The translations under genes were made by a program, and so were the position numbers. This document shows positions 1-43,312 of a stretch of DNA of 43,312 nucleotides, one piece after another. Source of the stretch: a virus. Lineage: Duplodnaviria; Heunggongvirae; Uroviricota; Caudoviricetes. The notes under the pieces were generated by a model that had not been told where the DNA came from, made no database searches, and worked only from the letters and a program-made list of their open reading frames with translations. Numbering within the stretch: position 1 is the first letter of the stretch; every line of letters starts with the position of its first letter. The stretch spans positions 1 through 43,312 of the IMG/VR virus record IMGVR_UViG_2565956616_000006; one strand, 5' to 3'.

Positions 1-102
1 GAGCCAGAGCCAGAGCCAGAGCCAGAGCCAGAAGAAAAACAGCGTAAAAAGCCTGGTCGAAAACCTAAGGCGGCAGCAGATGAACCTGACAACGAAGGGT
101 GA
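1..102 (+). CDS. 3' end of an upstream phage gene (5'-truncated by window edge) with a C-terminal (Glu-Pro)5 repeat
   Basis: Open frame from position 1 to TGA at 100-102; five tandem GAGCCA hexamers encode [10 protein letters not shown]; overlaps the next gene start by 23 nt. Confidence 0.4.
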
Positions 103-580
103 TTTAGTTCTTGCGGCATTACGTAAGCTCGGTGTGGCATCAAATGCCACGTTAACCGATGTCGAACCGCAGTCTATGGAAGACGGCGTCAACGACCTTG
201 AAATGATGATGGCTGAATGGCTTGGCGGTGATGTGTCACCTGGCATCAACGTTGGCTACATTTTCGCTGATGCAGATGTCGCTCCAGATCCGGGCGATGA
301 GCACGGTTTATCAAATAACGCTATCAATGCCGTCATTTTCAACCTTGCCTGCCGCATTGCTCCGGATTATGCGCTGGAAGCGTCTGCAAAACTTATAACC
401 ACTGCCAGATACGGGAAAGAGCGACTCGTCAAACTGTCTGCAATGGACAGAGCAAAAGCCGCTAAATGTAAGTCCGGTTATCCAAACCGTATGCCTGTTG
501 GTAGCGGTAACCAGTTGGCGAAGTGGAATGGTTGGAATTACTTCCACCGAAAGGAACCTTGCGATAACGGGAGCGAATAA
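80..580 (+). CDS. gp4: P22 gp4-like head completion / portal-closure protein (166 aa)
   Basis: 166-aa ORF; length and sequence ([25 protein letters not shown]...) match my recollection of P22 gp4; position at start of gp4-gp10-gp26 block. Confidence 0.75.
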
Positions 581-1998
581 TGCCGATTCAGCAACTTCCG
601 CTTATGAAAGGTGTAGGCAAAGACTTCCGAAACGCCGACTATATCGACTATCTGCCAGTGAATATGCTGGCTACACCCAAAGAAATCCTGAACAGCAGCG
701 GATATCTTCGCTCATTCCCGGGAATTGCCAAACGTTCTGATGTGAACGGTGTATCGCGCGGCGTCGAGTACAACATGGCGCAGAATGCTGTTTATCGCGT
801 GTGTGGCGGCAAGCTGTACAAAGGAGAAAGTGAAGTCGGTGATGTTGCCGGAAGTGGTCGCGTATCAATGGCGCATGGTCGGACATCGCAGGCGGTAGGC
901 GTTAATGGTCAACTTTTCGAGTATCGCTATGATGGCACGGTTAAAACCGTCTCAAACTGGCCTACAGACAGCGGATTCACACAGTACGAGTTAGGTTCAG
1001 TTCGCGACATTACGCGCTTACGTGGGCGTTATGCGTGGTCAAAAGACGGAACTGATTCATGGTTTATCACTGACCTTGAAGACGAATCGCACCCTGACCG
1101 ATACAGCGCACAATATCGCGCAGAATCGCAGCCAGACGGCATCATCGGCATAGGTACATGGCGAGATTTCATCGTCTGCTTTGGTTCATCGACGATTGAA
1201 TATTTCTCCCTGACTGGTGCAACCACCGTTGGTGCTGCTTTGTATGTCGCACAGCCATCACTGATGGTGCAGAAAGGCATTGCCGGGACTTACTGCAAAA
1301 CGCCGTTTGCTGATTCCTATGCGTTTATCAGCAATCCGGCAACGGGTGCGCCGTCTGTATACATTATCGGCTCCGGTCAGGTATCACCAATCGCCAGCGC
1401 GAGCATTGAGAAAATCCTCCGCTCTTACACTGCTGATGAACTGGCTGATGGCGTGATGGAATCTCTGCGATTTGATGCGCATGAGCTTCTGATTATCCAT
1501 CTTCCGCGCCATGTTCTGGTGTACGACGCATCTTCAAGCGCCAATGGTCCGCAATGGTGTGTGTTGAAAACTGGCTTGTATGACGATGTGTACCGCGCTA
1601 TCGACTTCATTTACGAAGGCAATCAGATAACGTGCGGCGATAAGCTGGAATCTGTTACCGGGAAACTGCAATTCGACATCAGCAGCCAGTACGACAAGCA
1701 ACAGGAACACCTGCTGTTTACTCCGTTGTTCAAAGCGGATAACGCCAGAGTTTTCGACCTTGAAGTTGAATCGTCAACTGGCGTTGCGCAGTACGCCGAC
1801 CGCCTTTTTCTCTCTGCAACCACTGACGGCATCAATTACGGACGTGAGCAGATGATTGAGCAGAATGAACCGTTCGTTTACGACAAACGCGTTTTGTGGA
1901 AGCGAGTTGGGCGCATCAGGAAAAATGTCGGCTTCAAATTGCGTGTTATCACTAAGTCACCTGTCACTCTGTCAGGCTGCCAGACAAGGATCGAGTAA
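580..1998 (+). CDS. gp10: P22 gp10-like tail accessory factor (472 aa)
   Basis: 472-aa ORF with start overlapping gp4 stop; length identical to P22 gp10 and conserved gene order. Confidence 0.75.
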
Positions 1999-2699
1999 TG
2001 GCTGATTCGAATCTCAATGAGCCGGTAATCATTCAGGCTACACGACTCGATACATCAATCCTTCCACGCAATATATTCAGCCAGTCTTACCTGCTGTATG
2101 TCATAAATCAGGGAGCTGATGTCGGCGCAATTGCCGGGAAAGCAAATCAGGCTGGTCAGGGCGCTTACGATGCTCAGGTGAAAAACGATGAACAGGACGT
2201 CGAACTGGCTGATCACGATGCAAGAATCACCGCAAACACAAAAGCGATAAATCTACTTGAGGTCAGGTTAACAACTGCCGAAGGGAAGATAGTCGTACTG
2301 CGTAGCGATGTTGATTACTTGCTGGATGAGGTTATCGATATTCAGGCGCATCTGGTCACTGTTGACCAAAGACTGGATGGCGTAGAAAGCGATGTATCTG
2401 ACATTAAGAGTGATTACGTATCGAAAACTGTAACCGAATCGCAGTCTCTTGCGTCACCGCTGGATGTAAAAACATCATATTCAGTTGATGGAATTCAGGT
2501 CGTTGGAGCAAGGCAGACCGGATGGACTGCAGCCACAGGTACGCCACTTCTTGGCTCATTCAACGCTAACCAGTCATACACGGTCGGCACTACGTACACA
2601 CAATCCGAAGTCGCGGCTCTCGCTACAGGTTTGCAGCAGGCGCGGCAGCGTATTCTGGCGCTTGAAACGGCACTTAGATTACATGGGCTGATTGACTGA
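1998..2699 (+). CDS. gp26: P22 gp26-like tail needle (233 aa)
   Basis: 233-aa ORF, central heptad-repeat coiled-coil region, translationally coupled to gp10; size and order as in P22. Confidence 0.75.
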
Positions 2700-3154
2700 T
2701 GATTACATTCAAACCAACGCGAAACATCGACCTGATCGAAGCAGTCGGAAATCACCCTGACATTATCGCTGGTAGCAACAACGGTGATGGATACGACTAC
2801 AAACCTGAATGCCGTTACTTTGAGGTGAACGTGCACGGGCAGTTCGGCGGCATTGTTTACTATCAGGAGATTCAGCCGCTGACATTCGATTGCCACGCCA
2901 TGTACCTGCCAGAGGTTCGTGGATTCAGCAAGGAAATCGGGCTGGCGTTCTGGCGATACATTCTGACTAACACCACCGTTCAGTGCGTCACATCGTTCGC
3001 CGCGCGCAAATTCCGCCACGGTCAGATGTACTGCGCAATGATTGGCCTTAAGCGTGTAGGAACCATCAAGAAATACTTCAAAGGCGTGGATGACGTGACG
3101 TTTTACAGCGCCACACGCGAAGAACTAATCGACTTCCTGAATCACGGGAGATAG
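2699..3154 (+). CDS. gp14: P22 gp14-like protein (151 aa)
   Basis: 151-aa ORF between tail needle and ejection protein genes, as in P22 late operon. Confidence 0.7.
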   Translation: MITFKPTRNIDLIEAVGNHPDIIAGSNNGDGYDYKPECRYFEVNVHGQFGGIVYYQEIQPLTFDCHAMYLPEVRGFSKEIGLAFWRYILTNTTVQCVTSFAARKFRHGQMYCAMIGLKRVGTIKKYFKGVDDVTFYSATREELIDFLNHGR

Positions 3155-3156
3155 CC

Positions 3157-3852
3157 ATGTTATATGCATTTAAGCTGGGCAGAAAACTGCGCGGCGAGGA
3201 ACCTTATTGCCCTGAAAAAGGCGGGAAAGGTGGCAGCTCTGATAAAAGCGCAAAGTATGCAGCAGAAGCTCAGAAGTATGCCGCAGACCTGCAAAATCAG
3301 CAGTTCAACACCATCATGAACAACCTGAAACCGTTTACTCCTCTGGCTGAGAAGTATGTCGGCAGCCTCGAGAACTTATCGTCTCTGGAGGGGCAAGGTC
3401 AGGCGCTTAACCAGTATTACAACTCTCAGCAGTACAAAGACCTTGCAAGTCAGGCGCGCTATCAGAGTCTGGCGGCAGCGGAAGCAACAGGTGGATTAGG
3501 TTCCACCGCAACCAGTAATCAGTTAGCAACAATCGCACCAACGCTTGGTCAGCAATGGCTATCTGGTCAGATGAACAACTACCAGAATCTGGCAAATATT
3601 GGTCTTGGCGCACTGCAAGGTCAGGCAAACGCCGGGCAAACATATGCCAACAACATGAGTCAGATTTCGCAGCAAAGTGCGGCTCTTGCAGCGGCAAATG
3701 CCAACAGACCATCAGCAATGCAATCTGCTATTGGCGGAGGTGCGTCTGGTGCTATTGCTGGGGCTGGACTTGCGAAATTAATTGGTTCATCAACTCCGTG
3801 GGGTGCTGGTATCGGTGCTGGTATCGGTCTGCTTGGTTCACTGCTTTATTAA
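3157..3852 (+). CDS. gp7: Ejection (E) protein gp7-like (231 aa)
   Basis: 231-aa ORF, Gln/Ala-rich with Gly-rich hydrophobic C-terminus (GAGIGAGIGLLGSLLY); position after gp14. Confidence 0.8.
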   Translation: MLYAFKLGRKLRGEEPYCPEKGGKGGSSDKSAKYAAEAQKYAADLQNQQFNTIMNNLKPFTPLAEKYVGSLENLSSLEGQGQALNQYYNSQQYKDLASQARYQSLAAAEATGGLGSTATSNQLATIAPTLGQQWLSGQMNNYQNLANIGLGALQGQANAGQTYANNMSQISQQSAALAAANANRPSAMQSAIGGGASGAIAGAGLAKLIGSSTPWGAGIGAGIGLLGSLLY

Positions 3853-3862
3853 GGGGTAATCA

Positions 3863-5278
3863 ATGGCTACGTGGCAACAGGGTATTAATTCTGGTAGTTT
3901 TCTGGCTGGCATCGGTACGCAAAATGAGAATGCGCCAAAGGCAAGCGACATTAACGCAACGCTTGGTCTGATCCGCGAAAACAATGAACTGGCTCGCTCA
4001 GGTGCAAATAACGTTGGCCTGACCGCGTTACGTGGTCTGGCTGGAGTTGCTGATATTTACAATCAGGAACAGCAACAGAAAGCTATTAGTGCGTTCAATA
4101 AGGTTCACGCTGATGCATGGGCTTCTGGTGATCCATCGGGACTATTTAAGTTTGCCCAGGAAAATCCAGCGTTTGTTGCACAGGCACAACAGGCGTTTTC
4201 TGGTCTTAATGATCAGCAACGCAACGATATGGGCGATTTAGCCATGATGGCTAACGTCGCTCTTTCTCAGGGGCCGGAAGCCTACAGTAAATTCATTACT
4301 GACAACAAGGACAGGTTAAATCGCGTTGGTGCTAATGCTGACTGGATGATTCAGACAGGTATCCAGAATCCAGAGCAGTTATCACACATGCTGACTACTA
4401 TGTCTCTCGGTGCACTTGGGCCAGAAAAGGCGTTTGCTGTTCAGGACAAGATGGCTGGTCGTGAAATTGACAGAGGCAGGCTGGCAGAGACAATCCGCAG
4501 CAATCAGGCTGGTGAAGCACTTCAGGCGAGAGGGCAAAACCTTTCCTATCAATCAGCAATGACTGGGCACAATATCGCAGCACAACGCTTGGCTCTGGAT
4601 CAGCAAGAGTTCGGGTTTAAAATGCAGCAAGCGCAGGAAAAGGCTCAGCAGTTGATTAGCGAAGCACCTAAGCTGTCAGTAAACATGGAAAAAGGCATCG
4701 AGACGGCTGTAAACAATGCTACAGCATCATCAAACTCAGCCAATTCTATGAGTGCGCTTGCTCAACAGTTCAGAGCAGAAAAACCAACGACAGGTTTGTT
4801 CGGTAACGCACAGAACATGTTCGCAAAACTTACCGGAAGCGATACAACATTGCGTGATTTGCGCATTCGCCAAAATGCCCTTGTTAACAGTCAGGTTCTT
4901 AAATTCCTACCTCCCGGCCCAGCAACGGATAAAGACGTTGAGATCGTTCGACAGGGTGCTCCAACTGACATGGATAACCCTGAGACGGTCGCAAGATGGC
5001 TTGATGCAATGGCAAACCTTGAGCGACGAAACGCGCAGTTTAATGAGTTTAAAGCCGAGTGGATGAGCGCGAATGGCAACCCTGGACAATCGCGTAATGG
5101 CGGTCAGATATTGGGGTTGGATGTTAAAAAAGGTGAATCATTGGGGAGTGCCGTTAAGCGGTATATGTCAATGAATACTGACGCAGCGCCAGCACAAGAT
5201 TCGACACCTTCAGGAGAACCACGGAATCAGGTTGGATCATATACCTCAAAATCAGGCATTCAATTTACGGTGGAATGA
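3863..5278 (+). CDS. gp20: Ejection (E) protein gp20-like (471 aa)
   Basis: 471-aa ORF following gp7; same length as P22 gp20. Confidence 0.8.
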
Positions 5279-7116
5279 TGAAAGTAACTGCAAACGGTAA
5301 GACATTTACCTTTCCTGATGGTACGAGCACCGAAGATATTGGCACCGCCATTGATGAGTATTTTGCTGGTCAGGCTGTTCAGCAACAAACAGTTAATCAG
5401 GCCAATAATGCACCAACACGGGAAGAACCATCATTGATGCAACAAGCTGGCGATTGGCTCACTGGTGGTCAAAGTGCAGGGCAAATTGCAGAACAGGCTG
5501 GTCGTGGTCTGGTAAACATACCATTTGACGTATTGCAGGGCGGCGCAAGTCTGATTAATGCAATCAGCCAGGGGCTTGGTGGGCCAAAAGTATTGGATGA
5601 TGTTTATCGTCCAGTAGACAAACCGACAGACCCATACGCACAAGCCGGTGAAACAATTGGTGGGTATTTAGTTCCAGGAGTTGGAACGGCAGGAAGCATG
5701 GCTATTGGATCGCTGGCAGAGGCCGCAAATCAGAAAGGTGATTTCGCACAAAATGCAGCTAAAAATGCCGGAGTTAACCTTGCCGCTCAGGGTGTTCTTT
5801 CCGCAGCAGCAAAGGGAATAGGGCGTGGAATAACGGCTATAAAAGGTGATATTGCGCCAGAAGTGGCGAAGAAAATTGCCACATCAGAATCGATGGGCGT
5901 GACACCAATGACATCTGATGTTATCCCGCCGAAAAATGCTTTCACTCGCGGACTTACTCAGGATGCTGAGGGGGCTTTGCTCGGGACAGGCTCAAAGCGA
6001 GCGGAGCAATATGCAACGCGTAGTAAGCTGGTAAGCAATTATTTTGACCGTTTTGGTGAGTACAACCCTGATGATGTGGTGAAATCTCTGACCACCACGT
6101 TAAGGGGACGGAAGGATGCCGCTGGCGCTGTTATCAATGACGTCACCAATAAAATGGGTAATGCCGCAGTTGATACCACAAATACCATGAATGCTCTGAA
6201 TACAGCGATCGCAAGACAGGAACGGCTTGGGACGTCTGCCAATCAAAGCCTGCTTACATCCTTGCGTAACCTACGTGAAGAATTAGCAAACCCTGCAACT
6301 GATTTGGATGTTACGTTTGATCTCTTGCGTCAGCACAGAACAGCATTTAGATCCAATGTTCAGGGAGATGCTATGGTCTTCCCCAACCAGGCAAAAGCAG
6401 CTACCAATATGGTAGAGAATGCAATGTCAAAAGACCTTCGTAACGCAGTTGCTAAAAACCTCGGTGCATCAGACGCAGCAAAATACCTTAAAGCAAATTC
6501 CGATTATGCAAACGTTTATAATAAGGTGCTTAATAAAAACATTGCCAACAAGCTCAACAAGGCAAGCAGTGAAGCCAGTCCTGAACTTATAAATACCGTT
6601 GTATTAAGCAGAAAACCATCTGACGTGAAACGAATCTGGAGCGCACTGGATGATAAGGGAAAAGATGCTATGCGTGCAGCTTACGTCAGCAAAATAGCGG
6701 AAAAGGCCGGGGACTCTCCAGCCAAGTTCATCACTGAAGTTAATAAGCTGAAATCTCAGTCAGGCGGTGAAATTTACAACACTATTTTTTCTGGAAAGCA
6801 CATGAAAGAGCTTGATGCTCTTCATGAAGTTCTACAGCAAACAGCAAGGTCAGACACCGCAAATGTAGTAACTCAGACGGGGCAATCGCAAGCCAACAGG
6901 ATAAGGACGATTGGCGCAACTGCGACCCTTGGCGTATCAATGGGGCTTGAGGCTGGTTTTGGTGCAATGATGCGCTTGTATGAGTCAAAAGCAGCAAGGA
7001 ATGCTCTCTTACGTTTGGCAAACACCAAAGCAGGAACACCAGCCTATGAAAGAGCGATAAATAACGCTGCGAATGCCATCAGACCGCTGTTTGCTACTGA
7101 GGCAACACAGCAGTAA
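5275..7116 (+). CDS. gp16: Ejection (E) protein gp16-like (613 aa)
   Basis: 613-aa ORF overlapping gp20 stop; order 14-7-20-16 as in P22. Confidence 0.8.
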
Positions 7117-7140
7117 CGTATGGGAAATTGGATTCAATCG

Positions 7141-7530
7141 CTAACATTTTCTTTTTACTTTTCCAACAAAAGCTTTGGTTGAATCCATATTTCCATAACC
7201 GGAAATGGTTTTTGACATTAAAACTGTTCCAGTAGGATGTATTACCCATGAGTCGATAACGCGTTGAGTTTCGCCATTCGCGCCGATTCCTATGATGGAG
7301 TTTTTAGACAATGCTTTGTAAGCCATGCCGCCCGCATCTGTCCCAGAATATGTGATGCTGGCATCTTCACCGTTTGTCTTAATGATGAATGTTCCACTAA
7401 AACCATCTTCTTCCGGATGGAAATTATTTCGTTCTGAATAGCTTATTCCGCGCATATCTCCAACGACCCAGCACTCTGCTGTAGCCCCAAAAGATATGAA
7501 TAAGAACATAGCAGTAAGAAATTGCTTCAC
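7141..7530 (-). CDS. Secreted hypothetical protein (129 aa) with N-terminal signal peptide; moron at the position where P22 carries sieA
   Basis: ORF with MKQFLTAMFLFISFGATA signal-like N-terminus; opposite strand to late operon. Confidence 0.55.
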   Translation of the reverse strand: MKQFLTAMFLFISFGATAECWVVGDMRGISYSERNNFHPEEDGFSGTFIIKTNGEDASITYSGTDAGGMAYKALSKNSIIGIGANGETQRVIDSWVIHPTGTVLMSKTISGYGNMDSTKAFVGKVKRKC

Positions 7531-7647
7531 GCCAACCTCCTTAGTTTTGAGCAGGATACCATGAAAAAAGTAAACATCTTTTGCCTACTTCACATTTGAA
7601 TGGTTTGTCATTAGGATGTTTCCGGTTTTTTAAATATGGAAATTGAT

Positions 7648-8067
7648 ATGAAGAGGATTATTGGCGTCGTTGCTGGCGCTATATTGTTATCTGGGTGCGC
7701 AACTATTGTTGGTGACGAAACGCAGCTTGTGCAAGTGAACAGCAATCCTTCCGGTGCGAGCTTTAAGGTAAAAGACGAATCAGGCGTGATTGTTGCGCAA
7801 GGCAAGACCCCGCAAGGAGTAACTCTTGCCAAGTCAGATGGTAGTTATTTTGGCAAAAAGAGCTACCAGCTCACTATGGAAAAGGATGGGTACGAACCAG
7901 TCACCCTGCCAATCAAAGCCAATGCTAATGGTTGGTATATTGGTGGAAACCTTGTGTTTGGTGGGTTAATTGGTTGGCTTGCTGTAGATCCTTTTAATGG
8001 TGGGATGTATACCTTGAAGCCAAAAGAGGCAAACGCATCTCTTATACCATCAACAAAGCAAGACTAA
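7648..8067 (+). CDS. Lipoprotein (lipobox LLSGC), possibly PEGA-like fold; moron
   Basis: MKRIIGVVAGAILLSGC signal/lipobox; ORF could start at 7636; followed by strong terminator. Confidence 0.6.
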   Translation: MKRIIGVVAGAILLSGCATIVGDETQLVQVNSNPSGASFKVKDESGVIVAQGKTPQGVTLAKSDGSYFGKKSYQLTMEKDGYEPVTLPIKANANGWYIGGNLVFGGLIGWLAVDPFNGGMYTLKPKEANASLIPSTKQD

Positions 8068-8075
8068 TAAATAGG

Positions 8076-8098
8076 ACCCACCTTCAGGTGGGTTTTTT
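8076..8098 (+). terminator. Rho-independent terminator
   Basis: ACCCACC-ttca-GGTGGGT stem-loop followed by T6 run, directly after lipoprotein stop. Confidence 0.7.
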
Positions 8099-8335
8099 GT
8101 ACAAATCCTTCAGCGTATCAAACACCATCTTCTTAACAAGCTCTGACTGCTCATCAGCGAGTCGTTCTGCATCGTCGCGATATCCAGTCACAGGCGATGG
8201 TTTTGATAGAGCATCTTGGACGATTTGTAACAACTCGGAGTTCATTGATCTCCCATTCGCCTCCGCCCTGAATTTTAATTTCTCCCTTACTTCCATAGGC
8301 ATACGGAAGTTAAAGTGCGGATCATCTCTAGCCAT
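8084..8335 (-). CDS. mnt: Mnt repressor (83 aa)
   Basis: Protein MARDDPHFNFRMPMEVREKLKFRAEANGRSMNSELLQIVQDAL... matches P22 Mnt essentially throughout as I recall it. Confidence 0.9.
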   Translation of the reverse strand: MARDDPHFNFRMPMEVREKLKFRAEANGRSMNSELLQIVQDALSKPSPVTGYRDDAERLADEQSELVKKMVFDTLKDLYKKPT

Positions 8336-8357
8336 GCCATCACTCCAAGTTAGTGTA

Positions 8358-8409
8358 TTGACATGATAGAAGCACTCTACTATATTCTCAATAGGTCCAC
8401 GGTGGACCT
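8358..8409. promoter_or_regulatory. Pant promoter region with Arc operator and Mnt operator
   Basis: TTGACA (8358-8363), 17-bp spacer, TATATT (8381-8386); Arc operator ATGATAGAAGCACTCTACTAT (8363-8383); Mnt operator palindrome AGGTCCACGGTGGACCT (8393-8409). Confidence 0.8.
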
Positions 8410-8425
8410 ATATTGTGAGGTGAAT

Positions 8426-8587
8426 ATGAAAGGAATGAGCAAGATGCCGCAGTTCAATTTGCGGTGGCCTAAAGAAGTATTGGATTTGGTACGCAAGGTG
8501 GCGGAAGAGAATGGTCGGTCTGTTAACTCTGAGATTTATCAGAGAGTAATGGAAAGCTTTAAGAAGGAAGGGCGCATTGGCGCGTAA
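8426..8587 (+). CDS. arc: Arc repressor (53 aa)
   Basis: [53 protein letters not shown], near-identical to P22 Arc; the longer ORF from 8363 is an upstream extension. Confidence 0.9.
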
Positions 8588-8655
8588 AGTTGAAGCCCCA
8601 ACTGCGGGAACAGTCAGGGCTTCGGTATCAACAAATCGGATTAGGAAATATTGAC

Positions 8656-9534
8656 ATGAAAAGTATAGCAAAGGCACAAAACGATTTCACCATCTTCAAA
8701 TTCGGCGACAGTGAAATCCGCGTCATCAACAAATGCGGTGAGCCGTGGTTTGTAGCAAAAGATGTTTGTGATGCTTTAACCCTGACTAACTCACGCAAGG
8801 CGCTTACTGCACTTGATGACGATGAAAAGGGAGTAACTTTAAGTTACACCCTTGGTGGTGAGCAGAATCTAAGCATTGTTAGCGAATCAGGTATGTATAC
8901 ATTGGTTCTGCGCTGCCGCGATGCTGTCAATAAAGGTTCGGTACCGCACAAATTCCGCAAGTGGGTAACAGCAGAAGTTCTACCTTCAATTCGCAAACAT
9001 GGCGAGTATGTGAAAGGCAAGAAAACCACTGTTGAGGAAAGAACGCCGCTACGCGATGCAGTAAACATGCTGGTAGGAAAGAAAGGACTTCGCTATGACG
9101 ATGCATACAATATGGTTCATCAGCGTTTTGGTATTGACAGCATTGATGAACTTTCAATTGAACAAATCCCGCTGGCCGTAGAGTACATCCACAGGGTAGT
9201 GCTTGAAGGCGAGTTTATCGGCAAGCAAGAGAAGAAAGCAAACGAGCTTTCTGCAAAAGAAGCAAACAGCCTTGTATGGCTATGGGATTATGCTAACCGT
9301 TCACAGGCATTATTCCGCGAACTGTATCCGGCATTAAAACAAATTCAATCGAACTATTCCGGAAGATGCTACGACTACGGTCATGAATTCTCGTATGTTA
9401 TCGGAATGGCGAGAGACGTTTTAATAAACCACACACGAGATGTTGATATTAATGAGCCAGACGGACCAATGAATCTTTCCGCATGGATGAGACTTAAGAA
9501 TAAAGAATTACCTCCTTCAGTACATAACTACTGA
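8656..9534 (+). CDS. ant: Antirepressor Ant (293 aa from ATG 8656)
   Basis: Immediately downstream of arc; ATG at 8656 preceded by AGGAAA; the 8590 start in the ORF track is a TTG. Confidence 0.75.
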
Positions 9535-9552
9535 CAGATAACCAACGCAACG

Positions 9553-9577
9553 ACCCAGCCTCGGCTGGGTTTTTTTA
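9553..9577 (+). terminator. Rho-independent terminator after ant
   Basis: ACCCAGCC/GGCTGGGT stem followed by T7. Confidence 0.7.
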
Positions 9578-9634
9578 TGCCCAAAATTCACCGTAGCCAT
9601 GCTGCGGCCATTCCTTGTATCTGGAGCAAATTAA

Positions 9635-11440
9635 ATGACAGATTCAATAAATGCCAATGTTGTAGTGAGCATGCCTTCTCAACTCTTCACTATGGCGCGT
9701 TCTTTTAAAGCGGTTGCCAATGGCAAAATTTATATCGGAAAAATTGACACTGACCCGGTAAATCCTGAAAACCAGATTCAGGTTTATGTGGAGAACGAAG
9801 ACGGCTCTCACGTTCCTGTTTCGCAACCAATCATTATTAACGCTGCCGGATATCCGGTATATAACGGACAGATTGCCAAGTTCGTAACTGTGCAAGGCCA
9901 TTCCATGGCTGTTTATGATGCATATGGTTCTCTGCAGTTCAATTTCCCGAATGTGCTGAAATATGATCCTGATCAGCTTCGCCAGGAAATAACATCGACT
10001 GGAGATGGAAAGGGGGCTGACATGATACCCCTAACACAAGGAGGAACAATTCAGAATGCTGTGTTCGCAGTAACACCTCAGGCTTATGGCGCAACATGCG
10101 ATGGTGTGGCTGATGACTCAGATGCTGTTGAAGAAATGATGGCAGCCTATCCAAATCATTTGATTATTACAATCCCACCTGGTTCAGTGCTTACAATTAA
10201 ACGAAAGCTCGTATATGGAGGTAGGCGCTTTGAGGTTCGTGGATATTCTGGAGATATGACTAATAAGGTTATAGGAGCAGAGTCAAGTCAATTATATTGT
10301 GACGTTCCTGGGGACTATGCTATTCAATGCGAAAATTCGGATGTTTTTTTATCTGATGTCATTGTAAAGGGAATCCCACAGTATGGAAACGGTACTATCG
10401 GTACGAATAAAGGAATATCGACATTAAATGGTAATATTAAAACAAACCGCACTTCTTGGCTTGGGTTTGACGTTCCATGTCAAGGTATCAATTCTTTTTA
10501 CGTAACATTTATAGATACAGATTGGCTTGCAATTAAAAATGGCCCAGATATACAGCGGGCATATAACATTAAGTTTATAGGCGGAAGATCTGTTGATTTT
10601 GATACATTTTTCAAAATGTCAGCCGCTGCTGGTAATGGTCCGATTAATTTTATTGCCATGGCGTTTGAACGGTGGACGAATTACGTTGTTGGTACTGATT
10701 CTGCTGCACTTATTCGACCGCAAAATATAGCGTTTAAATTTTGTTACTTTGAAAATATGGATGACCAATCTATTTATAACGGTCTTACTGGACGGGCAGG
10801 CGCTGCGACTCCAGGTGATGCATTTTATAAAAAGTATGCTTATGCCCGCATACTGGTCGGTACGCCAACGTCTTTCAGCATGGACGAAACTAACACTGTA
10901 TATGCTAAAGGGCTTGAAAACGGATGTATAGCAATTGATTCTTGGGGTATACGGGATCTTGTGTTCAAGCCTAAAATTGTTACTCCAGCAGACTCATGGA
11001 ATAGTAACCAGAGGCCATTAAGCATGGTTAGGGCAACCTATCTTGACCATGTCGATGTTTTTAATAATAACACCTCACCAGATGGTGACTTAGGGTTTCC
11101 ATTTATATCATCTGATAACTCTACACTGTTACCAACAATAAGATCAGGCGTTGGTGTATCCCATGGGAAAACAGTATTGTTTAATGGTTTCTACAATCAG
11201 ACTATAACATTCCAAGATGTTCCAGCAGGTGTCAATGTATATCAAGATATAACAACAACAGAAAAGTTAGACATGGTAAATGCAAGTGTTAAGATAACAT
11301 CAAGAAGTGCAGCTTCTGCTATTGCCACAACTCAATTGCAGGTGTTATCTTCAAATAAAATTCGCGTACACATAACAAATGGTCACAGTAACCCTGTAAC
11401 ATTTTCTGTGGCAATTGTAATTCCATATTTATTCAAATAA
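9635..11440 (+). CDS. gp9: Tailspike protein (601 aa): P22-type N-terminal head-binding domain fused to a different receptor-binding domain
   Basis: First ~110 aa (MTD...[36 protein letters not shown]...[12 protein letters not shown]...NVLKYDPDQ) match P22 tailspike N-terminus as recalled; remainder differs in sequence and length. Confidence 0.8.
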
Positions 11441-11446
11441 TCTAAA

Positions 11447-11468
11447 AGCCCATTACTGGGCTTTTTTA
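11447..11468 (+). terminator. Rho-independent terminator after tailspike
   Basis: AGCCCA-ttac-TGGGCT stem followed by T6. Confidence 0.7.
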
Positions 11469-11804
11469 TTTTCAGCACACCAATCGAGGCGTGCTTTGCA
11501 AATAGCTTTAACATTTCTTCTATCAGCTAATAATCAAAGGCATGAAGTCTATCATCCAAGTCTCAATCGATCGATACTTGCGGTAGTTGATGAAGAAAAA
11601 CTCTGGTACACAAAGCTTTGCACTGGATTGCAAGGCTTTGTGCTCTTCTGTGGATGTGTGGCTACATGTTTGAAGATCGTTGTGCCGTATTTGTGACATA
11701 TACATGACAACATCATGCATCAACTTTCTGTTTGTGCCATCAACTATAGCTTAGTGAATGCGGTTAATGCTTGCTAAAACAGATAGTTATGATTGGTGCT
11801 ACAG

Positions 11805-11850
11805 ATTCGTAATGCGAAGGTCGTAGGTTCGACTCCTATTATCGGCACCA
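11805..11850 (+). tRNA. 3'-terminal 46 nt of tRNA-Thr(CGU) (anticodon loop to CCA); att core, not a complete tRNA gene
   Basis: ATTCGTAATGCGAAGGTCGTAGGTTCGACTCCTATTATCGGCACCA matches the 3' part of enterobacterial thrW as recalled; upstream 30 nt do not match the tRNA 5' half. Confidence 0.75.
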
Positions 11851-11852
11851 TT
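11833..11852 (+). repeat. att direct repeat copy A (CTCCTATTATCGGCACCATT)
   Basis: 18-nt core TCCTATTATCGGCACCAT recurs at 30355-30372 and 42759-42776 in the same orientation. Confidence 0.85.
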
Positions 11853-12015
11853 CAAACATCTCCCCAAGTCTACTAAAGTCTTTCAAAACCCCTTATAATC
11901 CGCGTATTAAAGCCCCGCTCGTCTTTTGACGTCTACTAAAGTCCCTCAAAATCTACGGTCAGATGGGGGTACTTATGGGGGTATTTGCTGTTCGGTTTAG
12001 TGGAGGTACCCCCAA

Positions 12016-13230
12016 GTGAAACTCAATGCCCGTCAAATAGACACAGCCAAGCCAAAAGAGAAGGCTTACAAGCTGGCCGATGGTGGCGGTTTGTATCTCT
12101 TGGTAAAACCTAATGGAGGTAAATACTGGCGACTTAAATATCGTGTAGCTGGTAAAGAGAAGCTATTGGCACTAGGTGTTTATCCTGAGGTTACTCTAGC
12201 CGATGCTCGGGCAAAACGTGAAGATGCGAAAAGAGGTATCGCTGGTGGTATCGATCCGATGGAAGCGAAACGAGAGGAAAAGATTGCCCGGGAAACGCAG
12301 TTAAACAACACCTTCAAAGATATTGCCATTGAGTGGCACAGCAGCAAATTAAAAAAATGGTCTGCTGGTTATGCTTCAGACATCCTCGAAGCCTTCAACA
12401 AAGATGTGTTCCCTTACATTGGCAAAAAACCCATCGCCGAAATCAAACCACTTGAACTTCTGAATGTGCTGCGTCGCATCGAGGGGCGCGGTGCTACAGA
12501 AAAAGCCAAAAAAGTGAGGCAACGGTGCGGGGAAGTTTTCCGCTATGCAATAGTCACTGGTCGCGCAGAGTATAACCCTGCACCAGACCTTACTAGCGCG
12601 ATGCAAGGCCATGAATCTAATCATTACCCTTTCCTTACAGCCAAAGAATTACCTGATTTTTTCAAGGCATTGTCCAGTTACTCAGGAAGCGCATTGGTTG
12701 TTATGGCGGCTCGTCTACTGATTATCACCGGCTTGCGGACTGGCGAACTACGTGGCGCATTATGGGATGAAATTGATTTCAACAAGGCTATCTGGGAGAT
12801 ACCCGCTTCACGTATGAAAATGCGGCGGACTCATATTGTGCCATTGTCTGAGCAGGCTCTTTCGCTTATTGGGAAGATTAGAGAAATAACAGGCAATTAC
12901 CCTCTTATGTTTCCCGGGCGCAATGATCCAAGGAAAACAATGAGCGAGGCCAGCATAAACCAAGTGTTTAAGCGCATTGGCTACGCTGGACGTGTAACTG
13001 GTCATGGGTTCCGGCACACTATGAGTACGATTTTGCATGAGCAGGGCTATAACACCGCGTGGATAGAAACGCAGCTCGCTCACGTTGATAAGAACTCAAT
13101 TCGTGGCACATACAACCATGCGCAATATCTGGATGGAAGGCGGGAGATGCTTCAATGGTATGCCGACTATATGGATTCTCTCGAGCATGGCGGAAATGTG
13201 GTGCATATGGTGTTTGAAAAACACGCATGA
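12016..13230 (+). CDS. int: Tyrosine integrase, P4/CP4-57 (IntA) family
   Basis: 404 aa; N-terminus KPKEKAYKLADGGGLYLLVKPNGGKYWRLKYR typical of P4-like integrase arm-binding domain; C-terminal HGFRHT and Y-containing catalytic motifs; GTG start with GGAGG RBS; immediately downstream of tRNA 3' core. Confidence 0.85.
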   Translation: MKLNARQIDTAKPKEKAYKLADGGGLYLLVKPNGGKYWRLKYRVAGKEKLLALGVYPEVTLADARAKREDAKRGIAGGIDPMEAKREEKIARETQLNNTFKDIAIEWHSSKLKKWSAGYASDILEAFNKDVFPYIGKKPIAEIKPLELLNVLRRIEGRGATEKAKKVRQRCGEVFRYAIVTGRAEYNPAPDLTSAMQGHESNHYPFLTAKELPDFFKALSSYSGSALVVMAARLLIITGLRTGELRGALWDEIDFNKAIWEIPASRMKMRRTHIVPLSEQALSLIGKIREITGNYPLMFPGRNDPRKTMSEASINQVFKRIGYAGRVTGHGFRHTMSTILHEQGYNTAWIETQLAHVDKNSIRGTYNHAQYLDGRREMLQWYADYMDSLEHGGNVVHMVFEKHA

Positions 13231-13373
13231 AACAACTGGACAAGTATACAGAGGTTTACTAAAGTATAGGGGAGTAGATTGATAAAAACTCACAGAGGAT
13301 TGCTATTTAACAGTTAGCCCTGGAGAAGGGCAATCGCTCTTTTATAAACGAAGGTGTATTGAGCCTTCTACGT

Positions 13374-13436
13374 CGCTGACAAAGCGGAATGTTCTTTAAC
13401 AGGCTTTGGCGCTGACAAAGCGCAATTGTTCTTTAA
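13374..13436. repeat. Two ~26-bp direct repeats (CGCTGACAAAGCG.AATGTTCTTTAA) 36 bp apart
   Basis: Seen directly between int and alpA; candidate integrase arm sites or operator. Confidence 0.5.
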
Positions 13437-13658
13437 AACTACTGGATGTCACGCCTAATAGCGTGATCCTGCCGAAATGCAGGGTAGCTCTACCCTTGTG
13501 GAGCAAACAAACCAAAACAATCTGACTATCTTTTATAAAAGACCGCAATATGTTTTTCATATTGTGGTCTTTGGCGTATTCGACATTTGACGCAAATAAA
13601 ACTCTCGCCATTCGTTGCAGGAGGGAGTTATTGCGTCATTAGTACAGGATATTAATAA

Positions 13659-13862
13659 ATGGCTAATTACAATTCATTAATTCGTCTCTCTGAAGTTCAA
13701 AGGCGAACTGGTTATAGCAAAGCATGGATTTATCGTCTTATTAGTCAGGGGAGGTTCCCTAAACAGGTAAAAATTGGAAGTCGGGCAATTGCTTTTGTTG
13801 AGTCTGAAATAGATGAATGGATTGAGAAGTGTATATTAGAATCTAGAGACGAGGTGGCCTGA
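13659..13862 (+). CDS. alpA: AlpA-family DNA-binding protein (excisionase/regulator-like)
   Basis: 67 aa; LIRLSEVQRRTGYSKAWIYRLISQGRFPKQVKIGSRAIAFVESEIDEWI resembles the AlpA/prophage CP4-57 regulatory protein HTH. Confidence 0.75.
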   Translation: MANYNSLIRLSEVQRRTGYSKAWIYRLISQGRFPKQVKIGSRAIAFVESEIDEWIEKCILESRDEVA

Positions 13863-14293
13863 TGGAAAAGAAAAACCGCCCATTACAGGCGGCTAATTCA
13901 GATATTCGTGTATCTGATGTTACGCCCCTTACAAAATCCCTTCAAGCACCAAAGCGCACACCGAAAAAGCATCGTGCCAGAGTCTATATGCTGCGTACTG
14001 GTATAGAGGGATGGACAGAAAATGACATTCTTCGCTACTGCCGTCTGTCTTCTGGTCGTAACTATGCAACAGAGTTAGAACGCCAGCTTGGAATCACTCT
14101 GGAGCGTATCGACGAAAAGAATCCTGATGGTATCGGAACACACCTTCGCTACCGTTTCTCCTGCCGTGGTGATGTTCTGAAAGTGATCACTCATATTAAC
14201 CATCTTGCGAACATAAATGATCACAACGGACTTTCTCAGCAGGAAATTGCCGACATTCTGAAACTCTACCCGGACGCGTTTAACGCCGCCTAA
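13862..14293 (+). CDS. Hypothetical protein (143 aa)
   Basis: ORF translationally coupled to alpA. Confidence 0.5.
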   Translation: MEKKNRPLQAANSDIRVSDVTPLTKSLQAPKRTPKKHRARVYMLRTGIEGWTENDILRYCRLSSGRNYATELERQLGITLERIDEKNPDGIGTHLRYRFSCRGDVLKVITHINHLANINDHNGLSQQEIADILKLYPDAFNAA

Positions 14294-14305
14294 CGGAGAC
14301 TGAAA

Positions 14306-15139
14306 ATGAACATCGAAAAAAGCAGATTAATTTCTGAGGCCGCCCCTCATCTGAACGCCTCTCTGGGCACAATTAACGGTAATGAATTTGCCGCAATTGT
14401 CCCGGTTATTCCTGGTCATATCGGTGGGCGTGAAACCAATATTGTTAGCGCAAAAGCGTTACACAAAGCGTTGGGCGTGGGAAAAGACTTCTCTACATGG
14501 ATCACTGATCGCATCTCTGAATATGACTTCACCATTGGGCACGATTACTCAGTCCATAAAACAATTTCCCCAAATTTGGGGAAAAGCCCGAATGGCGCGG
14601 CTTACAGCAAGATAAAGCACTCTGGCAGACCCGGCAAAGACTATCTGTTAAGTGTCGGAATGGCGAAAGAACTGGCAATGATCGAACGCAATGATCAGGG
14701 TCGCGCTATCCGCCGTTATTTCATCCAGTGCGAGGAAGAATTACAGCGTAGCGTGCCTGAAATCGCCGCCCGCTATCGTCGCCAGCTAAAAGCCCGTCTC
14801 AGTGCCGCAAACAACTTTAAGCCAATGTGCGATGCGCTGAATATGGCCCGTGCCGAGATGGGTAAAACGACGCAGCAACACCACTACACAAACGAGAGCA
14901 ATATGATTTCTCGTATCGTTCTTGGTGGGCTAACTGCTAAGCAGTGGGCGCGGATAAATGGCTATTCTGGCGAACCTCGCGACCATATGAACGCAGAACA
15001 GCTTGAGCACCTCTCATATCTCGAAAGCACCAATATCACGTTAATTGATATGGGCATGGAATATGAGCAGCGCAAAGGAGAACTCACCCGCCTGTCGCAA
15101 CGCTGGCTCGCCAAGCGTCTGGAGGTGGTCAATGTCTAA
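14306..15139 (+). CDS. Hypothetical protein, possibly antirepressor-like (KilAC-type C-terminal motif)
   Basis: 277 aa; segment DYLLSVGMAKELAMIERNDQGRAIRRYFIQCEEE resembles phage antirepressor/KilAC domains (weak, from memory). Confidence 0.45.
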   Translation: MNIEKSRLISEAAPHLNASLGTINGNEFAAIVPVIPGHIGGRETNIVSAKALHKALGVGKDFSTWITDRISEYDFTIGHDYSVHKTISPNLGKSPNGAAYSKIKHSGRPGKDYLLSVGMAKELAMIERNDQGRAIRRYFIQCEEELQRSVPEIAARYRRQLKARLSAANNFKPMCDALNMARAEMGKTTQQHHYTNESNMISRIVLGGLTAKQWARINGYSGEPRDHMNAEQLEHLSYLESTNITLIDMGMEYEQRKGELTRLSQRWLAKRLEVVNV

Positions 15140-15314
15140 GCCAACAGGAACACCACAACCACAAAAACGCTACAAAGATGCCCACGGAGCACTCGTTACT
15201 GTCGAAAGCGTGTCTCACAACCGAGTGACGTTTTATCGCGACGGGTATCAATCGCCATGCGTACAACCGCTGGCGCGTTTCATGAAGGAGTTCGCGGAGG
15301 TTAACAAATGCTAA
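15132..15314 (+). CDS. Small hypothetical protein (60 aa)
   Basis: ATG at 15132 with GGAGGTGG RBS; inside longer ORF 15045-15314. Confidence 0.4.
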   Translation: MSKPTGTPQPQKRYKDAHGALVTVESVSHNRVTFYRDGYQSPCVQPLARFMKEFAEVNKC

Positions 15315-16375
15315 CCGTCCAGAAGAAGACATTTTCACTGGCTGGTATGTCGCCAAAATCCAGCAATATGACGGCAAAGTCAGGCATTAATACCGCAGAT
15401 ACAAGCAAAGTTTATCATTTGCTGGTGGTCGGAACGGATGCCTTAACCATATCAGAAATCTCGGGCGATGATATTAGCATTGAGAAGGTCAGCGGCTGCG
15501 CCAGAAAATTTCTGGTCGTAGATGATGTCTTCCGCTCGTGTAGTGACTCCACAAAAACATTCGTCCACGCGCGTGACGTTAACGAAATGAGCGCGATGTA
15601 CTGTGCATCTGGTGCTTCCAATAGCGAGTTTTCGGAGTCCATAAAAAAGAGCTTGCCGTTATGCGGCAACACGGTTTATGGTTATAAGGCACCTCATAAA
15701 ACGGGTGCCGGGATTGGCGTCCTGGTAAATCGAATGGCGACATATGACGCGCCGAGCGTCTTTTTTTATGTCGTAGGTCTGACTCACCCATTTTTTGGGC
15801 GTTGGTGTATAATCCAGCGCCTTTGTCAATCAATGGTGGCTCAGGCAGGGGCTTCTTCGGAAGCGCCGGTATCCATTCGAGCCGGTTACGCCAACCCTGT
15901 CTGGGCTACCACCAGCGAAATTGGCGTTTCCGGTGGTAGCGTTACATGCTATCGAATGGAGGCTGCCACATGCTGGCTACTACCCCTACCCAAAAACCGC
16001 AATTTATCTGGATTATCGCCGCAGTTCGCCGCGATTGCCCGACAATTACCGCCAAAATTCATCATATTGCTGCCGAGTCTGAACGCGATGCTCGCCGTTC
16101 TCTGGTGCGCGATCACGTCTGCTTTTTTGCTGGTCGTATCCGCATGGAGGTGGCTCATGATTAAAACCTACGATGTGCATATGGATCCCCTCGAACGCAC
16201 AAGCCAGATCATCACACTGACAGAAGTGATTAACGACATTCTGGTGAGCAACTCTCCCTCACGAGACGAAAGACTGAAGGCGTTACTCGCGATATTGGAT
16301 CTCGCCGTTCGTGACGTTCATTTCCTGCTGGAAGGTGGCGAAATGCCAGGAAAAACGGGGGCAACCAATGAATAA
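15308..16375 (+). CDS. Hypothetical ORF (355 aa); gene model uncertain
   Basis: ATG with GGAGG RBS 9 nt upstream, but low-complexity translation; internal RBS-supported starts at 15970 (other frame, 64 aa, ends 16164) and 16157 (same frame, 72 aa) suggest several small genes may occupy this interval. Confidence 0.3.
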
Positions 16376-16562
16376 CTCAATTAATACCCCTCGCCTTACG
16401 TCCGCACTTCAATTAATCGAGCAAGCAGCGGCTGTCCTGGTTGCTGTCAGTCTTTCGGCTGAAGAAATGGACGCTGCTGATGTCGTGGATGCGATTAAAG
16501 CGTGCTCATCTTTGGTTAACGATGCCCGTGCCGAGCTGGTAATTCTTGGGGGTGAAAAATGA
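16368..16562 (+). CDS. Small hypothetical protein
   Basis: ATG start MNNSINTPR within ORF 16311-16562. Confidence 0.4.
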   Translation: MNNSINTPRLTSALQLIEQAAAVLVAVSLSAEEMDAADVVDAIKACSSLVNDARAELVILGGEK

Positions 16563-16822
16563 ATATCAACTTAATTTATCGTCATCCGTGTGAGCTGGAA
16601 ATTGAATCATTGCTGGGGCGTGAAGAGCCATATCCAGACACATTCACTCCCGCAGATTGCGCGACTGAACGGCTTACCAGAGCGCGCACAGGTCTGGTTC
16701 ATGTGATGAATGAGATTGTTCCCTCGGTGGGAGGGGAACAGGCGACAGTAATCAATAGCTGGCTACAAAAAGTTACCTCCCTGATAGATATCGGTTTAAT
16801 CGATGTGGAGAGTGCGAAATGA
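16559..16822 (+). CDS. Hypothetical protein (87 aa)
   Basis: ORF with overlapping stop/start coupling to neighbours. Confidence 0.45.
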   Translation: MNINLIYRHPCELEIESLLGREEPYPDTFTPADCATERLTRARTGLVHVMNEIVPSVGGEQATVINSWLQKVTSLIDIGLIDVESAK

Positions 16823-17040
16823 CCAACATCCAGCTCATTGAAGCGCAATGTCGCATCGAACAGGTTCAGACTGTTTTAGGGTTCTGGCTTGAAGGGGCCA
16901 GCCCCAGCAACAGAGACAAGTTAATGATTGGCGCGGTTATGTCACTGCTTAATGGCGTACCAGAAGCTATTCAGGAAGCGGACGAATTGTTGGGCAAATA
17001 TGAGTTACAGAATCATTCAGGCGAGGCGAAACATGAATAA
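16819..17040 (+). CDS. Hypothetical protein (73 aa)
   Basis: ORF, translationally coupled. Confidence 0.45.
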   Translation: MTNIQLIEAQCRIEQVQTVLGFWLEGASPSNRDKLMIGAVMSLLNGVPEAIQEADELLGKYELQNHSGEAKHE

Positions 17041-17635
17041 TTTCTTAACTTTCCATGCAGAAGCAACGCCTGACGGCGTAAACATCATGTACCGCAGCAA
17101 CGATGGCATGACAGAACGCGTTGAGGCCATCTCATATATTGATGCCGTAAATCGTCTGGATGCCGGGGATTATGACGATAAACCAGATGAAGGTATGTCA
17201 ATACATCTCGCTATTGCCGATGGCGGCAACCAGGGATATTTCGATTACACATCACAGCATAACGTCATTATGTGGAGATGGCTGATCGCAACAGTATTCA
17301 TGCTGGAAATGAGAGAGGAAAACGGCACTGTCAGCATCATTGATGATACTGGCAATCCTTCCGAAGTGGCTGTTTATTCCAACGGCATCGTCGCCATGCC
17401 GCTGTATCCAGTAGCAGAGCGCCTCGCTATGGCAAACAACATTGAGGGCGCGATGATAGAACGTTTTGGCATCGAGTCTGGCACAGAACGCGCCATCATT
17501 TTCTACAGAGCCATGATGGATGTGGAACAAGGAGCACTGACTCCATTTGGTCGTGAAACGCTTGCTGAACTTCACAACAGCTTTATAGCTGAACTGAATG
17601 AAAACGGCATGCCAGCGGAACCAGTGACGCACTGA
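17033..17635 (+). CDS. Hypothetical protein (200 aa)
   Basis: ATG at 17033 (MNNFLTFHAEA) within ORF 16928-17635. Confidence 0.5.
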   Translation: MNNFLTFHAEATPDGVNIMYRSNDGMTERVEAISYIDAVNRLDAGDYDDKPDEGMSIHLAIADGGNQGYFDYTSQHNVIMWRWLIATVFMLEMREENGTVSIIDDTGNPSEVAVYSNGIVAMPLYPVAERLAMANNIEGAMIERFGIESGTERAIIFYRAMMDVEQGALTPFGRETLAELHNSFIAELNENGMPAEPVTH

Positions 17636-17645
17636 GGATGGAGCC

Positions 17646-17987
17646 ATGATTACTAAAAATTTCCGACTGAATGCGCTGGCAAATAAGTATGCGTCGGCAC
17701 TGTATAACCACATTACCTCCACCAGCGGCGGGGACTATTTCATGGTTGATGCGGACGGCGAGGCCGTCCGTGTGGAAATCGTCAATGGAGTAAAAGGCGT
17801 TCGCAGCCTGATCGATAGCTACACACTGGCAGCCATGAAAGTGTTCTACCCGCAGTGGGAAACCGTGGGGATCGAGCTTCTTGAACGTTGCGTCACTAAG
17901 GACGGATTGACTGACGTCGGGCGTGAGATATGGCAAAGCATGGTTAATGACATGGGCGCAACTGTAGCGGGAGGTTCTCATGCGTGA
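17646..17987 (+). CDS. Hypothetical protein (113 aa)
   Basis: ORF in co-directional small-gene cluster upstream of primase. Confidence 0.5.
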   Translation: MITKNFRLNALANKYASALYNHITSTSGGDYFMVDADGEAVRVEIVNGVKGVRSLIDSYTLAAMKVFYPQWETVGIELLERCVTKDGLTDVGREIWQSMVNDMGATVAGGSHA

Positions 17988-18351
17988 AAATGCAGAAATG
18001 GCGCTTAGCTCAGCAATCGGAGAGCAGGTGGCAAAGATTGCTGGTGCTGTGTGGATTCATAACCTTCATTCTACTGGTGAAGAGAAAATGGTAATTCAGA
18101 CGCCAGAGGGACGCACCATTACTACATCTCTGAAGCCGTCAGATGTTTGTGATCTGATTTGCGCATTCATGTACCCAGCAATGAGGACTGTCCACGGCGA
18201 TAAGTGGAAACTTGCGACAACCGCTGAATTTGATATGTGGCTAAACAATGATGGCATGCTGACTGATTACGGAATAACCAAGTGGCAGATGCTGGTTAGC
18301 CATATCGCAAACGCTATAGACCACGTGGGGTACGGTGATGCGAAACATTGA
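17980..18351 (+). CDS. Hypothetical protein (123 aa)
   Basis: ORF overlapping neighbours by a few nt. Confidence 0.5.
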   Translation: MRENAEMALSSAIGEQVAKIAGAVWIHNLHSTGEEKMVIQTPEGRTITTSLKPSDVCDLICAFMYPAMRTVHGDKWKLATTAEFDMWLNNDGMLTDYGITKWQMLVSHIANAIDHVGYGDAKH

Positions 18352-21094
18352 TCTTATCCGTCAGGTTATCAGTGCGTCTGAAAACAACTGGCCTCATGTG
18401 CTGGGCTGCCTGAACATAAATGTCCCTGACTCTCCGCGCCGTCATGCTCCCTGCCCTGCATGTGGGGGCAAAGATCGATTCCGGTTCGATGACAACGGGC
18501 GCGGTAGCTTCATCTGTAATCAGTGCGGCGCTGGTGATGGGCTGGATTTAATTAAACGCGTAAATAACTGCGACACAACAGAGGCGGCGCTTCTTGCCGC
18601 TGATGTTCTGGGTATTGATTACCGGACAACGGAAACACCAGAAGCCACCAGCCAGAAACGGGAACAACTGGAAACCGAGCGCCAGCGACGCGAACAGGAG
18701 CGCCTGAAAAGGGCAGAGAAGGACGAACAACAAAGACGGGATACGTTTTCCCGTCAGTTTGATGACATGCGCAGAAAGGCTGTAAACGGCAAATCTGATT
18801 ATCTGGTTGCGAAAGGGGTAGGTGATTTTACATTCCCCGTGTTGCCCGATGGATCTCTGTTGCTGGCGCTGGTGGATAAATCCGGCGCAGTAACAGCAGC
18901 ACAGACTATTACCTCACATGGTGAAAAAAGACTCCTGACAGGTTCAGCAAAGCGGGGGGCATATCACGCCATAAACGCACCAGAAACAACACAGAGCATC
19001 TTAATCGCAGAAGGTCTGGCAACGGCATTATCTGCCCATTTAATTCGTCCAGAGGCGCTGACAGTGGCGGCGATTGATGCCGGGAACCTGTTATATGTCG
19101 CCCAGGTACTGCGGGATAAATTTCCTTCAGCACAAATCATCATTGCTGCGGATAACGACCACAGCGAAGGAAGACAAAACACGGGGAGAATAGCAGCAGA
19201 AAAAGCAGCTTTATCTGTTTCTGGATGGGTGGCATTACCCCCGACAGATCACAAAGCAGACTGGAATGATTACCACCAAAAACACGGCATTAAATGCGCC
19301 ACAGAAGCGTTCAATAAGTCAATGTACCAACCACAGGGTAATGGCGTGAAACAGGAGCCACAGACCATTGAGGGAAGCGATTTTAAGGTTATGGATACCG
19401 ACCCACTGAAACCAAGAATAGAAAGCCGCGAGGATGGTATTTATTGGGTATCTCCGAGAGCTGACAGCCAGAGTGGAGAAATCATCAATAACGAAAGCTG
19501 GTTATGTTCTCCGTTAAGCGTTATCGGTACTGGCAGAGACGATAAAGACCAGTATCTCATTCTTCGCTGGCTGTCGTTTGGTTCTGAAACGCCGACAACC
19601 GCTGCCATTCCACTGGCTGATATTGGTGAACGTGAAGGATGGCGCACACTTAAAGCTGGTGGGGTAAATGTCACGACCAAAAGCAGCCTCAGAGCAATAC
19701 TGGCAGACTGGCTACAACGCAGTGGCTCTCGTGAATTGTGGCGTGTTGCTCATGCCACTGGCTGGCAATGCGGAGCGTACATCATGCCTGATGGGGAAAT
19801 CATCGGAACACCTGAAAATCCTGTGCTGTTCAGCGGGAGAAGCTCAGCCGCAGCCGGATATACCGTCTCAGGGAGCGCGAAAAGCTGGCGTGATAACGTG
19901 GCGCGTCTGGCCTTTGGTAACTATTCAATGATGACCGGGATCGGCGCAGCACTGGCAGCGCCATTGATTGGGCTGGTGGGCGCTGACGGGTTCGGCATTC
20001 ATTTCTATGAGCAGTCGAGCGCAGGTAAGACCACCACGGCAAACGTGGCGAGCAGCTTATACGGCAACCCTGATTTACTGCGGCTGACGTGGTACGGAAC
20101 CGCGCTGGGGCTGGCAAATGAGGCCGCCGCCCACAATGACGGACTAATGCCGCTTGATGAAGTTGGTCAGGGCGCTGATCCTGTCAGCGTTTCACAGTCT
20201 GCCTATGCGTTATTTAACGGTGTAGGGAAACTGCAAGGCGCTAAAGATGGTGGAAACCGGGATCTAAAACGCTGGCGTACAGTGGCAATCAGCACCGGAG
20301 AAATGGATTTAGAAACATTTATCGCTACTTCCGGGCGAAAAACCAAAGCCGGGCAACTGGTGCGACTGCTGAATATTCCGTTGAGTAAAGCAGTACGCTT
20401 TCACGATTACCAGAACGGAAAACAGCACGCAGACGCACTGAAAGACGCTTACCAGCATCACCACGGCGCGTCCGGGCGTGAGTGGATTAAATGGCTGGCA
20501 CACCACCAGCAACAGGCTATTAAAACCGTTCGTGATTGCGAAAGCAGATGGAGAAGCCTGATCCCATCCGATTATGGTGAGCAGGTTCACCGTGTAGCCG
20601 CGCGATTTGCCATTCTAGAGGCCGCATTGTTGTTAGGCGAGGTTGTAACAGGCTGGGATGCTCAGACATGCCGTGATGCGATACAGCACAGCTATAACGC
20701 ATGGTTGCGCGAGTTCGGCACAGGTAACAAAGAGCATCAGCAGATTATTGAACAAACGGAGGCATTTCTTAATGCCTATGGGCTTAGCCGTTTTGCACCA
20801 TTTCCATACAGCCCGGCAGATTTGCCCATCAAAGATTTAGCCGGATACCGTCAGCGTGGAGAACATGACGAAAGCCCAATGATTTTCTACACATTCCCGG
20901 CCACATTTGAAAAGGAGATCGCATGTGGTTTCAACGCAAAACAGTTTGCTGAAGTGTTGAAAAAAGCCGGGATGCTAACCCCACCAAACAGCGGTCGTGG
21001 ATACCAAAGAAAATCACCACGTATTCAGGGACGACAAATAAACGTTTATGTACTCAATTACCAGCCAGGAGATTATAACTCATCTGAAGAATGA
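18335..21094 (+). CDS. Primase-helicase (P4 alpha-like: zinc-ribbon + TOPRIM primase + P-loop helicase domain)
   Basis: 919 aa; CPACGGKDRFRFDD...CNQCG zinc-binding motif, TOPRIM-like ILIAEGLATA and IIIAADNDH, Walker A-like SSAGKTT; followed by iteron cluster. Confidence 0.85.
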   Translation: MMRNIDLIRQVISASENNWPHVLGCLNINVPDSPRRHAPCPACGGKDRFRFDDNGRGSFICNQCGAGDGLDLIKRVNNCDTTEAALLAADVLGIDYRTTETPEATSQKREQLETERQRREQERLKRAEKDEQQRRDTFSRQFDDMRRKAVNGKSDYLVAKGVGDFTFPVLPDGSLLLALVDKSGAVTAAQTITSHGEKRLLTGSAKRGAYHAINAPETTQSILIAEGLATALSAHLIRPEALTVAAIDAGNLLYVAQVLRDKFPSAQIIIAADNDHSEGRQNTGRIAAEKAALSVSGWVALPPTDHKADWNDYHQKHGIKCATEAFNKSMYQPQGNGVKQEPQTIEGSDFKVMDTDPLKPRIESREDGIYWVSPRADSQSGEIINNESWLCSPLSVIGTGRDDKDQYLILRWLSFGSETPTTAAIPLADIGEREGWRTLKAGGVNVTTKSSLRAILADWLQRSGSRELWRVAHATGWQCGAYIMPDGEIIGTPENPVLFSGRSSAAAGYTVSGSAKSWRDNVARLAFGNYSMMTGIGAALAAPLIGLVGADGFGIHFYEQSSAGKTTTANVASSLYGNPDLLRLTWYGTALGLANEAAAHNDGLMPLDEVGQGADPVSVSQSAYALFNGVGKLQGAKDGGNRDLKRWRTVAISTGEMDLETFIATSGRKTKAGQLVRLLNIPLSKAVRFHDYQNGKQHADALKDAYQHHHGASGREWIKWLAHHQQQAIKTVRDCESRWRSLIPSDYGEQVHRVAARFAILEAALLLGEVVTGWDAQTCRDAIQHSYNAWLREFGTGNKEHQQIIEQTEAFLNAYGLSRFAPFPYSPADLPIKDLAGYRQRGEHDESPMIFYTFPATFEKEIACGFNAKQFAEVLKKAGMLTPPNSGRGYQRKSPRIQGRQINVYVLNYQPGDYNSSEE

Positions 21095-21112
21095 GCTTCT
21101 TCATGTGCGTAG

Positions 21113-21233
21113 AAAAGGTGTTGGTTCAGTTGGTTCAGTTGGTTCAATTTGTAAAGTGTATTGTTTTATAAGGATTTTATTCTTTTTATTGAACCAACAC
21201 TGAACCAACAACACGGTATTTTGAACCAACACA
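21113..21233. repeat. ori-like iteron cluster 1: 3x TTGGTTCA(G) direct, AT-rich spacer, 3x TGAACCAAC inverted
   Basis: Seen directly, immediately downstream of primase-helicase stop. Confidence 0.7.
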
Positions 21234-21280
21234 ATGTGACTGAATTGATGCGCACAACACCTGGCTGGCATCAGAGAGTG

Positions 21281-21356
21281 TTTTACGAGACTTTCGTAAA
21301 ATCCTGTGTACAAGGGCGTGACGTTTTTGAAAGTGAGCACTACGAAATTTTCGTAG
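21281..21356. promoter_or_regulatory. Two related palindromes (TTTTACGA-gactt-TCGTAAAA and CTACGAAA-t-TTTCGTAG), candidate operators
   Basis: Perfect 8-bp-arm inverted repeats about 60 bp apart in a non-coding stretch. Confidence 0.4.
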
Positions 21357-21551
21357 TTCAAAAAACAGCCTCTGAGAAGTTGTTATGCCTGTTCAGCAAA
21401 CCATCCGCATAGCTGATCGCGAATCAAATTACCAATGGAGCCAGAAGCAAGGGCAGAACTGAAAAGCGCCTGCCGTGAAGAGTAATGCGACACCATAAAT
21501 ATAGTTTTTAGAGTCCATAAAAAACCTGTCAAAACCTGACACACAGAACGA

Positions 21552-21583
21552 TGCCACCAGCTACTGAGCGGTGGCATTTTTTT
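21552..21583 (+). terminator. Rho-independent terminator
   Basis: TGCCACC-11 nt loop-GGTGGCA stem followed by T7; closes a ~330-nt ORF-poor stretch downstream of ori 1. Confidence 0.65.
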
Positions 21584-21678
21584 GTGCTATTTGTTTCATA
21601 TTTTGCAATTACTATGATGAATATTGCGATTTGTGAAACTATAATAACTGTTGTTTTATACAGTTCTAAGGGGGCGTT

Positions 21679-21840
21679 ATGGCTATTTCAGTAAAGCCGG
21701 TATTGATAAGTGAGAAGCAAATGGAAGCGATAAAGAAAATTCAGGAAGAGCAGCGTAAAAAATCAGGAATTGGAGTAGCGCCAACTCTGCATGAAATTGC
21801 ACGAGGGTTAATAGATAAGGCGCTGGCAGGCTGTATGTGA
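21679..21840 (+). CDS. Small hypothetical protein (53 aa), first gene of cargo operon
   Basis: ATG with AAGGGGGCG RBS; below the 60-aa cutoff of the ORF track; translated by hand (MAISVKPVLISEKQMEAIKK...). Confidence 0.4.
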   Translation: MAISVKPVLISEKQMEAIKKIQEEQRKKSGIGVAPTLHEIARGLIDKALAGCM

Positions 21841-21856
21841 AAATGGATGGCATCGC

Positions 21857-22318
21857 ATGGAACTAAAATTTATTGATAACCCTGTGCGATTACAGGCCTT
21901 TCTTAACGAGCCAGGCAATACCGAAAATATTGTTGAGCCGGGGCACACGTACTACATCAAGCCTGATGCGGTATATCTCGGCATCTACGAAGGATTGGTG
22001 CTGGCTGGCGTTCATGAAGTGCGTAACTTCTGGCATAGCATTGTTGAATGCCATGCGGTGTACGACCCCGGATTCCGTGGTGAATATGCACTGCAAGGGC
22101 ATCGATTATTCTGCAAATGGCTTCTCGAAAACTCACCATTCCTTAACAGCATTACCATGGTTCCTGACACCACCAAATACGGACGGGCAATTATCCGTTT
22201 GCTTGGCGCTACCCGTGTTGGTCACCTTGATGATGCTTATATCAGATGTGGTAAACCCGTCGGCGTAACGCTTTATCAGTTAACTCGGCAACAATATAAG
22301 GAATTCAGCGAATGTTAA
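21857..22318 (+). CDS. gp14-like protein, island copy (153 aa)
   Basis: Weak but colinear similarity to the prophage gp14 at 2699-3154 (e.g. FDCHAMYLPEVRG vs VECHAVYDPGFRG; VTFYSATREE vs VTLYQLTRQQ); same size; precedes gp7-like gene. Confidence 0.55.
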   Translation: MELKFIDNPVRLQAFLNEPGNTENIVEPGHTYYIKPDAVYLGIYEGLVLAGVHEVRNFWHSIVECHAVYDPGFRGEYALQGHRLFCKWLLENSPFLNSITMVPDTTKYGRAIIRLLGATRVGHLDDAYIRCGKPVGVTLYQLTRQQYKEFSEC

Positions 22319-22989
22319 TTACCCACATAGCTCATAAACATCTCAATCGTGCCGTATACGAAAAAGGCGGTGATGGTGGTGCCTCTAAAGCTCAGGCGAA
22401 GGCCCAGCAGCAGGCAATTGATTTGCAGCGCGAGCAGTGGAATACGGTGATGAATAATCTCAAGCCGTATGCAGAAGTCGGATTGCCTGCTTTACAACAA
22501 CTACAAGGACTGATGACTCTGGAAGGGCAGAATAAAGCCGCGAATGATTTCTTTGGTTCTGGTTTATATAAAACACAGGCAGATCAGGCCCGTTATCAGA
22601 ACCTTGTCTCAGCAGAAGCTACCGGGGGGCTTGGCTCAACAGCTACCAGTAACCAGTTATCTTCCATTGCGCCCATGCTTTATAACAATTGGCTTAGTGG
22701 GCAAATGCAAAATTATGGAAACCTGCTAAATGTCGGGATGAATGCGGCATCAGGGCAGGCAACAGCAGGGCAAAACTACGCCAATAATACCGGGCAACTC
22801 TTGCAGGGGCTTGGCGCTATTCGTGCAGGTCAGGCGCAGCAGCCATCCAGTCTTGCGCGTGGTATTGGTGGGGCGGCATCAGGCGCTTTAGCGGGTGCGC
22901 AACTTGGTTCCGTTGTTCCGGGTATAGGTAATGTCGCCGGGGCTATTGGTGGTGGGCTTATTGGTCTTGTTGGGGGGCTTGGATTCTAA
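22312..22989 (+). CDS. Ejection protein gp7-like, island copy (225 aa)
   Basis: Clear similarity to prophage gp7 at 3157-3852 (NT.MNNLKP..., ARYQ.L..AEATGGLGSTATSNQL..IAP...WLSGQM.NY.NL, Gly-rich C-terminus). Confidence 0.75.
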   Translation: MLITHIAHKHLNRAVYEKGGDGGASKAQAKAQQQAIDLQREQWNTVMNNLKPYAEVGLPALQQLQGLMTLEGQNKAANDFFGSGLYKTQADQARYQNLVSAEATGGLGSTATSNQLSSIAPMLYNNWLSGQMQNYGNLLNVGMNAASGQATAGQNYANNTGQLLQGLGAIRAGQAQQPSSLARGIGGAASGALAGAQLGSVVPGIGNVAGAIGGGLIGLVGGLGF

Positions 22990-24410
22990 TGGCGACATGG
23001 CAACTTGGCGGGCTGCCTAGCATGGCACCGCAAAATGATAATGCTCCTCGTTCTTCCGTTCCTCAGCCTGTGCAGTATCAGCAGCAGCCAAACGTAGGTT
23101 TAATGGCGCTACAGGGGCTAAGAGGCGTTGCTGAGATTAATCAGCAGGCACGTCAACAACAGCGTAAAGCAGAGTTTCAGAAAGCATATGCCGGGGCTTT
23201 TGAGTCTGGAGACAGAAACAAAATGCGCAGTCTTATTTCTGAGTATCCAGAAGAATTTGAAAGCGTTCAGAAAGGGATGGGCTTTATTGATGACGACCAG
23301 AGAAATTCTATTGGTCATCTTGCGACTAGTGCTCAAATCGCATCTTCGCTCGGAACTGGGGCATTTGGAAAATTCATAGCAGATAACGAAGATGAAATGC
23401 GTCGCTTGGGAATTTCTCCTGAGTCTGTTGCCGAAATGCATGTTAATGATCCACAGGGATTCCAGCGGCTTGCTGGTAGTATGGCACTGTTTTCTCTCGG
23501 TCATGAGAAGTATTTCGATATCAAAGATCAAATGGAAGGTCGGGATATTGAGCGTGGCAAGTTGGCAGAAACAATCCGCAGCAATCAGGCTGGCGAAGCA
23601 CTTCAGGCGAGAGGGCAGGATATTAGCCGAGCAAATGCGTTAACGTCAGCATATGCACCAACAGCAGCAATGCAGAATTACAATCAGTACGCTCAAATGT
23701 TAAAGGAGGATCCAGAGGGGGCGGCGGCATTTGCGGCAGCGGCTGGAATTAATACAAACGCCAAAAAATTAATGAGTGTTAGAGAAAACGATGATGGCAC
23801 TGTCACAAAATACTACACAGACGGAAGTGAAGAGCAGGGAAAACTAAACCAGCCAATATCTGGAGATGGGTTTCGTCCAATAGCTTTGCCAACAGCCCAA
23901 AAGATCATGGAAAAGTCGCCAGAAGGGGCTAAAAAAGCTGCTGGATTTGCATACAGGGTTAGGGATGCTCTTGATTCAATAGATACACTGAAAGACCAGC
24001 TTAGCCCACAGCGAGTGGCGATCATTAATAATGCTTTGGGTAATGGGACGCTGGCTAACTTAACGCTCAGCCCAACAGAGCAGCAATACGTTGTTAATGC
24101 TAATGACGCAATAATGGCAATACTCCGTCAGGAAACAGGGGCAGCTATCGTACCTGCTGAAATGTCAAAATATTATCAAATGTATTTCCCTCAGCCTGGC
24201 GACTCCACAAAAACCATTGATACCAAGCGCCGGAAGATGGAAAACCAGTTCAATTCGCTGAAAGCTGCTTCTGGTCGAGCTTATGATGCTTTGCGGGTTA
24301 TTTCAGCAGTTGACAGAGGAACTTCTTCTTCGTCGCAGACATTGCCGCAATCTGAGCAGGTATCACAGCCAGCAGCCAGCAGTAACTTTTCTTCACTATG
24401 GGGTGATTAA
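22989..24410 (+). CDS. Ejection protein gp20-like, island copy (473 aa)
   Basis: Starts MATWQ like prophage gp20; shared block [22 protein letters not shown]; similar length. Confidence 0.75.
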   Translation: MATWQLGGLPSMAPQNDNAPRSSVPQPVQYQQQPNVGLMALQGLRGVAEINQQARQQQRKAEFQKAYAGAFESGDRNKMRSLISEYPEEFESVQKGMGFIDDDQRNSIGHLATSAQIASSLGTGAFGKFIADNEDEMRRLGISPESVAEMHVNDPQGFQRLAGSMALFSLGHEKYFDIKDQMEGRDIERGKLAETIRSNQAGEALQARGQDISRANALTSAYAPTAAMQNYNQYAQMLKEDPEGAAAFAAAAGINTNAKKLMSVRENDDGTVTKYYTDGSEEQGKLNQPISGDGFRPIALPTAQKIMEKSPEGAKKAAGFAYRVRDALDSIDTLKDQLSPQRVAIINNALGNGTLANLTLSPTEQQYVVNANDAIMAILRQETGAAIVPAEMSKYYQMYFPQPGDSTKTIDTKRRKMENQFNSLKAASGRAYDALRVISAVDRGTSSSSQTLPQSEQVSQPAASSNFSSLWGD

Positions 24411-26515
24411 TGGCTAAAGCATGGAAAGATGTTATCGCCTCTCCACAGTATCAGGCGTTAGCACCAGAACAAAAAGCGCAGGCTCAGGAGCAATACTTCA
24501 ATGAAGTCGTTGCCCCGCAAGCCGGAGAAAGTGTAGAGCAGGCTAAGCAGGCTTTTTATGCTGCCTATCCACTACCATCAACGAATGAAATAGACCGAGC
24601 CCAATCAGCAACTCAAAATATTCAACATACATCATCTGATAATTCTCTTGCGTCAGGGTATGCAAAGTTAGCTACTCAGCAAAGAGAGGGGCTTGAGCGT
24701 TCAGCAGAACAGGGAGCCAGCCTTGGGGCTGCGATGCGCGATGCTATAACAGGCGAAAGCCGAATGACTCCAGAGATGGAGAGACTGCAAAATGTCGACC
24801 TTGCCCCAGAGTTAACCTCACTCAGCATGGATGCTCTAAAAGCTCGATGGTCTCAACTTTTCGGCTCTGACGCATCTCAGGAAAAGATTCTTCAGAGCAT
24901 GGGAGCGAAATTAAGGCAGGATGAGAAGGGTAACACTATCGTTTCCCTGCCATCCGGTGATTATGCTCTGAACAAGCCGGGTTTATCGCCGCAAGACGTG
25001 GCATCGTTTCTGGCTAATGCGCTGGCGTTTACACCAGCGGGCAGGGCCGGAACGGTGCTGGGGGCCATAGGGAAATCAGCAGCTACAGATTTAGCACTAC
25101 AGGGAGCCACCAGCCTCGCTGGTGGAGAAGATATTGATCCGTTACAAACGGTAATTTCTGCTGGCATTGGTGGTATTGGTAAGGGGCTGGAAAATACAGC
25201 GAGTGCGGTTTCGAGGGCTGTTCGTGGTGATATGTCGCCTGAAGCAAAGGCTGCTGTCGACTTTGCATCGGAAAGAAATCTGCCGTTAATGACCAGTGAC
25301 ATGCTGAAAGATAAAACCTTTATGCAGAGTCAGGCTCAGACATTAGGCGAAAGAGTTCCTTTTTTTGGAACCGGTAAGAATCGGCTGAATCAACAACAAG
25401 CACGAGAAAATTTAGTCAGAACATTTAGCGATGGTCTGGGTGGCATTTCTGATAAACAGCTTTATGAATCTGCGACTAAAGGGCAACAAAAATTCATTGA
25501 GGCAGCAGGAAAGCGATATAACCGCATAATTGACGCTATGGGGGATACCCCTGTCGATCTCTCAAACACGGTAAAAGCTATCGACAATCAGATTGCTGTG
25601 TTAAGCCGCCCGGGTAAATCTCAGGATAGAGCCGCGGTAAAAGTCTTGCAGCAATTTAAAGACGATATCACCAGCGGACCAAATGACCTGCGTCTGGCGA
25701 GGGAAAACAGAACCGATCTTCGAAAGCGGTTTATGGCGTCATCTGACACTGTTGATAAAGATACGCTCCAGAAAGCCAGCGATATTATCTACAAGGCATA
25801 TACGGCGGATATGAAAAAAGCCGTAGCCAAAAATCTTGGAGCAGACGAAGCCATTAATATGGCAAGGGTTGATCGCTCATGGTCTAAATTCAATGACATG
25901 ATGGGAAGAACGCGCGTTCAAAAGGCAATAGCCAGCGGCAAGGCCACGCCTGAGGATGTAACAAAACTCGTTTTTAGCCAAAGCCCATCAGAACGTTCTC
26001 AGCTTTACAGGCTTCTGGATGACAATGGTAGGCAAAACGCACGAGCAGCCATAGTTCAGAATGCTGTAGATAAGGCGACTGATCCGTCTGGAAATATCAG
26101 TGTTGAGAAGTTTATTAATGCGTTACACCGGAACAGGAAGCAATCAGCAACTTTCTTTAAAGGCGTACATGGAAAGGAACTGGACGGCGTTATTAAATAC
26201 CTCAACGATACAAGACACGCGGCAAAAGCGAACGTTCAAAACTTAAATGGTCAGCAGCTTTATGGATTGTTAGTTGGTGGTGGCATCATAAACGCAGCAG
26301 TATTAGCGGGGATGCTAAAAACGGCTGCGTTTGTTGTTCCTGCTGCTGGTGCCGTAGGCGGAGCCGCGAAGGCATACGAAAGCCCTGTTATACGAAATGC
26401 CTTGTTACGTTTGGCAAATACGCCAAAAGGTAGCACAGCATATGACAGAGCGATCAGTACGGTCACACAATCGCTCACCAGAGTCGCACAGGCATCACAA
26501 AAAGAAGCTCAATAA
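24410..26515 (+). CDS. Ejection protein gp16-like, island copy (701 aa)
   Basis: Colinear similarity to prophage gp16 (AVAKNLGA...; C-terminal [16 protein letters not shown]); position after gp20-like. Confidence 0.7.
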   Translation: MAKAWKDVIASPQYQALAPEQKAQAQEQYFNEVVAPQAGESVEQAKQAFYAAYPLPSTNEIDRAQSATQNIQHTSSDNSLASGYAKLATQQREGLERSAEQGASLGAAMRDAITGESRMTPEMERLQNVDLAPELTSLSMDALKARWSQLFGSDASQEKILQSMGAKLRQDEKGNTIVSLPSGDYALNKPGLSPQDVASFLANALAFTPAGRAGTVLGAIGKSAATDLALQGATSLAGGEDIDPLQTVISAGIGGIGKGLENTASAVSRAVRGDMSPEAKAAVDFASERNLPLMTSDMLKDKTFMQSQAQTLGERVPFFGTGKNRLNQQQARENLVRTFSDGLGGISDKQLYESATKGQQKFIEAAGKRYNRIIDAMGDTPVDLSNTVKAIDNQIAVLSRPGKSQDRAAVKVLQQFKDDITSGPNDLRLARENRTDLRKRFMASSDTVDKDTLQKASDIIYKAYTADMKKAVAKNLGADEAINMARVDRSWSKFNDMMGRTRVQKAIASGKATPEDVTKLVFSQSPSERSQLYRLLDDNGRQNARAAIVQNAVDKATDPSGNISVEKFINALHRNRKQSATFFKGVHGKELDGVIKYLNDTRHAAKANVQNLNGQQLYGLLVGGGIINAAVLAGMLKTAAFVVPAAGAVGGAAKAYESPVIRNALLRLANTPKGSTAYDRAISTVTQSLTRVAQASQKEAQ

Positions 26516-26533
26516 CTGGTAGCCATGGATGGC

Positions 26534-27148
26534 TTAGATATCTCTGCTGTCTCCATTAGGAAATAAAAGATAATATGGATTTGCCTTTCTTGCTCTCCTT
26601 GCTTCACCTGGATACCTGTTAGTCAGTAGTTTGCATAATGAGCAGAGAACAACACTCAAGAAAATTCCGAATGAGAAGATCAATATCTCACCAAAAATCA
26701 ATGGCGATATTAAATTTTCAGGATTTAATGATAAGTCAATGTTAAAAACATATTGAGCAATACCAGTAAGTATCAATAATATAATCCCTATGGAATACAT
26801 TGCTGTTTCCCAAACATCAGACAGTCTATTTTTGAATTGTTCGCTGGAGTAGTAGTTTGTTATAAAGTCAGAAAAATCACTCTCATATGCATCATCTTTA
26901 GGTGATGTTAGAAATCCTCTGTCTCTCCATACCTTCTCCCAATTAGTCGATTCTTTTTTTAAGGAAAAATAAATATGTATTGCCAAAAGGATAGCCAAAA
27001 TTGGTGTTAGCTCTAAAAAATAGAATGTTATGGAATAAATAATACTGCCATGTTCAAACTCATCTGGGACTATCATGTATGCACAAAAATAAATTGAAAA
27101 GTACACCATGCAGATAGTTAGCAATTCTTTAGTATCTTTTCTGCTCAC
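26534..27148 (-). CDS. Low-GC integral membrane protein (about 4 TM helices), candidate exclusion/abortive-infection factor
   Basis: 204 aa, hydrophobic segments, AT-rich codon usage unlike neighbours; convergent with gp16-like gene, in the position where P22 carries sieA. Confidence 0.5.
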   Translation of the reverse strand: MSRKDTKELLTICMVYFSIYFCAYMIVPDEFEHGSIIYSITFYFLELTPILAILLAIHIYFSLKKESTNWEKVWRDRGFLTSPKDDAYESDFSDFITNYYSSEQFKNRLSDVWETAMYSIGIILLILTGIAQYVFNIDLSLNPENLISPLIFGEILIFSFGIFLSVVLCSLCKLLTNRYPGEARRARKANPYYLLFPNGDSRDI

Positions 27149-28017
27149 ACCAACCCCCTTTAGCGTTGTTTAGAATGGCAATCATCATATATCCAAGACA
27201 TGGCATTTGGTACATAGCTTGGGTCGGGATTTCAAATCCGATCCCCGTTGATGGGGCCGTTACAGTACGCGCATATCCGCTTTATGTGAAACAGGAAGAT
27301 TTTTCTGATATCACTGCCACAGCAAAACACCAATTTCGTGACCAGTACGCGCGCGAGGGGTATCAGTTGCAAAAATTTTGCAACTACGTCCGACCAGTAC
27401 GCACACGATGGCGGGGGATACCATGAAACTGTTCTCTACACGAGACAGAGTGGTGGTGATGTGTTGATTATCGGCGTATATGCGCACAGGACGCGCTATG
27501 ACGATGTTTTATGCGGGTACACCAATCACATGTATCTGATGTGATAAATCGTGTTACATGACATCTCATGTTGTGCTGGTGGTTATCACGACGTTCTGAA
27601 TCTGGCCTTTGCCTGATATTTTGCGACAAGTACGCGCGCGTAGCATCGAAATTATCGGATGGCGTATGCTGCTGGCAATATGAAGACCGATAGTATTAAC
27701 CGAAAAGCGATTAAGGAGTGCCAACTTTTCAGTAGAGAAACTAGCCAGCATAGGAAAATGTAGAAATTACCCAATTAATAGGTAAAAGTTATTGACACAG
27801 CCTGTAGTGGATAACGATATGAATAAAAACCACATATAGTGGTTTTTCGTGAGTGATGATAGTATCTATGTTAGTTTCCTAAGTAACTGTGCATTGACAT
27901 GTGGATAACTTCGGATAGAGTTACAGGCAACCGAGCCCGATCCTCTGTTTCTCCGCCGCCGATTTCAGGCATGTGAGTTTCACGGTCGGGCCTTTTATTA
28001 TCTTTTGTTTCGCCACT

Positions 28018-28995
28018 ATGATTGCCGCAAAGCCTCATAAGGACTATCACGAATTGCTAGGATTGCTACTTGAACGTGGCATGATTATCAATGATCGAAA
28101 TCGTGCGATACGTAAGCTGTCGCAGGTTGGATATTATCGATTGTCAGGTTTTTGGTACCCATCAAGAATTATTGCGACAACAGATAAAGGTCTTTCGTAC
28201 AGAACAGACCGATTTCTTGCTGGTACCAGTTTCGAGAAGACGTACGATCTATATCTTTTTGACAAAAAACTGCGTCTTTTGATGATTGATGCTATCGAAA
28301 GAATAGAGATTCATGTTCGTTCAGTCATCGCGCATGAGGTTGGTCGCAATGATCCACTTGCCTACATGTCATCAAAATACATTAATCCAAAATTCTCATC
28401 TGCCTTCGAGCATTGGGTGTATAAGCAAAAAGTAAAATTAGACGAAAGCAGAGATGACTGTATTGAATGGCATCGAAGCCAAGGCAAGGAGATTCCATTT
28501 TGGGTGGCGGTGGAGACCTGGGATTTTGGTCAGATGTCTAAATATTATGCGATGCTTAATGGTCATATGCAGGGGAAAATTATACGTCGTTTTGGCATTG
28601 ATAATAAGCAGACATTTGCAAAATGGTTGAAGTGCCTTAATCTCATAAGGAATCGTTGCGCTCACCATTCCAGAATATGGAATAGAAAGCATCCCCGAGT
28701 TCCAGTACCGGATAATGAATACTTTGACGGACTTAATCTCCATCCAGAGAGTTGCGAGAGGATTTTTAGCGCGATCTGTATTATCTGGTACTTAGTTAAA
28801 CGACTTGGTCCGGGATCAACATGGCTTCGGCAAATTGCAGACCTTATTGACTCTAAACCAAATGTTCCCGGATGTGGATATGATTCAATGGGTTTACCTG
28901 CTAAAGGATTCCCACGAGAGAGATTCTCTCAGGACTTAGGTTTTGTTATCGCCGACAACGACCCTGTAGCTGAAGGGCGGAAAGGGAGCGATTGA
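28018..28995 (+). CDS. Abortive infection protein, Abi_2 (AbiD/AbiF-like) family
   Basis: N-terminal motif KPHKDYHELLGLLLERGMIIND...VGYYRLSGFWYP typical of AbiD/AbiF-like proteins; ORF track start 27973 is GTG, ATG at 28018 preferred. Confidence 0.65.
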   Translation: MIAAKPHKDYHELLGLLLERGMIINDRNRAIRKLSQVGYYRLSGFWYPSRIIATTDKGLSYRTDRFLAGTSFEKTYDLYLFDKKLRLLMIDAIERIEIHVRSVIAHEVGRNDPLAYMSSKYINPKFSSAFEHWVYKQKVKLDESRDDCIEWHRSQGKEIPFWVAVETWDFGQMSKYYAMLNGHMQGKIIRRFGIDNKQTFAKWLKCLNLIRNRCAHHSRIWNRKHPRVPVPDNEYFDGLNLHPESCERIFSAICIIWYLVKRLGPGSTWLRQIADLIDSKPNVPGCGYDSMGLPAKGFPRERFSQDLGFVIADNDPVAEGRKGSD

Positions 28996-29024
28996 GCGAT
29001 AAATATCATTTATACACTGATCAA

Positions 29025-29453
29025 TTACTGAAGCAGCGTATTGATTCTTTTAATATTGTTACCCTGACGCTTCCACGCGCTGTAAATGTCTTTATCCCAC
29101 GCTTTACCAGCTTTTGTTTGGTAGCCTGCTTCATTGAGCCGTTCCGCTATCACACGCCCATTATCAAATCCCTGTCGGATGGTATCGGCAATGATCTTTA
29201 TAACTGCCGTTTCGTTATATGGCTTTGGTGGGATGTTCGGCTTTCCGGCAATAAGCGACGCAGCGGCTTTTTCCATGCGCTCCACCAGCCCAAGCATTCG
29301 TGAATCAATAGACTTTTCCGGCTGTCCCAGCTTCATGCGAATCGCATCAACAAGCCAGGAGGTTTTATCCCCTCCAGAAGCGAGAACAGACCGATTAAAC
29401 TCATCCTGCAATTCAGATGGGATGCGGAACGCGACCAGATTAGATTTGCTCAT
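29025..29453 (-). CDS. Putative transcriptional regulator with ribbon-helix-helix N-terminus
   Basis: MSKSNLVAFRIPSELQDEFNRSVLASGGDKTSWLVDAIRMKL resembles Arc/CopG-type RHH; start taken at internal ATG 29453. Confidence 0.45.
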   Translation of the reverse strand: MSKSNLVAFRIPSELQDEFNRSVLASGGDKTSWLVDAIRMKLGQPEKSIDSRMLGLVERMEKAAASLIAGKPNIPPKPYNETAVIKIIADTIRQGFDNGRVIAERLNEAGYQTKAGKAWDKDIYSAWKRQGNNIKRINTLLQ

Positions 29454-29562
29454 TGCAAAGACCATATCAGTGAGTAATATCCATACAGTATACCACTGTA
29501 TAACACTGTTATACGCTCAAATATCAGCCAGAAAATAACGGACCAATCACAAAGCTATCGCT

Positions 29563-29696
29563 GTGTTGTTGGTTCAGAGCTGGGCTGTGTTGGTTCAAAA
29601 TGAGTTGATGTTGGTTCAATATTTCAGAAAAAACACAATAAAAACAACGATCTTTACAAATTGAACCAACTGAACCAACTGAACCAACACCTTTTT
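29563..29696. repeat. ori-like iteron cluster 2, inverted copy of cluster 1
   Basis: Reverse complement of 29652-29695 is identical to 21113-21156 (44 bp); same TTGGTTCA/TGAACCAAC content in mirrored order. Confidence 0.7.
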
Positions 29697-29724
29697 GCTT
29701 ATCTATATAATCTGAGAGGCAGAA

Positions 29725-30012
29725 ATGATAAGGGACAGGAAAGCTGAAGAACTGGAGTCAAAAGGGCTATACCGGAGAGCTGCCGCACGATGGGCAGAAG
29801 TCATGATGCTGGCAGATGGCGATAAAGAACGTGAACATGCAGCAAACAGACGCTCTGAATGTATCCGTAAGGCGGCACGCCCACCAGCAACTACAGACAG
29901 ATTCGGAGATTTAAGACAGGCAGTTAAGCGGACTCATTCGGCTCTTGGTATGGATGAGGAAGCGAGAGGGTATTTCAGGCGTTATCGCGATAAAGATTGC
30001 CAGAGACAGTAA
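29725..30012 (+). CDS. PerC-family-like transcriptional activator (95 aa)
   Basis: N-terminus MIRDRKAEELESKGLYRRAAARW resembles PerC-like proteins (from memory). Confidence 0.45.
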   Translation: MIRDRKAEELESKGLYRRAAARWAEVMMLADGDKEREHAANRRSECIRKAARPPATTDRFGDLRQAVKRTHSALGMDEEARGYFRRYRDKDCQRQ

Positions 30013-30354
30013 TGCTCTCTCTGTTTTGGCAAATTACCCCTCACTTTGAAGGGATCGGAGCTATAAAAATGGTGTTATCCGGCTTCCTGCATTGCAGGTT
30101 TTCGAAAGAATCAATGGGTTAGGTTATCGTGCAAATTTGCACTCTGCCAGCCAACGCAATTTCTCGTTGGCGGAAATATCAGGTATTTACTGAACGAACG
30201 GTCTACCCGCCTGTTCAACTACCAGTTGTACATGGCTGCTTTATGTGCAAATGGTGGTGAGAGAAAATTGTTTGGGGGTACTTTTGGGGGTATCTCCAAA
30301 GATGTAACTGGAAAATGTCTTTATATATCAATGTATTTTTATTGTTTGTTTTGT

Positions 30355-30372
30355 TCCTATTATCGGCACCAT
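30355..30372 (+). repeat. att direct repeat copy B (TCCTATTATCGGCACCAT)
   Basis: Exact 18-nt copy of the tRNA 3' core. Confidence 0.8.
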
Positions 30373-30975
30373 CAAGAAAATCAATAACTTAGCTTAACTT
30401 CTCTAAGAAATTGTATCTTCTGTTATCACTTACAAACGCCTATACGTTGTTATGGGCTTTGGTAGTGTAACACGTATGGGCGAGTAGTTCCCAGGCTCAA
30501 CCTCGTAACAAGTTCCTTTGAAGCTGGAAGACGTGCCACCGTCTCTAAACCTTCTACCAAAACTCTTAGCAAGATGTTCCACACCTGGCGCGGTGTCCAA
30601 TGATGCCACACGTCGTGAGACGTTGCAGAGGATAAACAGGCTAAATGATGGGAAGAGTTTTAAGTGCAATAGTGGATTAAAGCCCACCTCTTCAAAACCT
30701 AACTTGATCGGGAAAGAATCAAGCTCTAGCACGGTTTCGTCCACCGGAGTACAACGGGTGCCTGATAAGAGAAGAACTGCTAAGACTTCATAGCTTTTGT
30801 GAAAAAGCCCTTTTAGTGGATACGCCTACGGCGCTTATTTTTTGGTATAACCATCAAAGGCGCTTTATGGCTCCTATTGTCTTGAAAATGTATCTTTACT
30901 TGTATTGTGTTTTATGCGTAGTCTCCCTGTGTAGTATGTAACTTGTTAATTTTCATATGAATACAGAGGCACACG

Positions 30976-31134
30976 ATGAAAAACATTGCAGCTATCAAAC
31001 GTAATAACCGCAAGATTCACGCTCGTAAGTTCCTGTCTACGCCAGAAGGAAAAGCCTGGCTAGAGCGTAAACAGAGAGAGAACGAAGAAAGAAAACTCCT
31101 TAGTGAGTTGAAATGGCTTAGAGAGGATTTCTGA
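30976..31134 (+). CDS. Small basic hypothetical protein (52 aa)
   Basis: ATG with GAGG RBS; hand translation MKNIAAIKRNNRKIHARKFLSTPEGKAWLERKQRENEERKLLSELKWLREDF. Confidence 0.3.
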   Translation: MKNIAAIKRNNRKIHARKFLSTPEGKAWLERKQRENEERKLLSELKWLREDF

Positions 31135-31299
31135 AAATCTCCAGAACGCAACAGGGCGCATTCTAACGCTGTTTTCATTGCTCGGTATAGGGATGTATAG
31201 GTGATGTGTGTTTAATGCGTCTGTGAGCTTGTTTTATGTCTTATTTTGCATTTTCATAATGCAGGAGAGAACACGGAAAGCCTTAAAATTAATTATTGG

Positions 31300-31340
31300 G
31301 GTATTTAAGGCTATTTTTAGGGTATTTAAGGGTATTAAAC
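31300..31340. repeat. Direct repeats of GGTATTTAAGG (2 full + 1 partial), followed by phased TAAATA A-tracts to about 31460
   Basis: Seen directly; AT-rich, ORF-free. Confidence 0.5.
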
Positions 31341-31478
31341 TTGATTTAATTGATTAAAATATAAACAGATAATTATGTATCTTATTGATTTATAAGGTTA
31401 TTTTTAAATAAAGGTAAATAAAAAATAAATAGCCATAAATAGCTATAAATACATCTAAATACCTATATCCCTTCCCTT

Positions 31479-31886
31479 ATGGCTAGATTGCGAGAGGTGC
31501 TTAACGCGATTTTTAGCGCCCCCCGATCTGGAAAATCCAGAATCCCCAAATATCAGCAAGGAATTTTCTTGCGTAATCAACATCGTTTTTACCTATTAAA
31601 TCATTACACAGAAAGCCTTTCTGTAATGTCTCTCACTAAACTTTCACTAAACACGAGAATGATCGGTTTTATGTCGGATCAGATGCTAGAAACAGCACCA
31701 CGTCTCACAAGGGCTGTAAGCGATGAAACCAGTGTTTATGCGGGTGCAGGTCAAAATATAGGCCAAAGTCCATTTAACATAATAAACGTAATATGCACTA
31801 AGGAACACATAGAACGCCTTGAGTTGATGTATAAGGGGAAAAGTGGTGGATTTTTTTACGTAGGAGCACGAGAGGGCTTCTATTGA
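31479..31886 (+). CDS. Hypothetical protein (135 aa; real start may be internal)
   Basis: ORF in AT-rich region, no clear RBS. Confidence 0.3.
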   Translation: MARLREVLNAIFSAPRSGKSRIPKYQQGIFLRNQHRFYLLNHYTESLSVMSLTKLSLNTRMIGFMSDQMLETAPRLTRAVSDETSVYAGAGQNIGQSPFNIINVICTKEHIERLELMYKGKSGGFFYVGAREGFY

Positions 31887-32266
31887 CTTTTGTATGCTAT
31901 GAAATATAATAGAAGGTTTTTATTTTTATGTTGATAGTGATTGCACATTAAAGATTGAAAGCAAATTTAAACATAAATTTTCAACACGTGAAAGAACTTG
32001 TTCGACAAATGATAGAACGTTTATTGAGCAACAATTTTGCAGTGATGCGCTATATGCCGCATAACATAAGGCTTTGCTGATGATGACGCAAAAGTGAAGA
32101 AAGCTAACATTGCACTTTTTAAGCTACTTTTCATTGGATTTTTACGTAGGAATTACACAGGGATTAATCATCAATTACATTGAATTTAAGCCTGTTTTAG
32201 ATGTTTAATTTTGGTAGCAAGAAACACTTTTAGAAGATCATTGCACAGATGTTATGTGATAAATGG

Positions 32267-32426
32267 ATGTAACGATGGGTTACATTCAGCTATCTGAAAT
32301 ACTCTCTGTAAGAAATTTGGTAGTAACGATTCGTTACATAGACTAATTATTGAATGTAACGATATTACACATCGGTAGTAACGATTCGTTACATCGGCAG
32401 ATGATTGGTTGTAACGAAAGGTTACA
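32267..32426. promoter_or_regulatory. Array of five palindromic sites, consensus (T)GTAAC-N5-GTTAC(A), spaced about 56, 32, 22 and 33 bp
   Basis: Sites at about 32267, 32323, 32355, 32377 and 32410; two copies are identical (GTAACGATTCGTTAC). Confidence 0.55.
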
Positions 32427-33149
32427 CAATAAGACTAACATCTATAATACTAATAATAAAACTAACTATTAAACTATATAATATAATTCTTTTTTATCTT
32501 TATAAGAATAATTATAGGGATACCCGTTAGGGAGTCTAACGACTATCCCTTAATCTATTGGCATTCGCCAGAACCTTGCACAAGTTAGAGTGTTAGTCGT
32601 TAGACTGATACTTCTCATAACACATAGTTTTTTGTTTGTTGATGTTAGTTAGTAGATCTATGTTCGCTAATGCCGCTCACAACGAATATGTAATCTACTA
32701 TGTGCAAATAGCCTACGGCTTGCGTAAGGCTAAATAGTCTATGCGCTGTGCGCTTCAATAGTTCCATTGATGAGGCTTACGCCAATCTAACGATCATCAA
32801 TCTATTTAAGAGAAAATCTATTGTGCAATACTCTGACGAGTGCAATAACCTTGTGTGCTACGCGTTAGCGATGTTAGCACATAGACACAGACAACAACCA
32901 ACAACAAACAAAAAAGAAAGAATGGTTTTAGTAGTTGAAGGTTAAATAAGATTCTACCGCTTAAATCAAGCCTCTGGCGAGCTAAACAACCTCTACATAA
33001 GGGAATGTATTGTTTTTATCAAATACCTCGTTAGAACGCGTTTTAGAGCGTTTTAGAGAATAAGGAAGAATAGGAGCACTCGTAAGAGCACGAATTGCTA
33101 AGAAAAATTATAACACACTGAAAATGATCAATATTTTTATGGCCAGGGG

Positions 33150-33178
33150 TTGACAAAAGCTTTTAGTTATGGTAAAGT
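33150..33178 (+). promoter_or_regulatory. Sigma70-type promoter (TTGACA-17 bp-TAAAGT)
   Basis: Consensus -35 at 33150-33155, 17-bp spacer, -10 at 33173-33178, upstream of the island-2 small-gene cluster. Confidence 0.5.
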
Positions 33179-33301
33179 AATATTAGGGACAGGAAAACAT
33201 TCCTATCCTCTAAATAATTAAACCAATGCACCGCACTTTGAAGCCCAAGAGGCTTGCAAGGTGTCTTTTTCTTTTAACCAAATAGAATAGGAGGTTAATT
33301 A

Positions 33302-33484
33302 GTGAAGTATTTCACTTCTCAAGATGTAGTTGAAGCCTGGAAACGTGGTGAGATCAACCGCTTTAGGGTAAGAATGAATAGGAACACAGCGCGACGCTGT
33401 GGTTATCCAGAGCGTGAAAAATGTTTTGACGATGCACTGAAAATTATTGATGAACTGCGTAAGGCAGGAGCAGAGAAAGAATAA
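33302..33484 (+). CDS. Small hypothetical protein (60 aa)
   Basis: GTG start with AGGAGG RBS 7 nt upstream. Confidence 0.45.
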   Translation: MKYFTSQDVVEAWKRGEINRFRVRMNRNTARRCGYPEREKCFDDALKIIDELRKAGAEKE

Positions 33485-33505
33485 TAACAGGAGAAGGAGA
33501 AAACT

Positions 33506-33673
33506 ATGAGCGAAACCAAGAAACCAATTCCACGCACTTACCTACACGTTGACCCTGAAATTTTCAAGATTTTATTTGCTGAAGCCAAGAAAAGGCAAAT
33601 TATGGTCAGTGATTTGATGTTAGAAATCATTACTGAAGCAGCAGAGAACATCAAACAAAAAAAGGGTAAGTGA
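33506..33673 (+). CDS. Small hypothetical protein (55 aa), possible RHH/partition-like DNA binder
   Basis: ATG with GGAGAAGGAGA RBS; hand translation MSETKKPIPRTYLHVDPEIFKILFAEAKKRQIMVSDLMLEIITEAAENIKQKKGK. Confidence 0.45.
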   Translation: MSETKKPIPRTYLHVDPEIFKILFAEAKKRQIMVSDLMLEIITEAAENIKQKKGK

Positions 33674-33726
33674 TCCTCATTCACTTTAGTAGCGCATTAA
33701 GCGTGATTTATAAGGAGATAATTCTA

Positions 33727-34407
33727 ATGTCTAAAATTAAATTGATTCGTGAAAAATACCAGTATGTTGATCAACAAACAGGAGAAATTAAAGACCGAAC
33801 TTTGAATATACCACACTACTTTTGTGAGATTGAATTCATCTACTCCTCAAATATTGAGGATGGAAAAGCGAAGTTTAGTGCAGAAATGCAAAAATTATAT
33901 TGCTATGTTTCAGATTGGGAGAAATCAGGGGGGATATGTTTTGAAACACAAACGAAGTTAAGTAAAGTTTGTGGCTGTAGCCGTAAGACAGTTAATGAAT
34001 TGATTGGTCTTATGATTAAAATCGGTCTTTTAGAAGAGGTCGGAGAACGAATCCCAAAACGTCCATTAAAATTACGTGCGCTACCTCTCACAGATGCACA
34101 TATTACCCCCCCTAGAGAGTCATCACTACCTGATCCTTCTGAGAAAGAAAACGAATCTAATGAAATATTGAATGTTTCAGAAATCATCGTTGAAGAAGAA
34201 ATACAGGAATCAGAGTTCCCTGAGCGGCCCGAAATTTTTACTTGGCTTCTTTCCCTTGATAAGAAGAAACCACCGCACGAAGAAACAGAAGATTTTGTAA
34301 AACGAGCATTAGATTCAAAGAATATCTATCTTTGTGAAAATGATTTTGACTCTTTGATAATTGATCTCAAAAGTGAGAGCACAATATATGATTCACTACC
34401 CTTTTAA
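33727..34407 (+). CDS. Hypothetical protein with predicted helix-turn-helix (possible replication initiator/regulator)
   Basis: ATG with AAGGAG RBS; segment TQTKLSKVCGCSRKTVNELIGLMIKIGLLEE is HTH-like; acidic C-terminus. Confidence 0.45.
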   Translation: MSKIKLIREKYQYVDQQTGEIKDRTLNIPHYFCEIEFIYSSNIEDGKAKFSAEMQKLYCYVSDWEKSGGICFETQTKLSKVCGCSRKTVNELIGLMIKIGLLEEVGERIPKRPLKLRALPLTDAHITPPRESSLPDPSEKENESNEILNVSEIIVEEEIQESEFPERPEIFTWLLSLDKKKPPHEETEDFVKRALDSKNIYLCENDFDSLIIDLKSESTIYDSLPF

Positions 34408-34416
34408 GGAGAATAA

Positions 34417-34686
34417 ATGGCTTATAACATCACTATAGGAAACAAAACTATTGAAATAACTGAGAGCGGATACCACATTTTAAAAGCTATTTTGGAAATA
34501 GAGTTCTCACCGCCGACAGTGGTTAGCTTTTGTAGTTTAGGCGGCTACAGCGCACAACACGTGAATCATTGGTTAAACCATTTTACATCGTTCGGTGTGC
34601 TGGATTATGAAGGGATTAACCACACTACATTTCGTCTTTTGAAATTAAACAAAGATTTTGAATTGTTTATCACAAACAATCAATAA
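34417..34686 (+). CDS. Hypothetical protein (89 aa)
   Basis: ORF with AAGGAG RBS. Confidence 0.45.
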   Translation: MAYNITIGNKTIEITESGYHILKAILEIEFSPPTVVSFCSLGGYSAQHVNHWLNHFTSFGVLDYEGINHTTFRLLKLNKDFELFITNNQ

Positions 34687-34782
34687 CAACAGATCGGGCA
34701 ATACATATGGCAAATGCATTTATGGCGATATTCATCGTAACTATGGCATTAAGTTTTTATAATCCACATAAAAAGAGGGAAA

Positions 34783-35169
34783 ATGGGAAAAAAGAAACGT
34801 AATAACTTAAAACGTATTGAAAAAAACAGTAACTTCAATTCAACAAGACAACGTCCACCGACACATACCAATAACGAAATTCCAGGGGAAGAGATAATCT
34901 TCATTTTAGAATCTAACAGCCCACCACTTACAAACGAAGAATTAGAAATTATTCAATCAATGGGTGATGGTGTGTATTTCAAACCCAGAACAAGAAAGAC
35001 AACGATTATAGAACCTGGCACATTAAAGAAATGGCAGCTGTTAAATTTTACCAGCTACAGGCACTATATCGGTTTTAATAGTTTCAACAATCAGGTAGGC
35101 GGCGTTACAGAAACAGATCTGATGCAGCACCTGATCGACACTCTCGCATCTAACAAACGTTCAAACTAA
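34783..35169 (+). CDS. Hypothetical protein (128 aa)
   Basis: ORF with AGAGGGAAA RBS. Confidence 0.45.
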   Translation: MGKKKRNNLKRIEKNSNFNSTRQRPPTHTNNEIPGEEIIFILESNSPPLTNEELEIIQSMGDGVYFKPRTRKTTIIEPGTLKKWQLLNFTSYRHYIGFNSFNNQVGGVTETDLMQHLIDTLASNKRSN

Positions 35170-35186
35170 AAATAAAAGGAACAACA

Positions 35187-35390
35187 ATGATCGACCATAT
35201 ACAGGAAACACAATTATTTCAGATGATCCTGTCTGATGCAAAAAACTATGCTGAGTTAATTCGGCTGGCAAAAGAAACAGAAGACTACGAAGCATTAGAG
35301 CGTTATCGTGATGAAGTGCTGACGCTCAAGACACCTTTTAACATCGTATTGAATATGATTAATGATGCATTACAAGGAGAAGCCGCATAA
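35187..35390 (+). CDS. Hypothetical protein (67 aa)
   Basis: ORF with AAAGGA RBS. Confidence 0.4.
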   Translation: MIDHIQETQLFQMILSDAKNYAELIRLAKETEDYEALERYRDEVLTLKTPFNIVLNMINDALQGEAA

Positions 35391-35698
35391 TGGAAGAAGA
35401 TATTAGCAATGCAATGGAACAACTTTTAGATCTGACTATCTCACTACAAACAAGAATAAATCAAGCCTATTCAGATTTATGCGATTACACGCTCTCTCAA
35501 TGCGTTATTAGCTTAATGAAGGTGAATGTAAGCCTTGACGATTTTATCTCTCTGGGGAGCGGTTTAGAGCTATCAGAGGACAATGCCAGGCTGTGCACTC
35601 AAATCATCACAGACACCGCAAGCACGTTAAAGGCTGCAAGTGAAGAGATTCAGCAATTAGTAAATGATTTAGCAAAAAGTGCTATTTCTTCTAAGTGA
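35390..35698 (+). CDS. Hypothetical protein (102 aa)
   Basis: ORF with AAGGAGAAG RBS, coupled to previous gene. Confidence 0.45.
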   Translation: MEEDISNAMEQLLDLTISLQTRINQAYSDLCDYTLSQCVISLMKVNVSLDDFISLGSGLELSEDNARLCTQIITDTASTLKAASEEIQQLVNDLAKSAISSK

Positions 35699-36683
35699 TA
35701 ATGAAAATCATTTGCATTTATAACAATTTCATTATATAATGAAATTAGGGGTAGATAAAAAGGTTTTGACTGGTGTTAATCCTTCTACTGTCATAAATCC
35801 CTGCATATGGAAGGTGATAGCCTCAAAGGTTGAGTGGCATTAACCTCTAACAAATATTACCTTCCATCTCTCAAGAAGTTTTAGAATAATCATAACTCCC
35901 TCTTTGATTGTTGATTGTTTCTACGTTGTGTTGATGAATGTTGTTAGGCATTGTGCTTAATTTTGATAAAAGCGGGTAGGTGTTATCTCCTTGCCCTTCC
36001 CGCTATTATTTTTCATCTATGCTTATCCTAAAGCTCCTTATTTTGTCCGAAAACATTAAAGAGCCTTACACTGATAGTTATATTTTATAACTATTTACTA
36101 ACATCATTAAACTCTTATTTAATGACGGAAGTTAGTAACAGAATAATCTATTAAGTTGTTGTCAAAAAACTATCATCTGCATAGCGTTAGCCGCAAGTAG
36201 AGAGAGTTTAGTTAAGAATGGTGCAATAAACTTTGGAAATATTGATAGCAAAACTAGTTTTATAGAATGCGGATCTATAATCTTTGGTTGTAAAAACGAT
36301 TTTCTGAAACGGTAGATTACTGTTGGTGTAGTTAATCATTATTAAAAATTTAATCTGTGAGTAGATTGGAATAGTGATTCCTTAAAATCTGACTGGTGCA
36401 TCCACACCATGAAAGATAGCGGTTGGCCACCGCGCCCCGAATAGATATTCCTGATTGATTCCGCATGTTTTCCTAAGAGCATGTTTTCAGGAGTATCTAT
36501 TCACCCTTTAAGCATATCATCAAGTATATTTAAAAAGTGTATTTGCTGATATGTTTAATCCTCTTATAGTTTAACTTATCAATTATGTAATTGCCCGCAC
36601 GTTAAAGCCCCTTTGCTGGTCAGAATTAACCTCTTACGGCATTGGGGCTTTTTATTTGTCTGGCACTAACAGGAACGTTATTT

Positions 36684-36881
36684 ATGAAACAAGAAATGAT
36701 TATCAGCAAAGACGGGGAAACGATGATTGTTAGTGATGAAAACCTCATTAAGGTTGCCGCACTGTTGGGAGTTACTCCCGAAAGTCTTCGTTCTACCACT
36801 GCTCAATTATTTAAATCGGCTGATGCGGTTAGTCTTGCTGATGCCCTTAAATCTAAAATTAAACAACTGAAAGGAAAATAA
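36684..36881 (+). CDS. Small hypothetical protein
   Basis: Internal ATG (MKQEMIIS) of ORF 36642-36881. Confidence 0.35.
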   Translation: MKQEMIISKDGETMIVSDENLIKVAALLGVTPESLRSTTAQLFKSADAVSLADALKSKIKQLKGK

Positions 36882-36885
36882 TCTT

Positions 36886-37269
36886 ATGGCTAACCCATAT
36901 GGAAAATTAAAAGCAGTGAATGCGGATAACTCCCGTTCACGCTGTAAGGTAGTAGCTTACGCTGCTGATCCAGTGCTGCAAGATCGCCTCGTCAAACTGG
37001 CTTCACCTCTCACTGACGATCTTATTGTCGGGGCTTTGCTGAAAGCCGATGGCACCAAAGCAACAACCGCATCTGATATTGCTCACGTAGTAGTTGAACC
37101 GGCTTATGAAGGACAGGAAAGCGTAGTGGTTGCACATCCTACTTTCGTTATTCTGGCTGAAGATGGGATTGAATTTAACAGCATGGAAAAGGCAAGTGTT
37201 ATTGCAAAACTGCAATCTCTCGGCTTTGTAATTGCTGGTTATGAAGAACTTGCGATCCCTACGACTTAA
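36886..37269 (+). CDS. Hypothetical protein (127 aa)
   Basis: ORF with AAAGGAAAA RBS. Confidence 0.5.
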   Translation: MANPYGKLKAVNADNSRSRCKVVAYAADPVLQDRLVKLASPLTDDLIVGALLKADGTKATTASDIAHVVVEPAYEGQESVVVAHPTFVILAEDGIEFNSMEKASVIAKLQSLGFVIAGYEELAIPTT

Positions 37270-37283
37270 CAAGGAAAATAATA

Positions 37284-38315
37284 ATGAATGATTTATCAAC
37301 ATATTTTGGCGTTAATACTGCGGTAGTAACTCCATTTGCTTATGAGAATGCACTTAATACCCTGATTACTAATCTCGATCTGTTCGATGTGCAATATCAT
37401 ACAGAAAACAGCATTCTTCTTACCGACCTGATTGATCAGTTTGTGCAGGTAGCTGGGGAAACCTCGCCTTACGCTCAAAGCGACTGGAACGCCTCTAAAC
37501 GTCAGGAATGGTCAAACAAACTTTTCCAGATGAAACACGTCGGCAGTATTAACGCTGTTACTTCTCGTGACCTGGAACAATACAGCCGCCAATATCCAAA
37601 CCGTTCTGATGCTATGCTGGTAGCGGTTAATGATTTCTCTGAGGCTCATTACCGTTCACACGCAAACCGTGTTGAAGTGGATCTGATTACCGCGCTGCTG
37701 GGCCTGAAAGTTGAATCTGAATATGCCGGACAAGGTGATCTCGACTTCCTCGACGGTCAGGCTAAAACCACGGTACCCGCTATCGACTTTGCATCGACTA
37801 CTGTTAACCCGTTCCTTGCTATTCGTAAAGCGGTGCGCTTACAGAGTGAAAAGCTGGGGTCTGGTCTTGCTGCAAAGCGAACTGGTGTAATTATCTTTGC
37901 TGCTGGCACTGCTGCTGATGGTTTGTCATCTAACCCGCTGATCAGTGACATGGTGAAATATGCAGGCGATGCGAGTGCTACGGCCCTGTTTACCCGTATG
38001 GTTGATTCTAACCCAGCCTATGACTCTTTCCAGATTGGTGGGATCACTGTTATTGATGTGTCAATGTTTCCTGAGATTGTTGCTCACATCGGAGAGAACG
38101 GTTTCGCAATTGTTCCGGTAATGGATAAAGCGGCACAGTGTTACCAGCTTCATAGCGGCGTTGGTGTGCGTCATGCTGAGTTAGGTCAAGATGCCGTGTT
38201 GCATCACCAATATCTAATCAAGGATGAATTCCAATTCCCATCTGTGGTTACTGAGACATCTTATCTGCCAGTAAACAACATTCCGCAAGCTATCATCTTC
38301 GGATCTGCTGCGTAA
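37284..38315 (+). CDS. Hypothetical protein (343 aa), possibly structural
   Basis: Long ORF with AAGGAAAA RBS; no recognised catalytic motifs. Confidence 0.5.
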   Translation: MNDLSTYFGVNTAVVTPFAYENALNTLITNLDLFDVQYHTENSILLTDLIDQFVQVAGETSPYAQSDWNASKRQEWSNKLFQMKHVGSINAVTSRDLEQYSRQYPNRSDAMLVAVNDFSEAHYRSHANRVEVDLITALLGLKVESEYAGQGDLDFLDGQAKTTVPAIDFASTTVNPFLAIRKAVRLQSEKLGSGLAAKRTGVIIFAAGTAADGLSSNPLISDMVKYAGDASATALFTRMVDSNPAYDSFQIGGITVIDVSMFPEIVAHIGENGFAIVPVMDKAAQCYQLHSGVGVRHAELGQDAVLHHQYLIKDEFQFPSVVTETSYLPVNNIPQAIIFGSAA

Positions 38316-38466
38316 TAAAGCGTTAATAGACGATTCCCCATCGGGGCAATAAGGGTAAAGGGATTAACTAACCTGTAGGCGCAAATACAGTAACGAATCT
38401 CTTTGCCCTTTTTGTTTTTCTACTGTCTACAAACCCAAATAAAAATATATATGTGAGAGAAAACCA

Positions 38467-38679
38467 ATGAATACAGAAAACCCACAATCCTTTATTCTTA
38501 AGGCTGTAAAAGAACTGGCAGCTATTAGCGAGGAATCAGTTATAAACACATCGGCGCTTTGCCGCCTTTTAGAAATTGATGCAAATAATGTGCGCCAGCG
38601 TGTCTTTCAGACTGGGTGCAGCACTTTCGAAGCAATTCAATACTATTGCTCTAAAAACAATAATAAACAACAATCATAA
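38467..38679 (+). CDS. Small hypothetical protein (70 aa)
   Basis: ORF with GAGAGAAAA RBS. Confidence 0.4.
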   Translation: MNTENPQSFILKAVKELAAISEESVINTSALCRLLEIDANNVRQRVFQTGCSTFEAIQYYCSKNNNKQQS

Positions 38680-38697
38680 TACAGGGAAACAATTAGC

Positions 38698-40539
38698 ATG
38701 TTAGACCTTACCGTCAGCCGCTTATCAAACGTTGTCACCTTCCAGGTTGATCGACCATCATTAGAGAAAGCAAAAGCAGAAGTAGAAAAACTTCGTAAAC
38801 AAATGGCGGCTGTGAAAGATATAGAATTGCGTGTTAAGACACATAAACAATCAACCGCTAAAGCAAAAAAAGACGTAGACGATATTGCTAAAAAGCAAGC
38901 ACAGGCTGATAAAGCTAATGCTAAAGCACAATTAGCCGCTCAACGTGTAGTTGCAAGAGAACAAAAAGCCCTGGCAGCACGCAAAGAGAAGGCAGAATTA
39001 AAGCTTTTAGACGTTGGATCAAGCATTAGTGCAATGCACCGTCTTTCTGTAGCGGAACAATATAAAGCTATTGCACAGGCTAGAGAAATTGCCCTCCAAT
39101 ATGAAAGAGGCGCTATTAGTCTGGCACGTATGAATAGCCAAATGAAACGCCTACAACAGCAACAACGTAAGATTAATGGCAATCGTAACGCTCACGCTAA
39201 AGCCTATGCACCTGTTAAGGGTAGCGGGAGTATTGGCGGCGGTGCTGCGGCTGTTATGCTGGGTGGCTTAGGCGCTGGCGCTGCATATATGGCTATGAGC
39301 AAAGCCTCTGAATTTGTTACTAACAGCTTTGCCAGTGCTGAAACGCTGGGAGAATTGTATAGCCGTGCGAAGCTGGGCGGTGTAGACGTTAACCAGATGA
39401 ACAATATTGAGCAATGGGCCTACAAAAACGGCGTTGATTCAATGATGGGGGATCAAGGTAAACGTAAGTATCTCGATCAGATGAAAGATGTACGGGAGAA
39501 GGCTACTAAATCTTATGATGAGGCTGAATATGTAGTTGATAAGAAAACTGGTAAAGGAGAATGGAAGGGCGGCGATAGCGGCATCAATACTTTAATGAAT
39601 GAAGGATTCTTAACTAAAAAGGATCTAAAAGACTTTGCTGATAATCCGGCTGGTCTGGTTAGTAAAGCAGTTCAGGGAATGGTGAAGAAAGGCTATTCAG
39701 ATGCACAAATCGGTAGTCGTCTGGAAGATCTGGCTGATGATTTGATGCTCACCTCTAAATACTGGACACGCTCCGCTAAAGAAGTGGAACAATCAGCACG
39801 AGAACAACGAGAATCAGGGCGCTGGGTAACACAGGCACAACAGGAAAGCGTTATTAAATTCCGTGAACTGAATAATGCACTTAGTGGGCTTTCTGACTCA
39901 CAAGGGATCGCCTTTGTTGATGGCTTTATGAAATCTCTTGATCCGAAAGTGATTGAAGAGTTTAAAAAGAGCATGGTTGCAATGCTGCCAATGTTTACCA
40001 AATTAGGCGAGGCTATCGGCGGATTGGTTAACGCTGTAATGAAAGCAATCAACTGGCTGATGAAAAACGACGAGAAGACGGCAGCTATTCAGAAGAATTT
40101 AGGTGATGCACCGCCACTATCTAACGAAGGAATGAAGCAGAATCTTTCTAATCTCACTCCTGATCAATATAAAGGCGCTGGCACCGGAACAATTAAGCCA
40201 GATAACAGCAATTCCCTGGTTAACACTATTAAAAGCTGGTTTATGCCAGAAGAAACGGTAGGTGGGGCGCAGGCTGTAAATCAATACAGTCTCGAAGGAC
40301 AAAACATTGCAAATCTGAAACAGAGTGCAGCACAACAAGCTTTCAAGGCTCCTTCTTACACCTTTGCGCCTGTTATCCACTTCAATCCAGAATTACAAGT
40401 AAATGCAGAAGTGCCGCTAACTATCGAATCAGACACCGGACGATTGAGCGAATTTATCGACTTCAAATCAAAGGCATCCTCCGCTGAGTTTAGCAAGCTA
40501 TTAACGCTGGGTGTTATGTCAGGCGGGTCAACCTATTAA
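38698..40539 (+). CDS. Hypothetical protein (613 aa): N-terminal Lys/Ala/Gln-rich coiled coil plus Gly-rich hydrophobic segment; tape-measure-like or ejection/pilot-like
   Basis: Residues about 20-165 strongly coiled-coil-like; GSGSIGGGAAAVMLGGLGAGAAYMAMS segment resembles membrane-active segments of tape measure and E proteins. Confidence 0.55.
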   Translation: MLDLTVSRLSNVVTFQVDRPSLEKAKAEVEKLRKQMAAVKDIELRVKTHKQSTAKAKKDVDDIAKKQAQADKANAKAQLAAQRVVAREQKALAARKEKAELKLLDVGSSISAMHRLSVAEQYKAIAQAREIALQYERGAISLARMNSQMKRLQQQQRKINGNRNAHAKAYAPVKGSGSIGGGAAAVMLGGLGAGAAYMAMSKASEFVTNSFASAETLGELYSRAKLGGVDVNQMNNIEQWAYKNGVDSMMGDQGKRKYLDQMKDVREKATKSYDEAEYVVDKKTGKGEWKGGDSGINTLMNEGFLTKKDLKDFADNPAGLVSKAVQGMVKKGYSDAQIGSRLEDLADDLMLTSKYWTRSAKEVEQSAREQRESGRWVTQAQQESVIKFRELNNALSGLSDSQGIAFVDGFMKSLDPKVIEEFKKSMVAMLPMFTKLGEAIGGLVNAVMKAINWLMKNDEKTAAIQKNLGDAPPLSNEGMKQNLSNLTPDQYKGAGTGTIKPDNSNSLVNTIKSWFMPEETVGGAQAVNQYSLEGQNIANLKQSAAQQAFKAPSYTFAPVIHFNPELQVNAEVPLTIESDTGRLSEFIDFKSKASSAEFSKLLTLGVMSGGSTY

Positions 40540-40586
40540 TCATCACTGTGGGGCTGTTTAGCCCCCTTAAATAAGGATTACAAATT

Positions 40587-41255
40587 ATGGCAATGGGTCC
40601 GTTAACCATTGGTCGCCCGACTGAGGCGAAAATCAACAGCACAAGCAACGATAGAACAACCAAAGGGGGTAACGGCTTTGCGATCATTACCTCTAACCTC
40701 GGCAGTGGTGCAAATGCTGCTTACAATGACTACCAGGCATTATCATTTGATAGCGTGGAATCGACGAAAGTTAGCCGAAATGCAGACGTTACAAGCTATG
40801 CCGTCGAATCAGGATCAGAAGTTAGTGATCATGTTCAAATACGGAATAACAAGTTCACATTACAGGGGCGTATCTCTGAAACCGTATTGAAGCTCAATCC
40901 CGATATGATTAAGAATGCGGGAATTAACGGCAATCGACGTATGCTTATGCTTGAATACCTAAATCAGTTGATGGACAGTCGCCAACCTTTCCTACTTGTC
41001 ACTGAGTTAAAAAATTATGACAACGTTGTGTTAGTTGGCATGTCTTATGAAGAAGAAGCAAGCGAAAGTCTATTGTTTACTCTTGATTTTGAGCAAATCC
41101 GTCTTGTCTCTAAAGCAACTACAAGCGCAATTGCGGTAAAAACAGCACCAAATAAATCTGTAGGGGGACAGGTTAAAATGCAGGTAAATACAACAGAACA
41201 GAAAAATCAAAAAAGCCCAGGGCAAGACGTTGTAACGCCAGTATTTAAACAATAG
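40587..41255 (+). CDS. Hypothetical protein (222 aa)
   Basis: ORF with AAGGA RBS, downstream of a stem-loop. Confidence 0.5.
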   Translation: MAMGPLTIGRPTEAKINSTSNDRTTKGGNGFAIITSNLGSGANAAYNDYQALSFDSVESTKVSRNADVTSYAVESGSEVSDHVQIRNNKFTLQGRISETVLKLNPDMIKNAGINGNRRMLMLEYLNQLMDSRQPFLLVTELKNYDNVVLVGMSYEEEASESLLFTLDFEQIRLVSKATTSAIAVKTAPNKSVGGQVKMQVNTTEQKNQKSPGQDVVTPVFKQ

Positions 41256-41336
41256 CCTTAAACGCCTATGAAACGCTCTGTAACGATGTAATTATAAAAG
41301 AGGCCACCAATCTATGTTGAAGCCTCTTTATTGCGC

Positions 41337-42701
41337 CTATGGCGTTGTTTTGCGCCTTAAATTTGATTTTTTATTGATTGATAAGCCTTTCTCTATTTCA
41401 GGGTAGCGTAGAAGCTCAATATAGTTTTTAAGCTCTACTGGAGAAGCTGCATTCTTGCTATATGTGCGGAATGTCTCTGTATTGCCGCGTGTATGGCCCA
41501 GGAGAAGGGCGATCCTGTCTTCTGGAATTTGATTTCGATCAAGAAGCTGTGCTACTCCGTGTCTCAGAGAATGAAACACTTTCCTTTCTGTTCCCTTTTC
41601 CCCTAAAGCCTTTCGTTTAGCTCTTGTAAATCGTTGTGTATGCCACGTAGAGCGTTTACCGTCAGCACGCTCTGTAATGCTGGCGTGATAGAACAAAAAG
41701 CCATTGTGAGGCTTTTCACGAAGAGATAACACCAATGGAGTGATAAGGCTATGCACAGGCACAAGACGTGCCGCAGCTTTCGTCTTTCCCTGTGTGATTT
41801 CAAAACACAGCACACCTTCGATCTCTTTCACATCGTCTATTGTGAGACTTGCTATCTCATTGATCCGCATACCTGTATATAAACCGATAAGACACAAAGC
41901 CATCATTTCTTTGTTTTCTGCTGAATTACCGGAAAATACTTGCAACACCTGCAATAACTCTTTGTTAGAAAATGCCTCGTAGCTCTCTCTACTTTGTGCC
42001 ACATCAAGCCTATGCCCTCGCCAGGGGGAGAGCGCCCTTTCTGGCGCATCGTGGTAACGTGATGAAGCTAACTCCCATAGCTGGGCCATTGGGCTGATAT
42101 AATTTGCAATTGATTGTTGTGAAAGGGTTTTTTGCATGTGTTCAATCCAGCCTGTAACAGTGGTGCGGCTTACATCTTGCAATGCAATATCAGGCTTTTT
42201 ACGGTAGGAGAGAAACATCTCTACCGCTTTTCTTGCCTTAGCTAAAGTGGCTGGCTTCTTCTTCGTGCTGTTAATTGTCAGGTAGATTTCAAGAATTTTA
42301 AGCAATGACGGACACGAAGACGCTGTATCTTGCATTCTGGTAGCTGTTTTGGCGTATTTAGCCTTACTGCGTAACAGTTCCAGCGTGTTTTCTATTGTGC
42401 TGTTTACAGGGGCAACACTCTCCCGTAAGCAATGGTATTCATCTGCAATCTGATCACGCTTTCTACGTGCAACACGAAGATTACTTGTGTGCAGACTTCT
42501 GACAAACGTCCTTTTTCCTTCAAAAAAGGGCTGCATATACACAGGCAGCGTGATCCTTAAATAGTAGTTACCGTAAGAATCACAGATTAAGTATTGGTTA
42601 GGCTTGTATCTCATAAAATCTCCGGCTAAAGTGTCGGAGCGTTTGTAATGTGAAAATTGATTGTGACGCATAGAAAATGATGATTTTTCTATAAGATTCA
42701 A
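41337..42701 (-). CDS. int: Tyrosine recombinase/integrase of island 2 (probable start at 42614)
   Basis: C-terminal catalytic motifs (FHSLRHG; LLGHTRGNTETFRTYS); unrelated in sequence to the island-1 integrase; internal ATG (MRYKPNQ) has a GGAG RBS. Confidence 0.8.
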   Translation of the reverse strand: MNLIEKSSFSMRHNQFSHYKRSDTLAGDFMRYKPNQYLICDSYGNYYLRITLPVYMQPFFEGKRTFVRSLHTSNLRVARRKRDQIADEYHCLRESVAPVNSTIENTLELLRSKAKYAKTATRMQDTASSCPSLLKILEIYLTINSTKKKPATLAKARKAVEMFLSYRKKPDIALQDVSRTTVTGWIEHMQKTLSQQSIANYISPMAQLWELASSRYHDAPERALSPWRGHRLDVAQSRESYEAFSNKELLQVLQVFSGNSAENKEMMALCLIGLYTGMRINEIASLTIDDVKEIEGVLCFEITQGKTKAAARLVPVHSLITPLVLSLREKPHNGFLFYHASITERADGKRSTWHTQRFTRAKRKALGEKGTERKVFHSLRHGVAQLLDRNQIPEDRIALLLGHTRGNTETFRTYSKNAASPVELKNYIELLRYPEIEKGLSINKKSNLRRKTTP

Positions 42702-42758
42702 TCAATTAGTAATGGTCGTAGGTGATGGCATTAACACGAGATTAATCGAGTGTTTTAC

Positions 42759-42776
42759 TCCTATTATCGGCACCAT
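42759..42776 (+). repeat. att direct repeat copy C (TCCTATTATCGGCACCAT)
   Basis: Exact 18-nt copy; 20 of 20 with copy A when flanks are included. Confidence 0.8.
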
Positions 42777-42901
42777 TAAAATCAAAGAGTTACCCCATAT
42801 TTAAATACACCACGTTTCCTCCTGTGCCGCATTTGTGCCATTGTAACCCTGGCAATTCATCAAAATACTGTTCTGACATCAGGCAGTGCAGGTGCAGCTA
42901 T

Positions 42902-43312
42902 TTAAACCAATTGCTGCCGCCATTCTTTGACGTAGTCAATCAGGGCGCGGAGCTTTGGTGCAATATTGCGACGCTGTGGGAAATACAGATAGAAGCCCGG
43001 AAATTGTGGAAGAAAGTCATCAAGCAGCGATACAAGCTTACCGCTTTCAATATATGGCCTGAAAGTTTCCTGAGTGGCAATTGTTATTCCTCCGCCGGCA
43101 AGAGCCAGCCTCAACATCAGACGCAGATCATTAGTCGTAATCTGCGGTTCAATCGCAAGGTCGAAAGTTCTCCCGTTTTCTTCAAATGGCCAGCGATAAG
43201 GCGCAACCTCCGGGGACTGACGCCAGCCGATACACTTATGGGTATTTCCCCCGGAGGCGAGAAAGCGCTCTCCACGCCCGGCCGCAAGGATCAGGACGAC
43301 GGGGGCAGGCAT
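42902..43312 (-). CDS. LysR-family transcriptional regulator, C-terminal part (5' end outside window)
   Basis: C-terminal substrate-binding-domain-like sequence; the frame is open to the window end, so the apparent ATG at 43310-43312 is probably internal. Confidence 0.55.
   Translation of the reverse strand: MPAPVVLILAAGRGERFLASGGNTHKCIGWRQSPEVAPYRWPFEENGRTFDLAIEPQITTNDLRLMLRLALAGGGITIATQETFRPYIESGKLVSLLDDFLPQFPGFYLYFPQRRNIAPKLRALIDYVKEWRQQLV

Follow-up and report, generated by a model that had tools for sequence, protein, structure and literature searches.

A short conserved patch inside gene 20 as a probable recombination joint shared by P22-like phages and an EcCIMP1-like chromosomal island

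Short boundary or linker sequences lie at the module junctions of lambdoid phages, and were reportedly described by Susskind and Botstein in 1978 and, on HK620, by Clark and colleagues in 2001. In P22-like phages, gp20 and gp16 are highly mosaic and gp20 tolerates very different intragenic modules (PMC10461980, Leavitt et al.); that paper's account credits the intragenic mosaic modules of ejection genes to Casjens and Thuman-Commike (2011). Hybrid phages constrain how these modules combine: Sf6 gp7 is functional in P22, gp20 and gp16 must share one phage source, and mutations that escape SieA lie in the C-terminal parts of gp20 and gp16 (PMC10461980). P22 gp20 itself is packaged in the virion, ejected, and forms a dodecameric periplasmic channel in which residues 1-66 touch gp7, residues 186-255 make the 12-helix barrel termed PP2, and the C-terminal plinth and tail have been modelled against the N terminus of gp16 (bioRxiv 10.64898/2026.09.03.749273). 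Rad52-like recombinases, including an Erf-family enzyme from phage D3, are efficient on short diverged sequences, intragenic exchanges of some 100 bp are common, and phages recombine with resident defective elements (De Paepe et al. 2014, PMC3945230). Finally, EcCIMP1 of E. coli MP1 is a phage-inducible chromosomal island (PICI) that is excised and transferred only on induction of the P22-like helper Kapi1; superinfection immunity was reported for it, its cause unexplained (Pick et al. 2025, PMC11773190).

Here, we compare these systems with a window of 43,312 nucleotides (the whole stretch of DNA analyzed, IMG/VR record IMGVR_UViG_2565956616_000006) that holds a prophage and an island as tandem elements at thrW. 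The prophage ejection module (2699-7116, plus strand), composed of gp14 (2699-3154), gp7 (3157-3852), gp20 (3863-5278), and gp16 (5275-7116), matches P22-like phages by tblastn. The island (11805-30375, plus strand) contains an integrase, AlpA, AntA, Ash, a TOPRIM/DUF927 primase, its own ejection module, AbiD, and a PerC-like regulator, with Pfam matches to Phage_integrase, Phage_AlpA, and Toprim/DUF927/Zn_Ribbon_Prim. Its ejection module (21857-26515, plus strand) consists of gp14-like (21857-22318), gp7-like (22312-22989), gp20-like (22989-24410), and gp16-like (24410-26515) genes. The Pfam order DUF2824, P22_gp7, Inj_translocase recurs in both sets, and the gene downstream matches PHROG 770, a DNA transfer protein. 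Both gene-20 products match PF16928 (Inj_translocase), the 471-aa prophage protein over residues 12-228 (E = 2e-117, 391 bits) and the 473-aa island protein over residues 34-213 (E = 5.7e-58, 196.6 bits), against a cut-off of 29.7; with the gp14-gp7-gp20-gp16 order common to both sets, the labels of prophage gp20 and island gp20-like gene given in the original prediction are right.

Integrase, AlpA, primase, att repeats, and 97.9% DNA identity to EcCIMP1 (NZ_CP139039) together identify the island as a putative EcCIMP1-type PICI. That identity extends over 11.3 kb (11805-23149), beginning with the integrase and ending at codon 54 of the gp20-like gene; the two islands also share their site (proA-thrW...yagU) and gene order. 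From 23149 onward the window island carries gp20-like and gp16-like alleles other than those of EcCIMP1, whose own gp20-like protein has 439 aa and lacks the motif described below and whose gp16-like protein has 906 aa; its accessory genes are also unlike those of EcCIMP1 and include AbiD. A copy of the thrW 3' end (11817-11854, plus strand) separates prophage from island, and further copies of this att repeat lie at 30338-30375 and 42742-42779. An intact tRNA was not found in the window; in strain MB49, where the island stands alone at thrW, a tRNA-Thr adjoins the island integrase. A search of the window with an approximate P22 pac site, allowing at most three mismatches, gave no match.

The two gene-20 copies share a short patch of nearly identical DNA, at 4490-4536 in the prophage gene (plus strand, codons 210-225) and at 23571-23617 in the island gene (plus strand, codons 195-210), where 46 of 47 bases match and the single mismatch is T at 4513 against C at 23594. 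The adjoining bases on either side (4489/23570 and 4537/23618) mismatch, so these limits are exact. The one-base difference originally claimed is borne out, as is the common peptide: both copies lie in frame 0 of their host gene and code for 15 residues plus the first two bases of a Q codon. The copies are direct repeats 19,081 bp apart, and the island patch is unchanged in other island copies. Each carries its own haplotype, TTAAA in the prophage (last codon CAA) and TCAAG in the island (last codon CAG).

Across the four aligned prophage/island gene pairs (gp14, gp7, gp20, and gp16), the patch is the top 16-codon window, with 46 of 48 bases identical against a gene-20 mean of 22.4 (sd 6.8), and the runner-up over all four pairs reaches 36. 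The surrounding DNA is clearly diverged, as had been predicted: the gp20 N-terminal halves 5' of the patch share 39% amino-acid and 51% nucleotide identity, with a shoulder of about 71% in the 42 nt immediately upstream, and homology between the two genes stops directly 3' of the patch. No exact match between the prophage part (1-11804) and the island (11805-30375) is longer than the two 23-mers inside the patch; the next in length has 14 nt.

At the protein level, the motif is under evident constraint. The first 230 aa of the prophage gp20 align to P22 gp20 gap-free at 90.4%, so that the two share one numbering, and the patch peptide corresponds to P22 residues 210-225, in the final stretch of the Pfam Inj_translocase domain; by this alignment the patch residues are predicted to lie within the PP2 helix of the periplasmic barrel of the ejection channel. 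A search of PDB sequences with gp20 returned no relative, and the AlphaFold model built for the island protein from its single sequence was of unusable quality (mean pLDDT 47.8). The motif [TQ][IE]RS[NH]xAGExLxxRGQ is kept in distant relatives from APSE-2, phiSG1, Arsenophonus, and Citrobacter. This conservation, together with the position of the peptide at the domain end, would fit an explanation in which purifying selection on the amino acids, combined with codon bias, keeps the DNA alike without recombination. Codon choice argues strongly against it. In the patch 14 of 16 codons are identical, non-preferred ones included, where codon usage of the eight ejection-module genes predicts 5.4 (exact P = 6.3e-6), and among same-residue codons 5' of the patch just 29 of 76 are. 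The runner-up window, in gp7, has 16 of 16 amino acids identical yet 12 nucleotide differences; codons for invariant residues further 5' in gene 20, beyond the shared segment, differ widely at third positions (pairwise identity of just 0.36-0.60); and distant relatives with the same residues choose other codons, those of APSE-2 and phiSG1 varying freely. We therefore regard protein selection alone as a very improbable cause, and the purifying selection suggested by the original prediction holds for the motif as a peptide but does not account for the identity at synonymous sites.

The same DNA recurs throughout the P22-like gene pool. A degenerate scan for any DNA coding for the patch peptide retrieved 120 IMG/VR loci in which the patch DNA is almost invariant: of its 16 third-codon positions, 12 show at least 0.94 mean pairwise identity and one more shows 0.87, even though codons such as ACA, CTT, AGA, and GGG are non-preferred. 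Because this sample was picked by exact peptide, it under-represents alleles with variant peptides, such as those of P22, L, Sf6, Kapi1, and EcCIMP1. In P22, L, and Sf6, the first 15 nt of the patch are retained and other synonymous codons follow, e.g., CGC for AGA. A profile search of genome contigs with an alignment of the gp20 N-domain gave 10 loci and added little.

Such near-fixation of twelve third positions could also reflect a selected nucleic-acid element overlapping the coding sequence, such as a structured RNA, an internal promoter, the target of an sRNA, a Chi-like site, a site of ribosome pausing or internal initiation, or a second gene in another frame. There are candidates, namely a promoter-like TTGACA-16-GACAAT at 4467-4494 and the octamer GCTGGTGA at 4508-4515, matching seven of the eight bases of Chi, in the prophage copy, and a Shine-Dalgarno-like GAGAGGG, but none fared well when examined. 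RNA folds of both copies on both strands are less stable than shuffles (z-scores of +0.7 to +1.2), and an Rfam scan of the whole window found no family at either copy. The promoter and terminator scan returned one promoter-like site against 0.5 in shuffles, a non-significant excess; most of the patch lies downstream of its -10 hexamer, and the island counterpart, at about 8 of 12 positions, falls below the scan threshold. Pairing of the patch with the isrK and C4 RNAs of the island and with the prophage sar RNA is no better than that of a shuffled patch, and its complementarity to the rest of the window likewise does not exceed that of shuffled sequence. Neither copy of the patch holds the exact Chi octamer GCTGGTGG, the seven-base match occurs in the prophage copy only, and its Chi-like T is the most variable site of the patch (T, A, or C). 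No start codon follows GAGAGGG within 5-10 nt, and among 100 unique loci no alternative-frame or antisense ORF is conserved, starts being variable and open stretches falling to 35-46 codons. P22 and L work with CGC for AGA and with their other synonymous changes. Within flank types (described below), third positions are no less diverse in the patch (0.07-0.08) than in the flanks (0.03-0.14), which gives no sign of extra nucleotide-level constraint, although the power of this comparison is limited since within-type diversity is low everywhere. A selected element is thus improbable in our estimation.

Flanking sequences fall into six N-types upstream (26-74% mutual nucleotide identity) and four C-types downstream (28-64%), with the prophage gene belonging to N-type 1 and C-type 1 and the island gene to C-type 0 and to N-type 3, which was seen in islands only. 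The combinations N0/C0, N0/C1, N2/C0, and N2/C1 all occur, as do N0/C1, N0/C2, N1/C1, and N1/C2, so the four-gamete test is passed twice, and the same patch DNA was found with every flanking type among the roughly 120 loci. In 697 locus pairs differing in both flank types, identity is 0.32-0.52 upstream, rises to 0.72 at -48 to -25 and 0.84 at -24 to -1, reaches 0.97 and 0.92 in the two patch halves, and drops to 0.29 from +48. Breakpoints relative to the patch start, which the original prediction had proposed to seek in related prophages and islands, cluster around the patch in these pairs, mostly at -52 for N-types and at +47 for C-types. They delimit an extended shared segment at 4438-4537 in the prophage gene and 23519-23618 in the island gene (both plus strand), within which between-type identity rises. 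Linkage follows the same geometry. Adjusted mutual information (AMI) between segment types across 77 unique loci is 0.51-0.57 for gp7 with the gp20 N-half and 0.82 between the N1 and N2 segments of gp20 on the left; on the right it is 0.91 between the C1 and C2 segments and 0.39-0.71 for the C-half and tail segments with gp16. Across the patch, N with C, it collapses to 0.03-0.19. Several N-types have patch haplotypes in common, and whether the last codon is CAA or CAG follows the C-type.

We propose that the patch forms the center of a conserved joint for homologous recombination, located within gene 20 in the P22-like gene pool of enterobacteria, a reading to which, from these sequence comparisons, we assign a probability of about 0.75. 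To its left lie old, divergent types of the gp20 N-half that travel with gp7, and to its right lie types of the C-half that travel with gp16 and are either unrelated or very divergent, so that the patch appears to be a common splice point at which P22-like phages and the island swap gene-20 halves. Such swapping is an already known kind of phage mosaicism, and the patch may be taken as one of the module boundaries described for this gene family; beyond mosaicism as summarized in PMC10461980, the nucleotide identity profile, the linkage collapse, and the involvement of a PICI come from the present analysis. Like lambdoid linkers, the patch is short conserved DNA between interchangeable modules that could support homologous crossover, but unlike those intergenic sequences it sits in coding sequence, in a structural helix, anchored by a protein motif. 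Gene-20 alleles of Kapi1 and EcCIMP1, which lack the patch motif, break at other places, which makes this joint a major one and not the sole one. At the 3' end of gene 16, a stop-anchored ungapped comparison, which was out of register for the window pair, gave no signal of a conserved right-hand joint.

The original prediction had raised a gene-conversion tract and a substrate for recombination between helper and island. A recent private conversion between the two resident copies has some appeal, given direct repeats in tandem elements and the mobilization of EcCIMP1-type islands by a P22-like helper (PMC11773190). However, the identical patch occurs in island copies of genomes not carrying this prophage (MB49, with 100% identity island-wide, and L130), each copy bears the haplotype usual for its own C-type, and the patch is found with all IMG/VR flank types; among the 5426 complete E. 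coli genomes searched, 1183 have an 86-nt segment that holds it. These observations point to a population-wide mosaic joint and leave a private event with hardly any credence, so that the original suggestion finds support in kind, as island-phage exchange, but not as a private event between these two residents.

In the island gene, the stretch of near-identity to the co-resident prophage is the 47-nt patch, whereas that to genuine P22-like phages sharing its C-type (C0; L035, L002, L108, L010, L013, and L004) is 180 nt long (23571-23750, plus strand; 93-100% identity) and begins exactly at the patch; beyond its ends, identity falls to about 60% downstream and 50-77% upstream. Phages of other C-types match the island gene solely over 23532/23538-23617 (86-90%), and the E. 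coli prophage L131 is close in the first 30 nt of the patch only. Tract lengths of 47, 80-86, or 180 nt, or just the first 30 nt, depending on the partner, indicate that ends vary with the partner and do not mark a single fixed element. A second near-identical tract (24348-24579, plus strand), of Sf6 type, runs from the 3' end of the gp20-like gene into the beginning of the gp16-like gene; it is 96% identical to Sf6 and HF4s, and its positions 24400-24550 are 100% identical to L131. Elsewhere, the island gp14-like gene is about 99% identical to locus L009 over 21950-22250, the gp16-like gene matches L021, which carries mnt, ant, and a tailspike gene, at 91-100% identity, and comparison within the island family shows the region distal to 23149 replaced relative to EcCIMP1. 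The island lineage thus evidently exchanges DNA with phages, as judged from this mosaic of matches; as a member of the recombining pool, it would be expected to bear the same joint in its gp20-like gene. Among the typed IMG/VR loci, no hybrid of the island-specific N-types 3 or 4 with phage C-types 1 or 2 was found.

The joint lies exactly between two co-adapted blocks. Since C-terminal variation in gp20 and gp16 has a bearing on whether phages escape SieA exclusion (PMC10461980), they might profit from swapping. This raises a further explanation, in which the sequence is a linker of the kind reportedly proposed by Susskind and Botstein and by Clark and colleagues, kept by second-order selection for modular exchange; recombination would then be the reason for the joint and not a by-product of protein constraint. 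Lineages lacking the DNA patch nevertheless conserve the peptide, an indication that protein constraint comes first, and the Kapi1 and EcCIMP1 alleles that break elsewhere weigh on the same side. Selection for evolvability is also hard to sustain. Although the present data do not separate it from the recombination joint proposed here, we consider selection for exchange itself unlikely.

We envisage the recombination joint as arising in three steps. Amino-acid constraint on the motif would first preserve DNA identity sufficient for homologous recombination, and crossovers would hence cluster within some 100 nt. The enzymes at work are probably Rad52-like recombinases of phages, such as Erf, or else host RecA, either during coinfection or on resident prophages and islands; a recombinase gene was not found in the window, and the relaxed recombination put forward here as the mechanism is that described in PMC3945230, where the partners were defective prophages and not a satellite island. 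Repeated exchange could then unlink the segment from both flanks, giving it recent common ancestry across allelic types, so that it would stay near-identical even at synonymous sites. Single crossovers alone cannot homogenize the segment; drift, sweeps, or heteroduplex repair would be required as well for it to diverge so little between types. The in situ P22 structure and hybrid-phage genetics fit [gp7+gp20N] and [gp20C+gp16] as the module units, and we infer that each may be held together by selection.

If so, the natural separation point of the P22-like ejection cluster would be placed within about 100 nt, providing a cut site for chimeric ejection proteins, and the patch would be an ordinary consequence of phage mosaicism and no new type of element. 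The EcCIMP1 satellite family, carrying a full ejection module from the pool of its helpers, would also become a candidate for effects on superinfection and transfer. The complete gp14-gp7-gp20-gp16 set of the window island is described here relative to the published account of EcCIMP1 (PMC11773190), and its ejection genes have dN/dS of 0.11-0.31 between island copies. A doubtful but possible extension is that EcCIMP1-type satellites keep their own gp14/gp7/gp20/gp16 under purifying selection and swap gp20C-gp16 via joints, the cassette serving to equip helper capsids or to give superinfection immunity. In the former case it could give helper capsids a DNA-delivery conduit of the satellite's choosing, e.g., one bypassing SieA-type exclusion in recipients; in the latter it could hinder the conduits of incoming phages or spoil mismatched virions, leading to the superinfection immunity of EcCIMP1. 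In either case, carriage of ejection proteins would be a new satellite strategy.

Two other candidate features of the island were considered and rejected. The ORF at 26534-27148 (minus strand) has only a weak PHROG match as a SieA-like gene (E = 4e-4), with no phage match by tblastn and none in PADLOC. A P4-like satellite was set aside in view of the absence of psu, delta, and sid from the RefSeq annotation of the island and from Pfam scans of its larger ORFs. The P4-like traits of the island are only its RNA-immunity-like matches to isrK and C4, together with the Ash domain.

The 47-bp patch shared by the prophage part of the window (4490-4536) and the adjoining island (23571-23617) agrees at 46 of its 47 positions, the sole mismatch being T at 4513 against C at 23594, and the bases flanking the two copies mismatch on each side, so the limits given in the original prediction are exact. 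Both copies are read in frame 0 within long ORFs, specifying the same 15 residues plus a partial Gln codon. The genes had been correctly labeled: Pfam assigns PF16928 (Inj_translocase) to both prophage gene 20 (3863-5278, 471 aa) and the island gp20-like gene (22989-24410, 473 aa), each within a gp14-gp7-gp20-gp16 ejection set (DUF2824, P22_gp7, Inj_translocase, DNA transfer protein). In codon-aware alignments, the four module gene pairs share 43-54% nucleotide identity overall, and the top 16-codon window in all four is the patch, with 46/48 identical bases against a gene-20 mean of 22.4/48 (sd 6.8), bearing out the claim that it stands above the gene-wide level. The second-best window, in gp7, has 16/16 identical residues yet only 36/48 identical bases, and the longest exact prophage-island matches are the patch's two 23-mers, the next being 14 nt. 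Purifying selection on a critical motif, one of two explanations previously offered, holds for the peptide; for the DNA, amino acid constraint alone is insufficient, with 14 of 16 codons identical against 5.4 predicted from the codons used across the eight module genes (exact P = 6.3e-6). Among the fixed codons are the non-preferred ACA, CTT, AGA, and GGG. Upstream of the patch, the gp20 N-terminal halves of prophage and island share 39% amino acid and 51% nucleotide identity, and codons for the same residue are identical in just 29 of 76 cases.

Scanning IMG/VR for DNA able to encode the 16-residue peptide, with every synonymous codon permitted, returned at least 120 loci. Among the matches listed, patch DNA is near-invariant: 12 of 16 third positions have pairwise identities of at least 0.94 and a thirteenth 0.87, with appreciable codon variation only at Gly, Glu, and the last Gln and minor variation at one Ala, and farther upstream, beyond the shared segment, codons for invariant residues reach third-position identities of 0.36-0.60. 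In these listed matches, the upstream 180 nt fall into six types (N-types, mutual identity 26-74%) and the downstream 240 nt into four (C-types, 28-64%), the window's prophage being N1/C1 and its island N3/C0. N0 is found with C0, C1, and C2, N1 with C1 and C2, and N2 with C0 and C1, so that among the matches listed the four-gamete test for reassortment is passed twice. For 697 pairs from the same matches whose N-type and C-type both differ, identity starts at 0.32-0.52 upstream, rises to 0.72 at offsets -48 to -25 from the patch start and 0.84 at -24 to -1, reaches 0.97 and 0.92 within the patch, and drops to 0.29 directly after it. Breakpoint testing across related loci, as suggested with the original prediction, placed maximum-chi-square breaks mostly at -52 where the N-type changes and at +47 where the C-type changes. 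Of 5426 complete E. coli genomes, 1183 contain an 86-nt segment that includes the patch.

Such identity might reflect a function of the nucleotide sequence itself, or shared ancestry via recombination. Patch haplotypes are common to different N-types, the last codon follows the C-type, and within types third-position diversity in the patch (0.07-0.08) is not below that of the flanks (0.03-0.14). The ends of the near-identical tract vary by partner: with the co-resident prophage, the island's near-identity is confined to the 47-nt patch, it extends over 80-86 nt when the partners are phages of other C-types, and with phages of the island's own C-type it is 93-100% over 180 nt (23571-23750), beginning exactly at the patch, with ~60% identity across the remainder of the module; an E. 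coli prophage (L131) matches closely only in the first 30 nt. P22, L, and Sf6 carry variant peptides such as TIRSNKAGEGLQARGQ and have the patch's first 15 nt in common, with other synonymous codons beyond (e.g., CGC for AGA), and in APSE-2 and phiSG1 the motif is largely retained and its codons vary freely. Folding of the patch RNA gave no stable structure (z-scores +0.7 to +1.2), and the patch has no Rfam match and no conserved overlapping ORF; a promoter search gave one non-significant promoter-like site, which by eye lies under the scan threshold in the island copy, and complementarity to the island isrK and C4 RNAs or the prophage sar RNA was no better than in shuffled sequence. Because haplotypes cross N-types, tract ends vary, P22, L, and Sf6 recode the segment, and these searches for function were negative, the sequence comparisons favor shared ancestry via recombination. 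A Chi-like octamer in the patch (7/8 match), which contains its most variable site, was rejected as a candidate signal. We propose that homologous recombination is anchored on a protein-constrained stretch of gp20. RecA-dependent exchange in E. coli has a lower limit of ~23-27 bp, and the patch's two exact 23-nt runs are close to it. Rad52-like phage recombinases, including an Erf-family enzyme, handle short diverged homologies well, and intragenic exchanges of ~100 bp are common (PMC3945230).

To describe linkage across the cluster, nine segments from gene 7 to mid-gene 16 were typed at 77 unique loci and their association expressed as adjusted mutual information (AMI). Values were 0.51-0.57 between gp7 and gp20 N-segments, 0.82 between gp20 N-segments, 0.91 between gp20 C-segments, and 0.39-0.71 between the C-half and tail segments and gp16, against 0.03-0.19 between N- and C-segments across the patch. 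The patch is thus the main linkage break of the ejection-gene cluster, dividing gp7 and the gp20 N-terminal part from the gp20 C-terminal part and gp16, since the N2 and C1 segments have an AMI of 0.16 with their nearest ends ~110 nt apart. BLASTP homology between the prophage and island gp20 proteins ends a few residues past the patch, and the PF16928 domain ends 3 residues past it (profile position 217/218; residue 228 of prophage gp20 and 213 of its island homologue). Prophage gp20 aligns with P22 gp20 without gaps over residues 1-230 (90.4%), so P22 numbering is usable and the patch corresponds to residues 210-225. In situ, P22 gp20 residues 1-47 run along the gp7 scaffold, 51-66 form an outer-membrane helix beside gp7, 68-185 the PP1 bundle, 186-255 (PP2) an elongated 12-helix periplasm-spanning barrel, and 256-435 the plinth, with the tail modeled against the gp16 N-terminus (bioRxiv 10.64898/2026.09.03.749273); the patch therefore lies mid-PP2 helix. 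Sf6 gp7 can replace that of P22, gp20 and gp16 need same-phage origin, and SieA-escape mutations map to the C-terminal parts of gp20 and gp16 (PMC10461980). The two-block split fits both the channel structure and these genetics.

The other explanation originally offered, a gene-conversion tract serving as a substrate for helper-island recombination, was right in kind, though not as a private exchange between the window's two residents, because prophage-free strains have the island with an identical patch, and the haplotype of each copy is the usual one for its C-type. Were the two copies in this chromosome to cross over, 19 kb would be lost, the tailspike gene and the island replication genes among them, and useful exchange would therefore need a second crossover, for which no clear right-hand joint was seen. 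Positions 7000-7063 and 26396-26459, near the 3' ends of the gene-16 homologues, align over 64 nt at 73% with a 14-nt exact run and could be the right-hand joint of a gp20C-gp16 cassette.

The island (11805-30375), flanked by thrW 3'-end copies, encodes an integrase, AlpA, AntA, Ash, a TOPRIM/DUF927 primase, an AbiD protein, and a PerC-like regulator, and occurs at ≥80% coverage in 87 of 5426 complete genomes. It stands alone, adjoining tRNA-Thr, in E. coli MB49, and in LS45 an identical island is in tandem with a different P22-like prophage (743-aa gp16, other tailspike region); prophage-island tandems at thrW therefore recur. With 97.9% identity to EcCIMP1 of E. coli MP1 over 11805-23149, it is by sequence an EcCIMP1-like phage-inducible chromosomal island (Pick et al. 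2025). The P22-like phage Kapi1 has been shown to induce and transduce EcCIMP1, which also contributes to superinfection immunity; its authors found no known defense system in it, regarded EcCIMP1_017-019 as hypothetical proteins with a possible packaging role, and left the ejection-protein homology of its gp14-gp7-gp20-gp16 set unrecognized (PMC11773190). EcCIMP1_017-019 are seen here to belong to that complete set. The window's island and EcCIMP1 part at codon 54 of the gp20-like gene (23149): beyond it their gp20-like and gp16-like alleles and accessory genes differ, and the EcCIMP1 gp20-like protein lacks the patch motif. The break is sharp: 97.9% identity gives way to sequence that cannot be aligned, approximately where the gp7-contacting part of gp20 ends. 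In two further comparison loci, L067 and L081, the breaks are at 23091 and 23124. The site is a second intragenic joint of gene 20.

Relative to real phages, the island's ejection module is mosaic. Positions 21950-22250 are ~99% identical to a phage-context locus, 22750-23500 have no phage match, 23571-23750 are 93-100% identical to phages of the island's C-type, and 24348-24579, spanning the end of the gp20-like and start of the gp16-like gene, are 96% identical to Sf6 and HF4s and 100% to L131, a tract longer than the patch that fits co-inheritance of the gp20 tail and gp16 N-terminus. Over 24750-26500, the gp16-like gene has 91-100% DNA identity to gene 16 of L021, a contig from a genuine P22-like phage, where mnt/arc, ant, tailspike, and O-acetyltransferase genes follow and this island-like gene 16 is paired with gp20 of the prophage's C-type. 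Between island copies, dN/dS of the module genes is 0.11-0.31, so they are maintained rather than decaying. That the cassette has its own role in transfer or superinfection immunity seems unlikely to us. Mosaic joints in phage genes, gp20 mosaicism in particular, are already established and the island family is published; new here are the fine mapping of the gene-20 joint, the two-block linkage structure, and an EcCIMP1-type satellite with a full, selected ejection module recombining with the phage pool.

Several other features accompany these modules. The AbiD abortive-infection protein in the island's accessory region (27973-28995; PADLOC E = 8e-58) has no equivalent in the MP1 annotation of EcCIMP1. 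Directly after the gp16-like gene, on the opposite strand, a 204-aa ORF (26534-27148, minus strand) weakly matches the PHROG "superinfection exclusion SieA-like" (E = 4e-4), with no tblastn match in phage genomes and no PADLOC match; on this thin evidence it is a possible source of island-family superinfection immunity. Rfam matches to isrK (15689-15766, 67 bits) and C4 antisense RNA (15829-15916, 79.5 bits) fall inside the "ash family protein" ORF (15308-16375), a placement that suggests a P1/P4-type RNA-based immunity region, and the ORF call may be partly spurious. In the prophage, Rfam places a sar RNA match (71.6 bits; 8588-8654, minus strand) where the ant-like gene begins, the arrangement of P22 immI. 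A third element (30376-42779), in which most ORFs are without Pfam match, encodes a Dit-like tail protein (40587-41255) and a tyrosine integrase (41337-42701, minus strand) and is bounded by thrW-end repeats at 30338-30375 and 42742-42779, so that three elements stand in tandem at thrW.

Follow-up and report, generated by a model that had tools for sequence, protein, structure and literature searches.

A tandem array of a P22-like prophage end and two satellite-like islands at a thrW attachment core

The thrW locus and its three integrative units

The window analyzed here is a stretch of 43,312 nucleotides from Escherichia coli. It contains the right part of a prophage, two islands (island 1 and island 2) and a short chromosomal flank. 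Outside the islands, the following features were found:

1..11804, + strand: right part of a P22-like prophage, comprising
80-580, +: gp4
580-1998, +: gp10
1998-2699, +: needle
2699-3154, +: gp14
3157-3852, +: gp7
3863-5278, +: gp20
5275-7116, +: gp16
8084-8335, -: mnt
8588-8654, -: sar RNA
8590-9534, +: ant
9635-11440, +: tailspike
11805..11850, +: 46-nt copy of the thrW 3' end; attR of the prophage, the last 17-18 nt being attL of island 1
30355..30372, +: second direct repeat, 17 nt of thrW plus T; attR of island 1 and attL of island 2
42757..42776, +: third direct repeat, 19 nt of the thrW 3' end; attR of island 2
42902..43312, -: chromosomal flank with a truncated LysR-family pseudogene upstream of paoD (RefSeq annotation, identical flanks)

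The prophage had been called P22-like in a first-pass annotation, and this is borne out by its Pfam domains (P22_Tail-4, Phage_stabilise, DUF2824, P22_gp7, Inj_translocase, Arc/Mnt, P22_AR_C, and Head_binding), the Rfam sar match, and mosaic matches to E. coli P22-like prophages. Its terS and pac lie outside the window.

The 17-mer TCCTATTATCGGCACCA occurs exactly three times in the window, always on the + strand (starts 11834, 30355, and 42759), and had no match in 100 shuffled sequences. The repeat copies were measured against thrW as annotated in strains MB49 and E2 (76 nt, the same in both). Copy 1 (11805-11850) is 46 nt long and corresponds to thrW positions 31-76, beginning in the anticodon loop (ATTCGTAA); copy 2 (30355-30371) and copy 3 (42757-42775) are identical to the thrW 3' end over 17 and 19 nt. 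All three are in direct orientation. The annotation's 46-nt tRNA-Thr core is thus the thrW 3' end itself, and its exact 18-nt repeats are literally correct, since a T follows CCA in every copy. No complete tRNA was found in the window by ARAGORN; by analogy with strain LS45, the intact thrW probably lies at the far left prophage end, roughly 30 kb upstream of position 1.

The units delimited by the repeats are the prophage end, an 18.5-kb island 1 (11851-30354), and a 12.4-kb island 2 (30372-42758), with the sizes given in the first pass. Each combination found at thrW in other E. coli genomes has flanks and junctions as in the window: island 1 alone in MB49, island 2 alone in E2, both islands in O26, and prophage plus island 1 in LS45. 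Matches to island 1 start exactly at the 46-nt copy, the match boundaries of both islands fall at 30355-30372, and the flank after the third repeat is the one that follows island 1 in MB49. Because the units are separately present or absent, they are three independent integrative units, and the region 11805-42777 is almost certainly a tandem array sharing one thrW att core. The opposite reading, that the repeats are chance or ancestral sequence within a single conserved 31-kb chromosomal segment, has virtually no chance of being correct: the shuffles gave no match, the repeats are identical to thrW, and the units come and go independently in other genomes with breaks exactly at the repeats. 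One conserved segment is ruled out by the unit combinations of MB49, E2, and O26.

Each unit would have been integrated by its own tyrosine integrase, recombining inside the final 17-46 nt of the tRNA gene, bringing a replacement 3' end and leaving a partial copy at the distal junction; thrW would stay intact because of these replacement ends. The integrases of the islands were described earlier as P4-family and as an unrelated, inverted tyrosine integrase, and both descriptions hold: the former (12016-13230, +) carries Arm-DNA-bind_3, Phage_int_M, and Phage_integrase domains, and the latter (41337-42614, -) shares with it only 24% identity over 176 aa. Arrays of this kind are ordinary and known. 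At thrW, a hot spot for tandem accretion (P22 attB, CP4-6, PAI III536, and others), elements likewise accumulate serially in the proA-thrW...paoD context by the same 3'-end integration with direct repeats. The present trio does not differ in principle and is one more combination, while the two islands appear to be new variants of satellite types already known.

Island 1: backbone, pac-site mimic, and ejection proteins

The features of island 1 are:

12016..13230, +: integrase of P4/CP4-57 type (Pfam)
13659..13862, +: AlpA-family regulator/excisionase-like HTH protein (Pfam Phage_AlpA, E 7e-20)
14306..15139, +: AntA/AntB-family antirepressor-like protein (Pfam AntA, E 3e-21)
15456..15562, -: inverted 107-bp P22 pac-site mimic, homologous to nt ~268-374 of P22-type terS (gene 3)
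15689-15766, +: IsrK-like RNA (Rfam RF01394, 67 bits, above the gathering score)
15829-15916, +: C4-type antisense RNA (Rfam RF01695, 79.5 bits, above the gathering score)
18338..21094, +: primase/replicase with zinc ribbon, TOPRIM, and DUF927 (Pfam)
21679..26515, +: ejection-protein block (Pfam DUF2824, P22_gp7, Inj_translocase; PHROG DNA transfer protein, E 2e-161), comprising
21679-21840, +: conserved 53-aa ORF
21857-22318, +: gp14-like
22312-22989, +: gp7-like
22989-24410, +: gp20-like
24410-26515, +: gp16-like
26534..27148, -: SieA-like inner-membrane protein, 204 aa (sequence features; weak match to PHROG 7745, E 4e-4)
28018..28995, +: AbiD/Abi_2 abortive-infection protein, defence cargo (Pfam Abi_2, E 2e-52; PADLOC AbiD, E 7e-58)
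29725..30012, +: PerC-family regulator (Pfam PerC, E 3e-33)

Judged from its sequence, island 1 has a PICI/P4-like backbone, made up of a P4-type integrase, AlpA, the C4/IsrK RNAs, which are predicted to form an RNA-based immunity or regulatory module (15689..15916), and a TOPRIM-DUF927 primase. Relatives of the primase about 80% identical, with the same left-arm synteny, occur in many Enterobacterales; the antirepressor-like gene is conserved throughout the island family and the PerC-family gene is recurrent in it. Gram-negative PICIs of the EcCICFT073 type (PMC11364771) have the same int-alpA-pri order, variable cargo after pri, and defence genes. Unlike them, island 1 yielded no terS, rpp, ppi, or capsid-size redirection genes, and it has virion (ejection) proteins, a pac-site mimic, a length of 18.5 kb, suited neither to a full P22 head nor to an obviously reduced one, and an att site in common with the prophage. 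Satellite P4 of phage P2 resembles island 1 in its P4-family integrase, AlpA-type regulator, C4/CI-type RNA module, large primase-type replicase, and packaging signal copied from the helper (cos in P4, pac in island 1); however, no psu, delta, or sid was detected in island 1, its primase is of the TOPRIM-DUF927 type, and its likely helper would be a P22-like podovirus rather than a P2-like myovirus.

Over its 107 bp the mimic matches terS in 117 P22-like phage records at 84-92% identity, and it overlaps the annotated pac site of P22-pbi. Its 29-nt core (15534-15562, GAATGTTTTTGTGGAGTCACTACACGAGC) is often duplicated, and is kept in diverged islands that lack the terS flanks. Every island with an ejection-protein block has this conserved motif. 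In 3.58 Mb of fetched loci, where about 0.006 chance matches are expected, it was found only in real terS genes, in block-bearing islands, and in L107, L124, and L136, three more relatives of the family in which no block was recognised. Compared with the P22/LS45 pac, the core has 8 mismatches in 29 positions, which leaves its recognition by any particular TerS putative.

The gp14-gp7-gp20-gp16 set is intact, and its nearest homologues belong to P22-like late operons that are complete. Purifying selection acts on the genes: differences from the O26 copy are 27 synonymous and 7 non-synonymous (p = 4e-11), and pN/pS against the relative L050 is 0.15-0.37, comparable to the primase (0.21). Intact blocks were found in at least four diverged island lineages (primase identities 49-75%). 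Species-representative genomes, sampled without bias, held 33 islands, of which about 15 carried a tape-measure protein (TMP), a baseplate hub, a podovirus internal-virion protein, or a P22 ejection-protein set downstream of the primase. P22 ejection proteins have been shown to be exchangeable between highly diverged phages (PMC10883804).

Island 1 as a probable satellite and its possible helper

The pac mimic and the full P22-type ejection set support the label of satellite, and by these sequence features island 1 is probably a satellite of P22-like phages. In such a life cycle the island would excise and replicate upon helper infection or induction. The helper small terminase would recognise the pac mimic, concatemers would be packaged headful, and the island's gp14, gp7, gp20, and gp16 would load into the particles, giving a partly island-encoded DNA-delivery apparatus; SieA-like protein and AbiD would be host-protective cargo.

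The first-pass annotation had suggested a helper-satellite pair. Its satellite half is supported by the signal and the ejection set, whereas the specific pairing, in which the resident prophage is the helper and adjacency reflects partnership, is doubtful. The island is adapted to P22-type packaging and DNA delivery, and the tandem of prophage and island 1 is seen again in LS45, but the common thrW target suffices to explain adjacency, and MB49 and O26 have island 1 at thrW with no neighbouring prophage. Ejection proteins of island and prophage share only 23-54% identity, and the 8 mismatches in the pac core apply to the LS45 prophage as well. In a sample of complete E. coli genomes with the island's pac fragment, none of the 29 listed matches confined to the 107 bp was accompanied by a second P22-type terS match, and in 28 of them the fragment is not annotated as a packaging gene. 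Genomes with the fragment mostly lack a full-length P22-type terS, so a resident helper would usually be absent. In genomes with a full-length P22-type terS, at most about 90 further places match terS; co-occurrence could be raised several-fold, provided that these places are island fragments.

The prophage might also mobilise its neighbours by lateral transduction, packaging in situ from its own pac rightwards through attR, so that adjacent islands ride in the first headfuls with or without a satellite function. P22 does so over many headfuls (PMC8575950). The late genes point toward the islands, as packaging then would, and the distance from pac to attR in LS45 is about 19 kb, so a first headful of ~43.5 kb would cover the whole of island 1. 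As the functional consequence of the tandem this is quite unlikely: it leaves unexplained the pac mimic, the ejection proteins, and their conservation in islands at other att sites, and it is limited to strains with the prophage-island tandem. Lateral transduction complements the satellite model and does not replace it.

In a different alternative, the islands have no satellite life cycle and serve defence or accessory functions or are chimeras in decay, their phage genes co-captured with SieA-like and AbiD genes or serving as decoys or poisons against invading phages. AbiD and SieA-like genes adjoin the ejection block, the region after pri is a known defence hot spot in PICIs (PMC11364771), and mobile-element proteins are known to interfere with tail assembly (PMC11364771, PMC10884400). 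The SieA-like protein has four hydrophobic segments and an RYPGEA motif, and its gene has the position behind gene 16 that is seen in P22-like phages, with 89% DNA identity to a phage contig (L015). Because the ejection-protein block adjoins the SieA-like gene just as it would in a phage, with ~89% identity to syntenic DNA of a real phage over gp16 and the SieA-like gene, the two together could be a captured fragment kept for SieA. The same gp7/gp20/gp16 families, followed by a small opposite-strand membrane-protein gene with an RYPxEA-like motif, occur in the P22 ejection/SieA system (PMC10883804), although every sieA examined there lay inside a P22-like prophage, whereas the module described here sits in a non-phage island. 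We nevertheless regard the defence explanation as unlikely. Four islands (L050, L051, L098, and L130) keep an intact block with neither SieA nor AbiD, the block is always accompanied by the conserved pac-like site, which has no defence role, its constraint is comparable to that of the primase, and the backbone of integrase, AlpA, primase, and RNA switch is a mobilisation toolkit.

As a satellite, island 1 would have a close parallel in the PLEs of Vibrio cholerae, whose chimeric tails include a TMP and hub of their own (PMC11838301); its delivery apparatus would be the podovirus counterpart. Like PLEs, the island 1 family carries TMP, hub, or ejection proteins. The host and phage groups are different, and island 1 would replace podovirus ejection proteins and not a tape measure.

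Island 2 and its links to phi92-like phages

Island 2 contains:

30373..33300, strand not assigned: conserved left region, AT-rich and with few ORFs (1.58 kb shared with the O26 variant at 97% identity)
32259-32425, strand not assigned: iteron-like array of GTAACGAnnCGTTAC palindromes, putative origin
33506..34407, +: 55-aa protein and HTH_36/replication-initiator-like protein (Pfam, PHROG), near-identical in phage inny
37284..38315, +: major-capsid-protein-like protein (HK97 fold), 343 aa; relatives carry Pfam Phage_cap_E
38698..40539, +: tape-measure-like protein, 613 aa (PDB match Phi92_gp134, E 5e-22; PHROG TMP)
40587..41255, +: Dit-like/baseplate protein (Pfam Dit_like, E 2e-27), 48.5% identical to inny_106
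41337..42614, -: tyrosine integrase of DUF6538 type (Pfam DUF6538, SAM_5, Phage_integrase; RefSeq coordinates)

The integrase lies at the tRNA-distal end, faces inward, and is 99.3% identical in the O26 variant. The left region is conserved against that variant despite differing cargo genes. It had no Rfam match, and a 43-bp stretch of it is 93% identical to a non-coding region of the phi92-like phage inny. Counterparts of the initiator region in inny are inny_185 and the N-terminus of inny_184 (DNA 95.4% identical over 624 bp; proteins 98% and 88-89%). The AF2 model of the capsid-like protein, of low confidence (pLDDT 58.5), matched only phage capsid proteins in Foldseek, best those of PhiTE (E 1.5e-9) and ICP1, and its O26 variant aligns over the full length to the inny major capsid protein (MCP). 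In tblastn the TMP matched only TMP genes of ~145-154 kb Stephanstirmvirinae-type phages (134 records), and the Dit-like protein is a homologue of the product of the gene directly after TMP in phi92-like phages. Island 2 belongs to a conserved family, across which the non-coding region with iterons is kept; four diverged members have the phi92-like MCP, TMP, and post-TMP baseplate homologues.

These links point to a phage-parasite-like element tied to virulent phi92-like myoviruses, which the first pass had overlooked; we see about an even chance that island 2 is a satellite of phi92-like phages. It would act like island 1, but against virulent phi92-like myoviruses, replicating from its own initiator and iterons and providing alternative proteins for capsid, tape measure, and baseplate hub. 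Island 2 yielded no packaging signal, and we know of no link between it and phage induction. The two islands thus resemble parasites of separate phage groups, one copying a P22-like packaging signal and injection proteins and the other carrying phi92-like capsid and tail-core genes. An array whose islands are mobilised by P22-like and phi92-like phages, respectively, is the best overall explanation and a reasonably probable one.

Island 2 resembles the logic of PLE satellites, which have their own TMP, chaperone, and baseplate hub (PMC11838301): its homologues of the TMP and of the post-TMP baseplate protein share 27-61% identity with their counterparts in a virulent myovirus, and an MCP homologue is added. 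Ccm of SaPIbov5 is a satellite homologue of the helper capsid protein (PMC8569155); island 2 is likewise a small island with an HK97-fold capsid homologue and without the rest of a head module, although the two proteins have no sequence relationship. One might guess that the capsid-like protein of island 2 has a role in capsid size.

The tandem array at thrW

A complete tRNA was not found in the window by ARAGORN, and the repeats were therefore compared with thrW from other genomes. The 17-mer TCCTATTATCGGCACCA is present in three exact copies, all on the plus strand (0 expected by chance). The copy at 11805-11850 is identical over 46 nt to the 3' end of thrW as annotated in two E. coli genomes; those at 30355-30371 and 42757-42775 are identical to it over 17 and 19 nt, respectively. 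A T after each thrW-end copy makes 18 nt, so the exact 18-mer repeat reported in the first-pass annotation holds. Its sizes for the two islands, 18.5 kb (island 1) and 12.4 kb (island 2), were also confirmed, as was the assignment of a P4-family integrase to island 1 and of a different, unrelated tyrosine integrase to island 2 (24% identity over 176 aa). Each island has its own integrase beside one att site:

12016-13230, island 1 integrase
41337-42614 (-), island 2 integrase

The third unit (1-11804) is the right part of a P22-like prophage. P22-type gp4, gp10, needle, gp14, gp7, gp20 and gp16 were identified along with Mnt, the sar RNA, Ant and a tailspike whose head-binding domain is of the P22 type (Pfam, Rfam); the tail, ejection and immI genes are in canonical order, and the att site is the 46-nt thrW core. 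The prophage is mosaic, its best E. coli match having 83% coverage at 96% identity. The integrase, head genes, early genes and terS/pac fall outside the window; the counterpart in E. coli LS45 has an integrase. After prophage gene 16, which is the position of sieA in P22, there are two small genes, 7141-7530(-) and 7636-8067(+), with signal-peptide/lipoprotein-like N-termini and matches only to PHROGs of unknown function. These are probably morons, not SieA.

The window DNA belongs to the E. coli proA-thrW...paoD locus, at which four strains have the following natural orders:

MB49: proA-thrW-island 1-truncated LysR-paoD
E2: thrW-island 2, then the same flank as in MB49
O26 RM10386: thrW-island 1-diverged island 2
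LS45: thrW-complete P22-like prophage-island 1

The ends of the BLAST matches coincide exactly with the repeats, and each repeat leads on either into the next unit, from that unit's left end, or into the shared chromosomal flank TTAAAATCAAAGAG... Of 5,426 complete E. coli genomes, 86 have island 1 and 135 have island 2 at ≥80% query coverage. Comparison with related genomes had been suggested as a check on the proposal of three elements in tandem at one tRNA-Thr core; the natural variants bear the proposal out, showing modular units that are separately present or absent at thrW in MB49, E2, O26 RM10386 and LS45. From these variants and the boundaries on repeats the tandem array of integrative elements is established, and the alternative that the 31 kb is one conserved chromosomal segment is refuted by the independence of the units. 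Such an array is ordinary in kind; tRNA hot spots accumulate integrative elements. thrW itself is a well-known integration hot spot (PMC7545054). The interest may lie in the content of the two islands rather than in the array.

In MB49 the distal island 1 repeat (22552-22571 of locus L001) has lost one G (TCCTATTATCG-CACCA), and that in LS45 has one further substitution. These attR copies are degenerating, a loss that may lock the island in place.

Island 1 backbone and the pac-site mimic

Island 1 encodes a P4-type integrase, AlpA, an AntA-family protein, IsrK-like and C4-type RNAs, small ORFs and a primase of 918 aa with zinc-ribbon/TOPRIM/DUF927 regions (Pfam, Rfam). Primases of ~80% identity, with matching synteny of the left arm, occur in Salmonella, Klebsiella, Enterobacter, Citrobacter, Pectobacterium and others. 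The P4-type integrase, AlpA and a C4/CI-type RNA are shared with P4-like satellites, whose core, as de Sousa and Rocha reportedly set out in 2021, consists of int, psu, delta, sid, alpA, epsilon and alpha. No match to Psu, Ogr_Delta or Sid was detected in 20 island 1 ORFs by Pfam (eight of them also by PHROGs), and classification as a strict P4-like satellite was rejected because psu, delta and sid were not found. The int-alpA-pri order, with synteny kept across genera, is that of Gram-negative PICIs. However, none of the packaging/capsid-redirection module (terS, rpp, ppi, cpm) was detected in the island 1 ORFs (Pfam/PHROG), the island bears four P22 virion/ejection genes and a pac mimic, and its att site at thrW is also used by a P22-like prophage. 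Since it has structural genes in place of a packaging module and an att site in common with a prophage, a strict PICI assignment was likewise rejected.

A direct search for the 22-nt pac site of P22 with ≤3 mismatches gave no match; the mimic came to light only by BLAST of island 1 against the LS45 prophage, which returned a 102-bp match within the small-terminase gene. The segment 15456-15562 is 84-92% identical to terS nt ~268-374 in 117 P22-like phages of the phage collection, always inverted relative to terS, and overlaps the annotated 22-bp pac site of P22-pbi. The 29-nt pac cores are as follows:

P22: GAAGATTTATCTGAAGTCGTTACGCGAGC
Island 1: GAATGTTTTTGTGGAGTCACTACACGAGC

The pac of the LS45 prophage differs from the island 1 core at 8 of 29 positions. 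Diverged islands keep only the 29-nt core, often in 2-3 tandem copies, without the terS flanks; it thus behaves as a functional DNA site, not as a decaying gene fragment. The motif GAANNTTTNNNTNNNGTCNNTACNCGAGC was scanned with ≤1 mismatch over 3.58 Mb of fetched loci (~0.006 chance hits expected), and hits were obtained only in genuine terS genes, every ejection-block island and three further relatives of the family; the motif was absent from the tape-measure-bearing islands among these loci. A match to P22-type terS was found in 532 of 5,426 complete E. coli genomes, full-length in 258 and in about 270 restricted to the 107-bp fragment that corresponds to the island mimic (terS nt 268-374), which makes the mimic about as common as genuine terS. 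In most matches listed the fragment sits inside an 'ash family' ORF.

In island 1 the 'ash family' or 'Icd-like' ORF (15308-16375) covers the pac mimic, the IsrK-like RNA and the C4 RNA, and the Pfam Phage_ASH match (aa 124-232, nt ~15677-16003) overlies both RNA genes. Because this match coincides with RNA genes, the 'ash family' protein annotation may be in part a translation of RNA and DNA-site sequence. In three E. coli islands with 100% identical primase (L026, L029 and L030) the pac-mimic region differs by 13% from window 15440-15590, and the core reads GAAGG..., not GAATG...; the packaging signal appears to have been exchanged, or to be evolving faster than the backbone, in these islands.

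Ejection-protein cargo and the proposed helper of island 1

A conserved 53-aa ORF 3' of the primase is followed by intact homologues of P22 gp14, gp7, gp20 and gp16, and then by a 204-aa membrane protein (-), AbiD and PerC. The 204-aa protein has four hydrophobic segments and the position (after gene 16) and orientation of SieA; the PHROG match to SieA is weak (E 4e-4), and only NRYPGEARRARK of the conserved SieA motif FxRYPxEAxxFNK is present. The ejection proteins of island 1 and of the neighbouring prophage are 23-54% identical, with just one 86-bp DNA patch matching, and a recent duplication of the prophage genes was rejected on these grounds. The nearest relatives of the island proteins (70-93% identical) all lie within complete P22-like late operons, and one phage contig is 89% DNA-identical over the end of gp16 and the SieA-like gene; the block therefore comes from the gene pool of real P22-like phages. 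Compared with the O26 copy it shows 27 synonymous and 7 non-synonymous differences (p = 4e-11). Four islands with primases only 49-75% identical (L050, L051, L098 and L130) have the whole block intact; against L050, pN/pS is 0.15-0.37 for the ejection genes and a comparable 0.21 for the primase. The substitution patterns and the intact blocks indicate that the block is maintained in the island context. The 86-bp patch (87% identity) lies inside the two gp20 genes (4451-4536 vs 23532-23617) and is the sole DNA similarity between prophage and island 1; it is also kept in other P22-like phages and may serve as an anchor for recombination or be a motif under constraint.

The right arms of related islands carry other virion genes:

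Salmonella (L003): lambda-type tape measure
Pectobacterium (L007): lytic internal-virion protein
Klebsiella (L005): baseplate hub and small terminase

Loci from IMG/VR agree and add a second tape-measure protein (TMP) type and a three-gene podovirus internal-protein set. The IMG/VR sample is biased toward virion-gene loci, and the survey was therefore repeated on species-representative genomes, which gave 33 islands with full-length primases. A TMP was present in 9 of the 33, the P22 ejection-protein block in two, other podovirus ejection-type proteins in 3-4 and a hub in one. Such virion cargo overall, in roughly 45% of this sample, suggests a general, largely unstudied strategy. In Lonsdalea britannica (L111) the tape-measure gene of the island is split into ORFs of 584 and 315 aa and is possibly a pseudogene; not every cargo copy is intact. 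Two contigs of Chryseobacterium sp. 18061 (L107, L138) contain an enterobacterial-type island with a 78% identical primase, which probably reflects a contaminated or mislabelled assembly.

A copied helper packaging signal is a classic satellite signature, the cos of P4 being the established example. Given its pac mimic and mobilisation backbone, island 1 is best read as a putative satellite of P22-like phages; helper-dependent induction, packaging and high-frequency transfer would have indirect support in the mimic and its family-wide conservation. The island gp14, gp7, gp20 and gp16 would plausibly be loaded into island-carrying particles. It has been shown that P22 virions work with very divergent ejection-protein sets, and that gp16 and gp20 are targets of SieA exclusion (PMC10883804); we infer that a satellite-specific set could alter entry or evade exclusion. 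The first-pass annotation had proposed the prophage and island 1 as a helper-satellite pair. The pac mimic and ejection block uphold this for the type of phage, P22-like, but not for the specific neighbour: adjacency is accounted for by the common att site, and island 1 is often found with no prophage beside it and, in sampled genomes, also without P22-type terS. Lateral transduction would be a separate consequence of the tandem arrangement. Packaging of P22 in situ runs toward attR over many headfuls (PMC8575950), and with pac ~19 kb from attR, as in the LS45 geometry, all of island 1 would fall within the first headful.

Island 2 and comparison with known satellites

The left end of island 2 is an ORF-poor, AT-rich region of 2.9 kb. 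Small ORFs follow, and then an HTH_36/replication-initiator-like protein and an ORF of 127 aa. Next come a capsid-like protein of 343 aa, a tape-measure-like protein of 613 aa and a Dit-like baseplate protein; the DUF6538 integrase faces inward at the right end. No match was found by PADLOC and NCBIfam over the island. This layout recurs in O26 (cargo diverged, integrase 99% identical); Klebsiella and one more E. coli have it at a different att site. Between two thrW variants of island 2 the integrases are 99.3% and the left non-coding regions 97% identical, and the capsid-like proteins (39531-40559 of locus L018 vs window 37284-38315) ~18% identical; by this comparison structural cargo is exchanged between conserved ends.

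The 613-aa protein matches the solved Phi92_gp134 (E 5e-22), and its hits in the phage collection are confined to Stephanstirmvirinae-type myoviruses of ~145-154 kb (134 records, up to ~32% identity). Relative to inny, a phi92-like virulent phage (Justusliebigvirus), TMPs of the island 2 family are 27-33% identical, and the Dit-like proteins are 48-61% identical to the gene after the TMP. A 55-aa protein is 98% identical to inny_185 and the N-terminus of the initiator 88% identical to inny_184, because the 624 bp at 33494-34118 are 95.4% DNA-identical to this phage; the same stretch is 98.7% identical to phage muut over 226 bp. Such identity implies recent exchange between the chromosomal island and lytic phages. 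For the 343-aa protein, phmmer against PDB gave no significant match and the AF2 model is of low confidence (pLDDT 58.5), so the capsid assignment depends on the ranking of Foldseek hits, all of which are HK97-fold capsids, on Pfam Phage_cap_E in relatives, and on the full-length alignment of the O26 variant protein with the inny MCP. These findings tie the island 2 family to virulent myoviruses of the large, phi92-like kind.

For the loading of ejection proteins proposed for island 1, the nearest experimental precedent is PLE, whose chimeric tails contain a tape measure and hub encoded by the satellite itself (PMC11838301). In gene content, island 2 follows the pattern of PLE, being a small island that has its own initiator and alternative virulent-myovirus tail-core proteins: its TMP and baseplate-hub homologues are diverged from those of the virulent myovirus, and on the replication side there are an initiator-like gene and an iteron-like array. 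The added capsid homologue recalls Ccm of SaPIbov5. TMPs in satellites were still held exceptional in a December 2025 preprint. Literature searches on satellites with ejection proteins or P22-like helpers, and on PICIs with tape measures, turned up no account of these islands; nor did those on phi92/Stephanstirmvirinae satellites turn up an element such as island 2.

Pending experiments, both islands would best be filed as new variants of known satellite kinds. We also put forward, tentatively and with somewhat less than even confidence, a joint reading: a widespread island 1 backbone with helper-matched delivery modules, the first described P22-like podovirus satellite, and an E. coli counterpart of PLE in island 2. 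Within it, the int-alpA-RNA switch-DUF927 primase backbone may be widespread in enterobacteria; tape measure, baseplate hub or podovirus ejection proteins may be swapped in to match the helper; the thrW island 1, with its pac mimic and own ejectosome, may be the first described satellite of P22-like podoviruses; and island 2 may use capsid, tape-measure and hub proteins of its own to parasitise virulent phages of the phi92-like group (Stephanstirmvirinae). Should island 1 be packaged via the pac mimic, with its own ejection proteins loaded, then satellites can exploit short-tailed P22-like phages, the chimeric-tail principle of PLE extends to the podovirus ejection apparatus, and host range and escape from SieA-type exclusion could be affected. 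Virulent phages of the phi92-like group are used in phage therapy collections, and island 2 would offer a tractable E. coli model of a satellite that targets them. Available strains and phages permit a direct test of both ideas.

The left non-coding region of island 2 is kept within the family and carries the GTAACGAnnCGTTAC iteron-like array; Rfam gave no match over the ORF-poor region. A 43-bp segment of it (31482-31524) is 93% identical to gene-free inny 138625-138667, and stretches of ~40-70 bp are 85-100% identical to several other coliphages of ~130-154 kb. These stretches could be a shared regulatory or packaging signal.

Follow-up and report, generated by a model that had tools for sequence, protein, structure and literature searches.

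The window analysed here, a stretch of 43,312 nucleotides of viral DNA, holds one 18.5-kb mobile element (window 11834-30364) that is bounded by att cores at 11834 and 30355. The core, TCCTATTATC, occurs three times in the window against 0.03 expected, and it is the core published for EcCIMP1 (PMC11773190), the E. coli MP1 island that is mobilised by the P22-like phage Kapi1 (Pick, Stadel and Raivio, ISME J 2025; PMC11773190). The element is a phage-inducible chromosomal island (PICI) of the EcCIMP1 family, which has a P22-like phage as helper: it has the TCCTATTATC direct repeats at thrW and the synteny int, alpA, ..., primase, DNA-transfer genes, perC. It contains two iteron clusters, called U1 (cluster 1, beside the primase-helicase gene) and U2 (cluster 2). 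The features of the locus are as follows.

11834..11843, plus strand: left att core (TCCTATTATC) of the PICI, inside a partial tRNA-Thr (thrW) sequence
12016..13230, plus strand: tyrosine integrase of the PICI (Pfam Phage_integrase, Arm-DNA-bind_3, Phage_int_M)
18335..21094, plus strand: PriRep, fused primase-helicase-initiator of 919 aa (Pfam Zn-ribbon, Toprim, DUF927 helicase; C-terminal domain)
21008..21025, plus strand: stretch encoding PriRep residues 892-897 (RKSPRI), a patch that covaries with the iteron sequence
21061..21069, plus strand: CCAGCCAGG, left member of a 9-bp inverted pair flanking U1
21113..21233, plus strand: U1, the PriRep-side putative origin unit (tight x3, AT-rich spacer, loose x3)
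21260..21268, plus strand: CCTGGCTGG motif, at the origin centre in relatives with adjacent units
21857..26515, plus strand: payload paralogues of P22 gp14 (DUF2824), gp7, gp20 and gp16 (Pfam DUF2824, P22_gp7, Inj_translocase)
27973..28995, plus strand: Abi_2 abortive-infection gene, a variable part of the payload (Pfam Abi_2, E 2e-52)
29025..29465, minus strand: 146-aa gene, transcribed away from U2, which it accompanies in split-origin relatives
29563..29696, minus strand: U2, the second putative origin unit, inverted (loose x3, AT-rich spacer, tight x3)
29689..29711, plus strand: outer flank of U2 (CACCTTTTTGCTTATCTATATAAT), which separates the tight iterons from perC and is conserved, with versions in relatives
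29725..30012, plus strand: PerC-family regulator, final gene of the PICI (Pfam PerC, E 3e-33)
30355..30364, plus strand: right att core of the PICI, a repeat of the core, shared with the next element as its left core

The island shares with EcCIMP1 the att core, the thrW site, the gene order, PriRep and both units; it differs in its variable genes, which include Abi, another gp16-like protein and another allele of perC. EcCIMP1 itself (19,963 bp, excision shown experimentally) carries the same U1/U2 pair, which recurs in islands that sit at the yicC/dinD site and have another integrase; sister islands are 99-100% identical. The paper describing EcCIMP1 makes no mention of an origin, iterons or a second cluster (PMC11773190). 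An earlier note on this DNA had the clusters bracketing a cargo segment of 8.4 kb; what they enclose is no independent or newly acquired module, for both lie inside one PICI and EcCIMP1 has the same pair.

The motif TTGGTTCA is found 15 times across the window, against an average of 1.68 and at most 6 in shuffled sequences (0 of 100 shuffles reach 15), and 12 of the 15 copies fall within U1 and U2. U1 begins with three tight iterons, GTTGGTTCA at 21120, 21129 and 21138 (21120-21146, 9-bp pitch), followed by a 43-bp spacer (21147-21189) and three loose iterons, TGAACCAAC at 21190, 21201 and 21222 (21190-21230, pitch 11+21). U2 runs the other way, with loose GTTGGTTCA at 29568, 29589 and 29610 (29568-29618, pitch 21+21), a 43-bp spacer (29619-29661) and tight TGAACCAAC at 29662, 29671 and 29680 (29662-29688, 9-bp pitch). 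Given this mirrored order, U2 is U1 reversed, and in both units the two sets of three iterons lie in opposite orientation around the spacer, which is 84% AT in U1 and 79% in U2 against 53% for the whole island. The inverted arms (21113-21167 and 29641-29695) span 55 nt with 93% complementarity, and a 44-bp core (21113-21156 versus 29652-29695) is exactly identical. The earlier note's coordinates for both clusters and their content as inverted copies with 3+3 repeats, AT-rich spacer and 44-bp core are thus borne out. So is its view of U1 as sited and built like a satellite origin, with iterons around an AT-rich spacer 19 nt past the PriRep stop codon. U2 lies 8.4 kb downstream of the PriRep gene, that is, not immediately 3′ of the initiator. 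Among 52 loci, CCAGCCAG stands immediately upstream of U1 in 26 (background about 1 per 8.5 kb) and CTGGCTGG lies 3′ of it in 22. A copy of the CTGGCTGG motif also lies 3′ of the first iteron cluster of an unrelated DUF5906 replicon.

Directly upstream of the island, the window holds the end of a P22-like prophage (stabilisation protein, gp7/gp20/gp16, tailspike), with whose ejection proteins the payload proteins share 23-54% identity. The ejection-protein genes between the clusters are a conserved part of the E. coli islands. The variable stretch between the clusters is only that from the gp16-like gene to U2, which here holds the Abi_2 gene, missing or replaced in sister islands. The 146-aa gene, for which no Pfam family was matched, adjoins U2 by tblastn in four other loci (L013, L017, L018 and L021).

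PriRep resembles the alpha primase of P4 in its N-terminal region (33% identity, E 2e-41); the alignment is limited to the N-terminal ~350 residues, and the rest does not align. Residues 403-814, the helicase core, match PDB 8tch, deposited as “Pathogenicity island protein”. For the C-terminal domain, a PDB search gave no match and the single-sequence model has a pLDDT of 44. When PriRep sequences of the GAACCAAC iteron class (n = 22) are aligned with those of the GAGACAAC class (n = 6), 7 of 919 positions fully separate the classes, and five of these are residues 892-895 and 897 (QRKSPRI versus QGRV-RE). Sequence covariation therefore points to residues 892-897 as the candidate site of iteron recognition.

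In published PICI and SaPI origins, 6-12 iterons lie just 3′ of rep, in opposed sets on each side of an AT-rich centre (PMC9371898), and Gram-negative PICI origins with the same layout have been described (PMC6092414, Fig. 2a). The present locus resembles the SaPI/PICI origins (2018; Qiao et al. 2022) in its opposed iteron sets around an AT-rich centre and in the position of U1 directly 3′ of the initiator gene. As in SaPI5, whose initiator is PriRep5, the initiator here is a primase-helicase fusion, with a helicase core that matches 8tch. The origins described in these papers are single and follow the rep gene (PMC9371898, PMC6092414), whereas here there are two complete, differentiated, inverted units, 8.3 kb apart, with genes between them. 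The ori/crr pair of P4, which the earlier note had invoked, is an apt comparison: two distant clusters of one iteron occur on a small satellite replicon, one of them abutting the 3′ end of the primase-helicase gene, and the primase domains are homologous. A single crr unit, with two tight iterons at 9-bp pitch, a spacer and inverted loose iterons, has the layout of U1 and U2. The resemblance has limits, in that crr consists of two direct repeats of 120 bp and ori adds a third cluster of another build, whereas each site here has one inverted unit. The iteron also differs (TGTTCACC in P4, GTTGGTTCA here), and the helicase and DNA-binding parts of PriRep are unrelated to those of alpha, the primase alone being homologous.

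The arrangement of the units was compared in 45 other Enterobacterales species with clear iterons, from a collection of one genome per species. A U1-type unit follows the PriRep gene in all 45. The second unit is adjacent, within ~300 bp directly after the primase gene, in 21 relatives; U1 and U2 are split by 0.5-8.8 kb in 11; and U1 is alone within the available sequence in the remaining 13, which means that a second unit is not needed everywhere. Each unit is a version of its own, conserved across genera: U1 has the loose pitch 11+21 and an outer flank of the CATGTGCGTAG type, and U2 the pitch 21+21 and a flank of the TATATAAGCAAAAA type. Both hold the 43-bp spacer, at ~77% AT on average, across genera. 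Versions of the U2 flank (e.g., CAC..TTTTTGCTTATAT) are present 3′ of the second unit in split and adjacent-type relatives alike. At least seven iteron variants occur across lineages and both units of a locus share the variant, in split loci as well (L060, CTTATCCC; L038, GGTCGGTT), and single-base changes of the tight repeats that are specific to one island are mirrored in U1 and U2 (L004, L026 and L055). A split-type U2 keeps its exact iteron number, pitch and spacer length where PriRep is 63-75% identical and the intervening genes are unrelated. In about half of the adjacent-type origins examined, the second unit has as its spacer a conserved GC-rich element of 34 bp (32-38% AT) rather than a meltable one; therefore, the invariant feature of the second unit is the inverted tight array with its flank. 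This combination fits an auxiliary binding site better than an independent origin.

The fate of U2 after loss of its cognate protein can be read from islands, carried by 119 E. coli genomes, that have the helicase/C-terminal half of PriRep and U1 replaced by a DUF5906 replicon with different iterons. U2 is damaged in seven of nine sampled islands of this kind. Four have an identical 108-bp deletion removing the spacer and tight repeats, two lack one tight repeat, one has a point mutation in a tight repeat, and two are intact (L005 and L076). Where the cognate PriRep is retained, all 11 islands have an undamaged U2 (Fisher p = 5e-4, for lineages that are not independent). From this difference it follows that U2 depends on the primase-helicase; the decay of the orphan U2 shows this dependence on PriRep and not a role in replication as such. 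Recombination breakpoints lie within U2 in L084 and L087, which have a chimeric loose half.

On balance, and with little more than even confidence, we take U1 and U2 to be probably two units of the replication origin of this PICI family. Of the three readings offered in the earlier note, its bipartite origin is the one that best matches the comparative evidence. Second origin, partner like the crr of P4, copy control and promoter operator are all unproven candidates for the role of U2. It is possible, if unlikely, that U2 is mainly a transcriptional switch operated by PriRep, coupling expression of the right-end genes to the replication phase. In every arrangement U2 abuts the start of a rightward gene, perC here and others elsewhere, so a regulatory role is possible. 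In this island it occupies the divergent intergenic region 29466-29724, beside the 146-aa gene; 37 nt separate the end of its tight array from the perC ATG, and a TATAAT stands at 29706. Relatives of the split and the adjacent type alike conserve the flank beyond the tight array, with a rightward gene after it; an operator would equally predict decay of U2 once PriRep is lost; and, with a GC-rich second spacer in many adjacent-type origins, melting is not the conserved property of that spacer. Against such a switch, the gene downstream of U2 varies among genera, a promoter scan of the U2 flank gave no sigma-70-like site, and perC is intact in the four islands in which the flank and tight array are deleted. 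Moreover, the split-type U2 keeps, across genera, its loose x3 at 21-bp pitch and its 43-bp spacer (~77% AT), for which an operator has no obvious need.

Secondary arrays of origin iterons, such as incA of P1 and incC of F, are direct repeats without an AT-rich centre and act negatively. Like them, U2 is a second cluster of the origin's iterons, distant from the origin and dependent on one and the same protein. Some relatives lack it. A copy-number control array that titrates the initiator or handcuffs the origin, and is dispensable for initiation, is nevertheless quite improbable, as U2, with its AT-rich spacer, is laid out as a complete origin and not as a simple run of direct repeats, and a satellite that amplifies fast after helper induction has little obvious need of restraint. 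We think it very improbable that U2 is a functionless remnant of duplication or rearrangement during payload acquisition. The recombination scar of the earlier note is right in one part, that the units are adjacent in most relatives and that the payload now lies inside the origin, and both the persistence of intact orphan copies and the breakpoints inside U2 would agree with it. It does not hold for U2 itself, which is maintained and not decaying: its iteron number, pitch and spacer length are exact across genera with diverged PriRep and unrelated intervening genes, its tight-repeat changes are mirrored in U1, and it decays only upon loss of the cognate protein. Finally, inverted 55-nt arms of 93% identity might be the ends of an invertible or separately mobilisable cassette, as the earlier note had also proposed, though we find this hardly credible. 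The junction that an inversion would create has at least 80% of the query covered in none of 5426 complete E. coli genomes, which disfavours fixed inverted variants, while the native junction reaches this coverage in 361; gene calls and Pfam gave no recombinase, invertase or transposase gene between or beside the arms; and the att sites outside both clusters, together with the published excision junction, define the mobile unit.

How would an origin of two units work? We infer that PriRep binds the iterons, that the spacer melts and that U2 contributes to replication. PriRep would read the 9-bp iteron GTTGGTTCA through its extreme C-terminal domain, and each unit, with its tight x3, 43-bp AT-rich spacer and opposed loose x3, has a complete origin layout of the SaPI/PICI type. 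In those elements both iteron sets are bound by the initiator, which opens the AT-rich centre and becomes loaded there as the helicase; PriRep would act likewise. U1 would be the canonical origin directly 3′ of the PriRep gene and U2 a second, differentiated unit, back to back with U1 within ~300 bp in most relatives. Here the payload (the ejection-protein paralogues, Abi and the 146-aa gene) separates the two and would thus sit within the origin, and on the excised 18.5-kb circle the spacings are 8.3 and 9.9 kb. U2 presumably still cooperates with PriRep when the island replicates, whether by offering another loading site or by serving as a partner in cis, in the manner of the P4 crr. A plasmid maintenance assay of the pri-rep-ori type has been applied to EcCICFT073 (PMC6092414).

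It is tempting to go further and propose that the origin of this satellite family is an obligatory two-part, palindrome-like device, with one PriRep hexamer loaded per inverted unit and the gap between the units as the cargo slot, although we regard this as rather unlikely. If it were true, the conserved units would be homology anchors for swapping whole payloads between satellites, such as ejection proteins, tape-measure proteins, baseplate parts and defence genes, and, with two facing units firing, the intervening payload could gain in dosage even before excision.

Satellite origins are usually described as one iteron/AT-rich block 3′ of rep, so a two-unit inverted origin would be a new architecture, and one that tolerates kilobases of genes between its halves. 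It would let one ask, in a natural setting, whether two sites are necessary for a helicase-initiator that loads itself and what distance between them is permitted, and it supplies a candidate recognition code, PriRep residues 892-897 versus the iteron bases. Satellite classifiers now in use score EcCIMP1-like islands as incomplete (PMC11773190); the U1/U2 pair would be a simple sequence signature for annotating them. The element's two most conserved non-coding sequences enclose its variable region, and this arrangement may explain where these islands store and exchange their payload.

Both iteron clusters of the window lie within one integrated element of its E. coli source. The first 11.8 kb is the terminal part of a P22-like prophage (stabilisation protein, gp14/gp7/gp20/gp16, tailspike), and the positions of the att core TCCTATTATC mark out the interval 11834-30364 (18.5 kb) as a single element, followed by a second one of 12.4 kb. 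The features are as follows.

Features of the window
1-11833, P22-like prophage, first member of a tandem array at thrW
11834, 30355 and 42759, att core TCCTATTATC, the same between the members of the array
11834-30364, PICI (phage-inducible chromosomal island); gene order: integrase, AlpA-type regulator, antirepressor, ash/icd region; 919-aa primase-helicase, then U1; paralogues of P22 gp14, gp7, gp20 and gp16, then a variable stretch (Abi in the window); minus-strand 146-aa gene, then U2, then perC
18335-21094 (+), gene of PriRep, the 919-aa primase-helicase-initiator
21113-21233, U1, the iteron cluster next to that gene
21120, 21129 and 21138, tight repeats of U1, GTTGGTTCA, 9-bp pitch, left side
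21190, 21201 and 21222, loose repeats of U1, TGAACCAAC
29563-29696, U2, the inverted cluster
29568, 29589 and 29610, loose repeats of U2, GTTGGTTCA
29662, 29671 and 29680, tight repeats of U2, TGAACCAAC, 9-bp pitch, right side
30365-42768, 12.4-kb element, which encodes a Dit-like protein (40587-41255) and, on the minus strand, an integrase of its own (41337-42701)

The earlier note had described two inverted iteron clusters, and this observation is correct. The tight triplet lies on the left side of U1 but the right side of U2, and the units are thus inverted copies; their two 55-nt arms, 21113-21167 and 29641-29695, show 93% complementarity, and the 44-bp core common to both is exactly identical. 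The window holds 15 copies of TTGGTTCA against 1.7 expected, a number reached in 0 of 100 shuffles. The spacer between tight and loose repeats is 43 bp in both units, with 84% AT in U1 and 79% in U2, in an element of 53% AT overall.

The element is a member of the EcCIMP1 family of PICIs. EcCIMP1 itself, which is 19,963 bp long and comes from E. coli MP1, is excised and transduced only on induction of the P22-like phage Kapi1 (PMC11773190); the paper makes no mention of an origin or iterons. Its mapped boundaries enclose both units, and the pair has the same layout in sister islands at thrW and at yicC/dinD, where the integrase is different. The pair is thus independent of the integration site, and both clusters are parts of one mobile element, whose excised circle they divide into arcs of 8.3 and 9.9 kb. 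Elsewhere in the array, the segment 37284-38315 of the 12.4-kb element, which has no Pfam match in the window, corresponds to a gene that carries the annotation major capsid protein in the 99.3%-identical relative L001. The ash/icd region of the PICI has two Rfam matches above the gathering score, the isrK Hfq-binding RNA (15689-15766, 67 bits) and the C4 antisense RNA (15829-15916, 79.5 bits), a pair that resembles the P1/P7-type antisense immunity module.

The N-terminal Zn-ribbon/Toprim primase region of PriRep shares 33% identity with the P4 alpha primase (E 2e-41), and residues 403-814 (DUF927) match PDB 8tch (E 2e-11), an entry deposited as 'Pathogenicity island protein'. PriRep is thus a primase-initiator fusion, like PriRep5 of SaPI5. 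In such PICI/SaPI initiators, a C-terminal winged-helix domain binds 6-12 iterons just 3′ of the gene, which are split half and half, in opposite directions, around an AT-rich centre; having melted this centre, the initiator loads itself, probably as a pair of hexamers (PMC9371898; PMC6092414 Fig. 2a, Gram-negative PICIs). U1 and U2 each match this layout and so qualify, on the published description, as complete origins. For the C-terminal part of PriRep, a PDB sequence search with residues 781-919 gave no meaningful match, and a single-sequence AlphaFold model of residues 700-919 (pLDDT 44) was too poor for use.

A PriRep scan with one genome per species gave 64 distinct loci, about 50 of them in Enterobacterales, with proteins 54-99% identical. 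The arrangement of the units was recorded for the 45 of these Enterobacterales loci that had clear iterons, within 10-kb flanks.

Arrangement of the units in 45 loci
Both units adjacent, within ~300 bp of the stop codon: 21 loci
Split units like those of the window, 0.5-8.8 kb apart: 11 loci (L013, L017, L018, L021, L026, L031, L038, L051, L055, L059, L060)
Single unit within the available sequence: 13 loci

The adjacent layout runs from a tight array through an AT spacer and loose iterons to a central CCTGGCTGGCAG-like motif, and then through one or more loose iterons and a second spacer to an inverted tight array. The two units are distinct: loose iterons have a pitch of 11+21 in U1 and 21+21 in U2, and the outer flank is of the CATGTGCGTAG type in U1 and the TATATAAGCAAAAA type in U2. 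The spacer is 43 bp in almost all U1 and almost all U2 units, with a mean AT of ~77% in each. About half of the adjacent-type origins examined have, as second spacer, a conserved 34-bp GC-rich element (32-38% AT); split-type U2 units, including that of the window, keep the AT-rich 43-bp spacer. Therefore, the invariant part of the second unit is the inverted tight array with its outer flank, which for the GC-spacer lineages favours a putative auxiliary binding site (a crr-like partner, copy control or an operator) over an independent origin. Another reading was also considered, in which payload was inserted into a simple origin and the adjacent-type second unit would correspond to the right half of U2 in the window; it holds for just some of the adjacent-type loci (L033, L042), the others having the GC-rich 34-bp spacer. 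L033 (Yersinia pekkanenii) has three complete adjacent-type origins within 6 kb, at -4534, +48 and +1229 from the primase end, which points to a tandem duplication, either of the origin region or of the island. One locus of the scan (L008), in a record titled Chryseobacterium sp. 18061, has a PriRep 78% identical and the Enterobacterales-type gene order in a Bacteroidota-labelled genome, and may be a mislabelled or contaminated assembly.

Around the units themselves, promoter and terminator scans found no sigma-70-like site, and an RNA-family search had no match at U1 or U2. The conserved U2 flank includes TATAAT at 29706, where the promoter scan called nothing, and a rightward gene always adjoins U2. 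In two islands (L084 18480-18604, L087 18560-18683), U2 is chimeric in its loose half: a third sequence type supplies the first loose repeat and its flank, the remainder being of the window type, and there is therefore a recombination breakpoint inside U2.

The iterons vary together with the protein. At least seven variants occur across lineages (GAACCAAC, GAGACAAC, GAACCGAC, ACGGGTTA/GTGGGTTA, TGGGCTAA, TGGGATAA and AACCGACC), and the same variant is always found in both units of an island, including the split loci L060 and L038. Even single-base, island-specific variants of the tight repeats are mirrored between U1 and U2 (L004, L026, L055). Just seven of 919 aligned PriRep positions fully separate the GAACCAAC class (n=22) from the GAGACAAC class (n=6), and five of the seven are residues 892-895 and 897 (QRKSPRI vs QGRV-RE); the remaining iteron classes likewise differ in the 892-897 region. 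This covariation makes the extreme C-terminus of PriRep the likely reader of the iterons of both units.

In E. coli, split units enclose genes for P22-type ejection proteins; elsewhere the intervening genes are for SLT-domain, tape-measure or Dit/hub/spike proteins, alongside Beta-protein, Fic, DUF2971 or Abi genes. Since the payload differs by genus, the split is old and the payload exchangeable; U2 was kept nonetheless. In the PICI family, the payload repeatedly includes genes for copies of the helper's DNA-delivery machinery (window 21857-26515; L018 14632-18042; L059 16228-18912; L026 13002-16125; L021 16258-18012; L017 14448-16250). In E. coli, the gp14/gp7/gp20/gp16 paralogues share only 23-54% identity with their counterparts in the adjacent P22-like prophage. 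The minus-strand 146-aa gene, which belongs to no Pfam family, lies beside U2 in split-origin islands and alone in adjacent-type islands. It has upstream repeats of its own, ACAGTATACCACTGTATAACACTGTTATAC in E. coli (window 29480-29515) and a tandem GTAAGACAG-like pair in homologues from other genera (L017, L018, L020, L021, L022, L037).

A different replicon sits on the same island backbone in 119 of 5426 E. coli genomes. The swapped gene has the same N-terminal primase region, a DUF5906 helicase from about residue 215 and then different iterons, ACCTGTACCACCTATACCA. The breakpoint is within the primase-helicase gene (L005 8312-11912; also L072-L081), with the N-terminal ~215 aa kept. Helicase, DNA-binding part and U1 were exchanged as one block, which left U2 without its reader. 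Nine swapped islands were scored for the orphan U2. An IS-rearranged remnant in an O111 strain (L006) was uninformative, and a locus where an IS66 insertion pushes U2 out of range (L080) and a short island without payload (L081) were unscorable. U2 was intact in two (L005, L076), had lost one tight repeat in two (L072, L074) and in one (L075) had a tight repeat with a G-to-A change; the other four (L073, L077, L078, L079) share an identical 108-bp deletion that takes the third loose repeat, spacer, tight array and flank. By comparison, tight array and spacer were intact in all 11 islands with the cognate PriRep, the sole variant (L004) being mirrored in U1 (Fisher's test, p = 5e-4, with lineages that are not independent and at least three separate lesions). 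perC was intact in all orphan-U2 islands scored. The decay shows that the maintenance of U2 depends on the cognate PriRep; it does not imply a replication role as such. The DUF5906 replicon too has a pair of inverted iteron clusters, separated by 1.2 kb that holds two small genes; with this unrelated helicase, the two-unit inverted design recurs.

Other motifs accompany U1. A 9-bp inverted pair, CCAGCCAGG ... CCTGGCTGG, brackets it in the window (21061-21069, 21260-21268); of 52 loci, 26 have CCAGCCAG just upstream of U1 and 22 have CTGGCTGG just downstream, against a background of about one per 5-8 kb. Because a copy also lies 3′ of the first iteron cluster of the DUF5906 replicon (L005 10810-10823), which shares only the primase domain, the motif is a possible priming site. 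In L026 and L031 it reads GCTGGTGG, the E. coli Chi sequence. The 600-bp non-coding stretch from U1 to the ejection-protein genes contains two near-perfect palindromes, TTTACGAGACTTTCGTAAA (21282-21300) and CTACGAAATTTTCGTAG (21340-21356), with close copies in the swapped-replicon island L005 (~12000-12080), where the first differs by one or two bases. An operator or a packaging signal is a possible role for them.

How, then, should the pair be read? The earlier note had offered a bipartite origin, a scar of cargo acquisition, or the ends of an invertible or mobilisable module. The last is not supported, at least for fixed variants: a junction as recombination across the 55-nt arms would leave it was built and searched for at a cut-off of at least 80% query cover, and it was present in 0 of 5426 complete E. 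coli genomes against 361 for the native junction. The scar is half right, in that the payload does sit inside an origin whose halves are normally adjacent, but U2 is kept with its cognate protein. The bipartite origin has the best support of the three.

Already known were the element, the origin layout with a single unit and the ori/crr precedent of P4; the comparison with P4 uses its GenBank annotation and general background. The cited PICI literature (PMC11773190, PMC9371898, PMC6092414) does not describe a conserved two-unit inverted origin, its splitting by payload, a candidate specificity patch or the decay of the orphan unit. If residues 892-897 are indeed the reader, changing QRKSPRI to QGRVRE would shift the preference of PriRep from GTTGGTTCA to GTTGTCTCA.

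Follow-up and report, generated by a model that had tools for sequence, protein, structure and literature searches.

A P22-type ejection-protein gene cassette in an EcCIMP1-family satellite and its possible role in DNA delivery

EcCIMP1, the published sister of the element described here, is a phage-inducible chromosomal island (PICI) of E. coli MP1 that, as shown by experiment, excises only with the P22-like phage vB_EcoP_Kapi1, which also transduces it (Pick, Stadel & Raivio, ISME J 2025; PMC11773190). It excises as a circle, and the gene cassette considered below lies within its att-bounded element. The gene in its AlpA-type position is required for excision and transfer, and transfer by Kapi1 is very inefficient, at approximately 5e3 transductants per ml. 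Kapi1 titres after induction were not lowered by EcCIMP1 and Kapi1 infection of non-lysogens was unaffected. In Kapi1 lysogens, and only in these, the island did strengthen immunity to superinfection by Kapi1, and no known defence systems were found in it. Its alpA_1 can replace the Kapi1 excisionase, and the authors proposed an 'insurance policy' logic. Genes labelled 'DNA transfer/DUF2824-like' were regarded as packaging candidates, and the authors reported no phage structural genes (PMC11773190).

The genetics of the P22 ejection (E) proteins was reported by Leavitt et al. (2024). gp16 and gp20 work only as a matching pair, gp7 is interchangeable, and P22 virions assemble with foreign E-proteins, which are independent of the remaining virion type. 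The exclusion protein SieA acts on gp20/gp16. One natural E-set (HK620) escapes SieA, and SieA types A and B blocked four of the five E-protein sets tested (Leavitt et al. 2024).

The window, a stretch of 43,312 nucleotides, contains an 18.5-kb E. coli island (11834-30371) with thrW-derived att cores at both ends. The 17-bp core TCCTATTATCGGCACCA occurs three times in the window, at 11834, 30355 and 42759. The attL core (11834-11850) is the 3' end of the tRNA-Thr gene thrW and is identical to the core published for EcCIMP1, and the attR core (30355-30371) also serves the element that follows as its left att core. In strain MB49, homology starts at 11805, within thrW, and the alignment skips from window position 30384 to 42751; in this strain the island is present at thrW without the prophage. 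This occurrence and the pair of att cores show that the island is a discrete element.

The preliminary description had assigned to the island an integrase-alpA-primase/helicase-iteron backbone free of capsid, portal and terminase genes, and Pfam, PHROG and iteron analyses bore this out. On the plus strand were found a tyrosine integrase gene (12016-13230; Pfam Arm-DNA-bind_3, Phage_int_M and Phage_integrase; 99.5% identity with the EcCIMP1 integrase), an AlpA-type regulator/excisionase gene (13659-13862; PHROG 66/2790), an AntA/AntB-type antirepressor gene kept in all family islands examined (14306-15139; PHROG 5817, 2e-37), an Ash-family gene (15308-16375; Pfam Phage_ASH, 3e-30) and a primase-helicase gene with zinc ribbon, TOPRIM and DUF927 domains (18338-21094; Pfam and MB49 annotation). 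A putative replication origin (21118-21232) is formed by three iterons GTTGGTTCA and three inverted TGAACCAAC repeats; in other PICIs the origin likewise lies directly 3' of the primase gene. Searches of the island against PHROGs and Pfam gave no match to capsid, portal or terminase proteins.

The island shares 97.9% nucleotide identity with EcCIMP1 over 11.3 kb (window 11805-23149), a tract bounded by the att site and the beginning of gene 20. Both elements have the same thrW integration site and att core, the same backbone order (alpA, antA, ash, primase, origin, leader) and gp14 and gp7 proteins that are 99-100% identical. Judged from these sequence features, the island belongs to the EcCIMP1 PICI family, whose members parasitise P22-like phages. 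In contrast, from approximately codon 55 of gene 20 onwards it carries another module, and the gp20 proteins are 33% identical overall. Its gp16 is a type A protein of 701 aa, whereas that of EcCIMP1 has 906 aa with a lytic-transglycosylase domain (22% identity). The island also differs in having another gene in the sieA slot, in carrying an AbiD gene and in lacking alpA_1.

The gene in the sieA slot encodes a multi-pass membrane protein (26534-27148, minus strand) at the position occupied by sieA in P22-like phages. It showed a weak match to PHROG 'SieA-like' (4e-4), matched nothing in Pfam or PADLOC and was not conserved across family members. It is convergent with gene 16, an orientation shared by the small genes that Kapi1 and N7 have downstream of their gene 16. 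Further downstream, on the plus strand, are two accessory genes, encoding an AbiD/Abi_2 abortive-infection protein (28018-28995; PADLOC AbiD, 8e-58; PHROG 2158) and a PerC-family regulator (29725-30012; PHROG 994 and MB49 annotation), whose EcCIMP1 homologue represses LEE (PMC11773190).

In the segment 21679-26515, a leader gene (53 aa) comes first and is succeeded by homologues of P22 genes 14, 7, 20 and 16 in colinear order. These are a gp14 homologue (21857-22318; Pfam DUF2824, 2e-61) and three ejection-protein homologues, of gp7 (22312-22989; Pfam P22_gp7, 2e-72), gp20 (22989-24410; Pfam Inj_translocase, 6e-58, and PHROG 917 over the full length) and gp16 (24410-26515; PHROG 770 'DNA transfer protein', 2e-161, residues 19-700; no match in Pfam). 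All four are on the plus strand with intact reading frames, and these significant family assignments agree with the cassette initially proposed. The closest relatives differed from gene to gene. gp14 was 83% identical to Kapi1 gp14, and gp7 was 74-85% identical to gp7 of Citrobacter-type islands and only 44-58% identical to phage gp7, the satellite gp7 proteins forming a clade of their own. gp20 was 53% identical over its full length to that of APSE phage P33. gp16 was 67% identical to that of phage N7 and had full-length matches to those of Sf6, ST64T and L, so 701 aa is a normal length among some P22-like phages. At the nucleotide level, a complete P22-like prophage of strain SF-468 has a gene 16 approximately 93% identical to that of the island.

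Compared with the 14-7-20-16 block of the adjacent prophage (2699-7116), identities were 23% for gp14 (1e-8), 53% for gp7 (2e-51), 41% for gp20 over the N-terminal 234 residues only (6e-48) and 30% for gp16 over approximately 450 C-terminal residues (7e-48). The cassette had been described as a colinear, homologous yet diverged copy of this block with a gp16 about 90 aa longer; the alignments agree, and the difference is 88 aa (701 versus 613 aa). Detectable DNA similarity to the prophage block was limited to 86 bp and 61 bp, which rules out a recent duplicate. EcCIMP1 likewise differs from Kapi1 in gp20 (26% identity) and gp16 (24%), and in each of the two pairs examined the satellite's set is of another type than that of its phage, whether helper or co-resident.

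The cassette operon has a control region of its own. A terminator-like hairpin with a T run (21542-21586, plus strand), found at the same place in several genera, parts it from the replication module. Cross-genus alignment then revealed a conserved -10 TATAAT (21640-21645, plus strand) followed by a LexA-box-like site, CTGTTGTTTTATACAG (21648-21663), which would be expected to act as promoter and operator. The motif CTGT-N8-ACAG occurred twice in the window, compared to 0.42 expected, and was preserved without mismatch at 13 of the 14 IMG/VR loci whose cargo is P22-type; the site was degenerate in the Klebsiella and Pectobacterium branches. The leader gene (21679-21840, plus strand) is specific to the satellite family and explains why the cassette had been taken to start at 21679. 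Across 11 homologues, 24 residues were invariant, and the leader was always flanked by the primase region on one side and the virion-protein cargo on the other. Its DNA was found in 499 of 5,426 complete E. coli genomes, and tblastn gave zero matches among 50,697 phage records.

Islands with E-protein homologues were also found elsewhere. The leader and cassette lie 3' of the primase gene in islands with another integrase at yicC/dinD, and in Serratia and Citrobacter-type islands. Because leader and E genes recur at a second site and in other genera, and because leader DNA is absent from phage records, the cassette is, as far as comparative evidence goes, integral to the satellite and not accidental. 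Among 41 informative IMG/VR loci and the genome loci with the same backbone, the leader preceded one of several types of virion-protein cargo, and no portal, capsid or large-terminase matches were obtained. The cargo comprised P22-type E genes, homologues of epsilon15 gp15-17, podovirus internal virion proteins, tape-measure proteins or baseplate-hub proteins, this variety being seen in related islands of other Enterobacterales. The occurrence of equivalent injection proteins of other phage types suggests that these satellites bring their own DNA-delivery machinery.

On backbones that were 97-99.9% identical, at least three gp16 types (22-26% identical) were found, and the C-terminal half of gp20 always co-varied with them. 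Four-gene and two-gene versions of the cassette exist, and the two-gene version retains exactly gp20 and gp16. This module logic matches the published genetics of the E-proteins (Leavitt et al. 2024). All four genes had a dN/dS of 0.06-0.10 when EcCIMP1 was compared with Citrobacter-type islands, with which it shares only 67% primase identity; for gp16, comparison of two E. coli islands gave 0.125. The cassette is under strong purifying selection (dN/dS 0.06-0.13), part of which could date from unsampled phages prior to capture. Decayed copies were also observed, as in strain UTME-12, where an IS3 insertion lies in gene 20.

The claim that no described satellite carries its own ejection proteins was only partly right. 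The element is of a known kind because EcCIMP1 was published with these genes as packaging candidates; their reading as an ejection set is absent from that report (PMC11773190). What is new here is the type swapping, the two-gene and four-gene versions, the purifying selection, the heterotypic set, the operon control region and the cargo diversity across Enterobacterales.

We propose that the operon 21640-26515 encodes a complete, functional P22-type ejection-protein set, and that the cassette serves as a satellite-encoded DNA-delivery module built into helper virions and of a type unlike the helper's; the probability of this reading is put at roughly 0.55. Induction of the helper prophage would turn the operon on, the signal probably being SOS de-repression, possibly together with an AlpA cascade. 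The island proteins would then co-assemble into procapsids made by the helper, a step that should be permitted, since P22 virions tolerate foreign E-proteins and need a match between gp20 and gp16 only. Upon infection they would build the trans-envelope conduit for the packaged DNA. The likeliest selective benefit would be entry into recipients that block helper-type conduits, presumably including lysogens with SieA-like exclusion, which are also cells holding a future helper; independence from helper prophages with damaged E genes may be a secondary benefit. Of the roles proposed, we favour evasion of entry exclusion. A set of another type is not assured of evading SieA, since most sets tested were blocked, and an optimized delivery module is not evident in the EcCIMP1-Kapi1 pair given its low transfer.

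Defence genes are known to concentrate beside pri in PICIs (PMC11364771), and a defensive reading fits this location equally well. Heterotypic gp20 and gp16 (and gp7) might enter P22-like virions and render them non-infectious, protecting the population or favouring the satellite over its helper. P22 with mismatched gp16 or gp20 assembles into non-infectious particles, with titres below 1e4 compared to 5e10 (Leavitt et al. 2024). The N-terminal half of gp20 is conserved between types, so mixed oligomers could form; both island sets examined are heterotypic to their partner phage; and virion-assembly defences such as Tai cluster in the same pri-adjacent region (PMC11364771). However, the island always retains a matched gp20 and gp16, needed for a working conduit and not for a poison, and PADLOC models gave no match to the cassette proteins. 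The unreduced Kapi1 titres in the presence of EcCIMP1 speak against the decoy role suggested in the preliminary description, and we consider interference with assembly unlikely. A protective effect in the lysogenic state, in which low-level E-proteins or the membrane protein (26534-27148) would block the conduit of an incoming phage and shield the host from superinfection, would account for the immunity conferred by EcCIMP1, where known defence systems were not found, and for a weakly SieA-like protein in the sieA slot. It is very doubtful: the EcCIMP1 effect is confined to Kapi1 lysogens and absent from island-bearing non-lysogens (PMC11773190), the LexA-box-like operator predicts that the operon stays repressed unless the cell is stressed, conservation across the family is lacking for the membrane protein, and four large, strongly constrained virion proteins would be a costly exclusion factor.

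Complementation, by which the satellite could exploit helper prophages with damaged or absent ejection genes, has a natural precedent in the frameshifted gene 16, of the same type, of the SF-468 P22-like prophage. It accords with the logic proposed for alpA_1 (PMC11773190) and with the independence of E-proteins from other virion type features (Leavitt et al. 2024). We regard it as quite improbable as the main function; it leaves unexplained both the repeated type swaps on identical backbones and the heterotypy to intact co-resident phages, and prophage decay hits many genes, yet only the entry module is complemented. A cassette left from a degraded P22-like prophage at thrW, the P22 attachment site, and fused to a satellite backbone would be non-functional. 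P22-like phages use thrW, one adjoins the island here, and the order 14-7-20-16 followed by a convergent sieA-slot gene is that of the end of a P22-like late operon. Such an origin within a contiguous degraded prophage is excluded by the recurrence of the same leader and cassette in islands that have a different integrase and chromosomal site, and in further genera. A non-functional remnant is also contradicted by the four intact reading frames, their low dN/dS and the satellite-specific leader and promoter upstream. Moreover, the cassette is inside the att-bounded element excised as a circle in EcCIMP1 (PMC11773190), and the PHROG search of the island found no gp26 gene upstream and no mnt, arc, ant or tailspike gene downstream. 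This reading is considered extremely improbable.

The proposed delivery module resembles several known systems in part. With the E proteins gp7, gp20 and gp16 and the assembly gene 14 of P22-like phages (Lederbergvirus), the island shares protein families, gene order and overlaps, and also the mosaicism in which a conserved N-terminal half of gp20 is joined to a variable C-terminal half plus gp16. Unlike in Lederbergvirus, the genes sit in a satellite free of capsid, portal, terminase and tail genes, gp7 belongs to a clade of its own, and in place of a phage late operon there is a satellite-specific leader, terminator, promoter and LexA-box-like site. SaPI operon I of staphylococcal pathogenicity islands is reportedly a LexA-controlled packaging and morphogenesis operon; it too follows the replication module, acts on helper virion production and appears to be under direct SOS control, although it encodes a small terminase and capsid-size factors and not DNA-ejection proteins, and LexA control here is predicted from sequence only. 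The capsid-forming PICIs (cf-PICIs) are said to make capsids and packaging proteins and to steal tails. As in these and other virion-part satellites, some virion proteins are self-encoded and the remainder would come from the helper, whereas the EcCIMP1 family encodes no capsid or packaging proteins, only the ones that exit the virion for DNA delivery. Assembly-interference defences such as Tai also lie downstream of the primase gene and are linked to tail or needle function (PMC11364771). Whereas the Tai proteins, small inhibitors, bear no relation to virion proteins, the island genes encode full-length homologues of virion components forming a matched, functional-looking set.

The window was found to be E. 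coli chromosome downstream of thrW, where a P22-like prophage, an EcCIMP1-like island and a third element occupy the tRNA gene in tandem. The 17-bp attachment core TCCTATTATCGGCACCA, the 3' end of tRNA-Thr, is present in three copies (11834, 30355 and 42759). No tRNA was returned by an ARAGORN scan of the window because it holds just 3' fragments of thrW, at junctions 11775-11850, 30355-30371 and 42759-42775. The right end of the prophage (1 to ~11800) carries gp4, gp10, gp26, a 14-7-20-16 block (gp14, 2699-3154; gp7, 3157-3852; gp20, 3863-5278; gp16, 5275-7116), mnt/arc/ant and a tailspike (9635-11440). Island 1 lies between the core copies at 11834 and 30355 (11834-30371, 18.5 kb) and is followed in tandem by the third element (30355-42775, 12.4 kb). 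In strain MB49, island 1 is present at 99.97% identity, solitary between thrW and the paoD side, and both the adjacent prophage and the 12.4-kb element are absent.

The island region 21679-26515 contains a 53-aa ORF, the leader, and four ORFs of P22 families. Judged against curated Pfam thresholds, the gp14-like protein matched DUF2824 (2e-61, 206.7 bits, cut-off 25), the gp7-like protein P22_gp7 (2e-72, 244.3 bits, cut-off 28) and the gp20-like protein Inj_translocase (6e-58, 196.6 bits, cut-off 29.7). The island gp16 allele gave no Pfam match and was assigned over its full length to PHROG 770 'DNA transfer protein' (2e-161); it shares 67% identity with phage N7 gp16 and aligns full-length to gp16 of Sf6, L and ST64T. 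Island gp20 is 53% identical to APSE P33 over its full length. These matches confirm the colinear P22 14/7/20/16 homologues proposed in the preliminary description. That the set is homologous to the prophage copies and yet diverged was also borne out, with identities of 23% for gp14, 53% for gp7, 41% for gp20 (N-terminal half only) and 30% for gp16, and the excess length of gp16, put at about 90 aa, was found to be 88 aa; a gp16 of ~700 aa is normal in other P22-like phages. DNA similarity between the two blocks amounts to only 86 bp and 61 bp. The island block is therefore of a different allelic type, and a recent duplication of the prophage's block was ruled out. After gene 16, a convergent minus-strand gene for a membrane or secreted protein occupies the P22 sieA slot in both the island (26534-27148) and the prophage (7141-7530). 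The island protein gave a weak SieA-like PHROG match (4e-4) and empty Pfam and PADLOC searches, and is not claimed to be SieA; the prophage protein had no matches.

Gram-negative PICIs, as reportedly set out by Fillol-Salom and colleagues in 2018, are discrete, att-flanked elements of 10-20 kb with an integrase at one end. They are further said to have alpA following the integrase and an origin next to the primase/replicase, to contain no phage structural or lysis genes, and to depend on a helper for excision, replication and transfer. Island 1 spans 18.5 kb between its 17-bp cores, with an integrase (12016-13230) at one end, AlpA (13659-13862), a TOPRIM/DUF927 primase with a zinc ribbon (18338-21094) and iterons (21118-21232). 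An AntA/B antirepressor, Ash and small ORFs complete the backbone, and AbiD and PerC genes lie at the far end. Capsid, portal, terminase, tail and lysis genes were all absent in PHROG and Pfam searches of the island proteins, in keeping with the satellite backbone free of capsid, portal and terminase genes that had been described from the sequence. Read to the letter, the exclusion of phage structural genes is breached, gp7, gp20 and gp16 being virion proteins. Among other satellite classes, a P4-like element was rejected, no psu, delta, sid or epsilon being matched by PHROG or Pfam among the island proteins, as was a capsid-forming PICI, whose own capsid, portal, protease and terminase genes were not found in island 1.

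A full-text literature search on 'DUF2824' led to EcCIMP1, an island of 19,963 bp that E. coli MP1 carries at tRNA-Thr (Pick, Stadel & Raivio, ISME J 2025, PMC11773190). EcCIMP1 excises and forms a circle only with Kapi1, a P22-like phage, present and induced, and it requires its own int and alpA. Kapi1 transduces it with low frequency and suffers no drop in titre, and in Kapi1 lysogens EcCIMP1 adds to superinfection immunity by a mechanism left unexplained (PMC11773190). It is 97.9% identical to island 1 from the att site through the first 160 nt of gene 20 (window 11805-23149). By backbone synteny, sequence identity and a shared attachment site, island 1 belongs to the same family and is a variant of a published satellite. 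The genes after the EcCIMP1 primase were coloured 'DNA transfer' (PMC11773190), and thus both the element type and the presence of such genes are already published. Scoring of the SatelliteFinder type grades EcCIMP1 as low-confidence 'Type C' (PMC11773190) because its ejection genes breach the rule against structural genes, a rule that passes over or underrates a common family. The satellite reading of the preliminary description was right in substance, and its statement that no such satellite had been described has been overtaken by this paper. Looked through for satellites with ejection, DNA-transfer or tape-measure proteins, the literature searched, which left most subscription-journal papers outside, yielded only the EcCIMP1 paper and unrelated work. 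Within it we found no reading of the post-primase genes as a gene 14/7/20/16 ejection set, nor any account of unit-wise gp20/gp16 swapping, a 2-gene form, selection data, a putative SOS operator or cross-genus 'entry-module' cargo.

The leader with its upstream DNA (21540-21860) was present in 499 of 5,426 complete E. coli genomes (~9% carrying the leader-type satellite family), and the leader protein had no match among 50,697 phage records. Islands inserted between yicC and dinD, with the same backbone and another integrase, have this leader and the E genes downstream of the primase, and the same holds for islands in Serratia and in Citrobacter-type contigs. Two architectures were found, leader-14-7-20-16 and leader-20-16 only, each making up approximately half of the E. 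coli matches as judged by identity band and three sampled loci. Primase and AntA are 97-99.9% identical among the E. coli islands, and so are gp14 and gp7 among the 4-gene islands. On these near-identical backbones, three types of gp16 were found (701 aa; 705 aa; 906 aa with a lytic-transglycosylase domain) that are mutually just 22-26% identical, and in the islands compared the C-terminal half of gp20 co-varied with the gp16 type every time. A fourth pairing, with an N7-like gp16 of 665 aa, occurs in IMG/VR loci.

The dN/dS ratio between two E. coli islands was 0.125 for gp16 and 0.24-0.31 for gp20. For all four genes it was 0.06-0.10 when EcCIMP1 was compared with Citrobacter-type islands, despite a primase identity of just 67%. 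All island copies examined were intact but one, that of the E. coli UTME-12 island (locus L027, 7318-11882), in which gene 20 is split by an IS3 element and gene 16 is truncated. Island gp7 is 74-85% identical across distant islands compared to 44-58% to any phage gp7 examined, a pattern of sequence identity which suggests that it has long been resident in satellites. Gene 16 of the window island shows ~93% DNA identity to gene 16 of the complete P22-like prophage of E. coli strain SF-468. The SF-468 gene 16 (locus L003, 15272-17285), of the same type as that of the island, is frameshifted. Island gp14 is 83% identical to Kapi1 gp14. At the DNA level, island 1 and EcCIMP1 have only gene 14 and the beginning of gene 7 in common with Kapi1 (81%). 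No terS or pac-like segment came up in this comparison, and the idea that the island shares a pac site or further DNA with its helper was rejected. That the cassette belongs to a degraded P22-like prophage or dead remnant was excluded by the att boundaries, the second integration site, the other genera and the selection data. The block lies inside the satellite's att sites with no gp26 upstream and no mnt/arc/ant/tailspike downstream, in contrast to real P22-like prophages (window 1-11800; SF-468).

Between primase and leader, the iterons are followed by a hairpin with a T run (21542-21586), an AT-rich stretch with TATAAT (21640-21645) and, two bases further on, a LexA-box-like site, CTGTTGTTTTATACAG (21648-21663), with a perfect 16-bp CTGT-N8-ACAG core. 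This 16-bp palindrome overlapping a promoter was taken as the criterion for an SOS box. When the 20-bp LexA consensus was searched with up to three mismatches there was no match; the predicted site has six mismatches to it, and the 16-bp core alone fits. CTGT-N8-ACAG occurs twice in the window against 0.42 occurrences expected. The -10 and flanking motifs can be aligned in Escherichia, Citrobacter, Serratia, Klebsiella, Pectobacterium and Pantoea. Of the 14 IMG/VR loci with P22-type cargo, 13 have the exact box, as do Serratia, Citrobacter and Pantoea; in the Klebsiella-like and Pectobacterium branches it falls one base short or is degenerate. Operon I of SaPIs is under SOS control, and by analogy we infer that the cassette operon is under putative SOS control in the exact-box branch. 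Such control, if real, would time expression with helper induction and so favour action during virion assembly.

The leader protein has 24 invariant residues among 11 homologues and was modelled by AlphaFold as an extended N-terminus with two helices (pLDDT 75); it had no match in Pfam, PHROG or, by Foldseek, the PDB. With this model and these empty searches, a ribbon-helix-helix regulator was set aside and kept as a guess. A motif, AGTTTTnnGAGTCCATAAAAAA, recurs at 15627-15648, 21346-21367 and 21503-21524, one copy lying inside the ash gene and two between the origin and the cassette terminator, and a similar pair, GAGTCCATAAAAA, is found upstream of the leader in a Citrobacter-type island. 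The motif may be a regulator binding site.

The wider pattern was traced through the leader by a genome scan and an IMG/VR scan. In Pectobacterium zantedeschiae the leader lies 6.5 kb past a primase 73% identical to that of the window and is followed by homologues of epsilon15 gp15, gp16 and gp17 (49%, 57% and 75% identity, respectively). In epsilon15 these genes come after gp13 and gp14, two small genes annotated 'internal virion protein'; for gp17 the annotation is virion structural protein. Epsilon15 gp13 (locus L024, 11122-11586), annotated as an internal virion protein and giving a GNAT-like HHpred match, stands upstream of gp15-17 in the same relative position as P22 gene 14 (DUF2824; window 21857-22318) ahead of the E genes, a hint that the two play equivalent roles. 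The primase-leader interval of the P. zantedeschiae island (locus L012, 4953-7548) holds minus-strand QueC-like and nucleoside 2-deoxyribosyltransferase-domain genes, which fits a PICI defence hot spot beside pri. Pantoea coffeiphila has, downstream of the leader, an ORF of 108 aa and a full-length tape-measure protein of 1,188 aa, which shares 76% identity with its counterpart in a Klebsiella siphophage. Klebsiella cargo takes two forms, one with a 605-aa protein akin to tape-measure and 'tail injection transglycosylase' families and a TerS-like protein, the other with a baseplate-hub-like protein and TerS-like genes.

The IMG/VR scan gave 42 leader loci, 41 of them with sufficient downstream sequence. 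The cargo consisted of P22-type E genes (14 loci), epsilon15-type triads (4), more distant podovirus internal-virion-protein triads (4), tape-measure/transglycosylase proteins of ~610 aa (5), tape-measure, phrog_817 and baseplate-hub sets (7) or hub-like and 238-aa sets (7). The satellite backbone (int, AlpA, AntA, Ash, primase, SSB) was found in every locus having upstream sequence, and P22-like or epsilon15 portal, capsid and large terminase were matched in none of the leader loci. If one generalises from PHROG names and from BLAST with a small reference set, the common denominator would be proteins that exit the virion or are located at the tail tip, opening the envelope and conducting DNA. 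The 12.4-kb element of the window, of low GC (~36-44%) and inserted at the same 17-bp core as island 1, carries a replication-initiator-like gene (33670-34407), a weak major-head-protein match (37284-38315), a tape-measure-like protein (38698-40539), a phrog_817 protein (40587-41255) and a minus-strand integrase (41337-42701). The phrog_817 family also comes after the tape-measure gene in some leader-type satellite cargos (such as that of locus L062), and this element may likewise be a satellite that brings entry proteins of its own.

P22 virions take up foreign E-proteins; gp7 is interchangeable, gp16 and gp20 function only as a matched pair, and gp20/gp16 are the target of SieA exclusion, which the natural E-set of HK620 escapes (Leavitt et al., mBio 2024, PMC10883804). 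The minimal island version is exactly the matched gp20 and gp16 pair, and the pair is swapped as a unit. In both cases with a known or adjacent partner phage (n=2), the island pair is of another type than that of the partner, with identities for gp20 and gp16 of 26% and 24% between EcCIMP1 and Kapi1, and of 41% (N-terminal half only) and 30% between the window island and the adjacent prophage.

We consider it somewhat probable (roughly 0.55) that the cassette encodes a functional ejection module, which becomes part of particles made by the helper and serves DNA delivery. The benefit would most likely lie in reaching cells that shut out helper-type conduits, or in freeing the satellite from reliance on the E genes of the helper. 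Mismatched gp20/gp16 pairs are inactive, and it is mechanistically plausible that island E-proteins poison helper virions; this is disfavoured, however, because Kapi1 titres are unchanged with EcCIMP1 and the islands always retain a matched pair. It is also possible that the cassette acts in the lysogenic state by exclusion, a reading to which the unexplained EcCIMP1 immunity phenotype lends itself, but it fits the putative SOS operator poorly and there is no effect in non-lysogens. A PADLOC scan was empty for the cassette, its only match being AbiD elsewhere in the island.

An ejection module acting in helper-made particles could account for the EcCIMP1 phenotypes, both the low transfer by Kapi1 and the helper-specific superinfection effect. 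More tentatively, EcCIMP1-like islands may be widespread Enterobacterales satellites that carry a leader-headed operon of DNA-conduit proteins, not capsid-remodelling or packaging genes, swapped to suit the helper morphotype. The cargo exchanged would then be P22-type gp(14/7/)20/16, epsilon15-type gp15-17, podovirus internal virion proteins, transglycosylase-domain tape-measure proteins or baseplate-hub proteins. If true, these satellites would follow a strategy that has yet to be described, in which they take over entry rather than assembly or packaging, for example to pass the entry-exclusion systems of lysogenic recipients. The family offers a natural experimental system for gp20-gp16 pairing, the determinants of SieA sensitivity and the re-equipping of transducing particles. 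Known satellites act on their helpers by derepression, capsid resizing, packaging redirection and tail theft; satellites carrying the helper's DNA-injection proteins would make the entry step a further battleground of satellites, helpers and host defences.

Follow-up and report, generated by a model that had tools for sequence, protein, structure and literature searches.

The SieA family, for which Leavitt et al. 2024 (PMC10883804) set out types A, B and C and shared motifs, is known there from P22-like prophages: every sieA examined in that study lies in one. In P22 the gene is found 22 nt past gene 16 and runs convergently with it, and members of the family are AT-rich and encode small polytopic proteins of the inner-membrane type. 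For the AbiD/F group, the published precedent is a protein accompanied by an upstream RNA (PMC12373285, PMC13064643). In AbiF/AbiFr (Zilberzwige-Tal 2025, as related in PMC12373285 and PMC12737573) and AbiFCd/RCd22 (Saunier 2025), a promoter, a short structured RNA with a terminator-like end, and the gene of an Abi_2 HEPN toxin bearing an R-phi-xxxH motif form a single unit. The lactococcal proteins AbiD, AbiD1 and AbiF, grouped as "Abi2" by DefenseFinder and as "AbiD" by PADLOC, belong to the same Pfam family, and a requirement for an upstream RNA has been reported for this lactococcal group as well. Finally, a defence-hotspot element is known in which discrete slots between stretches of conserved backbone hold defence-type cargo that varies by strain.

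We compared with these systems a locus within a stretch of 43,312 nucleotides (the window), in which a sequence-only reading had pointed to a membrane protein gene and an Abi_2-family gene as a defence-like pair of satellite cargo genes. The comparison makes it probable that an ejection-protein island situated beside a P22-like prophage carries two independent anti-phage modules, each in an exchangeable slot of its own: a SieA-type block and an AbiD/F HEPN toxin with its RNA. The SieA-family gene and the AbiF-type module both belong to known families, and the finding, which is real and fairly ordinary, does not overturn current understanding. It does correct the annotation of the locus, as RefSeq lists the membrane gene as "hypothetical" and ignores the leader RNA.

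The island is ~18.4 kb long, with its integrase at 12016. It encodes AntA, Ash and a Zn-ribbon/Toprim/DUF927 primase (18335-21094), followed only by homologues of gp14, gp7, gp20 and gp16. Capsid, terminase, tail and lysis genes are absent, while the integrase and the island's own replication genes are present, which is the gene content by which satellites (~10-20 kb) are recognized. Among the scanned island ORFs of at least 90 aa, no Pfam family of the P4 hallmarks psu, delta and sid was found. The description of the two genes as satellite cargo needs to be divided: they are indeed exchangeable cargo on an element with an integrase, a primase and an E-protein cassette, whereas the satellite status of that element is plausible, judged purely by gene content. 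A P22-like prophage lies in tandem with the island, and this offers circumstantial support for helper dependence. Its ejection proteins share only ~29-33% identity with the island's, and its own sieA slot contains no SieA homologue. We found no satellite with P22 ejection proteins in the literature searched.

Comparison of islands placed the two genes in separate variable slots. Slot 1 (26535-27144, with boundaries taken from this comparison) holds the sieA-family gene, and slot 2 (27650-29054, plus strand) holds the Abi module, consisting of an upstream spacer, a hairpin (27824-27849), a promoter, a leader RNA and abi. Similarity to islands that have no Abi breaks at 27649 or 27710 and restarts at 29055. 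Between the slots lies a conserved non-coding backbone core of ~500 bp (27145-27649), which is 94-99% identical across islands with every cargo combination and occurs in ~609 of 5426 E. coli genomes. Its alignments contain indels, and its substitutions show no codon-position bias; across the whole 870-bp gap between the two genes, an 86-aa ORF and smaller ones had no family matches and no such bias either, and coding potential was rejected. Five same-strand CAGTACGCGC repeats in the core (27263, 27343, 27395, 27487 and 27628) cluster significantly, but their conservation does not exceed that of the sequence around them, and they were discarded as candidate constrained sites.

Each slot accommodates at least three types of cargo. 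Elsewhere, slot 1 carries unrelated envelope proteins behind very similar gp16 genes, and slot 2 carries ImmA/IrrE together with a gene of hypothetical product, an ORF of 73 aa, or another Abi allele (51% identity). Among the E. coli genomes, 103 have the SieA-like gene, 74 have abi (counting the window's allele and excluding the 51%-identical one) and 64 have both, and all copies of both genes are at least 99% identical. Both genes are thus exchangeable cargo in variable slots, and the suggestion that they are cargo of the hotspot type is confirmed for both slots by variable content between conserved flanks across strains. This arrangement resembles that of the known defence-hotspot element. 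The island differs from it in belonging to another family, with an Ash protein, a Toprim/DUF927 primase and no Psu, Sid or Delta among the scanned ORFs, and in having a slot 1 that derives from the P22 sieA position.

The sieA-family gene (26534-27148, minus strand, 204 aa) has a GTG start with AAGGGGG before it. Its stop lies 18 nt past the gp16-like gene (24410-26515), and the two genes are convergent, a location and orientation equivalent to those of P22 sieA; on its far side gene 9 is missing, because the element falls short of a full prophage. Judged by Kyte-Doolittle hydropathy, the method used throughout for topology, the product has four hydrophobic segments (residues 9-27, 39-57, 112-137 and 150-168), with its basic residues on the side predicted to face the cytoplasm. 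These observations agree with the earlier description of a convergent, AT-rich, four-TM ORF downstream of the E-protein cassette. That description went on to note that P22 carries sieA in this position, which understates the matter given the homology set out below. It also took the shift in composition as a sign of separate acquisition, the GC content being 32.8% in the ORF versus 46.8% across the island and 47.7% in the gp16-like gene. This argument is weak, because sieA genes are AT-rich everywhere (GC 33.7% in P22, 36.3% in HS1 and 38% in Citrobacter), and the low GC of the ORF is therefore no proof of recent separate acquisition. The assignment of both genes to variable slots comes from comparative genomics.

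The membrane protein aligned in BLASTP with SieA of P22 (type A; E=8e-8) and of E. coli HS1 (type B; E=2e-9), and it matched the "SieA-like" family phrog_7745 at E=4.4e-4. A profile-profile comparison with SieA using hhalign gave a probability of 98.1% (E=7.7e-14, 111 columns). Similarity to types A and B, the two types compared, amounts to 29-34% identity and is restricted to the C-terminal half (~110 residues), where the motifs YSSE..NRLSD and NRYPGEA..RK are common to the protein and the family (YSxE..NRxSD and RYPGEA..K in looser form). The published FxRYPxEAxxFNK motif, a conserved cytoplasmic one, is matched only in part (TNRYPGEARRARK): in the region LTNRYPGEARRARK the motif's RYPxEA core and terminal K are kept while the F and FN positions differ, such that the FNK part of the motif corresponds to ARK in the island protein. 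This variant is invariant across the protein's subfamily. In length and in its predicted extra N-terminal TM segment, the island protein resembles types B and C (PMC10883804).

The subfamily is very small (5 of 41 cluster representatives, from 1.84 billion proteins). A 50%-identical Citrobacter homologue occupies the sieA slot of a real P22-like prophage whose late region is complete. The gene had no tblastn match in 50,697 phage genomes and no megablast match among sequenced phages, and none of the NCBIfam and PADLOC models matches the protein. Taking homology and motifs together, we conclude from sequence comparison that the membrane ORF encodes a true but divergent SieA homologue. Its setting, an island whose only virion genes are the ejection-protein cassette and which has no gene 9, differs from that of SieA in P22-like prophages, and it widens the reach of the family beyond full prophages of this kind to a prophage-adjacent island present in ~11% of complete E. 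coli genomes.

The abi gene (28018-28995, plus strand) encodes a 325-aa protein of the Abi_2 / AbiD-F group of HEPN proteins, and the family assignment made by the sequence-only reading was upheld by profile search. Pfam Abi_2 matches over profile positions 2-184 of 184 (E=2.3e-52; 178.4 bits versus a cut-off of 25.6), as do PADLOC AbiD (E=8.4e-58) and phrog_2158 (E=2.1e-56), and the VGYYRLSGFWYP motif is present. Standard defence finders would label the protein AbiD or Abi2. Residues 4-301 match the solved AbiF of a Prevotellaceae bacterium (PDB 8VZ6; E=4e-36), a sequence match that we regard as decisive in taking the protein to be an AbiF homologue; as with AbiF/AbiFr and AbiFCd/RCd22, the homology is full-length. 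The HEPN R-phi-xxxH motif is RNRCAH (residues 211-216, R211..H216; nt 28648-28665), which aligns with RNSCCH of 8VZ6 and is the same in both E. coli alleles. Homologues from Gram-positive phages reach no more than 29% identity, the value found over 92% of the length for AbiF of C. difficile phage phiC2. The gene almost certainly starts at ATG 28018: RefSeq uses this codon, alignments with relatives of 66-68% identity begin at residue 1, and the alternative GTG at 27973 falls within the conserved RNA structure described next. In the window, abi has no obvious Shine-Dalgarno sequence.

Upstream of abi, we found a predicted sigma-70-like promoter (27894-27921, plus strand; TTGACA-16-TAGAGT) that would drive a leader RNA together with the gene. 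It agrees with the consensus at 10 of 12 positions, which places it among the three top-scoring sites (10/12) in 26400-30500. A promoter with at least 9 of 12 matches ending 4-5 nt before the RNA was present at 65 of 69 distinct homologous loci, versus 5 of 270 control windows. The RNA itself is a conserved structured 5' leader (27927-28007, plus strand), with an outer helix formed by GCCCGAUC/GGUCGGGC, an inner hairpin between conserved CUCUG and UCACG strands, and a U-rich 3' tail. A covariance model, R1, built without enterobacterial sequences, matches the window exactly once, at this element (39.5 bits, E=8e-10), and 76 of 82 homologous Abi loci have the element upstream. In the alignment 97.4% of cells are paired and 13 of 16 pairs show compensatory changes, a pairing signal reached by none of 500 shuffles, with slid controls at 25-43%.

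The leader RNA matched no family in Rfam 15. The abiF motif RF03085 had no match at E<=10 in 27140-28060 or in 12 related loci, while its positive control, phiC2, scored 37.6 bits, and RF03085 was rejected as the partner RNA of abi. So was a ToxI-type tandem-repeat antitoxin, as 26400-28100 contains no tandem repeats. Just as RF03085 misses the island RNA, R1 misses phiC2, and the likeness between the two is limited to short CUCU and UCAA strands; RCd22 has two ~36-nt abiF motifs, versus one ~80-nt two-helix element in the island. By these searches, the leader RNA is to be regarded as a motif other than RF03085 or one very divergent from it. We take this structured RNA, which the sequence-only reading had overlooked, to be the real partner of abi. 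The order of promoter, RNA and abi fits the known AbiF design of a toxin with an RNA antitoxin (type III TA), here in E. coli and on a P22-associated island. An E. coli AbiD/F gene thus appears to travel as a promoter-RNA-toxin cassette. The RNA motif is spread across Proteobacteria, Desulfobacterota, Cyanobacteria and gut phage contigs, and R1 offers a ready model for locating AbiF-type antitoxin RNAs, at present overlooked by defence finders.

By homology with SieA of P22 and HS1, the SieA-family protein would act at the inner membrane to keep incoming P22-like phages from delivering their DNA, presumably by interfering there with the gp20/gp16 ejection conduit. The Abi protein would be a toxin, a HEPN ribonuclease, whose gene follows the leader RNA and is transcribed from a promoter of its own. 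This RNA may, as in AbiF/AbiFr and AbiFCd/RCd22, bind and silence a toxin dimer, and its P1 helix and U-rich tail probably also end most transcripts early. Phage infection would then upset the balance of RNA and protein, freeing the RNase and arresting the cell. What was observed is homology, synteny, an arrangement in slots, and a promoter-RNA-gene architecture that is conserved and covaries; what we infer from this is that the one protein excludes phages, that the other is toxic, that the RNA acts as its antitoxin, and the nature of the trigger.

Type III TA logic serves addiction as readily as defence, and the Abi/RNA module could be chiefly a post-segregational killing cassette that stabilizes the island, with phage defence secondary or absent. 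The module is carried on an excisable island, and C. difficile AbiF could not be shown to act against phages. We consider this unlikely: lactococcal AbiD, AbiD1 and AbiF were found through phage-resistance phenotypes, slot 2 elsewhere holds other defence-type cargo, and the island does without this Abi allele, which only 74 of the ~609 island-bearing genomes have, the 51%-identical allele being uncounted. It is very unlikely that the leader acts only in cis, as an attenuator or terminator that keeps abi low, and that no trans-acting antitoxin is made. With its GC-rich P1 helix and the U-rich tract after it, the leader does resemble an intrinsic terminator, and RCd22 also controls transcription of its own abiF gene, but the conserved single-stranded CUCUG and UCAAG/UUACG and the covarying inner helix exceed what a terminator needs, and RNA and protein bind directly in the solved AbiF complex and for RCd22. 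For the membrane protein, a role in the island's own cycle (helper interference, or a matched set with the divergent gp20/gp16) in place of host exclusion is quite unlikely. The gene adjoins the island's divergent E-proteins, gp16 and gp20 are SieA's targets, and the resident prophage has its sieA slot without SieA; against this, other islands with very similar gp16 have unrelated envelope proteins in slot 1, and in published tests neither type A nor type B SieA was specific for particular E-protein alleles. Comparing SieA-escape positions in gp16 and gp20 of the island, the resident prophage and P22 gave no information, the alignments being too divergent to interpret.

The earlier reading treated the two genes as a pair, and a single two-gene defence system, such as a HEPN nuclease linked to a sensor or effector in the membrane, might explain why they are neighbours and occur together in 64 E. 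coli genomes versus ~12.5 expected by chance. This notion was not supported by the comparison. The genes occupy two slots on opposite strands, ~870 bp apart, with backbone between them that is kept whatever the cargo, and, with every E. coli copy at least 99% identical to the others, clonal linkage can account for the excess co-occurrence. Each gene also occurs alone: the SieA-like gene without Abi in ~39 E. coli genomes and in the Citrobacter P22-like prophage, where the relative has no Abi neighbour, and Abi without the SieA-like gene in ~10 E. coli genomes and, in other species, at 80 loci, none of which has a SieA-like gene within 3 kb. As the SieA and AbiD/F families are, moreover, both known to act alone, we find a joint system highly improbable, and the SieA-family gene and Abi appear from these distributions to be independent modules that form no functional pair.

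A more speculative reading, to which we give little credence, joins two proposals. In one, the island would carry a matched offence-defence set in which its SieA variant blocks the conduits of rival or helper P22-like phages, while its own divergent gp20/gp16, in hijacked helper capsids, are insensitive. If so, island DNA would still enter cells already expressing the island SieA, and this would be the first satellite known with its own DNA-delivery proteins and a cognate entry block. In the other, the leader RNA would represent a widespread class of AbiF antitoxins outside Rfam.

The two genes lie in a stretch of E. coli chromosome that carries three tandem mobile elements, and the 3.2 kb searched (26400-29600) are 100% identical to strain a15 and others. 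The first element (80-11440) is the late end of a genuine resident P22-like prophage, with gp4, gp10, needle, gp14, gp7, gp20, gp16, an ORF in the sieA slot, a lipoprotein gene, mnt/arc, ant and tailspike. The second is an island of ~18 kb (12016 to ~30400) that encodes an integrase, AntA, Ash, a Zn-ribbon/Toprim/DUF927 primase and, within 12016-26515, its own ejection cassette of gp14-like (DUF2824), gp7, gp20 and gp16 proteins; genes for capsid, terminase, tail and lysis are all absent. Identity to the adjacent prophage is only ~33% for gp20 and ~29% for gp16. Our literature search found no description of an island that has a P22-type ejection cassette but lacks virion structural and lysis genes. 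The third element (~30400-42701), low in GC (31-40%), has the island on one side and a LysR gene fragment on the other. Its products include an HTH_36 protein, a Dit-like tail protein (40587-41255) and, on the minus strand, an integrase of 454 aa; the majority of its ORFs match no Pfam family. E. coli HS has an equivalent layout, in which a thrW P22-like prophage is followed by another integrase.

We asked what the membrane gene at 26534-27148 (minus strand, 204 aa) encodes. The sequence-only reading had described an AT-rich, convergent four-TM gene at the sieA position, and this description held: the ORF has 32.8% GC (vs 47.7% for the island gp16), hydropathy analysis gives four hydrophobic segments, and the stop lies 18 nt past gp16, much as P22 sieA lies 22 nt past gene 16 on the opposite strand. 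Homology accompanies this synteny. BLASTP aligned the protein with P22 SieA (E=8e-8, 29% over 108 residues) and with the experimentally tested type-B SieA of prophage HS1 (2e-9, 34% over 118 residues), while a profile of the window subfamily matched a P22 and HS1 SieA profile at 98.1% probability (E=7.7e-14); the PHROG "SieA-like" profile gave a weak match (E=4.4e-4). It shares with these SieA proteins the motifs YSSE..NRLSD and NRYPGEA..RK, in which the core of the conserved motif described by Leavitt et al. (PMC10883804) is present. Judged by these alignments, the protein is homologous to SieA and more than a positional analogue. Its subfamily is tiny: 1.84 billion representatives, searched exhaustively, yielded 41 relatives, only five of them close. 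The sole close relative outside E. coli (Citrobacter freundii, 50% identical) comes from a complete P22-like late region, where its gene stands in the sieA slot (order gp16, this gene, arc/mnt, ant, tailspike) with no Abi nearby. The composition shift had also been read as a sign of separate acquisition, and that argument is weak: the low GC is no evidence of recent import, because AT-richness is a trait of the sieA family (33.7% in P22, 36.3% in HS1, 38% in Citrobacter).

The second gene, Abi (28018-28995, plus strand), was assigned to the Abi_2 family as proposed, with matches to Pfam Abi_2 (E=2.3e-52), PADLOC AbiD (8.4e-58) and phrog_2158 (2.1e-56). Residues 4-301 align with an AbiF whose structure has been solved (PDB 8VZ6, from a Prevotellaceae bacterium; E=4e-36), and the protein is 29% identical over 92% of its length to AbiF of C. 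difficile phage phiC2, which is itself 99.9% identical to AbiFCd, a protein characterised by experiment. An intact HEPN motif is present (R211-NRCA-H216). We place the start at the ATG at 28018, as RefSeq does; alignments with relatives that are 66-68% identical begin at residue 1, and the alternative GTG at 27973 falls inside a conserved RNA.

Do these neighbours form a joint system? Comparing the window with six other islands, we defined two variable slots (slot 1, 26535-27144; slot 2, 27650 or 27711 to 29054) on either side of a conserved non-coding core (27145-27649). The SieA-like gene occupies slot 1, whose occupant in other islands is a membrane protein of 129 aa or a secreted protein of 145 aa, and Abi occupies slot 2, where other islands carry a second Abi allele, ImmA/IrrE together with a small gene, or an ORF of 73 aa. 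The core was found in ~609 of 5426 complete E. coli genomes, the SieA-like gene in 103, the window Abi in 74 and both genes in 64, where ~12.5 would be expected. This excess would favour a joint system, but it is explained by linkage, because identity among all copies is at least 99%. Moreover, each gene is found without the other, including at a second integration site near yicG, and no SieA-like gene lies within 3 kb of any of 80 Abi loci from other species. The proposed accessory pair is thus a pair of neighbours in a two-slot hotspot and not a joint system. The observation of the sequence-only reading is confirmed and its interpretation supported in part.

The true partner of the Abi gene is instead predicted, from comparative sequence evidence, to be a conserved structured leader RNA. 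The second E. coli Abi allele is only 51% identical in protein sequence to that of the window, whereas in alignment the upstream regions have one mismatch up to ~27925, past the -10 of a sigma-70-like promoter (TTGACA-16-TAGAGT, 27894-27921); downstream the alleles diverge, with a hairpin kept through compensatory change. Across the 80 homologous loci (39-68% identity; Pseudomonas, Vibrio, Xenorhabdus, Pasteurellaceae, Desulfobacterota, Cyanobacteria and others), nearly all have an RNA element with a GC-rich outer helix of 8 bp, a variable inner hairpin, strands conserved as CYCUG and UUAYG/UCAAG, and a U-rich tail. RNAalifold on a MAFFT alignment gave 16 pairs, 12 with compensatory changes. 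A covariance model, R1, built from 30 non-enterobacterial sequences, has a single match in the 43-kb window (27927-28007, 39.5 bits, E=8e-10) and matches 76 of 82 sources, each time just upstream of the gene on the same strand. In the R1-fitted alignment, which favours structure by being fitted to the model but resembles the independent MAFFT pattern, 97.4% of cells pair and 13 of 16 pairs show double changes, a result reached by none of 500 shuffles (slid controls, 25-43%). In 65 of 69 distinct loci the element is preceded, at a distance of 4-5 nt, by the end of a sigma-70-like promoter (seen in 5 of 270 control windows), which places the RNA at the extreme 5' end of the transcript; promoter, RNA and gene form a conserved, covarying unit.

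Rfam 15 has no match to the element in the window or 12 related loci. Its abiF motif (RF03085) detects phiC2, as expected of a positive control, whereas R1 does not, even though R1 finds the element on gut phage-like contigs, where identity of the Abi drops to 30-35%. The two RNA types have in common only short CUCU and UCAA strands beside a GC-rich helix, and may be distant relatives. Five Pasteurellaceae loci (L066, L072, L076, L077 and L079) have an equivalent architecture with a fully covaried outer helix (GGCGUAGC/GCUACGUC) that R1 misses at E<=0.001, so the RNA family is wider than the model.

This architecture fits the published AbiD/F systems, in which a HEPN toxin is paired with an upstream RNA antitoxin that blocks the active site, a leader terminator producing the short RNA in excess (PMC12373285, PMC13064643). 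By analogy with its family, the Abi dimer would be an RNase kept inactive by the leader RNA and released upon infection, while the SieA-like protein would target the gp20/gp16 conduit and so block inner-membrane DNA transfer. Both modules belong to kinds already known; the novelty is modest and consists of a SieA found outside a full prophage and of a strongly covarying RNA motif absent from Rfam.

Several features of the region deserve mention. Slot-1 proteins of other islands begin with a backbone-encoded N-terminus, MIAILN(K/N)AKG, which persists in the window as an out-of-frame 18-codon remnant (27149-27205, minus strand) just upstream of the sieA-like GTG; this suggests that cargo was replaced downstream of a fixed promoter and start. 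The sieA slot of the resident prophage (7141-7530, minus strand) encodes a 129-aa secreted protein with signal peptide ...FGATAECW, by eye no SieA homologue and perhaps a further envelope protein of the exclusion type; the end of its signal peptide, FGATAECWVVGD, resembles, again by eye, FGANAECWIIGD of the 145-aa slot-1 protein of some islands (L004:4178-4615, minus strand). The core is conserved yet has no coding signature. It contains five CAGTACGCGC repeats, all on one strand and unevenly spaced (80, 52, 92 and 141 nt), significantly clustered and conserved no better than their surroundings, which could be an operator or iteron array. Between backbone and Abi promoter, a perfect hairpin (AAAAACCAC-ATATA-GTGGTTTTT, 27824-27849) with runs of A and T on its flanks resembles a bidirectional terminator or insulator, and a second copy of TTGACA...GTGGATAAC is found at 27793. 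A 146-aa backbone protein (29025-29465, minus strand), whose final 10 codons lie inside slot 2, occupies the P22 mnt position, divergent to a PerC-family activator (29725-30012, plus strand). It has no significant Pfam or PHROG family match (weak recombinase-type HTH, E=0.04), and its N-terminus resembles, by eye, a ribbon-helix-helix fold. Downstream of PerC, other strains have a variable stretch (L005:7111-8003, L002:7171-7713) encoding Panacea-domain and pRiA4b ORF-3 family proteins, which suggests a third cargo slot in the island family.

Follow-up and report, generated by a model that had tools for sequence, protein, structure and literature searches.

A candidate iteron origin in an apparent Escherichia coli phage satellite and predicted phage nucleases that carry the DNA-binding domain of its putative initiator

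A cluster of GTAAC-N5-GTTAC palindromes lies in a stretch of the E. coli chromosome that seems to hold no genes. Which process uses these sites is not obvious from the repeats themselves, and a first-pass annotation had named three candidates: repressor operators, a partition centromere, or replication iterons. In this study, we compared the array, its flanks and the neighbouring proteins with their counterparts in homologous elements and in phages. Our reading, which we consider likely, is that the repeats (32268-32426) are iterons and that, together with an unwinding element at 32427-32516, they form the origin of a phage satellite bound by a RepA_N-like initiator encoded at 33727-34407.

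The palindrome array and the adjoining A+T-rich stretch

The window, that is, the whole stretch of 43,312 nucleotides that was analysed, is E. coli chromosome, and the array is found inside a 12.4-kb element within it (30355-42775). The lack of an adjacent gene, already noticed in the first pass, is borne out by RefSeq, which has no CDS at 31135-33301 in identical genomes. Moreover, no Rfam family was retrieved for 30200-33500 even at E <= 1, so this non-coding stretch is not a known RNA.

Four exact copies of GTAAC-N5-GTTAC (32269-32283, 32323-32337, 32378-32392 and 32411-32425) fall within 157 bp, far above the chance expectation of 0.03 per window; 100 dinucleotide-preserving shuffles gave one match at most. 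A fifth exact match of the window, at 8833, is unrelated to the array. Thus, the five palindromes proposed initially are four exact sites and a degenerate one at 32356-32371 (GTAACGATATTACACA), which shows three mismatches when aligned ungapped or, equivalently, a 1-bp deletion in the spacer and the loss of a G. This degenerate site is found unaltered in the diverged arrays of the same type (type A, see below) of islands L006 and L044. The features of the array and its right flank are as follows.

32268-32284, plus strand: candidate iteron 1, TGTAACGATGGGTTACA; exact GTAAC-N5-GTTAC.
32322-32338, plus strand: candidate iteron 2, AGTAACGATTCGTTACA; exact, opens 55-bp unit 1.
32355-32371, plus strand: candidate iteron 3, TGTAACGATATTACACA; degenerate, with a 1-bp spacer deletion, unaltered in other A-type arrays.
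32377-32393, plus strand: candidate iteron 4, AGTAACGATTCGTTACA; exact, opens 55-bp unit 2.
32410-32426, plus strand: candidate iteron 5, TGTAACGAAAGGTTACA; exact, its right arm GTTACA being the -35 of a sigma-70-like match.
32421-32448, plus strand: sigma-70-like promoter match GTTACA-16-TATAAT; 10 of 12 positions, overlapping iteron 5 and the A+T-rich stretch.
32427-32516, no strand: A+T-rich stretch, candidate DNA-unwinding element; 87% A+T, kept beside every repeat type.
32533-32606, no strand: AGTCTAACGACT / AGTCGTTAGACT, a perfect inverted repeat of 12 bp on the right side of the A+T-rich stretch, independent of repeat type.

The five sites are spaced 54, 33, 22 and 33 bp from centre to centre, instead of the 56, 32, 22 and 33 bp given earlier, and all these distances are multiples of 11 bp. 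The suggestion that the sites share one face of the helix holds at an 11-bp repeat only; with a turn of 10.5 bp, they run out of phase by roughly half a turn from the first site to the last. The sequence (T/A)GTAACGA is on the plus strand in all five sites, which makes them co-oriented direct repeats with internal dyad symmetry. Sites 2, 4 and 5 have the left flank GGT in common, and sites 2 and 3 and sites 4 and 5 make up two tandem 55-bp units that are 84% identical. The 5-bp centres of these dyad-symmetric direct repeats (GATGG, GATTC and GAAAG) are not poly-A. Altogether, tandem units of 22 or 55 bp, as in classical iterons, explain the spacing better than same-face phasing does.

The least stable 80 bp of the window (32436-32516; 89% A+T) start 10 bp to the right of the last site. 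Their nearest-neighbour dG is -75.4 kcal/mol, about 4.7 standard deviations off the mean of the 43.3-kb window (-108.7, sd 7.1). Between 31900 and 32900, we found neither a DnaA box, allowing one mismatch, nor a match to the IHF consensus WATCAANNNNTTR. A motif to the left of the array, ATTNCACAG, was dropped because it is not above chance in the window.

The promoter match at 32421-32448, which agrees with the sigma-70 consensus at 10 of 12 positions and has its -35 inside the last site, is what speaks for reading the array as a set of operators only. The helix-turn-helix (HTH) protein encoded at 33727-34407 would then occupy the five sites cooperatively as a repressor or activator, for instance a master regulator of the satellite, acting on a rightward promoter of a single long operon, with no role in replication. 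However, promoter-like matches around the array are not above chance (8 found, 9.9 expected from shuffles), the -35 match is not carried over to arrays of type B, and the array is some 880 bp upstream of the first gene. The adjoining A+T-rich minimum, a repeat copy number that ranges from 1 to 8 and the SSB-like tail of the protein are, instead, origin-like features. Given, in addition, the fold and family matches of the protein described below, we regard a purely regulatory array as unlikely. The same sites could also serve as an operator, judging from the promoter match that overlaps the last of them, in a second, autoregulatory function alongside the origin. Initiators that bind iterons commonly autoregulate too.

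Other elements were noticed in the same non-coding stretch. The sequence ACAATAAGA (32427-32437) directly follows the last repeat in A-type, D-type and more distant islands (L008, L011, L014 and L029), and is a candidate site for a factor independent of repeat type. Further right, at 32690-32770 and also at 3230-3370 of L014, there are repeated GC-rich palindromes (TGCGCTGTGCGC) and a stem-loop (AGCCTACGGCTTGCGTAAGGCT) with no Rfam match. Lying between the putative origin and the first gene, this conserved non-coding region may contain a structured leader or signals for transcription. A second repeat cluster, left of the array (31292-31463), comprises 21-bp tandem copies of GGTATTTAAGG and one inverted copy. 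The window's second least stable stretch (31352-31432, 86% A+T) lies inside this cluster, which is present in only some related islands and could be an alternative or additional origin, a pac site or a promoter region. Finally, 40-70 nt within 31482-31554 are 85-100% identical to mostly unannotated regions of lytic coliphages of about 150 kb (92CQ, PD114, PaulScherrer, KKE7M and Citrobacter phage Tr1); this may be a shared regulatory element that allows the island to sense a phage signal or copy it.

Repeat type and the N-terminal domain of the candidate initiator

Two proteins had been put forward as binders of the array, a small ribbon-helix-helix (RHH) protein and the HTH protein. The genes to the right of the array are listed here.

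33302-33484, plus strand: 60-aa protein, identical in A-type and B-type islands.
33506-33673, plus strand: 55-aa RHH-like protein; a 98% identical homologue lies beside the nuclease gene in phages inny and muut.
33727-34407, plus strand: candidate initiator, 226 aa; residues 1-130 of RepA_N-like winged-helix type A, then an acidic linker (disordered) and a C-terminal part whose last residues are YDSLPF.
34417-34686, plus strand: 89-aa protein with types that parallel the C-terminal type of the initiator.

When homologous islands were aligned, the flanks of the array proved to be conserved on both sides and the repeats between them unrelated. Five repeat types could be defined, each adjoined by the A+T-rich stretch. 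Type A is GTAAC-N5-GTTAC, type B is GGAA-N5-TTCC, and type C is (A)ACAG-N4-CTGT(T). Type D, TAGGTCAC-N-GTGAxCTA (core TCAC-N-GTGA), forms exact 22-bp tandems of 1-8 copies, and type E is CCCCTATCA-N4-TGATACCC (TATCA-N4-TGATA). In the motif search in homologous islands that the first-pass annotation had called for, A-type arrays recur, and the other islands carry other repeat types, each matched to an N-domain. Distant relatives in other species keep the layout and have repeats of their own.

The N-terminal domain of the HTH protein (about 125 residues) exists in distinct types, and the repeat type beside the A+T-rich stretch corresponds to the type of this domain in 37 of 37 E. coli islands. 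These 37 loci represent 12 distinct module combinations; four E-type loci bring the set to 41 islands. The E-type domain was known at first only from a phage nuclease, and was then found in E. coli and Enterobacter islands that have the fifth repeat type. That such islands would carry a matching repeat was a prediction set before the search, and it was borne out: three exact copies lie beside the A+T-rich stretch in all four loci in which the array region is on the contig.

The other parts of the region behave differently. The C-terminal half of the HTH protein comes in three types that reassort independently, as do the two types of the 0.8-kb DNA that separates array and genes, the two of the 60-aa protein and the three of the 55-aa RHH-like protein; each of these modules co-occurs with several repeat types. 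Because array and N-domain are 1.3-1.9 kb apart, with reassorting modules between them, simple linkage does not explain their match. By this comparison of sequences, the specificity of the repeats is matched to the cognate N-domain. In agreement with this, the HTH protein stands as the candidate binder, and the RHH-like protein does not: its types do not track repeat type, since type 1 accompanies arrays of three kinds (A, C and D) and type 2 arrays of two (C and D). The 55-aa protein was ruled out on these grounds, and the 60-aa protein because it is identical in A-type and B-type islands.

These observations also bear on a partition centromere bound by a ParB- or RHH-type protein. Phased repeats with a small RHH-like protein nearby would suit such a site. 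However, no ParA, ParM or ParB was found among the Pfam and PHROG matches of the island proteins, the element is integrated in the chromosome, and, as stated, the RHH-like types are indifferent to the repeats. We give a centromere a barely appreciable probability. Of the three uses named in the first-pass annotation, iterons are favoured by the tracking of the HTH N-domain by repeat type and by the RepA_N-like predicted fold of that domain.

The left edges of the arrays hold remnants of other types. L009 has A, D and C sites at 3540-3860, arrays of types B and C contain a fused A/D site, and B-type arrays a single E site (L005 3620-3680; L052 1070-1120). Read from their sequence, these remnants record successive cassette replacements inserted beside the A+T-rich stretch. 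Footprinting among A-type arrays showed nine variable positions, one of them in the arms (P = 0.33); these arrays are too similar to inform.

In family searches, the 226-aa protein reached a single Pfam family, the generic HTH_36; its score of 22.2 bits falls short of the gathering cut-off (25). This family is matched by 17 of 19 family members. Pfam RepA_N (PF06970) was not matched by the protein at E <= 0.1, nor was it among the families retrieved for the 19 members at E <= 1. A sequence-profile search of the PDB returned generic winged-helix regulators only, and hence a fold comparison was needed to reveal the relationship to RepA_N. By two methods, the best matches were RepA_N initiators, over some 100-116 residues as opposed to about 70 for regulators. 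The N-terminal domain is thus predicted to have the RepA_N / DnaD-NTD fold. PHROG families agree with an initiator, as 7 of 9 matches are annotated 'replication initiation', 'O-like' or 'DnaD-like helicase loader' (E values 9e-6 to 9e-3). Both results argue against the purely regulatory reading. The family is small, with 31 cluster representatives among 1.84 billion proteins, and no helicase or primase domain was found in the 226-aa protein.

Following the acidic linker, the protein ends in PF in 12 of 19 members and in F in 15 of 19, with a pattern ...[D/E]x[I/L]PF exemplified by EDFDIPF, FEDLPF and, in the window, YDSLPF (34380-34407). The C-terminal tip of SSB is DDDIPF, on which many replication proteins dock (PMC5872125). 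The likeness of the two sequences suggests a recruitment of SSB-interacting replication proteins, the tail of the window protein, YDSLPF, being less acidic than DDDIPF.

From these elements, we infer the following course of initiation. The array would be the iteron set of the vegetative origin of the 12.4-kb satellite (30355-42775). Dimers of the initiator would bind the five dyad-symmetric, co-oriented repeats through the RepA_N-like winged-helix N-domain, and their loading on repeats set apart by multiples of 11 bp would distort the adjacent 32436-32516 and open it. The replisome, supplied by the helper phage or the host, would be recruited via the disordered acidic linker and the ...[D/E]x[I/L]PF tail. 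Iteron cassette and initiator N-domain are swapped jointly between islands, giving at least five specificities.

The island as an apparent satellite, and the phage chimeric nucleases

The element that houses the array is bordered by direct repeats and encodes an integrase and several virion-like proteins.

30355-30371, plus strand: attL, 17-bp direct repeat TCCTATTATCGGCACCA (tRNA-Thr 3' end), left border of the island.
37284-38315, plus strand: major-capsid-like protein, 343 aa (phrog_29, 5.5e-5); homologues in other islands have Pfam Phage_cap_E.
38698-40539, plus strand: tape-measure-like protein, 613 aa, 31% identical to a phage inny protein.
40587-41255, plus strand: Dit-like tail protein, 222 aa, 48% identical to a phage inny protein.
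41337-42614, minus strand: tyrosine integrase.
42759-42775, plus strand: attR, 17-bp direct repeat, right border of the island.

A third copy of the 17-mer is located at 11834-11850. The three copies (starting at 11834, 30355 and 42759) indicate that three elements sit in tandem at thrW, namely a prophage (up to 11.8 kb), a second element (12.0-30.3 kb) and, last, the satellite. ARAGORN detected no intact tRNA in the window; in strain EC9, the same element lies directly at thrW. The upstream prophages contain Rfam matches to sar antisense RNA (P22-type; 8588-8654, minus strand), isrK (15689-15766) and C4 antisense RNA (P1/P7-type immunity; 15829-15916). The middle element encodes, at its right end and immediately ahead of attL of the satellite, a homologue of PerC-family transcriptional activators (29725-30012; Pfam PerC, 2.6e-33).

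Judging from its att repeats, integrase and capsid-, tape-measure- and Dit-like genes, the element is apparently a phage satellite. A 4.8-kb segment of the island is matched in 738 of 5,426 complete E. coli genomes (about 14%). Only 2 of 72,556 plasmid records match, one of them a record of 4.9 Mb. A plasmid replicon was dropped as a reading for this reason, and the near-absence from plasmids fits a helper-dependent replicon. Scans of virus contigs for arrays matched three contigs, whose identifiers suggest prophage-type predictions made on isolate genomes. Pfam and PHROG searches of the island revealed no gene for a portal, terminase, helicase, primase or polymerase, so the replisome would have to come from the helper phage or the host.

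The gene content invites a further reading of the array, a packaging site (pac/cos-like) at which the HTH protein acts as small terminase and passes the DNA to the large terminase of the helper. Small terminases, lambda Nu1 for example, have a winged-helix fold and bind to repeated sites; moreover, a satellite needs packaging specificity, yet the island has no recognisable small-terminase gene. On the other hand, there is no terminase family among the Pfam, PHROG and fold matches of the protein, and the unwinding-type A+T-rich stretch and the RepA_N-like fold indicate replication initiation. A packaging role of the array is, in our judgement, very improbable.

Recombination sites have also to be considered. 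Many related islands encode a serine recombinase of the Resolvase family (179-183 aa) on the minus strand, left of the array (for instance L005 2566-3117, L006 2408-2947 and L016 2012-2563). Others have in that segment a plus-strand 183-aa ORF with no Pfam match (L004 1959-2510, L007 1971-2522 and L015 1398-1949). The window island has neither, and the segment may be invertible or replaceable. Spacings of 54 and 33 bp recall the subsites of Tn3/gamma-delta res, and resolvase-family genes lie 1-1.5 kb left of the array in L005, L006, L009, L010, L016, L018 and others, as a res-like set of sites would have it. Nevertheless, the window island has a full array and no recombinase gene, and repeat type follows the HTH N-domain and not the presence of a recombinase. 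Sites of serine recombinases are, besides, 25-34 bp in length, longer than the 17-bp dyads of this array. We consider such a set of sites exceedingly improbable.

A different line of evidence for the N-domain and its site comes from phages. Over 624 nt that take in the 55-aa gene and the initial 390 nt of the initiator gene, the island is 95.4% identical to phage inny. Inny is a virulent 147-kb myovirus (Justusliebigvirus, Stephanstirmvirinae). At the protein level, the A-type domain of the island is 87.9% identical to inny_184 over 140 aa. In inny_184, the domain is part of a chimera, of which we found three in phages.

MN850601.1, locus L002 4233-5336: inny_184, 367 aa; A domain, B domain and nuclease.
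Phage muut, locus L030 1228-2226: muut_154; E domain, B domain and nuclease.
Phapecoctavirus Mt1B1_P17, locus L031 1414-2400: QNJ49226; C domain, B domain and nuclease.

Across the three, the inner B domain is constant and the outer domain is swapped. The nuclease domain (C-terminal 110-119 aa, approximately) matches MUG113 (PF13455) at 25.0 bits, over a cut-off of 22.3, and we take this family to belong to the GIY-YIG superfamily. It also matches T5orf172 (PF10544) at 17.7 bits, below the cut-off of 20, and phrog_681 'endonuclease' at 3e-19. T5orf172 falls within the GIY-YIG superfamily (PMC8263062).

The whole 147,483-bp genome of inny has no GTAAC-N5-GTTAC site, which rules out that inny uses the A-type domain on its own genome. 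Matches to GGAA-N5-TTCC, a low-information motif, number 10 in this genome and are scattered and unclustered. The chimeras thus give independent support for a specific site of the N-domain, one that is important to a parasite of these phages; by themselves, they do not prove that the target site is an origin. A virulent phi92/phAPEC8-like myovirus of the Stephanstirmvirinae would be the probable helper.

A precedent exists in phage ICP1, whose nuclease Odn joins an N-terminal domain 42% identical to the DNA-binding domain of RepA from the satellite PLE to a T5orf172 nuclease (PMC8263062). Cleavage of the PLE origin by Odn requires the iterons, and PLE evades it through exchange of its replicon module (PMC8263062). 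By analogy, the GIY-YIG chimeras that some phages have built from copied N-domains would probably cut the satellite origin, as Odn does on PLE.

Relation to known origins and significance

The closest parallel is PLE, a satellite of Vibrio cholerae with an origin and RepA that is opposed by Odn of ICP1 (PMC7145576, PMC8263062). The phage nucleases described here resemble Odn in joining an initiator-type DNA-binding domain to a GIY-YIG nuclease. Unlike Odn, they have two tandem DNA-binding domains, the copies are 88% identical at the amino acid level as compared to 42%, and they are predicted from sequence. The initiator has no detectable sequence homology to PLE RepA, to which it is 15% identical in the structural alignment, and leaves Pfam RepA_N unmatched. 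Hosts and phages are Enterobacteriaceae and Stephanstirmvirinae, and integration involves a tyrosine integrase where PLE has a large serine recombinase. The island further differs from PLE in its capsid-, tape-measure- and Dit-like genes, the SSB-tip-like C-terminus of its initiator and its at least five specificities. Likewise, the RepA_N plasmid initiators of Firmicutes (pSK41, pTZ2162; PDB 4PQL, 4PT7, 4PTA and 5KBJ) show no match at the sequence level. In contrast to those plasmids, the iterons have no central poly-A tract, the putative origin is non-coding and about 1.3 kb upstream of the gene, and the replicon is almost absent from plasmids.

The lambda origin consists of dyad-symmetric iterons, an A+T-rich stretch and an inverted repeat, with no DnaA box, and the O protein has a type-specific N-domain and a recruiting C-domain. 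The order at our locus is the same, four to five dyad iterons, A+T-rich stretch and inverted repeat, again with no DnaA box. The type-specific N-terminal DNA-binding domain, which recalls the type-specific lambdoid replicons, and the putatively recruiting C-terminal domain are also O-like, and PHROG 'replication initiation O-like' is matched weakly (1e-4 to 3e-3). In lambda, the origin is embedded in the O gene and the partners recruited by O are P and DnaB, whereas the island has no P-like gene. Iteron plasmids (pSC101, R6K, RK2, F and P1) have tandem repeats with a period of about 22 bp in variable copy number, an A+T-rich unwinding element and a Rep protein encoded in cis. The array shares the period of about 22 bp, the adjoining A+T-rich stretch, a cognate protein in cis and the variable number of repeats. 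However, plasmid Reps have tandem WH1-WH2 domains and bind asymmetric iterons as monomers, usually with DnaA boxes present, while the sites studied here are dyad-symmetric and accompanied by no DnaA box. PICI/SaPI elements and P4 also pair a satellite initiator with a cognate iteron origin around an A+T-rich stretch, and the island is similar in having its own initiator matched to iterons beside such a stretch. Their initiators include helicase and/or primase domains, which the 226-aa protein lacks.

The combination of an iteron origin and a RepA_N-like initiator in a satellite with a nuclease directed against that origin is of a kind known from PLE and ICP1. What appear to be new are the satellite family together with the hosts and phages involved, its five matched specificities, the presence of two DNA-binding domains in the nucleases, and the SSB-like tail of the initiator. 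We found nothing on this satellite family or on a link between Stephanstirmvirinae and satellites in a literature search of incomplete coverage, and earlier work is possible. To our knowledge, ICP1 acting against PLE is the only case of a phage that targets a satellite origin with a nuclease built from the initiator of the satellite.

We tentatively propose, at slightly less than even chances, that the array is the contested site of a second arms race over the origin of a satellite, one that evolved independently. The satellite, carried by about 14% of complete E. coli genomes and found in further Enterobacteriaceae, would parasitise virulent Stephanstirmvirinae. Matched swapping of cassettes, with at least five specificities, would stand against two-domain GIY-YIG nucleases that target two satellite types, and mimicry of the SSB tip would recruit the replisome. 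If this is true, the system would be a tractable E. coli counterpart of PLE and ICP1, involving phi92/phAPEC8-like lytic phages of therapeutic relevance. Origin-directed nucleases and replicon swapping would be recurrent in phage-satellite conflict and no peculiarity of Vibrio. The five natural pairs of protein and DNA specificity on a single winged-helix scaffold would lend themselves to the study and engineering of recognition, and the SSB-tail idea would offer a testable answer to how a small RepA_N initiator with no helicase or primase recruits a replisome. Finally, around one in seven E. coli genomes would carry an unrecognised element that may restrict therapy phages.
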